Shown: piece after piece, positions 1-64,000 of the stretch
How positions within the stretch are numbered: position 1 is the first letter of the stretch
Layout: every line of letters starts with the position of its first letter
Program-made: the position numbers and the translations under genes
The notes under the pieces: generated by a model
What the model was told of the DNA's origin: nothing
The model's database searches: none
What the model saw: only the letters and a program-made list of their open reading frames with translations
Assembly: GCF_002113885.1 (NCBI RefSeq)
Contig: NW_018404943.1
Span: 582,363 to 646,362 of the forward strand
Reading direction: 5' to 3'
Length of the DNA: 64,000 nucleotides
Origin: Mizuhopecten yessoensis
Lineage: Eukaryota

Positions 1-115
1 TTTATTCCTAAATTAAGTTTACGCAAAACGAGAGTGTTGACCAAATAATGCAAAAACCCGTCGTTTGTATTGACGAATAATTCGTAATTGTAACCAATGC
101 CTGATATATGCTTAC

Positions 116-196
116 TAAGCACCATAAGAATAATGGATCCGGCCACCATTATGATAGTTTGTAACGTGTCTGTGTACATCACAGCTTTTAGTCCTC
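116..196 (-). CDS. SLC5 exon 7 ([27 protein letters not shown])
   Basis: 81 nt, TTTCACAG acceptor, GTAAGC donor; GGLxAVxYTD SSF signature. Confidence 0.94.
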
Positions 197-3100
197 CTGT
201 GAAATAAAAACAAATATGGTTATGGAGCGGTGAAGCAAAACAAATTATTTTTATAATACTTTGTTATAAAATTGATGTATACACTTTGTGATCGTGACTG
301 CACTAATGTAAAATAAACAGGCAAATACAGTTGATGAAAATAACACAGCTGTAGTACACATGAAGAACATTGATTGTAAAGTAAACACGTTGGATAATGA
401 TGTAGATATAACATTGCACTGCCGTAGAGTACAAAACACGCATTCGGTTTAGTTACATTATAAAGTAAACGTTGCTGTAAAGTGAAACATAATAATATAA
501 AAAAAAAAACTGCTGTAAAGAAGAACATGAGCGCTGCTTTTATTTGATTTTTTTACTGTTAGCTCAAAGATAAGCAATGGTGTAAAATGAATCATGATAA
601 ACATCTCTAACGAGATACTAGTGTACCTACCTGAGACGGTATACAGGGTAGATATCCCTAACAGCAGGAAAACCCCGGCGTATAGGTCCCACCCTACTGC
701 CTGCTGTATAAATATGGTACCAGCATACATGTCAACCTAACAGAGAGAAATATATTTATACTTTACTGGACAAAGTTAGGTAATGGTTTGTGGAAAAGTT
801 AGATAGAAAACATATATAACATAGCACAAAACACAAGGAATATAATATACCACAATGACAACACACGATGTCACGATATGCAAGAGCGATAACACAAAAA
901 AATACCGCAATCTAAACACACAAGGGAATATACCACAGCGACAACACATACAGACACAATATACGAAAATATCAATACACAAGAACACAATAGACAACAG
1001 TGGTAACACAATATGAAAAACAACGTCACAATACAATAGGAAAATATCGCACGTCAAAACACAAGGACCAAATACACCATCCCATCAATACACATTACAT
1101 TAAATAGAATTCATATTATAACACAACACATTTTAATGAATAGAATAAATAGAGTCCTTCAATATACTATAGTATATTTCAGACATAAGTTGTCTCCATT
1201 GCAGAGAAAAACTATATGTGACATCACCCCTTTCATCAATAGACGTTAACTGTTTTTCGACATTATGCAAATAATGTCGAAAAAAAAAATATTGCAAAAT
1301 ATTGTTTGTGCAATTGTTAGAGTGTCAACTCTAATTGTGACGTCATTTGTTATATCGATTTTGTTTCTTTGTATGGGGGTAATTTTTTAGAACGGCTACG
1401 GTAATATAGACACAGCTTTTTTCTTCGACAGACTTAAACTATATACCGGACTTTATAGCGGAAAAGCATCGCCCAGTCAAACCGGTAAAATCCAAATTAC
1501 GTTGTTTACCAAAGTTCGATGTGATGATGAGCTCGCTCTCAATACAGACGAAGAAAAATGGCGAAAATTAAAATGCAGCGAAACGTTTTCGGTATACAGT
1601 ATTTTATTCTATTTGTAGTGTTTTTGATGTAGACATAAACCAGGGATTAAATGTCACTAGCAACCGAAAACTGTATATATTATACATTATCAGTGACAGG
1701 TACCATACTTACAGATATTTTGGTGAAAACATATATGAGGAGCGCTAAAACTGACATATAAATCTGGAGGCGTTGTCCACCGAACCGTCTCATCAGGTAT
1801 TCGGGTAAAGTATATACCTACAATGGAAATATACAAAAGTATAGTTTATACACAGCAGTGAAATTACTTAAATTTTTCATTTAACTACAGCCGTGATAAT
1901 ATATATGTATCGTTTACCAACAGCCGTGAAAATATAAATGCATCGTTTGTGTACAGTCGTGAAAATATATACATGTTTCGTTTACCTAAAGCTGTAAAAA
2001 CACATGCATGTACCGTTACCTACAGCTGTGAAAATATGTATATGTTTCGGTTTCCTGCAGTTGATATATCAGATTAACAGTAGAAATGTATTAGTATGAC
2101 GTACATAAGAACTGCATTGTGGGGCTAAACAAATCTGCTTTTATACCTCGTTTACCTAATAAGTTTCAAAATTATATTTTCAAACAATTTATCACAATGC
2201 CAAAAATTGATTATGAGTATCTGTTTTAGTGCGGAGTACAAATGCTGATCCGGATATCTTTTACAGTCATGTTATAGTATCCGTTTAATTTACTGGCGCC
2301 AGTGTTTTTTCTTTTAACAGATGATGTTTTTTCATTCTAACGTCGTGATATATTATGTGCTGCTCAGGGAAGAGCACATGGGACTGGTGAGCATGATCTT
2401 CATGGAGAGTATTTCATGTTGAGGACTGTTTGGCATAAAATTTCAGATCACCTGTTTCTTTAGCACAGTTAAATGATAAATTGATGCATATCAATGTTAT
2501 AGTTAGCTGGAAAGTTAATTTGGGGGATTCTTTGTTCCCACTGGTCACTCCAAATTATTCTTATATATATTTATATACCACGACAATAACTTGCCAAGAG
2601 TTTAGTATTTAAGATAAAATTAATTGAAATTGTTGTGTTGTGGTTAATTTGTGCATATTTGATAAATCACTTACAGGGAAATAAGTTTTAACGTTTACAC
2701 CTAGAATACATATGACATACCTTTAAAACGTGGTTACCTACTTGCTGCAGTATAGTTGCATGCATATTAAACGTGCATACCTACATCAGATTTAACATTC
2801 CTACATTACGAGTATACCTACATCAGATATGATATTCCTACACTGTAAGAATACCTACATTAGATTTAACATACTAATATGACAAAAATACATACACTTA
2901 ACGTGTTTATCTCCGTGTACATGTACCCAAATCACCCGATCGTACACGTAACCAAATTGAACCCTGCAGCGATGTTAAGCTTTTAACACGTGCTGCTTAT
3001 ATTGAACAAGATTATACTTTTTTTCATGAGAATGTATATAACGTTCTTTGTAACTTGTATAAATGTATTCAGACAAGCGACTATTATCATAACTGTACAA

Positions 3101-6100
3101 AACAATTTTTCAGTACACTAAAATATCACATTATTGTTCATAGTAATAATTCAACGAAACTTTTGTATGCTTGTAAATCTTGATTGTTTCAACCAAAGAG
3201 AAACACAATTTAGTATGTTTAATAAAAATGCTATCGAAAATTCAAAAAAAAAAAAGGATCAATGTGATTCTTTCTGCTAAAATGCGTAAAATCACTTTAG
3301 CGCATTGACGGACTGCAAAACGATATAAAAACAATGCACGTGCACCTTACGACAATATGTAAACAGGTTATTTATTGTTGAATGGTATGCACTCGTGACC
3401 AGTGGCTACTTTCCGATGCTAAAACGCTGATTGAGACTAAATCAGAATTATGCTCCTCTATCAAAGCACTGTGTGCTTTACAAATAGATGCATTCTGAGT
3501 TGTGCATCACATTGATAACAGTTAAAAGGTGTATGAACACATTCAAGAATGGTAAGGATGTCATAAAAGAAGACACACGGCCGGGCAGGTCAGGTGTTGC
3601 AGTATCAAAGCAGAACATTGCTGCTGTGATAGCAATAATTAAGGATGATGGTCGTTATGATGTTTCTGAGGTTTTGTATGCTAATTTTTGAAAGTTTGGT
3701 GGACCTGTGATTCAAATACAGTACAAGGAATGGAAAAGCATCACTGCCACGTTTTATATAGACTGATCAAAAGATCAGAAATAACAAAACGTTCAAGTAA
3801 AGGGTTGAATGGCATCTTGCTAATGTCCTCCTGCAATGCTTGATATTGACCAACCACCCTATTCACCAGATCTAAGTCCCTAATTCCAAACTTCCTTTAC
3901 CAACGAAATGCTCTCTGGGAAATGGTATGCCGCTAAGAGTTCTTTGGGTAGTGCCATTTTTCAAGTGTCTTGTCAGTATGCCAAGAGGGAAACTACAGCG
4001 TAGCGTTTATGTCATGGGTAGCGCGATTGCGAAAGTTTGCTTCCGCCAAGGGGTTTAATCGAAGGAATGTAATAGAAAGATTAAACCGTGAACATCATAC
4101 ATGTGGTTCCTGGCACTAGTAAGTGAGGTTACTGAATGGCCCTCGTACTTGGATTTTCTGGCGGCGTTCCATTTAGTCTTTGTACAATTGTCTGATTCAT
4201 TTTCAATATATCATATAGTTTTGTACTACATTACTGTTATAACATACCCCACTAGAAATGTAGATTGGTACGAAAAACCACCCCAGCAGCAGCAGGCAGA
4301 ACAGTCCCTGTAAGCAAGACAAAATTACGTTATACAAAAATAATGGCAGAATCCTGTTAAATGAAACAAATGTCCGGAATGTATATACGATGGTATAATA
4401 ACCCTGTATAATAAGGCACTTGAATATTTTTTAAATATAATGGTGGAACAGTCCCTGTAAGACAAATGTACGTAATGTAGAACAGACATTGTAAGACACT
4501 TATATGTAAAGAGATAATGATGGTAGAAATGATCCAGTAAGTAAGACACAATTCCGTGATGGTTAATTGATGATAGAGAATACCCTGCTAGATAGAGTCA
4601 TCTTCGTAATATACATGTGACGATACAACAGATCCAGTTAGGATAGCACATATTTGTTATGACAAAGTATAGTAGACATGAGATAACTCCGAAAACAAAA
4701 CTTGACTTTTGAAATACCCTTATAATTTGTCATTGCAAACTATATTACCGGTTCATGTTTCCTATACCAAAATAAGCGAGCGTAAGAAATACGGAGAAAG
4801 GAAGCACTCTCGTTGGTAGCTGAAGAAATAAAAATAGTTAACAGCGAACAGGACCGGTGCCTACAAAACCCTTCACAATGATACAGATTTACAGCTTTAA
4901 GCTACAATGGATAATTTATGTTTAAAGAAGTATTTCATGTCAATCATGCTCGATCGATTCTAGTTTATCAGACGACAGGTAATCTCGGCAACTGATAACT
5001 TATATGCACCAATATTGTAAAGATACTGCTATGTTAGACGCTTTTGTATTCTCTATATACATAACGCTTTCCTTACAGCAAGGCTATGCTCCATAGTGAC
5101 AAAAATATGTTAGCATGTGTTACATTGTTATCGTAACGATGGGACCTACCTTAGACGGATATATAAACATGTATGCCTACTCCACATAAAACTCAACGCA
5201 AATATAGAGTTGAACAAGGCCATCATAAGATGACAATTTATTATGATTACATCATGACACCAACTATGAAAATGATGTTAACTGTCAATTTACATCCTTA
5301 GGTGGGGATTCGAAAGAATTACGCCACGCCAACACATATATATTTAGATCACAAAACAAACAATAATAAAGGGTGGCATGCAAGGTGGGTTTTTCAATAA
5401 GGCAAATTTGGTATAAATTTCTGAAAAGATGCTGCCACAAAATGGCGCCTTTCTTAAACCTATCAATAACCTCAAAACAACAGAGGCACCAAGAAGGGGG
5501 CAGAGGCACCCTAAGGGGCCTATGTTCGTAGCAATCTTTTAACAATACCCGTCAAAGAGTATAATAGAGGGTGTATGTGTCGCGACATAAAAACAGCTAT
5601 GCATATAGCTTGCATATAGGATACTGTAGGTATCTTACATACGCTGATCTGTGTAGATAGGGATGGAATGGGGATATTTAAAGTTTATATTTATAGAAAG
5701 AAGAAAAGAGTATTTACCGAAAATATTTGTATAGAATTTATTACTTCTATTTACATTTGTATATTCTTTGTATATGTTTATATGATTTCTTTATTTTGTT
5801 TATTTTACTTTTTTACTGATTTTCATTAAGTTACTGGTTAAAAGACTATATTAAGCTACATTTAAATTCTAACCTTTCAGTAAATACATCACCATGCCAT
5901 TAGTTTAACATTTGCGTTCATTTAGTTTTGAAATAACATATGATATAGTGTATAGTGTTGATTTTGTTTACGAAATGTCGCAATATATCAGCAAAATCCT
6001 TTTTCTCAATGCTGTTTACACAAGTTGTCATGTGGGCACACATTAATCTCTCGATTTGTGATAGAAAACATCGAGTGTTCAATATTGTAGCATGTTTTTA

Positions 6101-9100
6101 TTGTTTTATAACATGCATTGTGATAGAAAGGACCAACATATGATTGAGCTGATTAGTATTAAATCTTTGAATATATAAATAATAACACACTTAAGTTATC
6201 CCTTATACTAATAGTGATTGATACATGCTTGAAGTACGCAAACACATTCACAATATTTACTACTGATCAGCGATTAAAAAGTAGACCGGCAGTGCTTTTT
6301 TTCAATGAGGAAATCATAATTTTTGATTAAGGGAATAAAACGATTTATTTCCACATTTTTATACTATTAAATCGGTACTTTCTAACTGCATGACAGTATT
6401 CATAAAGTATAGATTTCGATCTAGGACACTCCAGTGTTACTGCTATTGGTGACCCTTACCATGACTTAACAAGAAACATCATCACTTGTGCCACATGTGG
6501 TGCAAAAAAAAACCACCAAAAAAAATCAATCTGCCTCGATTTCATGGTTTTGTAAGGCGATTACCGCAATACGTAAAATACATTCAGCGTAGATTAATAC
6601 TAGAACTCATTGCTGTTTGATGTACACGAACAAAAATGAATTTTGAAGAAAACAAATTGCACGAAGCTTTGCTGAGTGCTTAACTTCAAAATTCTTCTCC
6701 CCATTGCTTATGTTTCTCTCACACTTTATAACCTTAAAAATACTCCAAACTAGTGATGGTTAATTCGAATGAACCACGCCTTCATCAATGGCGCATGAAA
6801 ATTGAGTGACAAATATTATGACGTAATTTATGTAGATATTGTTACGCTGCAGAAAGTGATTACGCGATAGTAGAGTTATCTTTTCCTAAGCAAAATCGGG
6901 AATGTGAAGTGTGGAAGGTTAAAGCATGTCTAGCAGAAAAGATTAAGAAGATCTTTGTGAGATACCATAACCTATCAGTTCTAAACGACTCGTGAGTCTC
7001 TATGGAGGTCAGATAACGAAATCAAAATCTGCTTATCATCTTAAAATGAAAAAGGGAATTGCAATTTTGTGTTTGTTTTATGAATTTCTGTCTTTATAAA
7101 AATGGAATTATATCGAAAGCTAAAAATGTGTGAAAATCGCTTCAGTGACTATCTATACATTGCAATATTGTTTACAACACATATTATTGCAAATGATCTA
7201 GAAATGATTCATTTCATTTAGCGAAAGTAAGAAAGTATGATATGTTTTTTAAAGATTCACATTTATTAAAATACCATAAAGGTTAATAAATGTTAAACGC
7301 ATTATACTGCAGTAACGTTATAAATGTCGTATCAATAAAAACGATCATGAAAGTATATGACCAAGAAAATGCCGTCAAAAGCCGACAACCCATTGATAGA
7401 CGGACGGATGGATGGACAAACATCTAGTTTAACATCTAGTCGACTTATACATTTAAGTACATATATGCAGATGAAGTGCCCTTTTTATGAAGAATGATAA
7501 ATACTTTAATACATATAAAATTTGCAATGTTTATAATTTTTAAAAGGAAACTGATGAAATTCCATTGATATAGTACCCCGGCAACAATTATTGACAAATA
7601 AAAAATACATCAAATGTAGAACATCCATTCAAACATGTTTGTGAATATGACGATAATATGTAGGAATAGTTTTTGTACCGGTAAACTGACTATGACTTGC
7701 TTGTAACTTACATTCAATTCGTAACTAGCAACAGCAATGCCATTGGCTGCCCCTGTTCCTGCCAATCCCACGAAACTCCCGCTGCCAATGTTACTGGAGA
7801 AGAGTGAAGCACCTATCTATAATAAAAAAAAACGTGCGGTTTTATCTTCAGCTGAAATGCCTTAAAAAATTGAACACAGCTACAACTAAATTTCGGAAAT
7901 TAAACCTCGTCTTTTGACTTATGGCACGTTGTTCTTTGGCTTATTTAATTCATGTTTCGAGAACTATTACTTTCATAAAAATAAAACTACATTAAGCATA
8001 CAGGAGTGTGTTTATGTGCATAAGTATCAATCACACGTTTTTGTAAAATATTACAATATATGTGTGGTGTTGTGGATAGATTTATATACGGTTACTAGAA
8101 TACGAGTGTTGTGTTTGTTCACGTCGTGATAAATCTGTATTTCTTACTTAAGTTCAACTTCTAGTTGGCAGTGCACCTAGCTGGCTTAAGGTTACATAGG
8201 TATATAAATAAGCGACAAGGATCTAAACACCATAACGACACCAGTGATCAGGCTATCTAATTCCTATTCTGCTTTTCGTATCCTTATATAAAACTTTCAA
8301 TTTCAGAATTTTGGGAACTGTCTTAAAATTTGTAATATAGCTTGTACCTTTGTTTATCGGTGCTCAAATTCGCAAGTCATATAAGTAATTGATATCGGTA
8401 AAGAATTACAATATTTTTGAAAATAAGCTAGCTGAAAGGTTTGCGTATATTTATCATCAAGCTAGCTAGGCTTCGGCTATGGGGGCGTTGTTTGATTTAA
8501 TACCAAGTTAGGGACAAGGAACGAGATGAGTTTGTTTGATGTATATTTAGTTTTACTTCTGGTTGTTTGTATAAGCATACACCTCACCGCAAACCAGAGC
8601 ATATCCCGTCCTGCTAGAAAATAACCGCTGACACTGCCTCGCTCCGTCCTGAGTGTGGCCTGTAAAGATGGAAGTCACTGAATAATATAGACATACACAC
8701 GCTCGAACACGGGGTCAGTGAAACCTTCATGAATATAAATGACAAATTAAATACTGTTCATTGAGACATGATTAATTATATTATGGCAGTACATGAGCTA
8801 CGGATTAAGTATAAGATCAAAGTGATCGAATGGGCAAAGTAAACAACATTTTGCAAAATGTACCGTATATAAATTGCAATATAAACATAGACAAAAACTT
8901 TCTTAACAACAACATGCATGAAAACGAAAGTTTAAATCACTGAAGATGTTCCACGCTTACACAACACACATGGAGGCACGTCCTTAAATTACCTTAGCTG
9001 TTAATAGGACGTTAAACAATATAAAACCAAACCGATTCATTGTCAACACACAATACTTTATATGTACATATTCTCAAACTACCTCTTTGCCATTGTGTAT

Positions 9101-10494
9101 CTATTTTGTATAAAATCACTTCTTCCCAAAACACTTGGAAAAGGTCATAACATTTGAAAGCCCCTTTTCTGATCTATTTAATAAAAATATCGTACGTGTT
9201 ACGTTGAATGATTTAAAAATGATTGATTGGTTATGGAGTGGGTTTTTTTGTCATAATAACGCTTCAAACTACTCGGTGAATACCATATAATCAAGCGCTC
9301 ACGTGAGTTCGATGGTGAAATGTACATTGCATTTACAAATGAAATTTTATTGTCACTTTTTAGCATACCAGTATAAAATGTATCGTTAATATATATGTGT
9401 CATTGAGTGAATTGTATTGAAGGTGATTCATAAACATTTTTCCGTCGTCAAGAAATAAAAACAATAATATTGAGAAAAATAATTTCTTTTACCATCCGGA
9501 AACTAAATCTTTCAAATTTTTTTTATCACAATATATCATAGACAACATAAGTGTGGTGATGATGGATAACATTATCAATACTATTGGTACCATATAATTT
9601 CGTACGTAATACCAAACCTCCAAAAAATGTCAGATAATAAATCAACGTTACTTTAGCATGTGCTTATATATATATTTTGCTAAACATTTTCATAACATGG
9701 ATTTGATAAGTATAACACACTGCCTCGTCTCTGTAATATTAACAGAATTAAAAGAGAAGTGTATTTATAGCGATGCCTTCTGCGAACGATGTGCACCTAT
9801 CTTGTGTGTATCTCATACAGACTAACGTTTTGAGGCATATAACTACACAACCAGGATGCAGGTGTGTTCACCTACGGGATATATCTATTTACTTAAAAGA
9901 ATTTCATCGGCAGGTGATCTTTACATATCAGTTGCAATAAATTTGAAAGATGGTGATAAAAATGCATTTACACTCAGACACACCACAGCAGCAATTCACA
10001 AAAACAACCCAAGAACTCGCAGTCGACACGGCTGAACCAAAATATAAACCAGAATGCATCATTGCGAAAATAGGGCATTATAGATCCTTCACCAACAAAC
10101 ATAAAGCGATATATATATATCAAGACAAATTATTTCAATAACTATATTTGGCCATGTGTGCTGTACGTTCACACTCTCAGACAGGCATTATAAAAGTTAT
10201 GGTCTTCACCATTTTCCTTATGGTTGGCGAAGCAATCCCCTTATCCCAAGATGGCTACAATATGTATTGAACAAAACTACTATTGTACATATACTTTTAG
10301 GTTTACATGAGCTACGTTTATGTTTCGTAACATTTTTGGGGGACAAATTTCGTTAAAATCAGATTGTTTAGTTACACAAAACTTACCCATACTCCTGTAG
10401 CTAGGCAGAAAAGAAGATAGACGACAATAACGATGATGTCTATTGTCCCTAAGCTTGCTGATGAGAAGGCCGACGCTGTTGTATTAGATGACAT
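116..10494 (-). CDS. SLC5 family sodium:glucose/myo-inositol cotransporter-like gene (SGLT/SMIT type), coding exons 1-7; 3' part continues beyond the left edge of the window
   Basis: Seven GT-AG bounded exons (10387-10494, 8588-8659, 7712-7816, 4248-4307, 1713-1817, 631-736, 116-196) splice in frame to [10 protein letters not shown]...[39 protein letters not shown]...[17 protein letters not shown]...[13 protein letters not shown], diagnostic SSF/SLC5 motifs. Confidence 0.95.
631..736 (-). CDS. SLC5 exon 6 ([36 protein letters not shown])
   Basis: 106 nt, overlapping ORF 458..730; donor GTAGGT, phase 1. Confidence 0.95.
1713..1817 (-). CDS. SLC5 exon 5 ([35 protein letters not shown])
   Basis: 105 nt, AG/GTAAGT; PEYLxxRFGG motif. 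Confidence 0.95.
1880..2060. repeat. Degenerate ~35-40 bp tandem repeat (TACAGCYGTGAAAATATA...TCGTTTACC)
   Basis: About five imperfect units visible in SLC5 intron 4. Confidence 0.55.
3420..4147 (+). mobile_element. Degenerate Tc1/mariner (mariner-type) transposon relic in SLC5 intron 4
   Basis: ORF 3488-3691 resembles the mariner HTH-linker (F.NG...ED.RPGR...NIAAV...I..D.R); 3851-3880 encodes [10 protein letters not shown] (mariner YSPDLAP motif); ends ...TGAATGGCCCTCGTA, like a mariner right TIR + TA. Left TIR not found. Confidence 0.75.
4248..4307 (-). CDS. SLC5 exon 4 ([20 protein letters not shown])
   Basis: 60 nt, CTTACAG acceptor, GTATGT donor; LGWxFVPIY motif. Confidence 0.93.
7712..7816 (-). 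CDS. SLC5 exon 3 ([35 protein letters not shown])
   Basis: 105 nt, AG/GTAAGT boundaries; ASLFxSNIGS motif. Confidence 0.95.
8588..8659 (-). CDS. SLC5 exon 2 ([24 protein letters not shown])
   Basis: 72 nt, acceptor TTTACAG, donor GTGAGG; GYFLAGR motif. Confidence 0.93.
8960..9032 (+). mobile_element. 3' tail fragment of SINE (same family as 31980-32472)
   Basis: GTCCTTAAATTACCTTAGCTGTTAATAGGACGTTAAACAA..AAACCAAACC matches the tail at 32418-32472 and 16410-16458. Confidence 0.6.
10387..10494 (-). CDS. SLC5 coding exon 1 ([36 protein letters not shown])
   Basis: ATG at 10494-10492, 108 nt, donor GTAAGT; DIxVIVVY-type first TM of SGLT proteins. Confidence 0.88.
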
Positions 10495-11569
10495 CGTTGT
10501 TGGATCTATGTTCCCGTTTTAGCCAAGTTTCTGTATCGTATTGAAAGAAATAGTTATACTACTGTTAATTCAACTGCCATAGCTTCGAGATCGTATAGTA
10601 TATCTAAACGTGGCATGATAAATCTGTACTGTGTGTTTAGTACACAATGCGTTGTCAGGCATCCAGCGTAGTGGCCTACCTTCGTTACATTAGACAGGTA
10701 ACCGCTGTCTTCTTATACGGGCTACTCTCATCACGTGTCTATGTAGCGAGGTTCACTCGCCTTATAAACCAGTGTACATACGATGTGAGCACGTATCCCG
10801 TAAGACTGATAACATACACACTATGGTCCCGATCATCATTGTAGCATCCGAATACAACGGTACGATTTAACACATCTTTGCAATACACATTAATAATTTA
10901 TTGCATATTCTGTAGGGTACATTTGATGTAAAGTAGATTACAATTCAACAGTAGAAAACATAAGATCTTACTTCAAACTGACAAGCACTGTGTCAACTAT
11001 AGCCACAGGAAGCAAAACTACATACTTCGTCTTGACCTTGCCATACGCTTGATATCCCCGGGTTAAATATGCATTATGATTCCCGTTATAAAAAAGAAAG
11101 ACGCGATTATGTTTGTTTGTTTGTTCGTTTGTTTGTTAAACGGCCAATCGACAACTATAATCATTTAGAGACTGAATAATCTTTTTAAGATGGAGCAGAT
11201 AAAAACTCGTTTGTGTTGCAATCTTTATCAAGATAAGCTTATAAAACGCAGATAGTGCACGGTGGTCAAATAACAAAATTTAGTTAAAATTATCGTGTGA
11301 AAATTGAAAGGGAAAGATATTATCCATGAATGCTGTAAAAAAATGAAAAATAGACCAATGCCATTTACGTAAAAATGAAGTAATGCCTCAAAGTGTACAG
11401 AAGTAAAACGTTTGACCAATAATGAGCCGAGAGAGGACACACTTTTAAATGGCCCCACTTTTAAAGACAAAGTAAGCGAAGTTAGATTTTTTATATTAAC
11501 TTTAAAACAACTTAAAATCTTTAATGATACTATAGCTAGATACTGAGAAATTGACAACAGCCAATGTCT

Positions 11570-13300
11570 ATAGAAATGGTCGTGGGCAAAACCGATGGTA
11601 CAGCTTCAGCAGAGAAAATGGAATCAAATTGAAGTGAAATGGTGAGCAGAACAGCAGACTGCTGCTACTCTTTAGTCATCTTTGGAACCTTTAGTGCAAA
11701 GCTATGCATGAGCAGGGAAACTCCGGAAAGGAGGATTGGTATTATTCGGGGAGCGCACTGGATATTAGCAGCTCATGCAATGCAAATTAAACACCATGTG
11801 TTTGCATAGGCTTATAGTCCAAGGTGGAACATCCAATATGTTGTATTCAGCTATGTTAATTCAAATGTATGTCATGCAGGTAAATGGACATTTTGGTAGC
11901 AAATGTCGGTGGGAGTTTTTGATTTCGTGGGAGTGTGTTCCAGTATTTTTGGTTCAAGACTGTGTTAAAGGCAGGCATTTTTATTTGATTTCAGATTGGA
12001 AGCAAACTGTAAGGTCAGTATTTTACTTCGGTCGTTAAGATAAGGTTCATTCGCTTCCATTTACAAGGAAGTTCACTGGTGTTATTCGAAAATCGAACCC
12101 TTGATTATTGATGTCACTGTCTGCATCCCAATCAGTATAAGAGATGACTCGGAGAATTGTTCAGACGCTTTATATGTAGAATTAGTCTCAATTTATTTCC
12201 TGGAAATAAACATATTTGTGTAAGAGAGCTACCATAGCCTTCAATGTCAAAGGAATGATATACTTTGTCTTTGCAAACTATATTGTAGAAGCTGGCTCCT
12301 GTTCGTCATATGTAGGATAGTCCTTTGCCTTAATCCTGTACAATTGCCTACATATGCTACATTGTGTACTGACCGGCATGAATATCTAATGACATATTTC
12401 ATTTGAACACGGTACATCAATGTTCTCTCCCTAGGGAGATGCACGTGAGGACAGTGGATGTAATTGTCATACCATATTTGGTCAGGGGCCCAATCAACAC
12501 TCTACACGCATCCTCTGAACCAATCAGCGTAGCGCGCACACTATTGGAGAGATTCAGACAGCGTCCCGTGACCATCTTTCTGAAATTATTTCTGCTGTAA
12601 GTCCATGATAGTTTGTGTCTCTTCAGTTTTATTATTTTGGCGCTTTTTGCCTTAAAATCCAATCCTGTTCCTCACTGCGTATTTTGGACTCGAGACGGTG
12701 CTATTATTTTTCCTTATTGCAATGGTGATTTTTGATGTCTCCTTATTTGGAATTCAAATGATTCATTGCTATTCTACTGTATTCATAATGTTCTTTGTAT
12801 TTCTGCTGTATTCATAATACTAATTGTATTTCTGCTGTATTCATAAAACTCATTGTATGTCTGCTGTGTTCATAATACTCATTGTATTTCTGATGTATTC
12901 ATAGCATATAATACGTAATACAAAATGACAACAAAACCAAACATCTCATCTGTACAATCCAGGATCATTAATAACTGATTATCATACTTGTTAGCTGGTA
13001 GTGTCACAATTGTACTTGACCATGTAACAATAACCAGATCCTTAGTTATTTTTTTTCTAAGATAACACTGCCAACAGAACAAGCTTCAGTCTCTGAACAT
13101 GTAACCATGCAGAAATAAAAGACATGTTCGAAGAAAAAAATAACCCAGTAAAGGTTTGCTCAACAGCTGGAATTCTTATGCCATTACAAGTACGAGATAT
13201 TGGACAATGTATGGTTTTCGTTTTTAACAGAACTGCTTGCATACGGTTTTTGTTTTAGAGAATTTGAAGCCGTTTTCGTCTACCCACATTTTCATCGTTG
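11570..13300 (-). mobile_element. Highly degenerate RNase H-bearing non-LTR retrotransposon (I group; Nimb/Ingi-like) relic, interrupted at ~12200-13060
   Basis: Minus-strand fragments in expected order: WVDENGFKFSKTKTVC..FC / IPAVEQT.F.GLFF...MSFI (RT end, ~13300-13100), ILRVISYTDWDADS (~12160-12115), VPPW (~11830), LCTKGSKD and DSIFSAEA (RNase H-like, ~11700-11600). Confidence 0.6.
12762..12905. repeat. 29-bp minisatellite (TTCTGCTGTATTCATAATACTCATTGTAT), ~5 copies
   Basis: Direct tandem periodicity; abuts the left edge of the tandem duplication. Confidence 0.8.
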
Positions 13301-16300
13301 ATGAAGTTGCCGTTGTATTATGTGTATGGTCCTCGAACGGTATCAGATCAGGAACTAACGTTTGACTGATAGAATTCACCCTGGTGTACTCCAGTTTCCT
13401 GTTTAGCAGTTCAGACAATGTTGACTGACACGGACCTTGAAATCGAATAAGTAAAAAGAAATGAAAACGGAGGGATGTAATTTATTTGAAGTAAACAGTA
13501 AACACAGCACATATGTTGTTTCTCATTATCGTCATCAAACGCATGCTAACTTTGATATGCTCGAGTGAAATTTTTGATGTGAAGGAAAACCAAGGAATTA
13601 CTAATGTAATACCTACAGTATAACAAGTGCATTTACGATAGTGGGTATACAGAGATTAAACATGCAGTTTGTAATTAAACCGATCAAGCCAATGATATAA
13701 AATATATGAGCTGGAACGTCAACAAGTATAAATTAAGTTTCATAACTTTGTTTTTTTTTGATATTTCTAATTTCTAATATATATAATTAAATGATGTAAT
13801 ACCTATAATAGGTGCGATTGTGGTACAATTGTAATTGGTATAAGCAGTTTGAAATTAAAATACGATAAAGCAATATATACGTTACATATGAGCTTTATAT
13901 GGAAACAGCGACTAGATTGGTTTTCAACTACAAACCTACGCTTCAACTGAAGTTAGACGATGTAAATGATGTAATACCTACAGCAGGTGCAATTATTGTA
14001 CATTTTTACTTGGTATATAGAGATTAAGCATGCAACTTGAAAATTAGTTCGGCAAGGGAAATATGAAACCAAGACAGATAATATGAGCCCCATGTTACGT
14101 CCACAAAACCTGTAAAACGAATTTGTCATACGACAAACTCAAAAATAAAATAAATAAATCAAATTCAAATTAGAAAATATTTATTCAAATTCACAATACA
14201 AAGCCAACAGTGATAAAAAAATTCATATTCTCGCAACCTCGCCGACAGGAATAACACCGGATAACAAACTGTACCTTGTTCGCCAATCCTTAGGGTACAT
14301 ACGGGTTCATATGCAGAGACGAATACAGCTCCTGTCGGTCAGCCGCTATGGTTTCAGGATACTGGTCCGTCGTGTGTGAATCGAACCTGTCAGCCATTGT
14401 TGTGTTATGACAGGCAACAGGTACTCGGAACGCTTTAGGATCTTCGTCTATACAAACTCGGCTTCAGCCAATGGAGTTAGAATTTCATGTACCTGTAGAT
14501 TCTAGTACCATATACCCTGTACCCTGTACCATGAACCCTGAACCCTGTACCCTGTACCCTGTACCCTGTACCGTCCACTAGCAGTATGACAACAAGCAAT
14601 ATATACGTAATATATGAGCTTTATGTGAGACAGCGACTAGATTGGTTTTAGTGGCTTTATATAATTCTTCAAGTTTTATTATATCCAAATGCAATACAGC
14701 ATATAGGTTACAAACATACATAATTAAATATTCAAAATTCATGTGTGATGTACAAGATGGCGGAGGACAATTCCATTCAAATATATATATATATGCCTAC
14801 AGACGTGTAATACTGATATCACGTGCAGTTTTACAGCATGATTTTTCGTAAATTTGTGAAAAGGACAGCATATAACAATATAATCATATGTGTGACGTTA
14901 CTACGTGTATATGTGTGACGTCATGATAGGATGACATCATAATGAAAACACTACATATAATTTCAAACAGCCAGAAAGAACCATGGGATGTCATTAAAGT
15001 ACTATGTAACGCGTTATTAACGAATATTGAATAACTATTATTATAGTATGTACACTTATAACAAAGTAGTTTCAAATAATATTTTAATATAATATCACTA
15101 CTGAGCGAGGAGAATTTTCCTTTTAGTAGTAGCGTGCCACAGATATTTACCCAGTCTATTTAAAAATTTAACACTTTTACAGGTAAATAATTCTATTAGT
15201 TTATAGACACTTGGGTGTCGATAATAATACTGTTTGATGTATGCTTTTCTTAAATCAGAATATGCAGGACAAAGTAGTACAAAATGTACTTCATCTTCGA
15301 CATCATTTTTATCGCAGACTGTACATATTCTCTGACCTCTTGGAATGTTATCATAGTGCCCAGATTCTATGTTAAGACTGTGTGCTTGCATGCGAAATTG
15401 ACTCAATAACTTTTGTATCCTTATATTATTGGGCTTAGTCAGATAGAACTGGACGCAAAAGGTATCAACAATATGCTTGTACAAATAACATTTTGAAGAT
15501 GCATCAAAAGCACTGCGTTATTCTTGGACAAATACATCATGAACACATTGAGCAAAAAAAGGTTTTCGTTTTGTACATATTGGCAAGTCCAAATATAATT
15601 AAAACCCAAACTACATAGTTCATGCTTAATTTGATAAACCCAATTAATTTTACATTTAGGTTTTCTGATATTCTATTCGACTAATGCGTCGTAACATGAT
15701 TTTAAAACATAGTTACATGTACAAGTATTTAAAAAATTTAACCAATATCTCATTATGGCCAATTAACGGTGCACATATAATGAATATCTCCCAGTTTCAA
15801 AGTGAATCAAAGAAGTATTGACAGTTTTCTTAACATTTAATAGGTCATTGAGAAAAAGAAGATGGATTTTTTCAATTTGTGGCGATACATTATGCCCCCA
15901 AACTTCACACCCATAATTCAATATACAATCAAACATATGTATCGAATACAGACATTATAGTTTCCGTATTAAGGGCAAAATCTTTCATTTTTCTTTTTAA
16001 GTGGTAATATGCTTTCTGTCCTTGACAAGCTAATGTATCTTGTGTTACAGTTAATCTTCCATTATAGTTAAAAACTTATCCAAGATAACAAAACTTATCA
16101 GCACCATTGAAAGTCCAAATTTCAGAAGATAGCATTCTTTTTCTTTTTCTAAAAACAATCATTTTAGTTTTTTCTATATTGACATTTAAACTCCATTTTT
16201 CAGTGTATGTCTGTAAACGATCTTCAATGCACGCTCCACATAATTAAATGACCAATAATGGTATTGAACCGTCAGGTACAATACTAGTACATATACGTAG

Positions 16301-16337
16301 TGAATTGGGTGGAGTCGATAGCCGGTATAAGGATTCA
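12913..16337 (+). repeat. Tandem segmental duplication, copy 1 (~3.4 kb)
   Basis: Near-identical to 16432-19930; paired ORFs offset by 3518 then 3591-3593 nt. Confidence 0.95.
14650..16240 (-). mobile_element. 5'-truncated non-LTR retrotransposon (L2/CR1/Jockey-group-like) relic: RT C-terminal part + Cys/His domain
   Basis: ORF 15098-15484 FRMQAHSLNIESG...RICTVC...VEDEVHFVLLCPAY (C-terminal zinc-binding-like motif of LINE ORF2); upstream frameshifted pieces WSLNVNIEKTKMIVF and CEVWG. Confidence 0.8.
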
Positions 16338-16431
16338 CCGTTAATTTTTACCCTACCTGTGTTTTTACATAATGACAGAAGTCACTGTCCTTCTGATCTG
16401 ACGTCCAGAAATGACCTTAGCTGTTTATAGG

Positions 16432-19400
16432 ACGTAATACAAAATGACAACAAAACCAAACATCTCATCTGTACAATCCAGGATCATTAATAACTGATTA
16501 TCATACTTGTGAGCTGGTAGTGTCACAATTGTACTTGACCATTTAACAATAACCAGATCCTTAGTTATTTTTTTCTAATATAACACTGCCAACAGAACAA
16601 GCTTCAGTCTCTGAACATGTAACCATGCAGAAATAAAAGACATGTTCGAAGAAAAAAATAACCCAGTAAAGGTTTGCTCAACAGCTGGAATTCTTATGCC
16701 ATTACAAGTACGAGATATTGGACAATGTATGGTTTTCGTTTTTAACAGAACTGCTTGCATACGGTTTTTGTTTGAGAGAATTTGAAGCCGTTTTCGTCTA
16801 CCCACATTTTCATCGTTGATGAATTTGCCGTTGTATCATGTGTATGGTCCTCGAACGGTATCAGATCAGGAACTAACGTTTGACTGATAGAATTCACCCT
16901 GGTGTACTCCAATTTCCTGTTTAGCAGTTCAGACAATGTTGACCGACACGGACCTTGAAATCGAATAAGTAAAAAGAAATGAAAACGGAGAGATGTAATT
17001 TATTTGAAGTAAACAGTAAACACAGCACATATGTTGTTTCTCATTATCGTCATCAAACGCATGCTAACTTTGATATGCTCGAGTGAAATTTTTGATGTGA
17101 AGGAAAACCAAGGAATTACTAATGTAATACCTACAGTATGACAAGTGCATTTACGATAGTGGGTATACAGAGATTAAACATGCAGTTTGTAATTAAACCG
17201 ATCAAGCCAATGATATAAAATATATGAGCTGGAACGTCAACAAGTATAAATTAAGTTTCATAACTTTGTTTGTTTTTGATATTTCTAATATATATAATTA
17301 AATGATGTAATACCTATAACAGGTGCGATTGTGGTACAATTGTACTTGGTATATGCAGTTTGAAATTAAAATACGATAAAGCAATATATACGTTACATAT
17401 GAGCTTTATATGGAAACAGCGACTAGATTGGTTTTCAACTACAAACCTACGCTTCAACTGAAGTTAGACGATGTAAATGATGTAATACCTACAACAGGTG
17501 CAATTATTGTACATTTTTACTTGGTATATAGAGATTAAGCATGCAATTCGAAAATTAAATACGGTTATTAGTTATACAGGGTTTGCGCAGGTAACATGGG
17601 GTCATATTATCTGTCTTGGTTTCATATTTCCCTTGCCGAAGGCGAGGGAAATATGAAACCAAGACAGGTAAATATGAGCCCATGTTACGTCCACAAAACC
17701 TGTAAAACGAATTTGTCATACGGCAAACTCAAAAATAAAATATATAAATCAAATTAAAATTAGAAAATGTTTATTCAAATTCACAATACAAAGCCAACAG
17801 TGATAAAAAAAATCCATATTCTCGCAACCTCGCCGACAGGAATAACACCGGATAACAAACTGTACCTTGTTCGCCAATCCTTAGGGTACACACGGGTTCA
17901 TATGCAGAGACGAATACAGCTCCTGTCGGTCAGCCGCTATGGTTTCAGGATACTGGTCCGTCGTGTGTGAATCGAATCTGTCAGCCATTGTTGTGTTATG
18001 ACAGGCAACAGGTTCTCGGAACGCTTTAGGATCTTCGTCTATGCAAACTCGGCTTCAGCCAATGGAGTTAGAATTTCATGTACCTGTAGATTCTAGTACC
18101 ATATACCCTGTACCCTGTACCATGAACCCTGAACCCTGTACCCTGTACCCTGTACCCTGTACCGTTCACTAGCAGTATGACAAAAAACAATATATACGTG
18201 ATATATGAGCTTTATGTGAGACAGCGACTAGATTGGTTTTAGTGGCTTTATATAATTCTTCAAGTTTTATTATATCCAAATGCAATACAGCATATAGGTT
18301 ACAAACATACATAATTAAATATTCAAAATTCATGTGTGATGTACAAGATGGCGGAGGACAATTCCATTCAAATATATATATATATGCCTACAGACGTGTA
18401 ATACTGATATCACGTGCAGTTTTACAGCATGATTTTTCGTAAAATTGTGAAAAGGACAGCATATAACAATATAATCATATGTGTGACGTTACTACATGTA
18501 TATATGTGACGTCATGATAGGATGACATCATAATGAAAACACTACATATAATTTCAAACAGCCAGAAAGAACCATGGGATGTCATTAAAGTACTATGTAA
18601 CGCGTTATTAACGAATATTGAATAACTATTATTATAGTATGTACACTTATAACAAAGTAGTTTCAAATAATATTTTAATATAATATCACTACTGAGCGAG
18701 GAGAATTTTCCTTTTAGTAGTAGTGTGCCACAGATATTTACCCAGTCTATTTAAAAATTTAACACTTTTACAGGTAAATAATTCTATTAGTTTATAGACA
18801 CTTGGGAGTCGATAATAAAACTGTTTGATGTATGCTTTTCTTAAATCAGAATATGCAGGACAAAGTAGTACAAAATGTACTTCATCTTCGACATCATTTT
18901 TATCGCAGACTGTACATATTCTCTGACCTCTTGGAATGTTATCATAGTGCCCAGATTCTATGTTAAGACTGTGTGCTTGCATGCGAAATTGACTCAATAA
19001 CTTTTGTATCCTTATATTATTGGGCTTAGTCAGATAGAACTGGACGCAAAAGGTATCAACAAGATGCTTGTACAAATAACATTTTGAAGATGCATCAAAA
19101 GCACTGCGTAATTCTTGGACAAATACATCATGAACACATTGAGCAAAAAAAGGTTTTCATTTTGTACATATTGGCAAGTCCAAATATAATTAAAACCCAA
19201 ACTACATAGTTCATGCTTAATTTGATAAACCCAATTAATTTTACATTTAGGTTTTCTGATATTCTATTCGACTAATGCGTCGTAACATGATTTTAAAACA
19301 AAGTTACATGTACAAGTATTTAAAAAATTTAACCAATATCTCATTATGGCCATTTAACGTTGCACATATAATGAATATCTCCCAGTTTCCAAGTAAATCA

Positions 19401-19930
19401 AAGAAGTATTGACAGTTTTCTTAACATTTAATAGGTCATTGAGAAAAAGAAGATGGATTTTTTTCAATTTGTGGCGATACATTATGCCCCCAAACTTCAC
19501 ACCCATAATTCAATATACAATCAAACATATGTATCGAATAAAGATATTTTAGTTTCCGTATTAAGGGCAAAATCTTTCATTTTTCTTTTTAAGTGGTAAT
19601 ATGCTTTCTGTCCTTGACAAGCTAATGTATCTTGTGTTACAGTTAATCTTCCATTATAGTTAAAAACTTATCCAAGATAACAAAACTTATCAACACCATT
19701 GAAAGTCCAAATTTCAGAAGATCACATTCTTTTTTCTTTTTCTAAAAACAATCATTTTAGTTTTTTCTATATTGACATTTAAACTCCATTTTTCAGTGTA
19801 TTTCTGTAAACGATCTTCAATGCACGCTCCACATAATTAAATGACCAATAATGGTATTGAACTGTCAGGTACAACACTAGTACATATACGTAGTGAATTG
19901 GGTGGAGTCGATAGCCGGTATAAGGATTCA
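16432..19930 (+). repeat. Tandem segmental duplication, copy 2 (~3.5 kb)
   Basis: Starts ACGTAATACAAAATGACAAC, ends GCCGGTATAAGGATTCA like copy 1; differs by scattered SNPs/indels and a ~80-bp indel near 17555-17645. Confidence 0.95.
18240..19835 (-). mobile_element. Second copy of the LINE relic (within duplication copy 2)
   Basis: ORF 18689-19075 differs from 15098-15484 at only a few residues. Confidence 0.8.
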
Positions 19931-19968
19931 TCGATGATAGGCATTTATCAAAACACAACTGGTTTATC

Positions 19969-21067
19969 CACAGGGGCATGGCTCGCTTTACTTGTAATAT
20001 TAAAAAAAGGTCTCCTATACTAATAAATACAAAGGGATATAACGACAGACTGAAATCCGGTACCCCATTTTCTCTTTCAGCTCGTGTCAATCACAAATCT
20101 TTGTCCATATTGGATATACCTCGGTTGAATATTGAAGACAAATGATTTATGTACAAAATCAAACCATAATTACGACTGTCTGACACATAGTTATCCACTG
20201 ACACCACTTTAAAGTCGCAATTACATCGTTAAATTGCGATCGAACCAAATTCTATAATCACGAGGAATGACCAAGTTTCACGGATAAACTCGAGAAATAT
20301 ATCCAAGGAATAGTTTAAATCCTTATTTAATATCCTCAATCCAATACATGTGTTGCCCGCTTCTCTGAAATACTACCTCGATCAGTTTCAACACATGACA
20401 AGTGGTATATCGGGATTTTCCCCCTCGCACACTTGCATTACACAGTAGCAGTCGACAACTAGGCGCCATCTTTTTCCGAATTATTTTACGCTCCGCACAG
20501 AATGATGTCCCGCCCCATCAGTGGCGGAAAACAAATGAAAAACAAACTTTTTTGGAGTAGCTTCCCTTTCGCATACATACAGGTAGCCAACTGTGGAATG
20601 CAGGTGTGCGAGGGGGAAAATCCCGACATACCGCTTGTCATGTGTTGAAACTGATCGAGGTAGTATTTTTGAGATGCGGGCAACACATGTATTGGATTGA
20701 GGATATTAAATAAGGATATAAACCATTCCTTGGATATATTTCTCGAGTTTATCCGTGAAACTTGGTCATTTCTCGTGAGTATAGAATTTGGTTCGATCGC
20801 AATTTAACGGTGTAAGTGGGACTTTAAAGCGGTGTCAGTGGATAACTATGTGTCAGACAGTCGTAATTATGGTTTCATTTTGTAAATAAATCATTTGTCT
20901 TCAATATTCAACCGAGGTATATCAAATATGGACAAAGATTTGTGATTGACACGAGCTGAAAGAGAAAAGGGGATACCGGATTTCAGTCTGTCGTTATATC
21001 CCTTTGTATTTATTAGTATAGGAGACCCTTTTTTAATATTACAAGTAAAGCGATCCATGCCCCTGTG
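19969..21067. mobile_element. Non-autonomous foldback DNA transposon with ~480-bp TIRs and 8-bp TSD (P-superfamily- or hAT-like)
   Basis: Arms 19969-20446 and 20590-21067 are inverted copies; termini CACAGGGGCATGG...CCATGCCCCTGTG; GGTTTATC on both flanks (19961-19968, 21068-21075). Confidence 0.9.
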
Positions 21068-21647
21068 GGTTTATCCGTGTTAATTGTGTTTGGTATGCTA
21101 TGTGTGGAAAGGCCAAACCTCCTTCACTGTTGATTAGTGATACAAAACATGCACCTGTTACCTGGTAATTAACATGAAACTTGTAACAGGTAAGGCTGCA
21201 TTGTTTACATTTCATATGCGTTAACAGTACGTACATTGTACATGTATATGACGGTATATCTATAGTCCAGGTTCCAGTTTGTTACAGTACACCCGATTAA
21301 GGTCGATTAAAAACACTTTTAGTATGAGATGTGTCCTTTACAGTTCAGAGAAATAGATAAAATGGCAACATACTGACACGAGGAAAGATATAATGGTATA
21401 GCGATCTCTTTATCTCCGATTTATAATGGCAATTTATCTAAATAATTTCGATATGGATTTTTTTATTTTACTTTTAATAATAATAACGCACTACTCATGA
21501 GTCCATAATGGACGAAATGGCGAAATGAAAAAGTAAAACGTTTACTTTGTTTTGCTCTCTGTCTCGCCATAACCAAAATTCTAAATATGTTCCTTCTTGG
21601 TATTTATAGTATTTTGACACACAGAAGACAACACATGTCCAGCACAC

Positions 21648-22002
21648 CATCCTCGGTATCCAGGGGTTACGCTAACTTTCGCTCTCTGCACCCCTGGAAT
21701 ATGTCATAGCAAAATTGAAGGCTAAGTGAGCGCCACCTTGTTGATGAGACAAGACAGCTAGTTCGATCCTTTGATGTACATCAAAAGAATCTCGCGGTCA
21801 CGTAACGGTAAAAAATGACAGGCTTTTGAAGTCGGGCGTCTCTCCTTTGTAATCTTCAAAGGACAGGTATCAGCCTAGCGATTGGTCAGGCTTTTTTACC
21901 TGAGACCAATCAAACAGCTATCTTCGTGCCTTCAATTTTGCTATCACATATTCCAGGGGTGTAGAGAGCGAATGTGAGCGTAACCTTTGGATATCGAGGA
22001 TG
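21648..22002. mobile_element. MITE family 1 (CATCCTCG...CGAGGATG termini, ~75-bp TIR, 9-bp TSD; AcademH- or MULE-like)
   Basis: TSD CCAGCACAC at 21639-21647 and 22003-22011; imperfect TIRs. Confidence 0.85.
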
Positions 22003-22361
22003 CCAGCACACAAGCAGGCATACACGCATAGGGAAATTTATGACAGGTGGCGTAGGACTAATAGTTAGCGCCGGATAAGGCAGCTCCTGTGAATTCCTCA
22101 AAATTGTATTGATTAAATTAATGTATTATTTTATATATATATTAAGTGTATTGATTGTATAAACTGACTATATGTGTACTGTAAAGCGTTTCAGAGTGGC
22201 TTATTTGAGCTAGATGGGGCGCTTTGTCAAATGTTGTACATTTATTTATATTTTTGAGAGATGATGTAGTGGACTCTGCTTGTGCACTATCAACCTCCAA
22301 AAGTTGACACATGGCTTGTTGCCAGGTAATTTAGTGGTAAATTTACATGAGATACATGTAC

Positions 22362-22948
22362 TTATTAGTCCCTTGTCGGTTTCCGGGCGGGAAGGGGGAG
22401 ATATAGGTTTGCACTCCGTCCGTCCTTCCGTCCGAGAAAATTCTCCGGGATATATCTTCTATACTATTTCACCTAGAGTAACCAGATTCGGTGTATAAGG
22501 ACATATTGTGATGGCGGAGTGCAGAGTGCAAAAATTAGGTCATTGCGACCTATGACTTGACATTTGAACTTTACTTTTGAATACATTTGTCCGGTGCATA
22601 TCTTTTAAACTATTTCACCTGGAATTATCCAGATGTGTTGTATAAGGACATATTGGGATGGCGGAGTGCGGAGTGCAGGAATTAGGTCACTTTGACGTGC
22701 GACTTGACATTTGATCTTTACTTTTGAAAATGTTTGTCCGGAGCATATCCTCTAGACTATTTCACCTACTGTAACCAGAGTTGGTTTACACTTTGTACAA
22801 GGACATATTGGAATGGCGAGATGCAAGCAGTAGGTCACTACGACCTCACTTTGACCTATGGTTTCTGACATAAACGTACTGTTTGTTAAATATAGAAATC
22901 ATTACCGACGGGGGACCATGAATTGCCTTGAAATACTTTGCCTTGTTT
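22362..22948 (+). mobile_element. Helentron-associated non-autonomous element (HINE-like) with internal ~146-bp satellite-like repeats
   Basis: TTATTAGTCCC start, (GTCC)n microsatellite at ~22415-22434, three ~146-bp units (TATTTCACCT at 22465, 22611, 22758), GGGGGACC sub-terminal IR, ends in CTTGTTT. Confidence 0.65.
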
Positions 22949-23301
22949 AAGTATACATATCTGTTGTAACCATAATTGAAAAATTGTAACGTTATGAAGA
23001 GTTATACAGGCACCGTTTGCATTACTACGTATTCTTACATATGTTTCGGACGACTGGAAATAAGAGTTTTCATTGTCTTCATCTTTGTTTCCCCACTGAT
23101 GAGTCCTAAGTGGGAGAATTTGCAACATTTCAAATCAGTTGTATTGGATAAACATTCATACGAACAAACTTGGAAGATGAGTTGGGCCAAAGCGAAAAAA
23201 TATGTGAATTGATTATGAGTCAAGATGTGAAATATTACGTCACTGGTTTTTCTACTTTTGACCTAGACCTTGTGATTTCAAAAAGATGGCTAATAACCGG
23301 A

Positions 23302-23980
23302 TAGTCCGAATTATTCTGACGTTTCATATCGGTCTGTCGTCGATTAACGTCAGAACTCCGGCCCTCTATAATATGCGGGAAATATGCGACCCGCGCCCGG
23401 AGCGCACTTCAAACTGATATTTTAGAAACAAATCGTCACTTTCACACACATGTCGCACATGGATCGAAAGATCTATTCTTTATGCACAAGATGAACATAC
23501 ATAACATGCCTCAAACAACTAATACAATCACTAAAAACATATTTTTTCAAACTTACTCTGTTTTACTCTAGTTTTTTGATAGCCCCGCCTTCCAATGCCA
23601 CGTGACTAAAATCTCGCCGGCCTACGTCATAACGTTGGGAAATACCTTCGGTAACGCGAGATCTCGTCAAGTCATGTGACATTTCTCATGGCCTAATTTC
23701 CATAAAAAACATGGGTTGGTATAGAAAACGTTGGAAAATGCTTTTCGTAATGATCTTTGAAACATGTTATTGATACCACCTAGTGCATAAAGAATAGATC
23801 TTTCGATCCATGTCCGACATGTGTGTGAAAGTGACGATTTGTTTCTAAAATATCAGTTTGAAGTGCGCTCCGGGCGCGGGTCGCATATTTCCCGCATATT
23901 ATAGAGGGCCGGAGTTCTGACGTTAATCGACGACAGACCGATATGAAAAAAGTCGATAAACGTCAGAATAATTCGGACTA
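23302..23980. mobile_element. MITE family 2 (TAGTCCG...CGGACTA termini, ~185-bp TIRs, 9-bp TSD; AcademH- or MULE-like)
   Basis: Near-perfect arms 23302-23487 / 23783-23980; TSD ATAACCGGA at 23293-23301 and 23981-23989. Confidence 0.9.
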
Positions 23981-24741
23981 ATAACCGGATAATGAAGATT
24001 CCTAAAGGTATAACAGTTATAAATCAAAGGTCAGTGTAAATTAAGGTATCTGGGTGTTGAAGTAATCCACTGGAACAATTGTGTTCCCTCTTCAGTAGCA
24101 CACTTTTTATCAAGTGTTTATTTTCTTCTTTTTCATTTTTTATGATTTGTTTGCCACACTTGATCTTATTCTCAGTGACTTTTTCAATGGTCTCCGTTTA
24201 AATCTTTCATTTGTCATTTTCTAACCGTAGTTTCATCAATTTGGAGTTCGAATTATGGTTCTATTTACACTTCTGTATCTTTAATATTCACGCATTTGTA
24301 TATACATTTATATTTAATTACCCAGAATTACCCAGCCCATTTCCATTTGAAATTGATTGTGTGTCAATTTCATTTCATTTTCACCGAATTGAAACAAAAG
24401 GTCCGGCGGTAGTACATATTCTGTCTGTAAGAATGTAAACATACTATACTATACTAGCCCATACTATCTGATAAGCAACAAAGCCATCCACACTAGTTAG
24501 AGAGGAATGTCGATAGAGTTACATTGTAAATGTATGTCATTGCATAGCTCACCACATTGACCAACTTTAATGTGTTTTAAGTAAGACTTACAAAAAAGTC
24601 ATACTAAACATTACCAATATCCTGGATATTTAGAATAGTTGGTTCTTTCCTATTTTGTCAACAATATCAATATCCTGGATCTAAAATAGATGGTTCTTCT
24701 CCAATTTTGTCAACAATTAACTAAAACAAGTTTTACAAGAT

Positions 24742-26235
24742 TTAGTCAGCTTTAATAAGATGGCCAGTAAACGATGGGAAATATGATCCGCGGATATAGT
24801 CGCCAACACTTGACCTATGTCGAACCCAAACGTCACTTCCGACGTTAAGGTGTACGTTTGAAGCACATGCTCCCATAGCATTGTATGTCTGAGATGCACG
24901 CGCACGACAGAGCATACTACCGTCGCGGATTAATTCGATTTCGATAAAGTGTGACTGGTAAGATATGATGGTGACAACGAAGTGGTAGTAGCCAGCCACT
25001 GGAGCCTGGAAACGACCAATGAACGGGTCGTATCCCCCGCCCACCTTCGTGTACACGTTGTCGAAGATGATGACTTCGTTGGCGGCTAGTGGTGTCATGT
25101 CGCTGATGATAGTAGCGGCGAAGGCCACGAATGGATCAGTAGCTCTTGTTTCTAAAAGAAATAAAATTCGTACATTTTATTTTTATTTATTTTTTATGAA
25201 AGTCCTTTAGCTTCTTTTTGAGAGGAGCAACCCAACCATAGCATCCCTTTATTGTTGTATGGTTATACTTTATTTTTTAAACACCGTCTACGTCTACGCA
25301 AGAAAACACAAAAAAGAATTGGTACATGCAGTACCGGTTTTCTCTTGTCATGTTCTGTGAGTTGGACAACGAAACGAGCACACACTTTTGTGGTTTAGAT
25401 TTCTTAAGCTCTGCCGATTGATTACAAAAATATCAAAACGGGTTTTCTTTTCCTTAATGTGATACACACAAATGATACTCATTTGCGCCACATGCAATAT
25501 GAATGATAATGGCATGTGCTTTTATTCGGTTGTATCTTCCAGACATTATATATATTTTACACACTTGGGCATTTGGAATGGTTTATGGTTTACTAAATAA
25601 TCGAAACAAACATATCCCTTGCACTTAGAATTTACATTGAGTGAAATTCATGGGGGGGGGGGTCAAAATATATGAAAATCAACATTAACGTTTTGCCAGT
25701 ATATTACTTATACTTCGTGAAATAACATATCTGTAATAATTCGCGAGTGCAGTGATTCGCGTTTTTTCGCTGCGTTTTTAAACATGATAGATAATGCGAG
25801 ATACGAATATTTAACAGCATCAAATCAAAAACTCTGCGCGTTGATATGGGATATCTAACAGTGTGCACTATGATATTGCCTCATACATAAATGAAAATAA
25901 TAATGTACGAAATCGAATCTGTCTATCAGTAAAACGTGTAGATGATATCAATTAATAAACTGAAACAGAAACAAAAAATACACTCTTAATAAATATCTAC
26001 GTGAAAGCGTTTTAACACTTGATACAGTACCACGGGACTTCGCCATAGCTGCGTTTGACGAGTTGTCTCCCTGCTGACACGCGCATTGCTTCTTGATGTC
26101 GTTCAGCTCAGAAGTGACTTTCTCCAGTTGAGCTTCAAGCTTGCTCAGGCGTTCTTCATTGGAAACTTTACAAAATGCACTAGAAACAGTAACTAGTAAA
26201 ATACAAAAACCAACACACAGACTGTTAGAGGTCAT
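24742..26235 (-). CDS. C1q domain-containing protein A (signal peptide + coiled coil + gC1q), 204 aa; exons 26031-26235 and 24742-25151
   Basis: Exon 1 MTSNSLCVGFCILLVTVSSAFC...AKSR/G, donor GTACTG; acceptor TTTTAG; joins in frame (E) to VAFAA...IIFDNVYTKVGGGYD...GRFQAPVAGYYHF...FTGHLI gC1q domain. Confidence 0.92.
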
Positions 26236-26423
26236 GCTGCCAAAGAGGCTTCAAATCGAGTTCTTAGTAAATGTAAGACGGAGTGCCAATGAGTAAGCCA
26301 GATGACTATAACACCACGGCCTCTTTCTGAAGTAGAGATATGTTACCGAGATAAGGACCAAGTCTGGGCGAAACCAAAGGTCAATGTACATATGTGTTAC
26401 AATTCAATAATACCATCATCAAA
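26236..26423. promoter_or_regulatory. Putative bidirectional promoter between divergent C1qDC genes A and B
   Basis: Start codons only 188 bp apart; contains CCAAT (26286), TATAA (26307), AGATAA (26349), CAAAGGTCA (26375). Confidence 0.6.
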
Positions 26424-27414
26424 ATGGCGTCTCGGACTGCGGTGTGGTGTTTTTTCGGAGTTTTGGCAATTGTAGCCGTTTACTGTATCGAAAACGGGGA
26501 GGACATTATTAGAGGGAGAATACAAAAGTTGGAGACTTTAAACAATAATCTTAAAAAGCAGCTTAGCAATCAAAAGGTTGTTTATAATGATCTCTTAAAC
26601 GAACTGGCAACGTCAACTGATTATAGTGTAAATGACAATCATCATCAAAAGAGGCAGGCACTGAGTAAGTATGCTATTTATTTTTATATATTTTCCTTAA
26701 TCATTTTACGTATTTTATTTGTTTTTATTTATATGTATGGTCTTTTTATTGCTTAAAGTTTCAGTGATTTTTATTTTACCACTCCATTATCCAAACCATT
26801 TAGTATTTCTAATTAGTATTTAGCAAATTAAGCTATTTGTATTATAATCTTTTGGAGATACATTGATTTATTTGATTAGATAACTACTTTGTTTATTTTT
26901 GGAATAATCTTAAAAAAGAATTATTTTTACATCAGCTGTTTATCCTATCAATATCTCAAAAAAAGATATGTTATTAACAAACATGTTTTAAAAAAAGCTA
27001 CATTTTTTGCATTCGGCAGCATGTGAAGGCCCAATTGTGTTCCATGCCAGACTTCAAAACGCCATCTACCCTATCGGAACCAATCAGATCATCGCGTACG
27101 AGGACGTAGTCACCAACGTTGGTAATTCCTACGACTCGTACACGGGTCTCTTCCGAGCACCTGTAGGCGGCGTATACGAGTTCATCGCCACCATGTGGTC
27201 CTCGGACGGCAATTTTCTCGAGTTTGAGATGGTGAGGAATGGTGTGGACATGTGTTACGGCAGGGCCAGCCAGACTAACCAGACCATGGGGACGTGTGTC
27301 AGCATGGTGGAACTCTCCGCGGGAGACAGGGTATGGGTCCGACATCTCAGAGGCAGGGGAACATATGCCAACGGCATGGACTATCCTTCATTCGCTGGTC
27401 ATCTTGTTGTGTAG
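26424..27414 (+). CDS. C1q domain-containing protein B, 211 aa; exons 26424-26664 and 27020-27414
   Basis: AAAATGG start, hydrophobic leader, heptad region, ...HQKRQAL/A GTAAGT; acceptor GGCAG; gC1q IVFHARL...YEDVVTNVGNSYD..TGLFRAPVGGVYEF...FAGHLVV; AATAAA at 27427. Confidence 0.92.
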
Positions 27415-28049
27415 ATATTTTACGTAAATAAAAATATGAATTACAAAATTTAGTTTCCTTTATATATATATATATATATATTTCTTTTAATACGAGATAA
27501 AAGACTGATAACAGTTATATTAAGAAACTTATTCGTGTTTTAAGAAATATTAGGGTTTTATAATCATTTATTCACAAACCAGTGTCCATCCTCACACCAG
27601 CTAAGGTCATAAGAAGATGTGTGCCTAGGGAGATACCGCCAAACGAAAAGCGTAGATAGGAGAAGAAAGTTTATTTGATGTTTAACAATTGCTTCTGAGC
27701 AAAAGCGAAAGAACAAAACTGCCAATTCTGCAAAAAGCTCTTAAGGTAATGCCTGGATTGCTTTGAAATACTTTAATATTGAGAGAACACACTGTTCTGT
27801 CAATAATAAACATACAATATTCATCAGTTCAATATTAAACATTACAATTTGCGGAAATTGTGAAACTGTCTCCCTACATTGGATTTTCAACTAGGGATGT
27901 ACTTCCTATTTCCGTTTATCAATACACTCCAATGACCTTTATTAATTAGTTTAGTCGTCTCTGACGTTAGCGTACAGGTCTTTCATTTCAACGAACATCT
28001 TCCTCGATACTCCTGCGGTTATGCTCACTTTCGCTCTCAGTACACACAT

Positions 28050-29385
28050 TATACAACTTGGTTCGGCTCTTTGTTTAAACCATGTGATACAATTGCCCCG
28101 GATATTTGTTCACATACGTGCTACAAATGGCCCCGGTCTTTGCCCACACACGTGCTACAACTGGTCCAGGTCTTTGTTCACACACGTGATATAACTTGCC
28201 CCGGTCTTTGTTTACACACGGGATACAACTGGCCCCGGTCTTTGCTCACACACGTGATACAACTGGACCAGGTCTTTGTTCACACACGTAATACAGTTTA
28301 CAACTGGCCAAGGTCTTTGTTCACACACGGGATACAACTGGCCCCGGTCTTTATTCACACATGTGACACAACTGGCCCAGTTATTTGGTCACACACGCGA
28401 TACAATTTGCCCAGGTCTTTGTTAACACACTTGATACAACTGGCCCAGGTCTTTGTTCACACACGTGATACAACTGACCCGGATCTTTGTTCACACACGT
28501 GATACAAATGGTGCAGGTCTTTCTTCACATAAGTGATACAACTGGCCCAGATCTGTGTTCACATAAGTGATACAACTGGCCCAGATATTTGTTCACACAC
28601 GTGATACAACTGGTACAGGTCCTGTTCACATAAGTGATACAACTGGCCCAGGTCTTTGTTCACACAAGTGATACAGCTGACCCAGATCTTTTTTTCACAC
28701 ACGTGATACAAATGGTCCAGGTCTTTCTTCACATAAGTGATACAACTGGCCCAGATCTTTGTTCACATACGTGATACAACTGGCCCGGATCTTTGTTCAC
28801 ACACGTGATACAACTAGCCCGGATCTTTGTCTACACACGTGATACAACTGACCCTAATCTTTGTTCACACACGTGATACAACTGACCCGGATCGTTGTTC
28901 ACACACGTGATACAGTTTACAACTGGCCCAGATCTTTGTTAACACACGTGATACAGTTTACAACTGGTCCAGGTCTTGTTCATATAAGTGATACAATTGG
29001 CCAAGGTCTTTGTTCACACACTTGATACAACTGACCCAGGTCTTTGTTCACACACGTGATACAGTTTACAACTGGTTCAGGTCTTGTTCACATAAGTGAT
29101 ACAACTGGCCCAGATATTTGTTCACACACGTGATACAACTGGTACAGGTCCTGTTCACATAAGTGATACAACTGGCCCAGGTCTTTGTTAACACACTTGA
29201 TACAACTGGCCCAGGTCTTTGTTCACACACGTGATACAACTGACCCGGATCTTTGTTCACACACGTGATACAACTGGCCCAGGTTTTTAATCACAACCGT
29301 GATACAACTGACCCAGGTCTTTGTTCACACACGTGCCATAATTACCTTAGATCTTTGTCAACGCATTTGATACAACTGGGCCTGG
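28050..29385. repeat. 34-bp minisatellite (TGATACAACTGGCCCAGGTCTTTGTTCACACACG), ~39 copies
   Basis: 34-nt periodicity with occasional 7-nt (GTTTACA) insertions; ORFs here are repeat artefacts. Confidence 0.95.
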
Positions 29386-31979
29386 GTCGTTTAACACATA
29401 TTACTAAACATGTATGATCCTAATTGTACCTCATCAATGTAGCAACTAAAAAAACCTTAATTAAGCATTGGAAACTATTCATGACTATAGCTGTTTTAAA
29501 TCATTTCTAAAAAAAATATACCTTTTTGGGACTTATATGCAAAAACAGTTCTGAGAGCTAAAACCTCATTGGCACTAGACCAAAATTCAAACCTTGGACT
29601 ATCGCTCTACCCCACTGAGCCACCTACTCATGTGCTACAGTTGTATCCAAATTGAAATTAATGTTTTGTTTTATGATATCCACAAATTTTATTACATGTG
29701 TTAACAAAACCATAATTTGAACTCAAAATCGAGAAGAAATATGAAAAAAGGGGAAGATTTACATGGCGACCGTTGAGAGAGTAAAAGGATAATAAGACTA
29801 GGTGTTCCAGAAGCCGGAGATAAACGCTGCACATGTATATTGTGTATTTTCATTCAAATATTAAAAACCAGGATCATACACTCCTATATATTATACTCAT
29901 GGAATATTTACTTTTTTTTTTTTTTTTTCGTGAAGATTGATTTTTTTTAACAATGGGACTGAAGGTCACCGAATATAAATTCTTATAGCGTTAAGACTTA
30001 AAAGCTTTCTTTAAAGTTTCTTCCAAAAAAAAAAAATACATCACTTAATTTGGTTTTTTTCCGTCACAAATTTTCTATGTACATCTTCAATGAATATCAA
30101 ACAAATAAAAACGATTTAACCACTCCGTTGTAGCATTAAAGAGCTATGTAAAGTTCTGCATTTTTGCATAATTTACAGAAAATGTATTAATTGCAGGTTA
30201 ACAATTCATGTCGATAGAAACCTTTATTTTAAGATTGACAGGGAACACTGAAGATAAGTTCAATACGTAAAACGGTGATCTTACGTCATACAGTAGACGA
30301 CAATATTTTAAAGTTCACCTTTACCTGAAACCGCAAACAGTTACATCCAGTGTACAGGTGTGTTATTTTCAATCAAGAAGGAAATATCATAGTTGGAAAG
30401 GAAATTGTATTAATTCAAATTCTTTTATTTGTACGTAGTTTAGACAACCCCCTTTTCTTTTTTTTAAGAATACATGTTTTACAAATGAATTGTCTGTGTA
30501 ACTATCCATACAAGATTTGTTTATACGAATTAATAATGATAACATAGGAATGATTTGATCTATCTTTTACTGTTATAAACAACTTACAACTTTACCAAAG
30601 ATTAGGATACGTAGGTTCACCTGTTTTCATTGAAATTTCAAACTAATGATCCTTTTTATTTTTAGTTTTTATGATTTTGCCACATTTCAAAGACCCTACA
30701 TCCTTACTCAGTGTCACATAATCTGCTTCAAATCATGAGGATCTCCATCTAACGACTCTGTAAGCTGACAGAATTATAAACAGTCTGTTCTAAAAAAAAA
30801 ACTGTGATCTAAAGCATTGTTACTTAACATTGAATAAAAACTTAACAAATGATTAAATGTTTCATTCGTATATACTTTTTAAAATATGTAATATGGAAAC
30901 AATATATTTAACCGGAAAAGAAATTTGATGAATAAACATTACGTAAATTTTCGACCGGTCAAGATTTCGTATGATTAAGGTTATGAAGCGTGCTTATGTT
31001 TAGAACACATGCAGATATACTTCCTTGTCCAAAATCGGTATAATACAATATTGTGACCCTTTATCTGTTCTGAGTAAGCGTGGGTCGAAACCAGGTGTTT
31101 AGACAACAAGGATAGTGACAGATTGACATCCAGACAACCAATCAGATCATTTAGACCTTCCTTTACACTGGTATCAATAGGCACGAACAAGGAAGGAAAT
31201 CTGACCATCCGTACACAGGTGTTGAATGTACAAAGGTTCGTGTCAACGAGTCAGCTGTTCGGTCGCCTAGAAGTACCTTCACAAGATTTCTGTGAATGGG
31301 GTCAAGGTTTTACGGAGCTCGAAATGATTGAAATGTAATGAAAGTAATCGAAGTAATCGAATGAATGTAGATTTCTTTACGACAAAATAAAATGTCACAA
31401 GGAGGAAATGCCTGAAGATATATAATTCAGGATCCGCAATTTAAGCATATATTTTTTACCACTTTTTTATTTGTAACGTCTCTCTATCTGTTCTTTTCTC
31501 AAATATGAATACTTACAATTTGTATGTTTAAACAATAAGCAACCTTAATGCAAAGCGATATGCTCCTACATTTTGTATAACAGTATAACGCATTACATTT
31601 AAGTGTGAACAGTTTTGTTCGAAACTAGTCAGGGTTAAGTGTATGTACGAGTGGTATACATTCATTAATAAATTACTATTATTAATATTATATTATTGCT
31701 CTCCTATCAACCAAACAAATTTATGCAATGCTATCTATCAATTCTTCGGATTATTATTGATCATATAAAGAATATCTTGTATTAATTGTATTTTATACCT
31801 TGATGGTAATACTATAGAAATACATTTTAATGCAGTGATACCGAAGGAAAAATGTTAACGACATTTAAAGATTCTGATTATACCCAACGTTCACTTATAC
31901 AATGTGCACGGTACAATATCCCAGCATTTAGTTTTATTTTATAAAATCATTCATTTTGTCCCTGCAAGTAGGGCATAAT

Positions 31980-32472
31980 AATTGTACCTGCTGTCCCCAT
32001 TGCATGATCGTAAGAGAGGACTAAATTTGGGATCTTATCTTTTCTCTTCTTTCTAAACAACTTTCTTCTTCCTAATGTCTCCCTTGACAATGCCTCACTT
32101 TTGACCTTTAGTTGAGCGTTCGCCCCTGTGAGGAAGGCTTTGGGTTCTGTCCCCTGGCCGAGACATACAAGAGTATGTAAAAATGGTAGTTAATACTCCT
32201 ACTTAACGCTCAGCAATTTAGGAGTTGCACGACTGGTTCGCCCGTTGTCAGTATAATGTGACCGGGTGGGGTGTCCTGCTGGGTGTCGTCGGCAGTATGT
32301 TTTAGTGAGGTAGCACTATAAAGTTGGCATCGGTTCCGCGCTATCACAAGAAGACAAACACGAAGATATCGCAGCCTCCCAAAACACACGCATGCATTTT
32401 GCACGCATGGGGAGGCCGTCCTTAAATGACCATAGCTTTTGATAGGACGTAAAACAATACTAAACCAAACCA
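31980..32472 (+). mobile_element. SINE with MetaSINE-like central domain (bivalve type)
   Basis: tRNA-like head remnant (AGTTGAGCGTTCGCC...GGGTTCTGTCCCC), central GTCAGTATAATGTGACCGGGTGGGGTG...AGCACTATAAAG, tail CTTAAATGACCATAGC...TAGGACGTAAAAC plus (AAACC)n; tail recurs elsewhere in the window. Confidence 0.65.
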
Positions 32473-33394
32473 AAATGATGTCCTATCGTTGTTTTGAGTC
32501 GTAACCTTGTAGTTGAATAACAATTTTTACAAATAGTCTCCTATATTGACACGGTAGTAATACAAACTGTATTCTACCGGCGAAGTCATAATCTACGCTT
32601 AGATAATGTTACAGTCGTCTTCATGTCCAGACTTATAAGGTATTATTTGAAAAGTTAGTAATCTACATTTATTTTCATTTTTTTAAGTCATTTAAGCCAA
32701 AAAACTTCCGGAATACCTCCTTACATCATGATCACTGTATGTTTGTGTGTGTGTGTGTATTTCTAACGCCTTTCCCTCTCTTTTGATGTCACTTCCGTTT
32801 CGAGTTTCAAAGAAATACGAAAATCATTCCGGTACAAATGATATTGTGCGAAAATTAAAAAATGCTAACAAAAACATTTTCTGCCCATGCATTTCATATA
32901 CAGAAGATTGCTATATGTATTTGGTAGATTAAAAAATGAAGTAACCATGCAGTGCATATAATGTTCGTGTATTTGTGTAAAATGAATGATACATGTACCA
33001 TAAAAATGTTCTGAAGTTTTGTGTGTATGTTGCATATGTTGCCAATTATCCAAAACTCGAAATATATTTATGGGTCATTATAATTAAACCAAAACGCATT
33101 TTATTATATAAAACACAAGAACAGCTTACAGATTTTATTTTATTTTCTGATAGAAATTGATTTTCTAATTTTTTGAACTCATATTGTAGGACTTTCATTC
33201 AAGAAATAATCTGTTAAACATGTTATGACATCTAAATCCTTAGCTTTCTTGTGACTCCGGTGAAACATTTCGGATACAGGTCTATATGAACAAAACTAGG
33301 ATGCATTGTTCAAACCACAAAATGGCATTAACCTTTAAATACTTGATTATCCAAAACAAGTACGTTATACTTTAAGCTTATGGCATGCAGATAT

Positions 33395-33726
33395 CATTCT
33401 CGATACTCCAGTAATCTCGCTCACGTTCTCTGCACCATTGGAATAAATCATGACAAAAGCGAAGCTTCAATGTGTGCTACCATAAGTTGACCCTTTGATT
33501 TACATCAAAATAATCCTGCGACAGTAAAAGGGTTAAATTGAACGGACTTGAAGTCGGGTGTCAGTCCTTTGTAATCATCAAAGGACAGGTAACAGCAAAG
33601 CGAATTGTCATATTTCTTTTACCCGAGACAAATCAAACAGCTAGTATAGTGCCTTCATTTTTGTCATGACGTATTCCAGGGATGCAGAGAGCGCTAGGGA
33701 GCGTAACCCATGGAATATCGAGGTTG
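33395..33726. mobile_element. MITE family 1, second full copy, ~225 bp upstream of C1qDC gene C
   Basis: Homologous to 21648-22002 (shared internal CCTTTGTAATC..CAAAGGACAGGTA); termini CATTCTCG...CGAGGTTG; TSD TGCAGATAT/TCCAGATAT (1 mismatch). Confidence 0.8.
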
Positions 33727-33951
33727 TCCAGATATTTGTTTTCTTATATGATTTCTGTATCGCAACGACTTCGAACTATACTACTTTCTCACTCATTTCA
33801 ATTACTGATTAGGTTGAAAACCTTTTCTATATACACTGGTATAAGGTAACACTTACACGAACTAGGAGATGTTGTAGATAACGACCATGTCATTCACAGA
33901 CAGCCATCTTGAAGTTGGTCGAGAGTTCCGCGAATCAACCAACATCTGAGA

Positions 33952-35509
33952 ATGTTGAATGTGTTCATATTTGGGTTATGTTTTCTTTCGTTTAATGGGA
34001 TAAATGCGAATGTTTCTGAACGAATTTCCAAGTTGGAAAGCCAGAACACTCGACTTCGGGAGAGACTACACGACCATATCAAGACATACAACGGCCTCCT
34101 CCAGATGTATGTTGACAAAACTTCCCATGTCAATTACGCAGATCCAGACACACGTCAACGCAGGGGTTTGTATTTATTTTCATACAAGTAACTTTCCCTG
34201 CTATACTTCGCAAAAGCGTTTTCATTGCAGAATATTTAAAATAGATTTTATGTCATGTGATGTATGGACACAACAGACCGATCACGTGTGGAGTATAATC
34301 TTATCAAAAACTTAAAACACGACACTATCATTCGACTTACATATGCACGTTTGCCAAAAATAGGTCAGGATATATGAAATCACATATACATGAAATGTAC
34401 AACAAAGATGAACAAAGCTTTAGAGCAAGACTCTATTCTAAACATGTGTCCTAGATGTAACATCGCGATTATTACAAAATCAACATATTGCATGTGTATG
34501 ATTTTGTTTTTAATCTGAAAAATTGGTTCTATCAAATACATCTGACAAATAATTTGAAATCACGTACCATGTACGTAGATAAATTGACAGAGGAAAGATA
34601 CAAAGATTCGTATCAAGATAAAACGATAACAGTATATCTAAAGGATGGTTAAGATAGAAAACTAAACATATAAGCATAATGACTCAAAATTATACAACAC
34701 AACACCATGTCAGAAATATATGTTGATATAACAGTGATACTATTCCGTAATTAAATAAACCTGGCTTCCTGTACAATGAACACATTGTGAGACCAGAAGC
34801 AAAGTTGTAATAATATGTCATGGCATAATAAGAACGCTTAGAAAAAAGTTATAATGGTCTGAGGTACGCTTCTGACTCTTTTCCGTGAACATTGCAATAA
34901 CCCTCTTTACGTTTGTTGATATGTGTTCTTTGTTCTTGCCTAGAAAGATGAAAGAAAGGTTAACATAGGGTAATAGATACCGTATACCAAAACCGAATTA
35001 CACTTTCTACACAGCTGTTTTGTCATTAGAAACTTGTTTAAGCTATACATATATTATGAGTAATATTGAGTAAGAGCTCTAAAAACCCTCTTTACTGTTT
35101 TATAGATTGTCACACCAGGCCCTCACCAATAGCATTTCATGCTCTGATGTCTCAGTCTATATTCCCTTTGGGAGCCAAACAAATCCTACAGTACGATGAC
35201 GTCATCACGAACGTAGGAAATGCATACGACAAATTCACAGGGATATTCCAGGCCCCTATAGGCGGGGTCTACGAGTTTGTAGCTACCATGTGGTCACGTG
35301 AAGGCTACCACATGGACTACGAGATGCTTCACAACGGAATTGACGTATGCTATGGACAAGCTGGAAAAACGAACCAAACAATGGGGGTTTGTGTCAGTGT
35401 TCTGAGCATTGCTTCTGGTGATCGCGTTTGGGTACGAAACCATGCTACAGGGTCGGTTTACGTCAACGGACATGGCTACCCAGCTTTTTCTGGTCATTTG
35501 GTAGCATAA
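33952..35509 (+). CDS. C1q domain-containing protein C, 205 aa; exons 33952-34165 and 35106-35509
   Basis: Leader MLNVFIFGLCFLSFNGINA, coiled coil, ...TRQRR/G donor GTTTGT; acceptor TTTATAG; D-CHTRPSPIAFHA...YDDVITNVGNAYD..TGIFQAPIGGVYEF...FSGHLVA. Confidence 0.92.
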
Positions 35510-35838
35510 ATATATATAACATTTGGTAGTCATGTGAATGGTTGGTTGTATTTAGTATTCGATCGTTATATTCTGGACTCCTGACATCATCGTTTCTAAA
35601 TCGGATGGAGTAGTTTTACGCCAGTTGTCATTAATTGTGCAAGAAATAAAAAAAAACAAAAAAAACACCGTCTCTCATTTATATGTATCAATGACTAATT
35701 ACAACAATGAGTATGATTTATCTTGTAATCTTAGAAGAGTTATTGATGACATGTGCAGCTTTTCGTAATTTGGAATGTCATCCTCGATACTTCAGGAGTT
35801 ACGCTCACTATCGCTTTCTGCACCCCTGGAATTTGAAT

Positions 35839-36838
35839 GCTAGTCGTTTCGGTAACAAGTCGTTTCGGGAGTCCTTACTCAAGTCGTTTCGGGACATATA
35901 AACAAAATATAATCAAAAATATAAATGATTGCCACAAGTAACATTTCTCTTTCTCGTTTCGTAAAAATCTCTGTAAACACAGCTTTCGTCGTAGCCCATT
36001 AGCAATGACGTCACGATTTATGTGTACACAAGACATATGGTTGCCTCGACCTATACGCGTGTTTGGGATAATTATTTTTGCCAATTAGCGCCACGCTTGG
36101 GTTGCTTGAGGTGTACCTGCCGACATTTACCTGATTGACAACATGTTGTTAATTTGATGAAACTAATCCAGAGGAACGAACACCAAGTACCGAACGCGCG
36201 GTCAATATCAATTTTCAATCAATTATTTTTACATAATTTTACCCTATGAATGTTGCCAACTTGATCAAGTTTCCCTTTAACAGAAGTACTAACCTGACAG
36301 TAAATTCTGCACATTAAAAGTACAAAATTTTACAATGTATACTAGCAGGGTGTGTCTGCATTTTCACACATTTTCTGTCTTTTTCAAATCTCTGCAATCA
36401 AGAGGACAACAACAAATGTTTGATTTTATTTTTATTTCATATAACTTGTAATATACAATATAAAAATGTATACCATATGTAACAAAGTTTGTAACAATAA
36501 ATAATTATAAACAAATTAACACATAAATAAACAAAGGTAACAATATGAAATAAATTTTTGTATAAAAAAAAATGTTTTTCCTCAAATACACAGAGATCCT
36601 CATTAAGGTACTCAGAGCTACTCGGAGTTCCTCCAATTGTTGTTGTTTTTGTAACCCTCATTGTTGAAACTATGAAAACAGTGAGCCCCTCGTTGAGGTA
36701 CTCACGAGCTACTCTAATTGTTGTTGCTTTTGTAAACAAAACAACCATAAACACGTGTGATAAACAAACAAACAGTAGAAAATAATCGAGATGTCCCGAA
36801 ACGACCCGGACAAAAAAGTCCCGAAGCGACCTGACACC
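35839..36838. mobile_element. Probable non-autonomous DNA transposon with sub-terminal GTCGTTTCGGGAC repeats
   Basis: Three GTCGTTTCGG units at 35843-35895 inverted relative to GTCCCGAAACGAC units at 36793-36830; possible TSD ATTTGAAT/ATTTGCAT; left terminus not cleanly matched. Confidence 0.45.
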
Positions 36839-38849
36839 ATTTGCATATTGGGGTTCATGTCCATTTTTCTTTAATTGTATTTTTACTCATATACTACTAT
36901 TTATTGCGTCTGCAGGGTGGGTAGAAAACGTTCAATTCATATACTTACTTTAATTGAATATGTTCATGTATAAATAACAAAAAGTAGTCTAAGGAGCTGT
37001 TTGTGTAGTGAACGTATATGGTATTTTGAACGATAACTAAGTGAAAGCAGACAATAGTAGTCTATTTTTATTTATTTTATTTATTTTACTTATTTTCATC
37101 TAATTATTCATAAAACGCTATTTTCATTCCATAATGTGTCACATCTATAGCTCTGTATAACATTGGAAATTTGACTCACTAAATAACGTTTCAAGCCTGT
37201 AAAATGTATATTTTTGGATATATTAGTTTTGTTTACGAATCAGGACGGGGAACTATAAACAACGAAAACCAGTCGGACAGATATGAATGAAAATATCATC
37301 ACAATGTTTTTATAACATCCTACAGGGAAAATCATTGACCGGTAGGACAAAACACAGGTTGTCACTGCGACAACAAACAGTAACTGGACAACAAAGATGA
37401 AAGTGATTATATTTTCTTCTTACTTATTATATACATATTGTAATACGGTGTCGAAAAAAAACAATATTCACTAACAACAGGAATTTGAGAGTTTGTAGTT
37501 AGCTTGGCAATTTGTATTCAAATGTAAAGAGTAAACAATGCATGAGATGTAGTGTGTACATCCAAAATATTGCAAAAGGACCTTACAGGGAAGGGGGGCA
37601 GAGGGTGGAACCTGCAAGGAATTCTAACTACTGAAATAGTAGGTAATACCACTATGTCAAAAATAATAAAATTGCTGATATTAATAACCATATTATATCT
37701 GATCAGTGATATATAGAGTACAATTCTTTATTCACTGAATTTTAAACATTTTGTCGTAGAGAATTTAAATATTTTGGTACGATAGTGATAGTCTATCAAC
37801 CAAAGGCTAAACTAGTATAAACATAAAAACATGTCAATATACAGTCCATTACATTTTCTAATATCAATTTTGAATTAATTGTTTTAAAGACGGTCTGCTG
37901 ATTTGGCGTAATGTCGAGACGATTGACAACATCTTTAAAAGCTTTTAAGTAATATTCCTCTAGGTGGAAGCTGTCAATGAATTCAAACAGAACCAAAACA
38001 AAGAGTTTTAAGTGAATATAAAAATAGTTTTGGAAATCGAATATCGTTCAGTAAAATTTGGTTTCATGGGCAGATCTTCAAAAATGTTAAAAGATTGTTG
38101 CGTAAATAAGCAAGTATTGGTTATATATTTTGCATGTCAATAAACCATATGAAAAGGTAGTAAAAGAGGCTTTAAAGGTACATCAGAACGTTCATGATAA
38201 AGCGATATGCTTATGTTATACCATCTGTCAAACTAGACATGTAAAAAGTAGAAATACGGGTACATTCAAACATCATTTTCATTATGCAAAAAGTATATCG
38301 TTTAGGTTAAACATACCTTACGAATTATTACTAAGTTTTGACTGTCGACAGGTATAATAAAAATAAAAAAATGACCACATTGCCAAAGTTGAAACTTGCA
38401 TGAGAAAATCTCCAAGAAATTGCGCATGTGTTTAAAGGTGCCATCAATTTGGAGACGAAATATTTCATATTTCATTTAAAATTAAAATTCAATTTTAAAA
38501 AAGACTCTCAATATAAATCAAACGAAGCTTTACTTTTTATTTTATTTAAAAAAAAACCTCTTCATTAAAAGTTTCTTATAATCAATCCATTTTTTTTCGC
38601 TAAATTTTATTGCGACTTATATAATTATACTCCCATTAACAGACCATTCTTTACTTACACGTACACGTTTCGCTTTAATTTTTTTTTGAACTTATGACAA
38701 TCCCAATTATTAAATGGTAACAAAAGGGCAGATTGTATGTGTGTGCTTAGTCACCTGACCCGATAAGACCGCAATAGGCATAATCTTTCTGTCCTATCTG
38801 TAATTTGTTAAACATCGACTCCAAATATTGTGATATCTTAAAGTGAATA

Positions 38850-41488
38850 ATGAAATCGGTTTCAAAGATCATTTGCTACCTCTGTGTAATATTGCCGTGT
38901 GTTTTTAGCAATTTGGCAGATCACCATGATTCATTAGGTAAACTAGAAGATTTGGAGAGTTCGTACGATTCTCTGGAGAAGGAACTCCTAGAGATAGAAG
39001 ATTATATCCAGACTATCAAAGACGCATGTACGGAAGGGTCAATGAAAGGTCACCTTGAAGGTAGAATATATTCCTGTGCGTGTATGTGTTTGGTTTGTGA
39101 ACGTTCGCCTTTAACTTTCTCATGTATATGTATTTAATATATGTTCCATATTGATTGACACTTATCATGTAAACATAATTCCAGTTGGATAATCATTTTT
39201 TTGTTTTAAAGAAAATTATCCTTTTTTTAATACACCCGACAAATAACGGTCTTAAGTAATTAACTATCTTCCTATCACAATATTTACGGCGACGAGTCAA
39301 GTCGGGTAGTATTTGCTGGTGATGATAATTTGCTAATTGATATGCTTAAGTCGCACAGCTATTGTTACATCATTAAACACATATATCGTAATATTCAGAT
39401 CATAGTGGTTTAGCTTTCCTATCACTATAAATAGAAACTAAACCACACTCAGTGTGTAAGTGCAAGGCAATGCATCATAGAGCATCTTCACACAACAATG
39501 ACATCTTAATGTTATAGCTATTTTGGGGCCATCTTTATTGTAGTTGAAAGCCCCACACAAGCTGAAGATACAGTGAAATAGCCCATGGTTATTTATGAAT
39601 GAACTTTGCGCGCAGTGAAAAATAGTTTACATAATCATCGAATGAATGTATGCTTCTTTTCTCAAATTTTGAAGTATGGCCAATATAAGTGTCAGCTGTA
39701 TATCGATAATGGGTGCACTGACAAGATTATCGAAGTTTTTTTGCATATGGAAATCATACTGGAACACCTAGTTGTGACGGCATATATCTATAGGGGGGCT
39801 TCGTAAACTGTAATATTTGATAATCAACTGGTTACATTCTTATCAATGTAACAGAGGTCATTATTTTTTAAATGCCTCCTCTAGGAGTCGAACCCGGGAC
39901 TTTTTTTAATACACACGACAAATATTTGCAAGGCATTTAAGCTCAAATCAAGTGTCAAAAGTAATAAAACATATATGATGGTTTTAATTCCAGTGGCTTA
40001 AAAATGTAATATTCAAGAATGCACTTGAAGGCAGCCGACTTCCATGACATTATTAATGTTAGACATATGTACTTAAGATGTTGAAATAAAATATCAAAAT
40101 CGAAGCTTCGACATCTTTCCTCTCTAAATGACTTATTCACTTGTTAGACCCCATCAACGTGTCTTAATGCATCACAATAACATTAAGTATAAACATATGC
40201 ATGCTAAATGCATCAATTGTGGGACGTATGGTATACCCTTATTGTACTAACCCAATGTCGCCTTAATGCATCACATGTTTAAGTAAACAAATGTCACTAG
40301 ATGTATATAATTCAAATACCAAAATAGGTTTACTATACGTTCCACAATTGATGCATTAAGCATACCCAAGAATATTCGTAATGTTAGTTTGTGCATTAAG
40401 ACACGAAAGATGCTTATCATAGTGTATATGTGATAATGGTGCTGCTTGTCATTGTTAATATACATATCAGCCTGGTTTTTTTCTCATATTTGCTATTTAC
40501 AGAAAAAAGGAACTTCATTCGAACAAGAGGAGACAAGGTGCCTGCTCCATATGCGACAAAACAACGAGAGGAGCGTGTCCCTGCGGGTGTTTCTATAGCC
40601 ATATTGTTTTCACCAACAACAACATTAAGAAAAAGAGCATCGCCAACAACTGGGACCTTTGCTACAACCACGTCTTCAACAACAACTCCTACTACAACTC
40701 CTACTACAACTCCTACTACAACTCCTACTACAACTCCTACAACAACTCTTACTACAACTCCTACAGCAACTCCTACTACAACTCTTACTACAACTCCTAC
40801 AGCAACACCTACTACAACTCTTACAACAACTCCTACTACAACTCCTACTACAACTCCTACTATAACTCCAATTACAACTACAACAACTTTAACCACAACA
40901 CCTACAACAACCCGTACCACAACAACACCGACAACAACTACAACAACCCCTACCACAACAACACCGACAACAACTACAACAACTCCTACCACAACAACAA
41001 CACCGACGACAACTACAACAACTCCTACCACAACAACAACACCGACAACAACAACTTTACCCACTACAACGGAGCGAGTCATACCGCCGGTTGTGTTCCA
41101 GGCGTCTCTTGCAACAGTATATCCAATTATGAGCCCCAAACAGGTGATTGTGTTCGAACGGGTAATCACAAATATCGGTCAAGCCTACGACAGTAACTTT
41201 GGAGTGTTCAAGGTACCGTACAGTGGGCTTTATGAATTCATAGTAACTATTGCAGCTGCTAAAGACCACTTTGTTGATGTGGTGCTGGTAAAGAATGCTG
41301 CCACCCTGTGTAAAGCACATGCGTCCACACCTGACCAGGGTATTGGTATGTGTGTGGCAATTGTACACGCTACCAAAGATGATGATATCATTGTTCGTCA
41401 TCTGAATGGAATCGGGACACATTTGAGTGGACAGAATGGTTATTCGTCCTTCTCAGGGCATTTGATCAGTGCAGATATTGTTAACTAA
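38850..41488 (+). CDS. C1q domain-containing protein D with Thr/Pro mucin-like stalk, 398 aa; exons 38850-39060 and 40503-41488
   Basis: Leader MKSVSKIICYLCVILPCVFS, acidic coiled coil, donor GTAGAA, acceptor TTTACAG, in-frame EKRN...LRKRA-(TPTT)n-gC1q (VVFQASL...FERVITNIGQAYD..FGVFKVPYSGLYEF...FSGHLI); AATAAA at 41494. Confidence 0.88.
40665..41070 (+). repeat. Coding tandem repeat (12-bp ACTCCTACTACA-type then ACA-rich units) encoding the mucin stalk of C1qDC D
   Basis: In-frame repeat within ORF 40430-41488; no stops. Confidence 0.9.
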
Positions 41489-42630
41489 TATGAAATAAAA
41501 TTTGTAACTAAATGAAGAATTATTTGTATCTTGAACAACACAAACGGTTTTGATGCTTGACCTACGGAGCATTGTCATGTCTAGTACACACGTACACTTA
41601 TATAGCATGGGAATATGTTTACATATGCTGAATTAAATGTCCGCGCAGGATAATTAAGTCAAAGAATTTACTAAGAAAATATTGAATTTTTGACGATTAA
41701 AACAATATTTCTTATCTCTTATTGGTTTCCGCTGGGATTCAACACAGTAAAAAGTACTAATTGGTGATTATTTTACCATTGCTCATGTTTAAAGTCTAAT
41801 TATTTATCTTGAGAACTTACTTCTTCAACTTTCGTATATTGAATGGATTGGTTTTGAAATGTTTGCATCTTCCAAACATTTAAGGAAATATATGCTAAAT
41901 CCCCATAAAGGCATTTTTTGGTCAATTTCAGATGATTTATCTGTACCGATACAATAAATCTGTAATATAATAATAAAAACGTGTGTACCTCTACAGACGT
42001 CAACGTGCCCAAAGAAATATTATTTTATCTGATGTTCAAATAAGATTTCTTTTACGAATCAATTCAAGTGTTCAATTATAAAATATATCTCGTTTCGTGC
42101 ATCTAGAAAGTTTGTTGCAAACAAGGAGAATATATAACAATGACCCGTATTTTTTACACATCGATGTAAAATATCGAAGAAATAGATTGTTGTTGCAATC
42201 TTCAGCAAATAGTCAATGGTTTCAATTAATACAATTAACAATAACCCTAGTAAATGTCTGAGTAAATATATGTGAGTTAAAAAATGTCCATGTTTATCTA
42301 TTTGCGATCAATTTTCTACGCTATAATATGTGTTTCCCAATATCTATGTATATACTCTTCTTGTATATTTTGCATCACGCGTTTACGTTAAGAAGATAAT
42401 ACGAGGAAGCCTTGGATTGGGGTGTTCTAATATTTCATGTAAGGAAGAGTGAAGAGTCGGGGACTTGTTTACGATAGACGTGACATACTTTTATATGAAG
42501 GGAATGGTTGGCGCTTACTAACGGGTCTTGCTGTAAACTTATCTCTGTAAGATAGTGACAAGGCCAAGGTCACCAACACAACATACACGAACATTGAACT
42601 AAAATATCTATTCTGATCTAGAATTTCAAA

Positions 42631-45600
42631 ATGGTGGCCGTCACAGTTCTGTTGGGGATCTTTCTTTGTGTCCTAGGTACATGTAAGGGTTCTGTTTCAA
42701 ATAGTGAATTATCTGATAGGTTAGACAGACTTGAAGCTCTGTATGAGAATTTTGAGAGTTTGATAAATGAAAATGGTGTTGAATTACAACAACTGCTCGA
42801 CAAAGCCAGGGCTAAGGCACAACTTGTTAAGGCAATCGACGAAGACCAGGCGGAGCCGGAAGTCGACACCGAAAAACAACCGGAAGATGAGGTCAACAAA
42901 AGACGTAAGATTATTTCATCTTTTTTTTATTATATTAAAGAGCCAAATTTTGATTATGCGTATAGCGTATTTAGGAATCTGTGTAATTTGATGATTTATA
43001 TCAAATTACGCCTGTTGACTTGTTTTATAATAAAGTAATACCCATATTGTGAGTTGATAAATACAATGTTAGAATAGAACAATATAAAATAACAATGGAA
43101 TCTAAGTATATATACTTGTATTGGTTACCGATAGCTCAACACGATGCTACTAGATCGTTTGAGGCGACTAACGTTGGGTCGCTGTAGAAGATTTGATAGT
43201 AAACCTGTGCTTCTGTCCCGTTGTAACACTGGTAATCTGTATTACTGTTATGCTAAGTACTCTTTCCTTTTCTTTTCTGTTGGCGGTGACTAAAATATCT
43301 CTTGATAACCATTCGTCATAATAATTTGATGAGAAGGCCTATATGTAATCGAGGTATTATTGCTAGAAAATCGCACATATAGAATTAAGATAATTAAGCG
43401 TGCAATAGCAAGGATATTATATAATTACAAGTGCTGTCAAGGTGGAAAATGATTTTGTAAGAATTAATGATTTATACTTTTTACATGGATTTCGTATTAA
43501 AAAGTATTCTATACAAGATATATATTAAATCATTGAGCAGGGTTTTTTTTTGCCAGAAATTAAACAAAAACAGTCCCCAAAAGGTACTATTAAAATACAT
43601 CATTATTACTATCCATACTGACAAATCGTGCATGTATCTATATTTGTGCTGATATATATTGCCGATCTTAAATATTTACTGCAAACAAAAAAATCTGTTT
43701 TAATTGATAATATTTCATATAATAAAACCAAAAATACAGAAAAAAAACTATTTTGCAATATATTTGATTGACGTAGAATAATTATAAAGTCTTGATGAAT
43801 AGGATAACGCAAGAGTTATGTATAATTACCCCAACTTATGAATAGCTTACCCTATCAATATAGTAAACATATATACCAAACTTGATATTATTAACGTATA
43901 TTTATGAAAACGATTACTAAAGACTTAAAATGATAATATCTAATGTAGCTTGGAAATAATCCACTAAAAATAGCCGACACATGAAACTGATATTAACAGA
44001 ATCTTTTTGTTTTTACTGATGCATTTTATTATTATAAACTTGCGGAAAATCATTATTTCTTTTGGCAATTTATTTGCGATCAAGAATATGGTAAAACTAG
44101 ACTATTTGACCGCTTTGAAAAGTAATATATTATACTTCCTACCTACTTATTTGGAGAGGGAATATGACCATATGATTTGCTTAATAACAAAATAATTGTT
44201 CTCACTGAACTTCAAAGGTCAGGCTATTGTGGTTATGTTTGCCAAAATAATAAGTAAACGGACAAAAGACATAAACTATCCATATATCTTTCCCAAAGTG
44301 GCATTTTTATTAAGATTTTTAAACACAGAAAATATATTTTAAGCATTTCCTAGTGTTTTTACTTTCTGTCGTGTATAACGCAACAAAACCATATATTTTT
44401 AATTCGAGAATGCTATTTAGTCACATATCTTCTATGTTTTTTCGAAGCAACAATTTCGATACACTTTTCTGGCAAATCATATACTGTACTTTAATTGATC
44501 TTACAATACTGTTAATTCATCCAACTTAATTTTAAATAGCATTTATATATTAAACTTTGGTATTTAAAGCGGTTTGTATTTCATTCTTAATTCCAAAAGA
44601 GGGAGACACAAAATGTTTTCCTCAAGTTTGATTTTAGTAGACCTTTAGCTGTTTTGATATAAAATGTTAATCATTATGATAAAAAAAGCAAAAACAGAAA
44701 ATCATATACATTATACATGTATGCCAACAAATTCAGAGGTTTCAAATGTGTAATAAATTTTGTACACAAATCATTCGGGGGAAAAAATCAACAAAACATT
44801 TGTGTATTTACTCGTCAGAAATGGTATGCAATGTCTGGAAGGGTGCAGAGTATCGTACGTGCATCCTTGTAAAGCACTCTTCCACTAGCTTATTTTTGTT
44901 TGACTGTTAGAAATATAAATGTGTCTCGACAAATCAGATTTCCACGAGAGGTTTTGTAAAAGCCCGACAGTATCGATATCTGCAAATTACTTACATAAAT
45001 AAAAATATTGATTTCAACGCATTGAGTCTTTGAGCTCTGAATATACTTCTTCTCTGCTACATATATATTACGTAAAATTGTATTTTGTTGAAAATTTTTT
45101 TTTAAAAAACGTATCTTTCAGAATCATTATCGTTCGACGTATTTTTCAAGGTCTTTGTATGATATTTTGTTTGAGGTTAGTCAAGAAACAGTTATTGAGC
45201 CAAATCATACGATATATATTGTTTTGAAGCTGTTCAACTTTACCACACATCTGCCATTTCTGTAGGTTGTCGAATGTATTCTTTTCCAAAGAGTTATAAT
45301 AAAGTAATATTTATATTTTATTTGTGTCATATCGTGAAGTGTTATATTTCCCAATAACCGCTGATTTTATAAAGTTTACATCTGTTATAATTTGGTCTCT
45401 TACAGAAATACTGACAACCTTTGCCCCATCCAGTACAACTTCCTCCCGTGCTTCCAACCCTCTGGTGTTTCATGCCACCCTATCAACCTCGTACAGCATC
45501 ATGAGCCCAAAGCAGACGATCGTGTATAACACAGTCATCACAAACGTCGGGAACGCCTACGATTCAAACTTCGGCGTGTTCAAGGCGACCGCGCCTGGTC

Positions 45601-45851
45601 TCTACGAGTTTATAGCAACTGTTTCCGCCTACACCGGTTACTACGTCGATGTTGAAATGGTCCTCAATAACCGGATGTTATGTCGTGCGCATGCCGGAGC
45701 CCCTGACATGGAAATCGGCATGTGTGTTTCCATGGTTCATCTGAATACCGGTGATGACGTATTCGTACGTCATTACAGTGGTAGAGGAACCTACATTTAT
45801 GGTGGCTATAATTATCCGTCGTTTTCTGGACATTTGATAGCAAGAGATTAA
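42631..45851 (+). CDS. C1q domain-containing protein E, 239 aa; exons 42631-42904 and 45406-45851
   Basis: AAAATGG start, leader MVAVTVLLGIFLCVLGTCKG, coiled coil, acidic linker, ...VNKR/C GTAAGA; acceptor CTTACAG; Q-ILTTF...LVFHATL...YNTVITNVGNAYD..FGVFKATAPGLYEF...FSGHLI; AATAAA at 45868. Confidence 0.92.
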
Positions 45852-47330
45852 GTGCATTTTACTCCCAAATAAACAGCTTATAATGTATTCATTTTGTATT
45901 TATTTTATTACAATGTAACATTTTACAAGACATCCAATGCATGAACATTCATGAGTAGCTTTAATGATTACTTTGAAATCCTTGAAAATCTATCTAAAAT
46001 TTTAAATATCTATATACTTCGTGAGTATCATAAAAATAGTAACTGCATTCAACATTTACAAAGATAAATAAAGGGGTAGCTACGTGAAAAGTATAAGGAT
46101 TAAAGTCACAAGCTTTGATTTAGCAAAATAATTTATCCATTTAAATAGCAATAATGACAGTGGCGATACAATTAAAGTAATGTATTCTACAATCTATAAC
46201 CATCCGGAATAAACAAATATAATGTTCCAATCTTCGCTCTTCAGACGTATCAGGCACGATTACAAATATAATTCAAAAACACCAACACACACACATCAAA
46301 TAAACCAGTTACGCTCTAATTTTGTAAGTCGAATTCGAATTGAAGTTTCTATACTTATAGTTTCTTTTTGTGGGTGCGCAATTCATCAATTCTCTTGAAA
46401 ATCAGTTGAAATTCGTAATACGTATTTTTTTTACAGTATACATCTATTAGATAAAGTACAATAGACAGTCAATCTATTAGAAATTCTCGGTATTCTTATC
46501 TCGGTACCTTGAAACACGGGTCTGGGCTAGGTCATCGCTGACTTAATAAGGTGAACTCCTTTTGCAATGTCGAACACTGCTGGTGACCTACAGATGTAAA
46601 ATATCCCAGAGTATAAGAACTGACAAAATCAGTAATGTCACCTGTGGACCAAGGAATGCTCCCTGTTAATAAACAACACGTGTTTTCCACACGAAGGGGT
46701 ATTTTTGAAACGGACCTTTCTTAGATCCTTAACTTTAATTTTATATCACAACTCTTAATCCATCGTTTTTATATATTAATTTTGTAGAACCTTTGGGGAA
46801 GGGTGTGTTGTGTATTGACAAGAGAGTAGAATATATTATATACGAACAAATACGCTAACAAATAAAGGGAGAAGAAACTACAAGGAAGCATGGCTTTTAT
46901 CGTGTTCTTTACCGCCTTCTGCATTTCTGTTATTCTAAGGCTTACCATTCTTTCAAATACATTTATGAATTATTAAACAAACTTATTGAATAATACAAAT
47001 TTACTTTTTGTTCATGACATGAAATGATCTAGTTATGTGATCTATTTTGAGTAAGTTATGTCATACTTAATAATCACTTGACTTGCTCTTCCGTCAGACT
47101 TGAAATGCTGTGCTTTAAACAGGCGTGCGTAGAAGACAGGTGTGTCGCAATCAGTAATGCAAAGGAAATCAAGGTTTAATTTAGCATTATTGGGAAATGC
47201 AATATCATATTGTGACAGTTTTACTAGTCAATAATATCAACTGATCTTTTCTATTCAACTTGTGTGTTCTGGCAAAAAATGGGCAGTTTCAGTACCGTGT
47301 GAACTACCAATTGCTTGTATATACTGATTC

Positions 47331-48213
47331 ATATCCTCGGTGATAACCTGACATTAAACTATATCCTCGGAGATAACCTGACATTTAACTATATCCTCAG
47401 AGACAATCTGACATTTACCTAAATCCTTGGAGATAATCTGACACTTACCTATATCCTCGGAGATAATCTGACATTTAACTATATCCTCGGAGATAATCTG
47501 ACATTTAAATATATCCTCGGAGATAATCTGACATTTAAACATATCCTCGGAGATGACCTGACATTTAAATATATCCTCGGAGATAACCTAACACTTAAAT
47601 ATATCCTCGGAGATGACCTGACATTTAAATATATCCTCGGAGATAACCTAACATTTAAACATATCCTCGGAGATGATCTGACATTTAAATATATCCTCGG
47701 AGATGACCTAACATTTAAATATATCCTCCGAGATGACCTAACATTTAAATATATCCTCCGAGATGATCTGACATTTAACTATATCCTCGGAGATGACCTG
47801 ACATTTAAACATATCCTCGGAGATGACCTAACATTTAAACATATCCTCGGAGATAACCTAACATTTAAATATATCCTCGGAGATAATCTGACATTTAACT
47901 ATATCCTCGGAGATGACCTGACATTTAAATATATCCTCCGAGATGACCTGACATTTAAATATATCCTCGGAGACGACCTGACATTTAAATATATCCTCGG
48001 AGATGATCTGACATTTAAATATATCCTCGGAGATGATCTGACATTTAACTATATCCTCGGAGATGACCTGACATTTAAATATATCCTCGGAAATGACCTA
48101 ACATTTAAATATATCCTCGGAGATGACCTGACATTTAACAATATCCACGGAGATAATCTGACATTTAAATATATCTTCGGAGATAACTTGAAATTTAACT
48201 ATAACCTGGGAGA
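47331..48213. repeat. 30-bp minisatellite (ATATCCTCGGAGATGACCTGACATTTAAAT), ~29 copies
   Basis: Exact 30-nt register visible line after line. Confidence 0.97.
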
Positions 48214-49244
48214 TTTATGTTGTTGCCTACTACTACGTATAAAGGGAGCGACGTGTACTGCCGTGCTGTTTGTATTGAAAGTTATTGGCACTGATGATGA
48301 AGAAAAATATTACGACTTAAGAGAGGTAGTTGAAAACAAAACATAGAGTTATGAATATGTTTAGTTCCTTAATCACAACTCTGAAAGTATTTAGAAGAGT
48401 TTCAAATCTACGAAAGTCGTCATAGTTACTCGTCTATATGGTACTGTGTTTATCTACTTTGTATTGAATTGTAAACATTCATGATCACACAGTATGCATG
48501 AATATGAGAGCAATGGGTACTTCACACGATACTGAAACTGCACAGTTTTTAGCAAAACGCAAAAGTTGAAAATAAAATGTCAGTTGATATAATTGACGTC
48601 GTCGATGTTGAACACGAAAAACCCCACTTTTTACCTCAATTCGGTTAAATTAGGATACTCTTCACTCAGGCCCTTGATCAAATAATTCATTGCAGCTTTT
48701 GATTTTGCTGCGATGTACAAAAATGCAAAGAATCAATTATAATTAGAAATGTTCAAAGAAAGTTTTTAAGAAATTATGTCCACTTTTCATTTCTCCAGAT
48801 TAGGTAAAGATGCTACTACAAACGCTTCGGAATGGTAACCGACAAAGTACAGATATTAAGAGCCGTATCACTATGACTAACCAACCACCTATTAATTAAA
48901 GGCTTTAAGAGAGAGAAAAATATGTAGTCAAAATGAGGCAATTTTTGAGTTTGCTCAACCGTTCTACCTCCTCATAGTTCTGATGGTCTCGGAGCTAACC
49001 TTAATTTAACGCCATATCATGATGGCAAAATCCACCAAGTCTATTTAAAGAGAGTGAATGTATAGCCACCAGGCGACCCTGATTGCACTCTTCCTTTGCA
49101 TCGTCGTACATTAGATGTTTTAATATTATCTAATATTATACTACTAGAGACTCAGAGATCAATAAACAAACAGCCATACTGAAACAATCAATAATCTTTA
49201 CTCAATTGTAAAATTACATAATCATAATTTAATTTAATCAGTTA

Positions 49245-50481
49245 TTATATCAGGTGTCCAGAAAAGGATGCGTATTTTCCACCTGCCAGTGTCTGGTTTG
49301 TGTGAAGATAATGCCGCACGCGCACGTTCTCGTTTTCTTCTAAGGTGACGAATGCGACGCAGAGTCCCATGGACGAGTGTGAAGTACCGGCATGGGTGTT
49401 GCAAATGGTAAAGGGATAGTGTGAGGACCGGACCATCTCGATGTCAGTCGAGTTGCCGTCGGTGGACATGGCGCTGGCCATCAGCTGGTAGTTGCCCTGA
49501 CGAGGGGCTGTGAAGATACCGGTGGAGCTGTTGTAGCCATTCCCTATATTGGTGTGGACCACATCGTATGCAATATCCTCGTTTATGGAGCTGAATACCT
49601 TCTGGGAAGCAAGTCTTGCGTGGAAGGCGATCTGGGACGCCGCGGTGTTACAAGCTGTGTTAAAAAAAAAAACCATATATTTTATGTACGATTATGGCGA
49701 CCTGTATGAAACAATAAATGTCTACATATCTTTGTGGTAATTATTAGTGTAACATTAGTGGCACTTTGGGTTGCCACATACCTTTATTGTATAGTTCCCT
49801 ACCCACATAATATCATAGAACAACGCTAACAATCGTTTACACACAATGAAGCAGTAATTTTTAATTCGATCGCGTAATTGATCCGAATTTTAGATCCATG
49901 TCGCCTTTATTAGTCAAGACCAGACATAACGTTTAACCTCTCACATATGCCGGTAATTTAGAAACAAAATCTCCACGGAGAGAAAAATTATTTCACATTT
50001 TTAATATTCTGATAAGCTTCCTGAGAGAAACTTTATATTATTAAGGAAGTGTTTATACAGGGGATAGCATATGTATGCTACAAACCTTACGAAATATACG
50101 ATACTTTAGTATGCCACGGGAGTAAAACAAAAACATGCAGTTGTCACATTTCGTATCATAATATACATATATACACATAAATAGAAAAGGTATGTAAATG
50201 GATCAACAATAAATCATTTCACACTAACACAATTCTTTACCTAACTGTCTTTTTGTGATTGGTTGATCCGAAGAGGACGAAGGAGCCTCATCTTCGTGTA
50301 GAACGTCCCGGAAGATATCCAGTAGATGCTTGGCCTTTTCTCTGTAGAGTTGGATCTCCGCCTCCAGCTGGACACGTTCGTTCTCGAGTGCTTGCAGTCT
50401 GTTGGCTAGATCTACGTTACTGTCCTCAGCAGCAACATAGCTACCTAACGCACATAATAACAGTACACTGACAACCTTCAT
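49245..50481 (-). CDS. C1q domain-containing protein F, 216 aa; exons 50241-50481 and 49245-49654
   Basis: Leader MKVVSVLLLCALGSYVAA, coiled coil, ...ITKRQL/G donor GTAAAG; acceptor (T)nAACACAG; A-CNTAASQIAFHARL...YDVVHTNIGNGYN..TGIFTAPRQGNYQL...FSGHLI. Confidence 0.92.
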
Positions 50482-52645
50482 TGTGGATAGTATAGATGTG
50501 ATACCAACAAGATCTGAAGTGTTTATAACGCTCTCAACGTTGACGACGATCAAGTGCTCTTATCAAAAGGAATATCTCAGTTTAAAGATAACGCTTGTAG
50601 TACGATTACATGTCAGTCACGCACCCTTTTCTTTGTGTCTGTTTCGTGTATGTGTACTTACAAATGTAATTTTGGTACAAATTAAACAATTACAAAAATT
50701 ACATTTATATCTGTAATATTTTGTTTGATATTGGTACAGATAACACTTACCTTTCACCAGCTGGTGTTGCCTTCCGTTTTTTTGTTTGCTCAATATTTTA
50801 TTTCTTTGGGTTCTCTCGTTCCTACATGTGTTGCTGTTGATGTGTATTTACGTTAACTCTATGTTTTTTTATTTTTATTTATTTTGTGCTCCTGTAATGA
50901 CGCTTTTTGTATTTGTGTCTGTGTTTTGTTGCAATATTTTAGACCATCACACAATGTAACACGTTTCAACACAATCGTTTAAATTAAACAAATATATTGT
51001 ATATTATTTAAAAAACGTAAACGCAGAATGAAATTGATTTTGATTTCTTATTACTGTTCATCATATTTGATACAATACCTCGAATTTCGATTGTTATTAG
51101 AATATATTATTTAGTCTAAATTCAAACTTACCTAGTTATTGTACGTGTGAATAAATGTTCATAATGCGTTGACAATCTTAACTATAAAGCAGTATGTACG
51201 TCATAGTTATCGCCCTTGCGTTCTCGTCAAATGAATTTATAAATGAAAGCATATTGGTTTCTATTTAATCGATAGAGACATATTTATATTAGGAAAATCA
51301 TCGTATTCATTTTAATAATTTCAATAATACCCAAGCAAATAAAATAAAATCATTTTTTTAATGTACAATCAATCAAAGCAGTACTAACATAGATATCTAT
51401 CAAAATCAATCACTACTATATTAGCATTTCTCAACTTTTCCTGAAGGATGATCACTTTGATAAAATAGCATCCGAGATAAGAAATGTTTGGTTTTCGGCC
51501 AGTCAGTCTGAATTTGCTGTTCAGGAACTACACAAATTGAGGATACGACAAATATAGTTTGGCAAGAGAGGTGAAAAGATCATCTGTTTAAGTCTATGAG
51601 AATTGATGATAAGAGTTTCGAAGGTTTATTTTTTGCAAGCCGCTGTCAGTCAAAACGAAGCATTTGCCAGTATCATCGATCAAGCAAAACGACATATTCT
51701 TGGTATCATATACCTCATTTACCATCATTTCTCACGAACTTATTTTTTCCCTTTTTCGCCTTCATCGCAAGCTGATCGTAACCATATAAATGATTAACCG
51801 AAAAAAATAGCAAAAAAGAAATTGTCAACCAAATAGCTGCATTTATTTTTTTATTGTATAAAGTTACCGCATTGTACATTTTGAACATTTGAAAGTCTTT
51901 ACAATTTTTAAATAGTAAATTGCAATTGTAGAATATTAACGAAACAAATTTCTTCAGCTCGATGAATAGGACTGTTTTGAAAGCAAAAACGACGCGATTA
52001 AGGGACAAATACTAATTAAAAATATTATTAGAATAACATTACGTACTAATTGTTACGGTAAAAGTACCACTGACAGGTATTGTAACGAAAACTATAAAAT
52101 GATTAACAATATTTATTTTAAGATTTTTCTTTTTTTAAATATGGATCTATATTTGTATTGCTTTAAGAATTTTACAGCATGCTAACACGGGTTGATTAAG
52201 AATATAATAATATTCCTGTCCTGCATTTTTGCTGTAGAATATATACCTGCTCGTGATATCGTCCCACTGTGAGCAAAGTTCTTTCAACAGAGAACAACAC
52301 ACATTTCAAAGACAGAAATACTGTACTTAGTTATTCTGTTTAACAAACATAACAATACTCACTGATTCTGATGTGAGGAAACAAATATTCACTGTTTCTG
52401 ATATGATAAAATAAAACCAGAAACACTTTTTTTTTGACAATAAAAAACAATTACACTCACTGACTCACTTTTAAAGGTTAGTCCAGGTGGTACATGGTAA
52501 TTTAGTCATTAGTTGATCCCTCTACAGTGTGTTGATTATATAACGACTAAAGTATCTTACTATATAAAACATACTCGTGTATAATCAGTGTATAATAAAA
52601 CTTCTAAATGTTTTTTACAAAAATGTTAATGCATCAAACGACTGG

Positions 52646-53926
52646 TCAAGTGTTACTGAGGTTTGTTCCTTGTGAAGATCGGGACAATGGATGTTGGCCG
52701 ACGTTAGGATTCGTTAAGTAAGCGGGGGTCATGTGACCTGTAGCGTTTGTCTCGTGTCGTCCACATCGTGTACAGGAATACTTCAATACGTACTTACAGC
52801 GGTCGCGGAAACTCTTACTGCAGATCACGTACAGGAAGAAGTTAATTGCGTAATTAAGCTGTTCCATCACTTGCGACGCTTCTCTAAAGGTGACGACTTC
52901 CGGGTCTCTTGATTCGAATATGTTTTCTTCTCGGAAGAATGCCACGGAGTGGGCAATTGTGATGGGCCCAACAAGGAAAACATACGCTATGCTTACTCCC
53001 AACAACATCAGCGTTGTCTTGGCAGTGTCGTTCCTCGCATGGACAGATTGGGCTAAGATTTCTCTCGTTTTCTGCTGTCTGTATAACTTCAGAATCGTCA
53101 ACGGTGTAAGGACGAGGAGAATAAATGTCGGTATTATAGAGTAGATTGTTGTTCCTGCCAATAAAAATCCTTCTGTCAGTTTCTCTTTGCCTGGGATTGA
53201 CACGTTCGGGATACAGACCCCGTTTTTCAAAATTGACGAGAATGTCCAAACTCCATTCAGCGAGTATATTGTGATATGGACACAGGCAATGGCGATGTAT
53301 GCGTTTTTCTTTGTTGATATGACTTTGATCTTTAACGGAAACCACACCGCGAAGAAACGTTCCAAACTGATGAACACAACAAACCAAGATGACGTCATCT
53401 TTGCCGAACGAAAGAAGCAAAAGAAAGCTTTACAGCCCGACTCTGAGAGAGCGCGCACATCCAACCCAAGAAGTTTCCTTACAAAGGCCTTGTTGAATGG
53501 CAGCAGGACAATGAGCGTCGTGTCCGATATCGACAAAGCTGTGAGAATGACACTGACCGTCATATAACGGAACATTTTACTTTGCATCACTATAATTGTC
53601 ACAGTGTTGCCACAAATCCCCAGCACCAGAAACAAGGGCACTACCACATATCCAACATAATCTATAGGCGACGGTAATGTTGTCTTGTCCACGACCTGGG
53701 AGCGCTTCGTATCATTGGTAAATGTGCACTTTTCTCTGTTGATTGTGCTTGTATTAGTCGAGGTGACCTGCTTGCAAGTTATTGAAACGTTGTTTTCTTC
53801 CGACTTTGAATAAGTTGTCGATGTTTCCGTAGAACCATCATACGATGTGACATTTTCGATTGCTTTTGTATCACAACAAAGCCATAACAGCACCAGGACC
53901 ACACGAAACATGCTCCGACAACACAT
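52646..53926 (-). CDS. Intronless class A (rhodopsin-like) GPCR, FMRFamide/peptide-receptor-like group, 426 aa
   Basis: Seven hydrophobic segments; GICGN (TM1), LSISD (TM2), CK..(TM3)..ISLERFFAVWFP, IP (TM5), FLVGP (TM6), NYAINFFLY..CSKSFR (TM7/H8); glycosylatable N-terminus. Confidence 0.93.
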   Translation of the reverse strand: MCCRSMFRVVLVLLWLCCDTKAIENVTSYDGSTETSTTYSKSEENNVSITCKQVTSTNTSTINREKCTFTNDTKRSQVVDKTTLPSPIDYVGYVVVPLFLVLGICGNTVTIIVMQSKMFRYMTVSVILTALSISDTTLIVLLPFNKAFVRKLLGLDVRALSESGCKAFFCFFRSAKMTSSWFVVFISLERFFAVWFPLKIKVISTKKNAYIAIACVHITIYSLNGVWTFSSILKNGVCIPNVSIPGKEKLTEGFLLAGTTIYSIIPTFILLVLTPLTILKLYRQQKTREILAQSVHARNDTAKTTLMLLGVSIAYVFLVGPITIAHSVAFFREENIFESRDPEVVTFREASQVMEQLNYAINFFLYVICSKSFRDRCKYVLKYSCTRCGRHETNATGHMTPAYLTNPNVGQHPLSRSSQGTNLSNT

Positions 53927-55241
53927 TTTCTTCAGTGTTTAAATAGCATGTATTGCTGCTTAGTGTCAAATAAATACAATCAATTCCACTTTTCGTCAAG
54001 AGTTACTCAGAATCCTCGGGCCATGTTAATACCATTGGCTGTTTGGTTGCGTTGACACCTTTGCTTTTTTGAGAGCTTTTGCTGTTCGTCAACGTAATGA
54101 AATGTGAATTATGAGTGGCAGTTCAAGTTCCTAAGAGACGTTTTTACCTAATATTAAGATTACTTAACTCTCAAGGTCAAGAACGCTGGCATCGAGATAC
54201 GCATTACACTGATGAACGGACAGCGTGTCTGTGTTTGTTAGAGCAGTTTCTTTTATACCCAGTATATAATCGTTAATTAAGACTACAGTTAGGGGAAAAT
54301 GACCGTTTTACGATACAGAACATCCGGGCATACCCGCTCAAACTGCTACATACGTTATTGCATTACGCAGGCTTCTATTAGTCAAATGAGGAACAGCTTT
54401 GATGATGTGTTGCGATGTCTTTATTCAATCGAAGATGCGTCAGATGAAGCACATTAATGGTGGATAGTATCATCTAAGCAAACACGTTGTTATATCCTAA
54501 TTAGAAATTTTAGTCTCAGATATTCTATGGACAAACTAAAATTAATTAATTAATTAAGTACAACATCGCCTGACGTGCTCTGTTGTCTTTGTAACGGATA
54601 CTGCTACATGTATATAATACCAATAGTATTTCATTAGAAAATGGCGATCGTTAGGAATAAACAAACAAAGTAAGAACCTACAGTAAAATAGTGCCTTTAA
54701 TCTCTCCTGGTATATTCACTGCTTTGTAGTCCACGTGTTAATATCCGTCCTCGTCTTTCTAATCGATTACTTTATTACGACGTTAGACGTAAGCTTAGTA
54801 CACATAGTAAACTCATGTCTCCATGTTTCTGGTACAGTTCGGTCGATTTTGCATTATATGCTTTATTTTGTTTTCATTCCTTTGTCTTTTCGTGCTTCCT
54901 TTTTGTATTTCTCGTGCTTTTTTTTCTCTCTCTCCCTTTCTCTGGTGGCATTTCATTAATTCTCCTGAACTTAAAATGAAACATTCCTATTGATTCCTCT
55001 TTTCCATTTTCGTGTATTTTTATTCACCTATAGTTTGACTATAATGTGAACCTTACCACCACACTAGATTTACGAGCGTGAAATTTCTTTCTTCAAAAGT
55101 AACAATGCATTCTCTCTTATTTTTTGAATTTACGTACCACGATTAATTCGCTCTTCCGCAGCTTGTCATAAGAACCAGTATTTTTCTAAATATAGGCTTC
55201 CTGTAGATCAATGATGTTACTTAGCCAGTGTTTTATATTTG

Positions 55242-55515
55242 AAAGCTTACTTTGACGGTAACTACTCAAAGTTTTCTCTTTCAGAAGCTTACTCTGACGG
55301 TAACAACTTAAAGTTTTCCCTTTCAGAAGCTTACTTTGACGGTAACTACTCAAAGTTTTCTCTTTCAGAAGCTTACTTTGACGGTAACAACTTAAAGTTT
55401 TTTCTTTCAGAAGCTTACTTTGACGGTAACTACTCAAAGTTTCTCTTTCAGAAGCTTACTTTGACGGTAACTACTCAAAGTTTTCTCTTTCAGAAGCTTA
55501 ATTTGACGGTAACTA
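55242..55515. repeat. 42-bp minisatellite (GAAGCTTACTTTGACGGTAACTACTCAAAGTTTTCTCTTTCA), ~6.5 copies
   Basis: 14-aa periodicity in the overlapping spurious ORFs. Confidence 0.9.
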
Positions 55516-56201
55516 TTTATATTTTTCTATTTCGGATTTTTCCTTTGACGCTAGCTACTTATATTTTTATATTTGGGAAGCTTATATTACATATGTTAGA
55601 TCGATGGTGACCTCCATACTTTCCCGAACTAGTCGGGAGACATCATGACAGGTACTGCCACATGGAATCTAAAAAGTTCTTGCCCTTCGGGTAGCATGGT
55701 GACTTTCTCTTTTGTTTTGGGTTGTCGTCAGTACCTGTTGTTGTCAAATTTGGGTACTGATTATGTGTCTTGTGTTTTGACGATAATGTATATTTATTAT
55801 GTGCAAGTATGTTTCTTAAACAAAGTGGGGTGGGGGTGTTTTCATTCTAATCCAATATCAGTTTACAGTCACGTGTTCTTACTTCATAATTTTTCCGTAT
55901 TTAGTTCAATATGTTTCTTGCACAACCCATTCACTCTTTTTCTTCATAGCTCATTAAAGGTATCCCGTACAGCCTGTATGATGTGAGGTAAATAAACCTT
56001 ATACACGTATATTGTTTATCACACTTTGTTGACAGTTTTATACAATCAATATTCGCAGTTGTTTAGGAGAAAGCGCTCTGCCTTCCGAATTCCGGTAATG
56101 TCGCTTTCAGATGTGCTGTTTTTATATATAAAAGACGAGAGCAATTCGTTGTGCACGTCGATCAAAGGGCGATGCAGATTTTTTATCTTCCGCCGATTAA
56201 C

Positions 56202-56382
56202 TTGAGGTTTTTGAAGTAAAACCAATTTTCATGATGTAATACTTACCATAACTTTAGTATGCATATACAATACCTACACCCATCTTTGTAGCCCAAAAAC
56301 AAAAGATTCAAATATCCCTACCTCCCTACCGTGACGTAACCTCTATCTCGATGACAGAGCCACGGAGTGATCTCCCTTCCTC
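56202..56382 (-). repeat. DIRS 3' inverted terminal repeat with unique outer extension
   Basis: 56243-56382 is the exact reverse complement of 62821-62960; 56202-56242 is the extension complementary to the ICR. Confidence 0.95.
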
Positions 56383-56454
56383 AAACCCCCTTTTATGGAG
56401 CCTAAAGGCAGCCAGGATGAGGAGGCAAGGGGAGGAATACAGGGTGGGACTCCA

Positions 56455-56546
56455 TAAAGTTATGGTAAGTATTACATCATGAAAATTGGTTTTACTTCAA
56501 AAACCTCAATTTCATTTCAGTAATAATTACCATAACTTTAGTATGC
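56455..56546 (-). repeat. DIRS internal complementary region (ICR)
   Basis: 56455-56509 = reverse complement of 56202-56256; 56510-56546 = reverse complement of 62941-62977; reproduces the circle junction ...ACCTCAA|TTTCATTTC... Confidence 0.95.
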
Positions 56547-56750
56547 GAATTCGTCTTACCGTAGTGGAGGCTTCGAATCCAGGCAGACCAGGCTGACGGA
56601 ACAAACTCGAGACATGCTCAAGGTAGGGAAAAGGTTCAAGGAACCCCCCTAATAAAGCCCCGAAAGTAATTAAAAAATGGAAAACCTCCCCGTGAAACGA
56701 GCAGGTGTACCACCGTGGTGCCTGATAGCATACTATTTAAAATCACTGAA

Positions 56751-59700
56751 TTACTGTGGAGGAACAGCCACAGACTGTGCAACCACCACCGGTCCAAGGG
56801 AATACAATCCATCAGAATGAGAGGCCAAGGACCGGAGATAAAAATCCGTGAAGGTAGTCTGTCCGCGCCAGAAAGCTGCGGACATGACCTCCTGAAAGGG
56901 GGACCCATTGAGGAGGGCCCATGACGCAGCAAGGGCCCTGATCTCATGAGCTCTCACCTTATACAACGCCCGAACCTGATCATCCGAGTGGTCGTAACCG
57001 TACTTGATGACCTGACAGATCCATCTAGACACTGACTGAGAAGAGATATCCTGTTGACCCTGCTTAATGGGCAAAAACAGACGAGATCGAGGACCTCGCC
57101 CCCCCCTGGTTTTATCGAGGTAAAACCTAAGCGCCCGACAGGGACAGAGCAACCTATCCCGTTCCTCAGCTCCAACGAAGGCAGTCAAAGACGGAATCTT
57201 AATCGGATCGGGCGAGAAGCCAGGAACCTGATTCTTAGCCATAAAGGCAGGATCAGTGAGAAGGGTAACGGCAGAGTAATTCCTGGACCATCGGAGGCAA
57301 GAGGGGTGAGAAGACAAGGCATGAATCTCACTCCTCCTTCGACCTGAGGCCAGGGCAACAAGGAATACCACCTTGTAAGTAACAAACTTCAAGGAGGCAG
57401 ACGCTAAAGGCTCATAAGGTGCCCGCATCAGCGATTCGAGCACCAGTGGCAAATTCCACTGCGGAGCCAACTGCCGGACCCTAGGCCTGTCCAACCCAAA
57501 CCCCCTAATCAAGGCAGAAAGAGAGGAGGACGAGCCTACCTCCGACCTACCATGAACAGAGAGAACACTAGCAATGGCCGTGCGATAACCAGCGATAGTG
57601 CCAGGGGCAAGATTGCGGTCCCTAAACAGCCAAAGAAGGAAGTCCGCAATCACCTGGACAGTAGCCTTGATCGGATCAACCTTCCTGCCGACACACCAAT
57701 CACAGTAAATCTTCCATCGTGACTGGTAGACGGCAGATGAGGAAGCCCTAATTGATCGAGCGATGCGATCTGACACGTCCCTAGAAAAGCCCGCCTGAGC
57801 GAGGCCTCCTGAGATAGCTTCCACGCGTGAAGGTGGAGGATCTCCGGACGAGAGTGCATCGTCCTGGAACGAGGCTGGCGAAGGAGGTTCGCTCTGAGAG
57901 GAAGAGCCAGGGGCTCTTCCACCAGAAGCGACAAAAGCTCCGGAAACCAAGGCTGCCTCGGCCACAGGGGCGCTATCAGGAGGAGGGAACACTGATGCTC
58001 CCGAAACTTCTGCAGCACCCTGCCCACCATGTTGAAGGGTGGGAATGCATATGCATGCATTCCCTCCCAATCCAGAGACAGAGCGTCCACGGCCCAAGCC
58101 CTTGGATCTGGTACCGGAGAGACAAACGTTGGCAACTGATTGTTCAGTGAAGTGGCGAACAGGTCTATGTGAGGCCTGTCCCACACCTGACAAATTCCCA
58201 CGAAAATCGAGGGATTCAGTTGCCACTCTGTCAAAACCGGCTGGCGGCGCCTGGAAAGAGTATCCGCCAGAACATTCAACCTGCCTGGCAGATGCTTGAC
58301 ACAAATTGTCAACTGCATTTCCTGACATAGAAGCAGAATGCGGATAGCGAGGGCACACAGGGTGTGAGACCTGGTTCCCCCCTGTCTCTCCAGATACGCG
58401 ACAACCGTAGTGTTGTCCGTAGCCACACAAACCACCTTGGAATGCAGGATCTCCCGAAAAGACTGCAGAGCCAACAGAACAGCCCTCATCTCGAGCACAT
58501 TGCTGTGCTCCGAGAGCTGTTCCCCAGACCACTCCCCCGACTGGCAACGCCCGTCGAGATAAGCTCCCCACCCTGTCATGGATGCATCCGTGTACAGGGT
58601 CATAGTGGGAACTGGCTTGGACAAAGGAACCCCTCGGAGAACATTGTCCTGATGAGTCCACCAGCGTGCGTACTCCTTGACCGACTGGTTCAGAGGAAGC
58701 AAGGCTTCCCAATCCCTTGAAGAAGGGACCCAGTTGGCAAGGAGAAACATCTGGAGAGGCCTGATGTGAAGTCTCCCTAAGGGGACCACATCGGCCAGGG
58801 CGTTGAGATATCCCAGAAAACTGAGAAACCAACGTACCTGGACTTGAGACCGGCCGATAAAGGTCAGAGCAAAAGCCCTGGCCTTCTCGAACTTCTCCAT
58901 CGGTGGAAGGGCGATGCCCTGAACCGTATTGAAACGGTTCCCCAGAAAAACAAAATCCTGAGATGGGGAAACCTCCGACTTTTCTCTGGAAGGAATGAAG
59001 CCGACCTTGAGTAAGAGTTTCAGAACCAACCGGGTGACCTGTACCAGAGACTCTCTCACTAGGTGGAGCATGAGGGAGTCGTCGAAATAGATGTGAACAT
59101 CTATTCCTCGAGAGTGCAGGAATCCCACGACCACCTGCAGCAGCTTGGTGAAAACCAAAGGTGCAGTCGTGAGCCCGAACGGCATGGCCCGGAACTGGAA
59201 GACCTTTCCGTTGCAAGTAAAACGGAGGTACTTCCGTGCCGACTTCTTGATGGGGATGTGGAAGTAGGCGTCCTTTAGATCTACTGAAGTCGCCCACATT
59301 CCCTCTCTCACGGAGGCGATAATACCCCGAGGAGTCTCCATCTTGAAGTGAGGAGAATCTACGTGCTTGTTGAAGGCACTTAGATCTATGATGGGACGCC
59401 ACGCCCCGGACTTCTTCCGAACCAGAAACATTCTGGAGTAGAACCCGGGAGTGCATCCCGACATAGGAACCTCCTCGACCGCGCCCTTGGAAAGCATGGT
59501 CCTTACTTCCTCCTGGAGCGCCAGAGCCTTTTCCGGATCCCCCGGTGGAGGAAAAAAGATTGGCTCTGACGCTAAGGGCGGATCCCGCACTAGCGGAATG
59601 CCTAACCCCTCCTTGATCACAGACAAGGTCCATGCGTCTTCCGTAATTTCCTTCCACTCTGGAAGGAAAGCAGAAAGACGACCCCCCACAGGAAGATCTG

Positions 59701-59801
59701 GTCGAGGCAGATCGAGACCTTGCCAGGCAAGAGAATCGTCTGCTGACCCGAAGCCTAATCCTGCGGGAGAAGGACCTAAGCTTGAGCCGAGAGGACTGCA
59801 T
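56751..59801 (-). CDS. DIRS ORF3: tyrosine recombinase (C-terminal ~350 aa) with long N-terminal part overlapping ORF2
   Basis: RRRSEIHAL (R), LCPCRAL..Y, HEIRA (HxxR), W...TTF..FY (catalytic Tyr). Confidence 0.93.
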   Translation of the reverse strand: MQSSRLKLRSFSRRIRLRVSRRFSCLARSRSASTRSSCGGSSFCFPSRVEGNYGRRMDLVCDQGGVRHSASAGSALSVRANLFSSTGGSGKGSGAPGGSKDHAFQGRGRGGSYVGMHSRVLLQNVSGSEEVRGVASHHRSKCLQQARRFSSLQDGDSSGYYRLRERGNVGDFSRSKGRLLPHPHQEVGTEVPPFYLQRKGLPVPGHAVRAHDCTFGFHQAAAGGRGIPALSRNRCSHLFRRLPHAPPSERVSGTGHPVGSETLTQGRLHSFQRKVGGFPISGFCFSGEPFQYGSGHRPSTDGEVREGQGFCSDLYRPVSSPGTLVSQFSGISQRPGRCGPLRETSHQASPDVSPCQLGPFFKGLGSLASSEPVGQGVRTLVDSSGQCSPRGSFVQASSHYDPVHGCIHDRVGSLSRRALPVGGVVWGTALGAQQCARDEGCSVGSAVFSGDPAFQGGLCGYGQHYGCRVSGETGGNQVSHPVCPRYPHSASMSGNAVDNLCQASARQVECSGGYSFQAPPAGFDRVATESLDFRGNLSGVGQASHRPVRHFTEQSVANVCLSGTRSKGLGRGRSVSGLGGNACICIPTLQHGGQGAAEVSGASVFPPPDSAPVAEAALVSGAFVASGGRAPGSSSQSEPPSPASFQDDALSSGDPPPSRVEAISGGLAQAGFSRDVSDRIARSIRASSSAVYQSRWKIYCDWCVGRKVDPIKATVQVIADFLLWLFRDRNLAPGTIAGYRTAIASVLSVHGRSEVGSSSSLSALIRGFGLDRPRVRQLAPQWNLPLVLESLMRAPYEPLASASLKFVTYKVVFLVALASGRRRSEIHALSSHPSCLRWSRNYSAVTLLTDPAFMAKNQVPGFSPDPIKIPSLTAFVGAEERDRLLCPCRALRFYLDKTRGGRGPRSRLFLPIKQGQQDISSQSVSRWICQVIKYGYDHSDDQVRALYKVRAHEIRALAASWALLNGSPFQEVMSAAFWRGQTTFTDFYLRSLASHSDGLYSLGPVVVAQSVAVPPQ

Positions 59802-59836
59802 TCCTCCCGGCCAAACTCGTCGTCTGACACGACCAA
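57650..59836 (-). CDS. DIRS ORF2: reverse transcriptase + RNase H + methyltransferase-like domain
   Basis: VGGRL..F...W; GFYSRMFLV.KK.G.WRPIIDL; DLKDAYFH; MPFGL..AP..FTK; YFDD; TDAS..GWGA, N.LE, TDNTT, ADTLSR (RNase H); IDLFAT...DAL..DW...YAFPPF (MT-like). Frame is open from 60031; first ATG only at 59497. Confidence 0.95.
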   Translation of the reverse strand: MVVSDDEFGREECSPLGSSLGPSPAGLGFGSADDSLAWQGLDLPRPDLPVGGRLSAFLPEWKEITEDAWTLSVIKEGLGIPLVRDPPLASEPIFFPPPGDPEKALALQEEVRTMLSKGAVEEVPMSGCTPGFYSRMFLVRKKSGAWRPIIDLSAFNKHVDSPHFKMETPRGIIASVREGMWATSVDLKDAYFHIPIKKSARKYLRFTCNGKVFQFRAMPFGLTTAPLVFTKLLQVVVGFLHSRGIDVHIYFDDSLMLHLVRESLVQVTRLVLKLLLKVGFIPSREKSEVSPSQDFVFLGNRFNTVQGIALPPMEKFEKARAFALTFIGRSQVQVRWFLSFLGYLNALADVVPLGRLHIRPLQMFLLANWVPSSRDWEALLPLNQSVKEYARWWTHQDNVLRGVPLSKPVPTMTLYTDASMTGWGAYLDGRCQSGEWSGEQLSEHSNVLEMRAVLLALQSFREILHSKVVCVATDNTTVVAYLERQGGTRSHTLCALAIRILLLCQEMQLTICVKHLPGRLNVLADTLSRRRQPVLTEWQLNPSIFVGICQVWDRPHIDLFATSLNNQLPTFVSPVPDPRAWAVDALSLDWEGMHAYAFPPFNMVGRVLQKFREHQCSLLLIAPLWPRQPWFPELLSLLVEEPLALPLRANLLRQPRSRTMHSRPEILHLHAWKLSQEASLRRAFLGTCQIASLDQLGLPHLPSTSHDGRFTVIGVSAGRLIRSRLLSR

Positions 59837-59852
59837 GGAGGGAAGAAAAGAG

Positions 59853-62393
59853 TCAGGAACCCTTCTTCTTACCCCCAGGAGGGTTCTTACCCTTCTTACC
59901 CTTCCATTTGTTGCCCTTGAAGGGAGGCTTATACTTGGGCTGCGCAGAGGACTGCGAAGCCGAAGGTTTAGCCTTCTTCTTAGGAGGCGCTGACCCCTGC
60001 GAGGTACTGGCCTTCTCAGCCTGAATCCTCTTCACCAGAAGTGCAGAGGCGACCGAGTCCTCCTTCAAATCCTTCTGAACAGAAGGAAGGGCCCCTCCAA
60101 AAAGAGTGGACCCTGAGAAGGGGGCAGTCAACAGTCTGGAACGGTAAGGCTCATCGACCGGGCGATTTTTCAAAACTGAAAACCGCCTAGCCAACAAGAC
60201 ATTGACGAGGGATGACACCTGTAAAGCTGCCAGCGCTCTCAATGCCCCGTTCAGGGCAGAGGTCACTCTGTCCTGGATGTCGGCCTGCTCTGTCTCGGTA
60301 ATCCGACCCTCAGGCAAGTCGGATACCCTATATAGACAAACCGTCAAGTAGTCTATATACGACAGAATCTGGATGGAGAGACGCAGCAGTCTCTCCATCT
60401 TGTGGTGTTCTTTGGGACCGAACACCACCTGGTCCACCGATTTACCGGGCCAAGCTGCAAGTTCCCTCGATTCCAGCTTAGCTGGTTGAGGGGCAAGCAG
60501 ACCATCATGTGTGGCATAGTCAGTGGCGTGCACCTCTGACAAATCGCCAACACTGAGCTGCAACCCAGCATACCCAGGACTACGGGTTGAAGAAGAATTC
60601 TTCCCTAAAACCCGAGACTGGGCGGTGGCCAGAGCTGAAGACACAATGGTGCCTTCTGGCAGAGAGCGGTCCGACCGAGCGGACACCCGAGGAGCCACCA
60701 AAGAACCCAAAAGGGTGGTGGACTCGGGGACAGATGATGCCGAAGGTGGTGGGCAAACCTCCTCCCCAAGAATCCGGGAAACGTCAGCCCTAAGGCCCCG
60801 CATACCGGATAACACATGCTGGGCCTCAACCTCAGCAGCCTCAGGGTCTCCCTCATCCTGGAAGTCCTCCTCTGAGGGCAAGCCCTCCTGAGGACTGTCG
60901 TCAGACGACTCGGAAAGACCAGCGTCTATATCCGAACAACCAGGTGAAAGATGAACAACATCATTGTCCTCTGCCATACCCGCGCCCTCAACGTCCATAG
61001 CCTCCACACCATCCAGACCAGAAGCCTGGGGCGGAGGAAATGGGCCAGCCAGAGGGGCCAACCCGAGAGAAGGCTCCCCGTACCGGCGTTTAGGTGCAGT
61101 GCGCCTAACGGCCGTGGCTGTAGGTTTAGGCTTAGTAGCCAAAACCCTACCCTTGGACCCAGAGACCAACGAGCCTGCCCGAGAGGCAGAAGTCCTAAAG
61201 GTCCGACACACCTTCTTAGGACCGGCCGATAAGGCCCCCGAAGTAGCAGAAAGTTGGGGGGGGTCAACAGAACTGCTAACACGTCTCCGCGAGGGAGAGA
61301 CCAAACCCCAAGGATTCCATGACGGAAATGCCATGGGGTTAAACCCATATCCCGGAGGATAGGGGAAAGGTCCCGCGGGCTGGGAGTGACCCCAGAACTG
61401 GCCAAACTGGCCTGCCTGAGACTGGGGCTGGCCAACTTGCCCAAAGGGCGAAGGTGGACCGCCACTCCCTCCAGGTGGAAACCCGGACATGTACGGGCTA
61501 AGCCCGTAACTGCCGGGATGCTGTCGCAACCCAAAACCATCCGCAGGCTGGTAAGGGCGGCCCAAGGATGGTTGCCCGCAGGCACCCGTATACCCTAAGC
61601 CAGGGGAAAACGGAGGCCGGAAACCGGCCCCCTGTCCAGCAAACCCAACCCCTGGGGGGAAACCCCCCAGGTTCCCAGAAGAATGAAACTCGGGACCGGA
61701 CCTAATAGGACCGGGTCCGGGTAACTGACCGGGAGGGTATGCCTGACCAGCATTGATGCCGGGATTAGTGAGCTGCGCGTCACTAATCCCGGTAGACACA
61801 GACAATCCCGAAAGAAAGTCTGTTGTCACACCAGGACCTGAACCCGAAAGAACAGGCCCGGCACCAAGACTGTCCCCAACGACCGCACCACCTGGAATGC
61901 CGGGATCACTGACAGAGTCAGTGACCGGCGGCCGGTAGTCCCTACCCGAAGGCAAGCGCGAAAGCTTACGGGCGTTCCCGGCCAATTCGACCCTTGGCTG
62001 TGCCAAGCCAGGGTCAGGCTGCCCCTCCCCTACTCCAGGGAGTTCCTGGACAGGAAGGGCCACCCCCTGCTCACGAGAGGGACTTGCCGAAGCAAGACCC
62101 CCCGAGACAGGAACAGAGACAGTACCACCAGACCCCAGAGAGCTGGTGGCACGACCCCTACCTCTCTGCTTCCCTCGCTTACCGGAAGAAACAGACGAAT
62201 CTGTCTTACGGTAAGTTGAGGGTAGCTTTGGAACAATGAAGTCCTTGCCCTGAGATTTTGACTGTGAACAAAGTTCACAAGGCGAAACCTCACTGCAAGG
62301 ACGACACCTGGGACAGGCATCATGAGGGTCCCGTTCCACAAAGAAATGGGAACACCCATGAGCACTACCTCGTCGCTGTCCCGACCGAGACAT
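59853..62393 (-). CDS. DIRS ORF1, Gag-like protein (846 aa from ATG at 62393)
   Basis: N-terminal Cys/His cluster (C..F....DPHDACPRC.PC....PCELC), Gly/Pro-rich region, acidic tract, C-terminal LARR...L..PF.G..LFG motif and basic tail, as in DIRS ORF1. Confidence 0.9.
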   Translation of the reverse strand: MSRSGQRRGSAHGCSHFFVERDPHDACPRCRPCSEVSPCELCSQSKSQGKDFIVPKLPSTYRKTDSSVSSGKRGKQRGRGRATSSLGSGGTVSVPVSGGLASASPSREQGVALPVQELPGVGEGQPDPGLAQPRVELAGNARKLSRLPSGRDYRPPVTDSVSDPGIPGGAVVGDSLGAGPVLSGSGPGVTTDFLSGLSVSTGISDAQLTNPGINAGQAYPPGQLPGPGPIRSGPEFHSSGNLGGFPPGVGFAGQGAGFRPPFSPGLGYTGACGQPSLGRPYQPADGFGLRQHPGSYGLSPYMSGFPPGGSGGPPSPFGQVGQPQSQAGQFGQFWGHSQPAGPFPYPPGYGFNPMAFPSWNPWGLVSPSRRRVSSSVDPPQLSATSGALSAGPKKVCRTFRTSASRAGSLVSGSKGRVLATKPKPTATAVRRTAPKRRYGEPSLGLAPLAGPFPPPQASGLDGVEAMDVEGAGMAEDNDVVHLSPGCSDIDAGLSESSDDSPQEGLPSEEDFQDEGDPEAAEVEAQHVLSGMRGLRADVSRILGEEVCPPPSASSVPESTTLLGSLVAPRVSARSDRSLPEGTIVSSALATAQSRVLGKNSSSTRSPGYAGLQLSVGDLSEVHATDYATHDGLLAPQPAKLESRELAAWPGKSVDQVVFGPKEHHKMERLLRLSIQILSYIDYLTVCLYRVSDLPEGRITETEQADIQDRVTSALNGALRALAALQVSSLVNVLLARRFSVLKNRPVDEPYRSRLLTAPFSGSTLFGGALPSVQKDLKEDSVASALLVKRIQAEKASTSQGSAPPKKKAKPSASQSSAQPKYKPPFKGNKWKGKKGKNPPGGKKKGS

Positions 62394-62820
62394 ACCCTCC
62401 AAAGCGAACGTAAACAAAAAATTTACAAGCAGATAAAACGGGAAAATAAGGATAAAATACGATAGTACAAAGTACGCAACGTAGAAAGAATTTCACCCGT
62501 AATATAAATCAGAAAACGGTTAAAATAAATAACGTTTGCCGAAACAAACAACCGTCACCGAAATAAACAGAGGTCGGAAATTAACCCACGATAATGGCGG
62601 ACCGTGGCACACCACCGGCACACGTGGAGTAAAATAACCGGCCGTAAAAGGCACAAAAATAATTTTCAACAACAATTAGTTATATCAATAAGGGCAGATG
62701 GGTAAAAGGCACACAAACTGCGCAAAAATATGAGTTGACACTCAAACCAAACCGACAAAACAAAGTTTTGAATTGGAGCAAGCTCCGTGCGTCAGCATGC
62801 AGCAGGCGCCATAAAAGGAA

Positions 62821-62977
62821 GAGGAAGGGAGATCACTCCGTGGCTCTGTCATCGAGATAGAGGTTACGTCACGGTAGGGAGGTAGGGATATTTGAATCTT
62901 TTGTTTTTGGGCTACAAAGATGGGTGTAGGTATTGTATATGCATACTAAAGTTATGGTAATTATTACTGAAATGAAA
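62821..62977 (-). repeat. DIRS 5' inverted terminal repeat
   Basis: See the matching ITR at 56243-56382; element sense begins TTTCATTTCAG. Confidence 0.95.
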
Positions 62978-63346
62978 TCGATCTTTGCGTACAACATGAC
63001 CAACGGGGTTGGCTTACTACTAAGCAGTATAATAAACCTGGCGATTCGAATTCCCCTTTCTTGACTGTATCATCCATACACCAGCAATCCTTCCTCCCTT
63101 TTTGAGGTGTTTAGGTTTCACAGTTGATTCTATATTCACGGATGTGATCCTCAGTGATGGATATTGAATGCTGAAAGTCAAATATAAACTATAGGATTGA
63201 GTAAGATGCAGGTTGACTATGGGGGAAATGTCACTGGAAATGATCCTTAGTCCATATCTTGTCTTAAAGTTTAAAAGATTATGAGTTCACATTATGGTAA
63301 TATTTACATTTCCGTATATTCCAGTTTTGTTCTTTTAAACTCAAAA

Positions 63347-64000
63347 GGATGGTATTATACTGTGTCTTCACAAGGGTGGAATTATACTGTGTCGTCACAA
63401 GGGTGGGATTACACTGTGTCGTCACAAGGTTGGGATTATACTGTGTCGTCACAAGGGTGGGATTAAACTGTGTCGTCACAAGGGTGGAATTACACTGTGT
63501 CGTCACAAGGGTGGGATTACACTGTGTCGTCACAAGGGTGGGATTACAATGTGTCGTCACAAGGGTGGTATTATACTGTGTCGTCACAAGGGTGGTTTTA
63601 TACTGTGTCTTCACAAGGGTGGTACGTTACTGTGTCGTCACAAGGGTGGTATTATACTGTGTCGTCACAAGGGTAGTATTATACTGTGTCGTCACAAGGG
63701 TGGATTACACTGTGTCGTCACAAGGGTGGTACGTTACTGTGTCGTCACAAGGGATGTACGATACTGTGTCGTCACAAGGGTGGTACTATACTGTGTCGTC
63801 ACAAGGGTGGTATTATACTGTGTCTTCACAAGGGTGGGTTACACTGTGTCGTCACAAGGGTCGTACGTTACTGTGTCGTCACAAGGGATGTACGATACTG
63901 TGTCGTCACAAGGGTGGTACGATACTGTGTCGTCACAAGGGTGGTACTATACTGTGTCGTCACAAGGGTGGTTCTGTACTGTGTCGTCACAAGGGTGGTA
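63347..64000. repeat. 27-bp minisatellite (GGGTGGTATTATACTGTGTCGTCACAA), >=24 copies, runs off the window end
   Basis: 9-aa periodicity in the spurious ORFs; direct tandem units. Confidence 0.97.

What the first reader, a model, noticed from the sequence alone, without database searches (positions are those of the whole stretch)
24742..50481. Six-gene C1qDC cluster with prohormone-like architecture: convertase-type site separating coiled coil from gC1q
After splicing, all six proteins have a basic site between the coiled coil and the gC1q domain, at or within a few codons of the same phase-1 intron: A SRETR|A, B HQKR|Q, C RQRR|D, D EEKR|N and LRKR|A, E VNKR|Q, F ITKR|Q. The surrounding linkers are otherwise dissimilar, so retention of KR/RxxR suggests selection. 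Established: furin/PC enzymes cut after RxK/RR and KR; bivalve C1qDCs often use coiled coils for oligomerisation. Inference: here the coiled coil may be a removable assembly pro-domain (or released peptide) and the mature product a free gC1q trimer, i.e. a proteolytically activated lectin/cytokine-like subfamily.
Basis: partly seen in the sequence, partly recalled or inferred. Interest (0 to 1): 0.75.

Follow-up and report, generated by a model that had tools for sequence, protein, structure and literature searches.

The report
Scallop C1q genes with conserved basic site
Six neighbouring scallop immune-lectin (C1q-domain) genes keep a short basic motif in the loose linker before their globular head; it looks like a protease cutting site and is evolutionarily conserved, but cutting is unproven and many other C1q genes of the genome carry the motif too.

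Summary
Splicing of A and B is seen in RNA-derived contigs. A, C, E and F equal NCBI proteins. D's exon borders are conserved in Pecten.

The motif is more than chance. The P1 Arg is the only linker column at least 90% conserved across 22 scallop and oyster relatives. 15 of 16 scallop proteins have [KR]R or RxxR against 5.7 expected from shuffled linkers. Orthologues swap K and R and change synonymous codons, and oysters share the intron and site. An AlphaFold model puts F's KR in a disordered linker, and the genome has convertase genes.

- Cleavage is untested.
- Only A, C and one unconserved D site fit furin rules; B, E and F have plain KR before an invariant Gln.
- D's two named sites are not kept in all three scallops (LRKR only here, KR|N lost in Pecten); a third, RxxR|V, is kept.
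- 9 of 12 other resolvable C1q genes of this genome also have the motif, many with Val at P1'. This is a family-wide trait, not a special subfamily.
- Nothing is prohormone-like.

It is an ordinary gene family with a modestly interesting, testable hypothesis.

The parts
24742..25151 (-). Gene A exon 2 (gC1q, includes the stop codon)
   Evidence: PF00386 E 1.4e-16. The RNA joint 25151/26031 is present in three runs. Equal to NCBI protein P0009.
26031..26235 (-). Gene A exon 1 (signal peptide, heptad helix 27-47, Cys-x-Cys, ...AKSR)
25144..25146 (-). Gene A P1 Arg (AGA) of R-E-T-R|A. The P4 Arg (CGT) lies at 26032-26034, so the motif spans the intron.
   Evidence: Orthologues have RFRETR, RFRDTR and RIRDTR; it is lost in one Ylistrum paralogue.
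26424..26664 (+). Gene B exon 1. KR is at 26649-26654 (AAG AGG), three codons before the donor.
   Evidence: HQKRQ is kept in Pecten and Ylistrum.
27020..27414 (+). Gene B exon 2 (gC1q)
   Evidence: PF00386 E 1.8e-20. RNA joint seen.
33952..34165 (+). Gene C exon 1. RQRR is at 34153-34164, directly before the donor.
   Evidence: Equal to P0006. Pecten P0005 keeps RQRR.
35106..35509 (+). Gene C exon 2 (gC1q)
   Evidence: PF00386 E 6.2e-19.
38850..39060 (+). Gene D exon 1 (signal peptide, heptad helix 29-56)
   Evidence: The donor is conserved in Pecten.
40503..41488 (+). Gene D exon 2. KR is at 40505-40510, RGD at 40526-40534, REER|V at 40565-40576 and LRKR at 40625-40636. A Thr/Pro repeat spans 40662-41055, followed by gC1q.
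   Evidence: Only RxxR|V is conserved in Pecten and Ylistrum. The splice has not been checked with RNA.
42631..42904 (+). Gene E exon 1. KR is at 42898-42903, directly before the donor.
   Evidence: Equal to P0010. Orthologues have YRRQ and HRRQ with AGA CGA codons.
45406..45851 (+). Gene E exon 2 (19-residue Ser/Thr-rich linker, gC1q)
   Evidence: PF00386 E 1.9e-18.
50241..50481 (-). Gene F exon 1. KR is at 50248-50253, two codons before the donor.
   Evidence: Equal to P0013. The AF2 model puts KR (residues 77-78) in a linker with pLDDT below 50.
49245..49654 (-). Gene F exon 2 (gC1q)
   Evidence: PF00386 E 4.3e-15.

Best explanation
The region is an old, syntenic tandem cluster of six ordinary bivalve 'sC1q-like type II' genes. 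Each encodes a signal peptide, a short heptad coiled coil, a flexible linker and a gC1q head. This much is shown. The linker carries a basic motif ([KR]R, or RxxR in A) that sits mostly 5-10 residues before the first beta strand. It is kept by selection on the protein, not on the DNA, in scallops and oysters. This is also shown. The most likely function is inferred and not shown: the motif is a site of limited proteolysis by subtilisin/kexin-type proprotein convertases in the secretory pathway. C, A and D's LRKR would be furin-type sites, and B, E and F plain KR sites. Cleavage would detach the coiled-coil stalk from the gC1q head. In B, E and F it would leave an N-terminal Gln that could cyclise. 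The oligomeric state and valency would change, as known for vertebrate CTRP12 and Cbln1. The trait is family-wide in scallop C1qDCs rather than the mark of a special subfamily.
For: Conservation of the motif rests on several results. The P1 column is Arg in 20 of 22 sequences and P2 is K or R in 16 of 22. The excess is 15 of 16 against 5.7 expected. In the orthologue alignments, KR (plus Q) is the conserved block inside linkers that are only about 31-38% identical. Codon turnover is seen: AAA AGA / AGA CGA in E, AAA AGA / AAG AGG / AAG AGA in F, CGT / CGA in A. Oyster genes have the same phase-1 intron with EKR, RTRK and REER. The site occurs before or after the intron, and in intronless paralogues. 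On accessibility, the AF2 model of F has a helix at 2-62, a linker at 63-84 with pLDDT below 50, and KR at 77-78. Heptad a/d occupancy is 0.8-1.0 in all six. P1' is Q, E, A, D or S only. At least 5 convertase P-domain loci are in the genome. A precedent exists in the same superfamily: furin cuts CTRP12 at a KKXR motif and changes its oligomer and signalling (PMC12913486).
Against: There are no proteomic, N-terminal or Western data. By the furin rule (from memory: P1 Arg plus two of P2/P4/P6 basic), B, E and F are not furin sites and would need PC1/PC2-like or other enzymes. Many other C1q genes of the genome have [KR]R followed by Val (L002, L008b, L010, L015, L017, C3489 family), and so does D's only conserved site. 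From memory, Val is an unfavourable P1' residue, which hints that the conserved motif may have another role. The native mussel lectin MkC1qDC has 176 residues with a 41-residue sequenced N-terminal part (PMC8706970). So at least one bivalve C1qDC circulates with an N-terminal extension. One Ylistrum paralogue (P0015) and Pecten D lost sites.
Confidence: 0.45

Rival explanations
1. The basic pair is a conserved but uncleaved element at a fixed distance from the gC1q head. It could be a salt-bridge or hinge residue at the stalk-head junction, or a small cationic patch that helps bind anionic ligands (LPS, acidic glycans, glycosaminoglycans).
For: The spacing to the first strand is nearly constant (mostly 5-10 residues) across very different paralogues. 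The frequent [KR]R-Val form in other C1q genes, and in D's only conserved site, is poorly suited to convertases. The native MkC1qDC keeps an N-terminal extension. The bivalve C1qDC papers read do not mention cleavage: zero hits for 'cleav' in PMC6835236, and zero for 'cleavage', 'proteoly', 'propeptide' and 'processing' in PMC10672478.
Against: The AF2 model gives no ordered contact for the site (pLDDT below 50 around it). Two residues are a very small binding patch. In this clade P1 is strictly Arg and almost never Lys, and P1' is always small or polar with an invariant Gln in B, E and F. That is the pattern of a protease site rather than of a charge patch.
Confidence: 0.33
2. The site is cut, but by extracellular trypsin-like serine proteases after secretion rather than by convertases. 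Candidates are proteases of the haemolymph or of microbes, so the site would act as an activation or decoy switch during infection.
For: The site is exposed, a single Arg is the most conserved element, and A's homologous position is monobasic (KSR|E). B, E and F lack the furin P4/P6 basic residues.
Against: P2 is K or R in 16 of 22 sequences, which trypsin-like enzymes do not need. No protease partner was identified here.
Confidence: 0.12
3. There is no function. The motif would be chance, shared ancestry of paralogues, or a by-product of purine-rich splicing signals (AAA AGA) at exon ends.
For: KR is encoded by purine-rich codons next to the splice junction in B, D, E and F. The six genes are paralogues, so they are not independent. 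Basic residues are common in these linkers, and shuffled linkers give about 0.36 hits per protein.
Against: Arg codons switch between the AGR and CGN families, and third positions vary, while the residues stay. The motif lies 0-6 codons before or 1-3 codons after the intron in different genes, and also in intronless genes. It is conserved between scallops and oysters while the surrounding linker is not. Mussel and fish C1q proteins show no such excess.
Confidence: 0.07

Closest known systems
Bivalve sC1q-like type II C1qDC proteins (signal peptide + coiled coil + gC1q; tandemly duplicated two-exon genes), as classified in PMC6835236
   Same: The domain order, two exons, tandem cluster and absence of a collagen tail are the same. 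The six genes are plain members of this class.
   Different: That paper does not mention cleavage or a conserved basic site ('cleav' has 0 occurrences). The conserved [KR]R before gC1q is an added observation.
Vertebrate CTRP12 / adipolin, cut by furin at a KKXR motif to give a globular isoform (PMC12913486)
   Same: It is a secreted C1q/TNF-superfamily protein with a basic site N-terminal to gC1q. Cleavage changes the oligomer and signalling. This is the same logic as proposed here.
   Different: CTRP12 has a collagen stalk and N-terminal Cys domain, not a coiled coil, and it is not an orthologue. Its cleavage is experimentally shown; cleavage here is not.
Cbln1 / cerebellin processing (Bao, Pang & Morgan 2005, J Neurochem; reference seen, content recalled from memory)
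   Same: Cleavage a few residues before the first gC1q strand separates the trimeric head from N-terminal Cys residues that build hexamers. NCBI names several of these scallop proteins 'cerebellin-like'.
   Different: The Cbln1 site is monobasic. In B, C and F the Cys lies after the putative site and would stay with the head. In A the Cys residues lie before it.
TNF-superfamily ligands with furin sites in the stalk (EDA, APRIL, BAFF; from memory)
   Same: They have the same jelly-roll trimer fold family, and a basic site in a flexible stalk releases the soluble trimeric head.
   Different: Those are type II membrane proteins with RXK/RR sites. Here the proteins are already secreted and mostly carry a plain KR.
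Native mussel lectin MkC1qDC (PMC8706970)
   Same: It is a bivalve haemolymph C1qDC, characterised as a protein by Edman sequencing and mass spectrometry.
   Different: The mature form has 176 residues with a 41-residue sequenced N-terminal part, so it is not trimmed to the bare head. Its precursor is unknown.

Membership tests
Bivalve sC1q-like type II C1qDC | C-terminal globular C1q domain | tested here: met
   PF00386 is found in all six second exons, 56-74 bits against a cut-off of 23.7.
Bivalve sC1q-like type II C1qDC | N-terminal signal peptide | tested here: inconclusive
   A hydrophobic core (mean Kyte-Doolittle 3.0-3.2 over 9 residues) lies in the first 25 residues of all six. No SignalP-type predictor was available.
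Bivalve sC1q-like type II C1qDC | Coiled-coil region before gC1q, no collagen Gly-X-Y tail | tested here: met
   Heptad a/d hydrophobic occupancy is 0.8-1.0 over 21-35 residues in all six. The AF2 model of F has a helix at 2-62. No Gly-X-Y repeats are seen in the translations. COILS was not run.
Furin-type proprotein convertase substrates | P1 Arg plus at least two basic residues among P2, P4 and P6 (rule recalled from memory) | tested here: not met
   The rule is met by C (RQRR), A (K-S-R-E-T-R) and D's LRKR. It is not met by B (HHQKR), E (EVNKR), F (PITKR) or D's EEKR.
Furin-type proprotein convertase substrates | P1' not a hydrophobic aliphatic residue | tested here: met
   P1' is Q, E, A, D or S in 22 of 22 clade members. 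The exception is D's conserved RxxR|V, and other C1q genes of the genome have [KR]R|V.
Furin-type proprotein convertase substrates | Site exposed in a secretory protein | tested here: met
   In F, KR lies at residues 77-78 in a linker with pLDDT below 50. Only one protein was modelled.
Furin-type proprotein convertase substrates | Cleavage demonstrated | not testable with these tools
   This needs N-terminal sequencing, Western blots or proteomics.
Prohormone / neuropeptide precursors | Several dibasic-flanked peptides, Gly-KR amidation signals, small bioactive products | tested here: not met
   There is one conserved site per protein and no Gly before KR. The C-terminal product is a 130-residue folded lectin domain.
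CTRP12 / adipolin orthologues | Collagen domain and Cys-rich N-terminal domain before gC1q | tested here: not met
   There is no collagen repeat, and a coiled coil takes its place. The resemblance is functional only.

The most novel reading that the evidence does not exclude
Most scallop and oyster type II C1qDC proteins are made as pro-proteins. A convertase cut about 8 residues before the gC1q head releases head trimers (with pyro-Glu N-termini in the KR-Gln genes) from their coiled-coil stalks. The valency and activity of the greatly expanded bivalve 'proto-complement' lectin repertoire would then be set by proteolysis, and the freed acidic coiled-coil fragments may have a role of their own.
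Probability: 0.25. Interest if true: 0.65.

Novelty: new member of a known kind. Interest (0 to 1): 0.38.

Why it matters
Bivalves have hundreds of C1q-domain genes that serve as soluble pattern-recognition lectins. How their activity and oligomeric state are controlled is largely unknown. A conserved, exposed basic site at the stalk-head junction gives a concrete and cheap hypothesis: proteolytic release of the head, as in vertebrate CTRP12 and Cbln1. It can be tested with existing antibodies, recombinant constructs and public proteomes. If it is wrong, the motif still marks a conserved structural position worth mutating. The gene cluster itself is ordinary and already annotated.

Tried and rejected
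1. An automatic exon-1 finder (signal-peptide score plus splice-site matrices) missed three of the six known genes. I dropped it and read the candidate frames of 20 other C1q loci by hand. Only 12 could be resolved.

I did not try another route, so the background sample is small.

3. The family was clear from Pfam and the word search.

4. Literature searches for C1qDC with furin, dibasic, propeptide or cleavage terms found only vertebrate CTRP12 papers and nothing on bivalves.

5. The prohormone reading was rejected: one site, no amidation signal, and a folded 130-residue product.

6. The splice-enhancer explanation was rejected on codon turnover and variable position relative to the intron.

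7. The 'special subfamily' reading was rejected because unrelated C1q clusters (C3489, C5476, C1463 and others) carry the motif.

8. Earlier notes of the scan held nothing on this topic.

Exons were sent by reference, and database proteins identical to the models (P0006, P0009, P0010, P0013) were used instead. B and D were therefore never searched as full-length proteins.


Full report
**What is there**

The window is G000:C1616:582363-646362 of a 988-Mb, 82,659-contig genome. NCBI proteins named Mizuhopecten yessoensis are identical to four of the gene models, so the animal is the Yesso scallop. The window has no N.

Between 24.7 and 50.5 kb lie six genes, in the order A(-), B(+), C(+), D(+), E(+), F(-). 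Each has two coding exons joined by a GT..AG intron of phase 1.
- Exon 1 encodes a hydrophobic N-terminus and a 21-35-residue stretch with heptad a/d hydrophobic occupancy of 0.8-1.0.
- Exon 2 encodes a gC1q domain (PF00386, E 1e-15 to 2e-20).
- Gene D also has a Thr/Pro-rich mucin-like repeat (40662-41055) between linker and head.

These are the only six C1q exons of this scaffold among the 150 best of at least 224 candidates in the genome. They fit the published class 'sC1q-like type II' (signal peptide, coiled coil, gC1q). That class is the commonest bivalve C1qDC architecture, and its genes are typically tandem duplicates (PMC6835236).

**Check of the observation**

- A: AKSR-E-TRA (so R-E-T-R|A spans the intron)
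- B: HQKR|QAL-T-C
- C: RQRR|-D-C
- D: HLE-E-KR|N, and 45 codons later LRKR|A
- E: VNKR|-Q-IL
- F: ITKR|QL-A-C

Coordinates are verified.

Contigs of three runs from three studies show the joints 26031/25151 (A) and 26664/27020 (B), with depth in the hundreds on exons and about zero in introns. The runs' RNA label is only a guess, inferred from small run size and exon-only coverage. No alternative joint was seen.

NCBI proteins P0009, P0006, P0010 and P0013 equal A, C, E and F. No identical M. yessoensis protein was returned for B, but B is transcribed. For D only a partial call of the head exists. Its donor and acceptor are conserved in Pecten maximus DNA, where a 399-aa gene is called.

Exons went in by reference, and database proteins stood in for the spliced models.

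**Is it more than chance?**

In the 30 residues before gC1q, 15 of 16 scallop proteins of this cluster and its orthologues carry [KR]R or RxxR. Composition-matched shuffles of the same linkers give 5.7.

| Group | Observed | Expected from shuffles |
|---|---|---|
| Scallop cluster and orthologues | 15 of 16 | 5.7 |
| Oyster relatives | 5 of 8 | 2.9 |
| Mussel C1q proteins | 8 of 17 | 6.9 |
| Fish C1q proteins | 16 of 50 | 13.1 |

Mussel and fish proteins found in the same search show no excess.

In a 22-sequence alignment of scallop and oyster relatives, only four of the 133 columns before gC1q are at least 90% conserved. They are the start Met, a Leu-Glu pair in the coiled coil, and the P1 Arg.
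- P1 is R in 20 of 22 sequences, K once and Y once.
- P2 is K or R in 16 of 22.
- P1' is Q (10), E (4), A (4), D (3) or S (1).

Within orthologue groups the linkers are only about 31-38% identical in A, E and F, yet the basic residues persist.
- A: RFRETR, RFRDTR and RIRDTR; lost as KFYETR in one Ylistrum paralogue
- B: HQKRQ in three species
- C: RQRR in two species
- E: NKRQ, YRRQ and HRRQ
- F: TKRQ, RKRQ, TKRQ and KKRQ

**Protein-level or DNA-level constraint?**

Orthologue DNA shows the same phase-1 intron everywhere and codon turnover at the site.
- E: AAA AGA in this genome, AGA CGA in Pecten and Argopecten
- F: AAA AGA, AAG AGG, AAG AGG and AAG AGA
- A: CGT versus CGA

Saccostrea genes have the same intron, with EKR-A|, RTRK| and REER-AAHQ| just before it, using CGA, CGG and AGA codons.

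In other C1q genes of this genome the basic pair lies before the intron, after it, on both sides, or in genes with no intron at all. This speaks against a splice-signal or purine-rich enhancer by-product. It supports a constraint tied to the distance from the head, which is mostly 5-10 residues to the first strand.

**Synteny**

- Pecten maximus has A(-), B(+), an extra C-like/B-like pair annotated as one fused 342-aa model, then C, D, E and F in the same order.
- Argopecten has E(+) F(-).
- Ylistrum has a rhodopsin-type GPCR, then F, E and D. This matches the GPCR gene at 52646-53926(-) of the window.
- In Saccostrea a B/C-like and an A-like gene are neighbours.

The cluster is therefore old.

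**Gene D is the weak case**

- EEKR|N is AELN in Pecten, though DKRN in Ylistrum.
- LRKR|A is absent in both.
- The RGD at 40526-40534 is also not conserved.
- A third motif is kept in all three: REER|V here, RQDR|V in Pecten and RNGR|V in Ylistrum.

**Not a special subfamily**

I read their models by hand. Twelve could be resolved, counting gene families once.

Nine have a basic motif in the same place:

| Locus or family | Motif |
|---|---|
| C3489 family (intronless) | GIKKR\|VS |
| C5476 family | FRR\|V |
| L008a | RRRSRR\|N |
| L008b | RSRR\|V |
| L010 | NRR\|V |
| L011 | RITR\|V |
| L015 | RDRR\|V |
| L017 | PKR\|V |
| L020 | RRRR and PKR\|T |

Three lack it (L003, L013, L014). So the motif is a family-wide trait of scallop C1qDCs.

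Many of these sites have Val at P1'. By the classical rules (recalled from memory, not tested here) Val is unfavourable for furin and prohormone convertases. That keeps a non-proteolytic role in play.

**How it most likely works**

The following is shown:
- The proteins have secretory-type N-termini and heptad helices.
- The linker is disordered. In the AlphaFold model of F (P0013 with a 22-sequence alignment), residues 2-62 are helix, 63-84 are coil with pLDDT below 50, KR is at 77-78 and the head starts at 89.
- The motif is conserved as described above.
- The genome has at least five convertase P-domain loci.

The following is inferred. Convertases cut after the Arg in the secretory pathway and detach the coiled-coil stalk.
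- C, A and D's LRKR fit the furin rule.
- B, E and F have only KR and would need PC1/PC2-like or other enzymes. Their invariant Gln at P1' would give a pyro-Glu N-terminus, a common mark of processed secretory products (my inference).
- In B, C and F a Cys follows the site and would stay with the head. In A the Cys-x-Cys lies before it.

A precedent in the same superfamily is CTRP12, which furin cuts at a KKXR motif into a globular isoform with a different oligomer and signalling (PMC12913486). Cbln1 processing and the furin-released TNF ligands are further analogies from memory.

No paper found here reports such processing for bivalve C1qDCs. The one native bivalve C1qDC with protein sequence, MkC1qDC, has 176 residues including a 41-residue sequenced N-terminal part. 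That neither proves nor excludes processing of its unknown precursor.

**Verdict**

- The cleavage idea is reasonable (about 0.45, plus about 0.12 for other proteases) but untested. An uncleaved structural or binding role is a serious rival (about 0.33).
- 'Prohormone-like' and 'subfamily' are not supported.
- The genes are ordinary, annotated members of a known family. The hypothesis is a modest, testable extension of a mechanism known in vertebrate C1q/TNF proteins.
- Interest is 0.38.

Read laying was given 3,101 letters.

Noticed in passing
window 40662-41055 (gene D exon 2): A Thr/Pro-rich mucin-like tandem repeat (period 12/36) sits between the linker and gC1q. It is conserved in the D orthologues of Pecten maximus (L022:5114-6139) and Ylistrum balloti (L025:15810-16880). 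This is an unusual architecture for a C1qDC. The RGD at 40526-40534 is not conserved.
   Followed up: partly
window 52646-53926 (-): A single-exon rhodopsin-type GPCR (7tm_1, Srw-like) lies next to gene F. A similar GPCR sits next to the F orthologue in Ylistrum balloti (L025:5705-7000), so the neighbourhood is syntenic.
   Followed up: partly
L001, L004, L005, L006 (G000:C3489:418-450 kb): A cluster of intronless C1qDC genes has long coiled coils built of RIADLEK-like repeats and a conserved GIKKR|VS 8 residues before gC1q. They could be retrocopy-derived or an independent architecture.
   Followed up: partly
L021:14429-20946 (Pecten maximus): The annotated 342-aa protein P0008 joins a C-like and a B-like gC1q domain. 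It is probably two tandem genes merged by the annotation, that is, an extra C/B pair absent from the scallop window.
   Followed up: no
G000:C1616:1024063-1024281 (-): The best proprotein-convertase P-domain match of the genome lies on the same scaffold, about 378 kb beyond the window. This is probably coincidence.
   Followed up: no
window 28042-29335 and 47331-48214: Two large minisatellites lie between the C1q genes (34 bp x 37 copies, 30 bp x 29.5 copies). They create spurious repetitive ORFs.
   Followed up: no
window 56600-62400 (-): A GC-rich (0.50-0.58) retroelement has a reverse transcriptase (RVT_1) and long overlapping ORFs.
   Followed up: no
window 15098-15484 and 18689-19075 (-): Two near-identical 128-aa ORFs lie 3.6 kb apart, with no Pfam hit. 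They are likely tails of a repeated mobile element.
   Followed up: no
window 26424-27414 (gene B): No M. yessoensis protein identical to gene B came back from the protein searches, although the spliced form stands at high depth in the contigs of three (putatively RNA) runs. The gene may be missing from the public annotation.
   Followed up: partly

What the first reader, a model, noticed from the sequence alone, without database searches (positions are those of the whole stretch)
59801..59870. Candidate three-way recoding switch at the DIRS gag stop: UCC-UGA-C with RT in +1 frame and recombinase in 0 frame
Seen: ORF1 ends GGT TCC TGA CTC (TGA at 59855-59853). (a) The YR ORF3 is in the same frame; only this TGA and 17 sense codons (LFSSLLGRVRRRVWPGG) precede its ATG at 59801. 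(b) The RT ORF2 is in the +1 frame, open from 60031, and has no ATG until 59497, downstream of the conserved VGGRL..F...W block, so a conventional AUG start would miss that block. (c) A +1 shift at TCC-T-GAC gives Ser-Asp. Established: metazoan ornithine decarboxylase antizyme shifts +1 at UCC-UGA giving Ser-Asp, and UGA-C is the leakiest stop context. Inference: one stop codon may give Gag (846 aa, termination), Gag-RT-RH-MT (1580 aa, +1 shift) and Gag-YR (1880 aa, readthrough). In-frame gag/YR arrangements may already be noted for DIRS; I do not know of an antizyme-type shift described for them.
Basis: partly seen in the sequence, partly recalled or inferred. Interest (0 to 1): 0.85.

Follow-up and report, generated by a model that had tools for sequence, protein, structure and literature searches.

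The report
Three-way decoding stop in DIRS retrotransposons
In a young scallop DIRS1-like retrotransposon, and in more than 70 relatives, a single weak stop codon at the end of gag sits where both downstream genes begin, so the same codon probably yields Gag alone, a Gag-recombinase fusion by readthrough and a Gag-reverse-transcriptase fusion by a +1 shift; this would explain the long-noted giant ORF overlap of these elements, but no experiment has tested it.

Summary
On the minus strand gag ends GGT TCC TGA CTC (TGA 59855-59853). RT/RNaseH/methyltransferase lies in the +1 frame. The gag frame reopens right after the stop and runs 1033 codons to the tyrosine recombinase (YR). At least 40 copies in this scallop genome are identical here.

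Comparison supports the core idea and changes its emphasis.
- Of 92 related elements, 79 have gag in frame 0 and RT in +1.
- In 73 of those 79, frame 0 stays open from the gag stop across the whole RT gene. Nine tested elements have 0 stops where 24-38 are expected.
- Among 71 unique junctions the gag stop is UGA (53) or UAG (18), never UAA. It is followed by C (48) or G (18).
- The RT frame is open across the stop in 71/71. In 30/71 it has no AUG before the conserved VGGRL block.
- The possible shift window narrows to about -7 to +4 codons around the stop.
- Four families show a permuted layout (gag-stop-RT in frame, YR in -1) that follows the same logic.

UCC-UGA is conserved only in scallop lineages. 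No antizyme-like flanking signals or RNA structure were found. RNA data show no splicing, at low depth.

Verdict: a probable three-way recoding site, inferred computationally, confidence about 0.5. I found no description of it in the papers I could search.

The parts
62821..62986 (-). 5' (left) terminus. The inverted terminal repeat arm is 62821-62967. The outermost 62941-62986 is complementary to the internal complementary region.
   Evidence: I1 arms 56236-56382 / 62821-62967, 147 nt, 99% complementary; I3 arms 56501-56546 / 62941-62986.
59853..62393 (-). gag-like ORF1, 846 codons from the first ATG (62393) to the TGA. The tail is basic and rich in K and G.
   Evidence: Weak LAP2alpha match (E 0.0069), as reported for Xenopus DIRS gag (PMC9210276).
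59850..59858 (-). Proposed branch point UCC UGA CUC. UCC is the last sense codon, UGA is the gag stop (59855-59853), and C is the +4 base.
   Evidence: The motif is TTCC-TGA-CT in five of the six scallop lineages aligned and TTCT-TGA-CT in the sixth (L032). UGA-C or UAG-G in 56 of 71 relatives; UAA in none.
57650..59854 (-). RT / RNase H / methyltransferase ORF2 in the +1 frame. It has 734 codons counted from GAC at 59854. The frame is open from 60031, the first ATG is at 59497, and the VGGRL block starts at 59689.
   Evidence: RVT_1 E 5e-22; RT_RNaseH E 1.3e-4; Dam E 0.059.
57786..59852 (-). Overprinted 'bridge' (X): about 690 codons of the gag frame read across the RT gene. It is rich in S, G and R, holds 4 Met, and has no stop. 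Its first ATG is at 59801.
   Evidence: 0 stops vs 32.8 expected; composition.
56751..57785 (-). Tyrosine recombinase part of the frame-0 ORF. Motifs seen: RRRSE (R), HEIR (HxxR) and DFYLR (Y). The three catalytic motifs lie downstream of the RT stop; the N-terminal SAM-like part still overlaps the end of the RT ORF (57650-57785).
   Evidence: motif positions 838, 969, 1003 of the frame-0 ORF; Phage_int_SAM_4, E 0.12; tblastn to relatives' YR.
56455..56546 (-). Internal complementary region (ICR), complementary to both termini.
   Evidence: I2 (56196-56256 / 56455-56515, 97%) and I3.
56196..56382 (-). 3' (right) terminus. The inverted terminal repeat arm is 56236-56382. The terminal extension 56196-56256 is complementary to the ICR.

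Best explanation
The element is an intact, recently active DIRS1-like tyrosine-recombinase retrotransposon of a scallop. I propose that ribosomes translating gag meet one deliberately weak stop (UCC UGA C here) and take one of three routes.
1. Most terminate and release Gag.
2. A fraction read the stop as a sense codon and stay in frame 0. They translate about 690 codons of low-complexity 'bridge' overprinted on the RT gene and end in the recombinase, giving Gag-X-YR of about 1880 aa.
3. A fraction shift +1 at or within a few codons of the stop (Ser then Asp here), giving Gag-RT/RNaseH/MT of about 1580 aa.

DIRS elements have no protease and a eukaryotic mRNA gives no other access to 3' ORFs. 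On this model both enzymes are therefore made as alternative Gag fusions. The well-known 'long ORF overlap' would be the price of carrying ribosomes in frame 0 across RT.

Shown here: the frames, their conservation, stop-free overprinting, the bias toward weak stops, the absence of AUGs, and many identical copies in the genome (read as recent activity). Inferred: that readthrough and the frameshift actually occur, their site, their rates, and the Gag-fusion rationale.
For: Window anatomy.

Activity: at least 40 copies are identical at the junction, and many have intact RT frames.

Overprinted frame kept open by selection: 0 stops against 24-38 expected in each of 9 elements, with 0 of 500 shuffles reaching 0. 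The third frame has 20-57 stops.

Large comparison:
- 79 of 92 elements have gag in frame 0 and RT in +1.
- In 73 of 79, frame 0 is open from the gag stop to the RT stop or the contig end. The median is 1004 codons in 51 complete cases.
- Chance of a stop-free linker is about 0.38 per element, giving binomial P 2e-23.
- First AUG in frame 0 lies more than 100 codons downstream in 27/71 and more than 300 in 12/71. L032 has none in 758 codons.

Weak-stop bias: UGA 53, UAG 18, UAA 0. UGAC occurs 43/71, against 4/112 for the RT and YR stops of the same elements (Fisher P 2e-18). UAA is 0/71 against 29/112 (P 1e-7). The only informative flanking position is +4, with +5 U weaker.

RT frame: open across the stop in 71/71. 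There is no AUG before VGGRL in 30/71. The overlap is as short as 7 codons (L039) and VGGRL is as close as 4 codons after the stop (L104), so a shared shift site lies within about -7 to +4 codons. The upstream +1 openness is no more than composition predicts.

Permuted layout in 4 families (L074/75, L076, L111, L129): gag-stop-RT is in frame, and the YR frame (-1) opens only 10-12 codons before the stop in three of them. The logic is the same with the roles swapped.

Precedent: an OAZ1 reporter changed to UCC_UGA_C terminates less and gives more of both +1 frameshifting and readthrough (PMC9841425). The host itself uses UCC UGA for antizyme.

No splicing seen: contigs from three runs of three studies are collinear across the junction, and raw RNA reads show no joint or indel there.
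Against: There is no direct evidence of translation: no ribosome profiling, peptides or reporters.

No conserved last sense codon or slippery motif appears outside the scallop lineages. No stimulatory RNA structure was found: downstream z is -1.3 against -1.0 to -1.26 elsewhere, Y-tract pairing is at background, and the alignment fold has no covariation support. There is no Rfam hit. The +1 step therefore rests on frame logic alone.

RT always being +1 may partly be inheritance, because overlapping frames are locked together.

Two apparently intact relatives break frame-0 continuity: L063 has stops at codons 26 and 82, and L064 at codon 224.

RNA depth at the junction was only about 1.5 reads, the library looks unstranded, and the contig runs are only guessed to be RNA. 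Minor spliced or edited forms are not excluded.

GGTAAG near the gag end followed by a pyrimidine tract and AG after the stop looks like a mini-intron.

A 1880-aa fusion with a 690-aa low-complexity spacer is an odd protein.
Confidence: 0.5

Rival explanations
1. Only the readthrough is programmed, giving Gag-X-YR. RT is made independently of gag-translating ribosomes, by non-AUG or internal initiation or by reinitiation after termination at the gag stop.
For: The weak-stop bias and the single-stop continuity speak directly to frame 0 only. No conserved shift-prone codon or stimulator was found. 41 of 71 elements have some AUG in the RT frame before VGGRL.
Against: 30 of 71 have no such AUG, and where one exists its position varies from -178 to +39 codons. 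The RT frame is open across the stop in 71/71, and the conserved RT block always starts after the stop. gag is 850 codons with many AUGs, so scanning cannot reach RT. No AUG overlaps or abuts the stop, as stop-restart systems have. The permuted families place RT directly behind the stop in frame, so RT can be fed by gag ribosomes.
Confidence: 0.2
2. Spliced or subgenomic RNAs supply ORF2 and/or ORF3. One version is a very short intron that removes the stop: GGTAAG donor in the gag tail, then a pyrimidine tract and AG acceptor after the stop. Another is an acceptor just after the stop joined to a 5' leader.
For: GGTAAG or GGTAGG lies in the last 10-50 nt of gag in most close relatives, followed by a pyrimidine-rich tract (10-18 of 18 nt) and a YAG. 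In the window a 49-nt GT..AG span would join gag to the RT frame (read).
Against: The same construction in family B (L054) is 54 nt and would join gag to frame 0 instead, so it is inconsistent between families. Introns of 49-54 nt are unusually short for an animal. No joint at the junction appears in the RNA reads, and contigs of three runs are collinear, though depth is low. No genomic copy carries the 49-nt-deleted form. Splicing does not explain the absence of UAA and the UGA-C bias, nor why exactly one stop separates the frames.
Confidence: 0.1
3. The stop is removed at the RNA level, either by A-to-I editing (UAG or UGA to UGG, as at the hepatitis delta amber/W site) or by transcriptional slippage that changes the frame.
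For: Only UGA and UAG occur. Both can become UGG by a single A-to-I change, whereas UAA would need two. A predicted hairpin spans the stop in the scallop lineages.
Against: The A of UGA follows G, which is a poor ADAR context (my own knowledge). The strong +4 C preference fits termination efficiency rather than editing. RNA reads and contigs show no changed, missing or added letters at 59853-59855, at low depth. No conserved homopolymer run exists. The hairpin has no covariation support.
Confidence: 0.04
4. Nothing is recoded. The open gag frame across RT is an untranslated by-product, and the junction pattern is inherited chance.
For: All evidence is comparative, and related elements share ancestry.
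Against: Stop avoidance is specific to one phase: 0 stops against 24-38 expected in one frame, and 20-57 stops in the other. It holds in elements only 36-50% identical in RT. The stop type and the neighbouring codons have changed many times while staying weak. A permuted layout keeps the same logic.
Confidence: 0.02

Closest known systems
DIRS1-like retrotransposons with 'long ORF overlap' (Piednoel et al. 2011, PMC3266345; Ribeiro et al. 2019, PMC6681497)
   Same: Same element type: gag, RT/RNaseH/MT, YR, inverted terminal repeats and an internal complementary region. The extensive overlap of the YR ORF with pol, with the catalytic YR domain in the non-overlapping 3' end, is already described.
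   Different: Those papers report the overlap without a mechanism and found none in the molluscs they sampled. Here the overlap is complete, starts at the gag stop, is in frame with gag, and is tied to a weak stop in about 70 elements. I could not read the older subscription papers (Goodwin & Poulter 2001; Poulter & Goodwin 2005; Poulter & Butler 2015), so prior mention cannot be excluded.
Gammaretrovirus (MuLV) gag-pol readthrough and alphavirus UGA-C readthrough
   Same: A single in-frame weak stop (UAG-G or UGA-C) between a structural ORF and a long downstream ORF that lacks its own start. The result would be a minority fusion product.
   Different: No downstream pseudoknot or stem-loop was detected. 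The readthrough product here would carry the recombinase through an overprinted spacer. A second frame also starts at the same stop.
Ornithine decarboxylase antizyme +1 frameshift (UCC UGA)
   Same: The window and its scallop relatives have UCC (UCU) UGA with the next gene in +1, giving Ser-Asp. The host's own antizyme uses UCC UGA U.
   Different: No antizyme 5' element or 3' pseudoknot is present. UCC is not conserved across the wider clade. The +4 base is C, not U. Polyamine control is unknown.
Ty1 / Ty3 gag-pol +1 frameshifting
   Same: A retrotransposon with pol in +1 of gag, with the shift driven by a slowly decoded A-site codon.
   Different: In Ty elements the slow codon is a rare sense codon inside a 38-nt overlap with a defined heptamer. 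Here the slow codon would be the stop itself and no heptamer is conserved.
OAZ1 UCC_UGA_C reporter (Loughran et al. 2022, PMC9841425)
   Same: Shows experimentally that at UCC_UGA_C termination drops and both +1 frameshifting and readthrough rise. This is a three-way competition at one stop.
   Different: It is an engineered variant in human cells that keeps the antizyme pseudoknot. It is not a natural gene using both products.

Membership tests
DIRS1-like tyrosine-recombinase retrotransposon | Ty3/gypsy-type reverse transcriptase plus RNase H | tested here: met
   RVT_1 E 5.2e-22 (79 bits, cut-off 29.6). RT_RNaseH E 1.3e-4, just under its cut-off. 1801 homologues found.
DIRS1-like tyrosine-recombinase retrotransposon | Methyltransferase-like domain after RNase H | tested here: inconclusive
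   Dam PF05869, E 0.059 and 13.5 bits, below its cut-off. The position fits.
DIRS1-like tyrosine-recombinase retrotransposon | Tyrosine recombinase (R..HxxR..Y) in place of a DDE integrase; no protease | tested here: met
   Motifs RRRSE, HEIR and DFYLR occur in order in the 3' non-overlapping part. tblastn finds 32-93% identity to relatives' YR. Only a weak Pfam SAM-like hit (E 0.12) and no PDB sequence hit. No protease or integrase family was found.
DIRS1-like tyrosine-recombinase retrotransposon | Inverted terminal repeats plus an internal complementary region matching both termini | tested here: met
   147-nt ITRs, 99% complementary. The ICR at 56455-56546 is complementary to both ends.
Antizyme-type +1 programmed frameshift | UCC UGA at the end of ORF1 with ORF2 in +1 | tested here: met
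   Met in the window and in the scallop lineages. Only 9 of 71 junctions in the wider clade have UCC.
Antizyme-type +1 programmed frameshift | Conserved 5' stimulator and 3' pseudoknot or stem flanking the site | tested here: not met
   No Rfam match. The flanks are unlike the host antizyme site. No excess structure or pairing.
Antizyme-type +1 programmed frameshift | Frameshift occurs and responds to polyamines | not testable with these tools
   Needs reporters or ribosome profiling.
Programmed stop-codon readthrough (retroviral or alphaviral type) | Single in-frame stop between two long ORFs, with the downstream ORF lacking its own conserved start | tested here: met
   73 of 79 elements. Median 1004 codons after the stop. 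The first AUG is variable and often hundreds of codons away.
Programmed stop-codon readthrough (retroviral or alphaviral type) | Weak stop context (UGA-C, UAG-G/C; not UAA) | tested here: met
   UGAC 43, UAGG 13, UAGC 5, UAA 0 of 71. The RT and YR stops of the same elements differ strongly.
Programmed stop-codon readthrough (retroviral or alphaviral type) | Stimulatory RNA structure a few nt downstream | tested here: inconclusive
   Mean z of the +3..+93 window is -1.30, no different from other windows of the element. No Rfam hit.

The most novel reading that the evidence does not exclude
One weak stop codon is an ancient, programmed three-way branch point in DIRS1-like retrotransposons. Termination, readthrough and a +1 shift (in a minority layout, readthrough and a -1 shift) produce Gag, Gag-bridge-recombinase and Gag-RT from one mRNA. 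The roughly 700-codon overprinted frame exists only to carry ribosomes to the recombinase. This would be the first natural case of two different recoding events, both with functional products, at a single stop.
Probability: 0.45. Interest if true: 0.9.

Novelty: new variant of a known kind. Interest (0 to 1): 0.8.

Why it matters
How DIRS elements translate their second and third genes has not been explained in the papers I could read. The 'long ORF overlap' has been catalogued since the 2000s without a reason.

A single stop that feeds both downstream frames would give that reason. It would also set the Gag:RT:YR ratio in an element that has no protease, and add a natural example of readthrough and frameshifting competing at one codon. 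So far that competition has been seen only in engineered antizyme reporters.

The hypothesis is directly testable with short reporter constructs, because the signal appears to be local: the stop plus one or two following bases.

For annotation, RT and YR ORFs of these elements should not be expected to start with AUG.

Tried and rejected
1. RNA structure as a stimulator.
   - Folds of the 60 and 120 nt after the stop in 9 elements gave only moderate z.
   - Pairing of the post-stop pyrimidine tract with downstream purine tracts is at background in the scallop families.
   - Over 71 elements the window after the stop is no more structured than other windows.
   - A window centred on the stop has mean z -0.75.
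   - An alignment fold of six scallop-lineage junctions predicts a hairpin with the stop at its tip, but with weak energy and no covariation support.
2. Rfam on 59400-60200: only chance-level hits.
3. Mini-intron idea. The 49-nt (window) and 54-nt (L054) versions give different frames. An exact-pattern search for the 49-nt-deleted form found no copy in the genome.
4. Shift site upstream in the overlap. The +1 openness upstream of the stop is no more than synonymous shuffles of the gag tail give.
5. Selection test on which frame is coding just after the stop. Genomic copies are identical. Other pairs are too diverged or gapped in the linker. In a hand count from the translations, window versus Argopecten gives similar identity in both frames (20/41 and 24/40). 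No conclusion.
6. 2A-like NPGP peptides that might separate the fusions: present in only 4 of 71 elements, at unrelated places.
7. L031 (88% relative) has an N gap at the gag end and was not used. L037, L052 (first copy), L053, L056, L057 and L058-L061 are decayed or rearranged copies, used only for the junction motif.
8. Earlier notes of this scan: nothing on this place or topic.
9. Literature. Five full-text searches and targeted reading of four DIRS papers found no recoding proposal for DIRS. Two key subscription papers were not held.
10. A PDB sequence search with the YR part found nothing.

Full report
**1. What is in the window**

On the minus strand lies a complete DIRS1-like retrotransposon of about 6.8 kb (56196-62986).
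- It has 147-nt inverted terminal repeats, 99% complementary, and an internal region (56455-56546) complementary to both termini.
- ORF1 (gag-like, 846 codons from the ATG at 62393) ends GGT TCC TGA CTC, with TGA at 59855-59853.
- ORF2 is in the +1 frame. It carries RVT_1 (E 5e-22), an RNase H match and a weak Dam-like match.
- ORF2's frame is open from 60031. Its first ATG is at 59497, 120 codons after the gag stop and 64 codons after the conserved VGGRL block.
- The gag frame reopens immediately after the TGA and runs 1033 codons to 56751.
- The last ~345 codons of that frame encode the tyrosine recombinase, with R, HxxR and Y motifs that all lie downstream of the RT stop.
- The first ~690 codons are a low-complexity reading of the RT gene in another frame, rich in S, G and R.

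**2. The copy is young and the host is a scallop**

At least 40 places in the same 988-Mb assembly are 100% identical over 59500-60200. Dozens have the intact 793-codon RT frame. The assembly holds proteins named Mizuhopecten yessoensis at 99-100% identity, and the nearest named relatives are from Argopecten and Ylistrum. Two further families of the same kind are also present in many identical copies: L054 (75% RT identity) and L055 (68%). The frame arrangement is therefore that of working elements, not of decay.

**3. The overprinted frame is kept open by selection**

I shuffled synonymous codons within the RT gene in nine elements whose RT is 44-100% identical to the window's.
- The gag frame has 0 stops where 24-38 are expected.
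- None of 500 shuffles per element reaches 0.
- The third frame has 20-57 stops.

The overlap itself is known. About half of described DIRS1-like elements have it, 'none in Mollusca' among those sampled in 2011, and no mechanism is given (PMC3266345; PMC6681497).

**4. Both downstream frames converge on the gag stop**

I collected relatives from three sources: assemblies that encode close RT homologues, the host genome, and a metagenome scan with an alignment of RT N-termini (A1). I then analysed all junctions with one script.

Layout:
- Of 92 elements whose RT N-terminus is on the contig, 79 have a gag-like ORF ending just upstream of VGGRL with RT in +1.
- In 73 of these 79, the gag frame stays open from the gag stop to the RT stop or the contig end.
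- In the 51 complete cases it runs a median of 1004 codons.
- Given the stop density of that frame, a stop-free linker between the gag stop and VGGRL has a chance of about 0.38 per element. That gives P about 2e-23 for the set, uncorrected for relatedness.
- The first AUG of frame 0 lies more than 100 codons downstream in 27 of 71 unique junctions and more than 300 in 12. L032 has none in 758 codons.

AUG initiation therefore cannot explain why the frame is open right from the stop.

**5. The stop is always a weak one**

| Stop | UGA | UAG | UAA | UGAC |
|---|---|---|---|---|
| gag (71 unique junctions) | 53 | 18 | 0 | 43 |
| RT (63) | 12 | 38 | 13 | 2 |
| YR (49) | 15 | 18 | 16 | 2 |

- After the gag stop the next base is C in 48, G in 18, U in 4 and A in 1. 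UAGG occurs 13 times.
- 28 of the UGA stops are followed by CU[C/U/A].
- Fisher P is 1e-7 for UAA and 2e-18 for UGAC, comparing gag stops with RT and YR stops.
- The only clearly informative flanking position is +4, with +5 U weaker.
- UGA-C and UAG-G are the classic leaky contexts (established knowledge).

**6. The RT frame**

- It is open across the gag stop in 71 of 71 junctions.
- The overlap can be as short as 7 codons (L039) or 10-11 (L139, L134).
- VGGRL can begin as soon as 4 codons after the stop (L104) or 7-8 (L137, L141, L125).
- The conserved RT sequence always starts after the stop, while the basic gag tail runs up to it.
- If the entry point is the same in all elements, it lies within about -7 to +4 codons of the stop. 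The stop is the only conserved feature there.
- 30 of 71 elements have no AUG in the RT frame before VGGRL. Where one exists its position is not conserved.
- The long +1 openness upstream of the stop is what the K/G/S-rich gag tail gives by composition.

**7. A permuted layout with the same logic**

Four families (L074/L075, L076, L111, L129) have gag and RT in the same frame, separated by one stop. Their long YR frame is in -1 and opens only 10-12 codons before that stop in three of the four. Whichever gene sits in frame with gag, the other one starts at the same place. This is hard to explain unless both are fed by ribosomes arriving from gag.

**8. How far the antizyme analogy goes**

In the scallop lineages, from Mizuhopecten (three families), Argopecten, Ylistrum and two metagenome contigs, the junction is TTCC-TGA-CT in five of the six aligned and TTCT-TGA-CT in the sixth. 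This holds although the gag tails are otherwise poorly conserved. The host's antizyme gene has the canonical ...UGG UGC UCC UGA U....

The analogy stops there.
- The flanks differ from the host antizyme site.
- Rfam finds no antizyme frameshift element.
- In the wider clade the last sense codon is CAA, AAA, UCC, CCC, AAG and many others.

An experimental precedent does exist for the proposed competition. Changing the human OAZ1 site to UCC_UGA_C lowers termination and raises both +1 frameshifting and readthrough (PMC9841425).

**9. RNA evidence**

- One raw RNA-seq run of the same species label covers the whole element at low depth on both read orientations, with about 1.5 reads at the junction.
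- It shows no joint, changed letter or indel at the junction.
- Its only joint is a 31-nt skip inside gag (61407-61439, 3 reads).
- Contigs from three further runs of three studies, whose RNA nature is only guessed, are collinear across the junction.

This gives no support for splicing, editing or slippage, but it is too shallow to exclude minor forms.

**10. Alternatives considered**

- A mini-intron (GGTAAG in the gag tail, then a pyrimidine tract and AG after the stop) would be 49 nt in the window and join gag to RT. It would be 54 nt in family B and join gag to frame 0. No processed copy exists in the genome.
- A-to-I editing of the stop fits the absence of UAA but not the UGA and +4 C preference.
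- Independent initiation of RT remains the most serious rival for the +1 branch.
- No RNA structure test gave a signal above the general background of the element.

**11. Verdict**

The idea that one stop feeds three products is well supported by frame logic across about 80 elements, with two changes of emphasis:
- The conserved signal is a weak stop, not an antizyme cassette.
- The phenomenon is a property of a large DIRS1-like clade, not of this copy.

My estimates are about 0.7 that frame 0 is reached by translational readthrough, about 0.6 that RT is reached by a +1 shift at or next to the stop, and about 0.5 for both together.

I found no description of this in the open literature I could search.

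Noticed in passing
L074/L075, L076, L111, L129 (metagenome contigs): A permuted DIRS layout. gag and RT are in one frame separated by a single stop (UAA-C, UAG-C, UGA-G, UGA-C). The ~1000-codon YR frame is in -1 and opens 10-12 codons before that stop in three of the four families. No classical X_XXY_YYZ slippery heptamer was seen in the short overlap.
   Followed up: partly
window 59823-59885 (-) and the same place in L065, L054, L055: The purine-rich gag tail (GGT AAG AAG ...) can pair with the pyrimidine tract after the stop. This gives a predicted hairpin with UUCC UGA at its tip (-31 kcal/mol for 83 nt in the window). An alignment fold gives weak energy and no covariation support, and across 71 elements the z-score is ordinary.
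   Followed up: partly
window 59812-59872 (-); L054 junction: GGTAAG near the gag end, then a pyrimidine tract, then AG resembles a very short intron. It is 49 nt in the window (would join gag to RT) and 54 nt in family B (would join gag to frame 0). No spliced reads and no processed genomic copy were found.
   Followed up: partly
window 63260-63800: A tandem array of a 27-nt unit (13-15 or more copies, 70-93% alike) lies next to the 5' end of the element and runs to at least 63800.
   Followed up: no
window 61407-61439: Three RNA reads from three start points skip 31 nt inside gag. This is probably a deletion variant among the many copies rather than splicing (ends TG..TT).
   Followed up: no
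G000:C857 (L054) and G000:C107 (L055): Two more DIRS1-like families in the same genome (RT 75% and 68% identical to the window's). Each has many identical copies, the same three-frame layout and UCC UGA CU at the gag stop.
   Followed up: yes
L062 (G000:C2088, minus strand): The host's antizyme gene: ORF1 ends ...GPGPQWCS with UGC UCC UGA U, and the +1 frame continues DEPR.... This is the canonical metazoan shift site.
   Followed up: partly
P0031, P0050, P0104: RT proteins 45-48% identical to this element are filed in public databases under bacterial metagenome-assembled genomes (Candidatus Thiodiazotropha, which I recall as clam symbionts, and a Dehalococcoidia bin). They are most likely host retrotransposon DNA binned by mistake.
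   Followed up: no
L063 and L064 (RT 44% and 43% identical): Two high-copy relatives with intact RT have extra stops in the gag frame after the gag stop: codons 26 and 82 in L063, codon 224 in L064. They are either copy-specific mutations or real exceptions to the single-stop rule.
   Followed up: no
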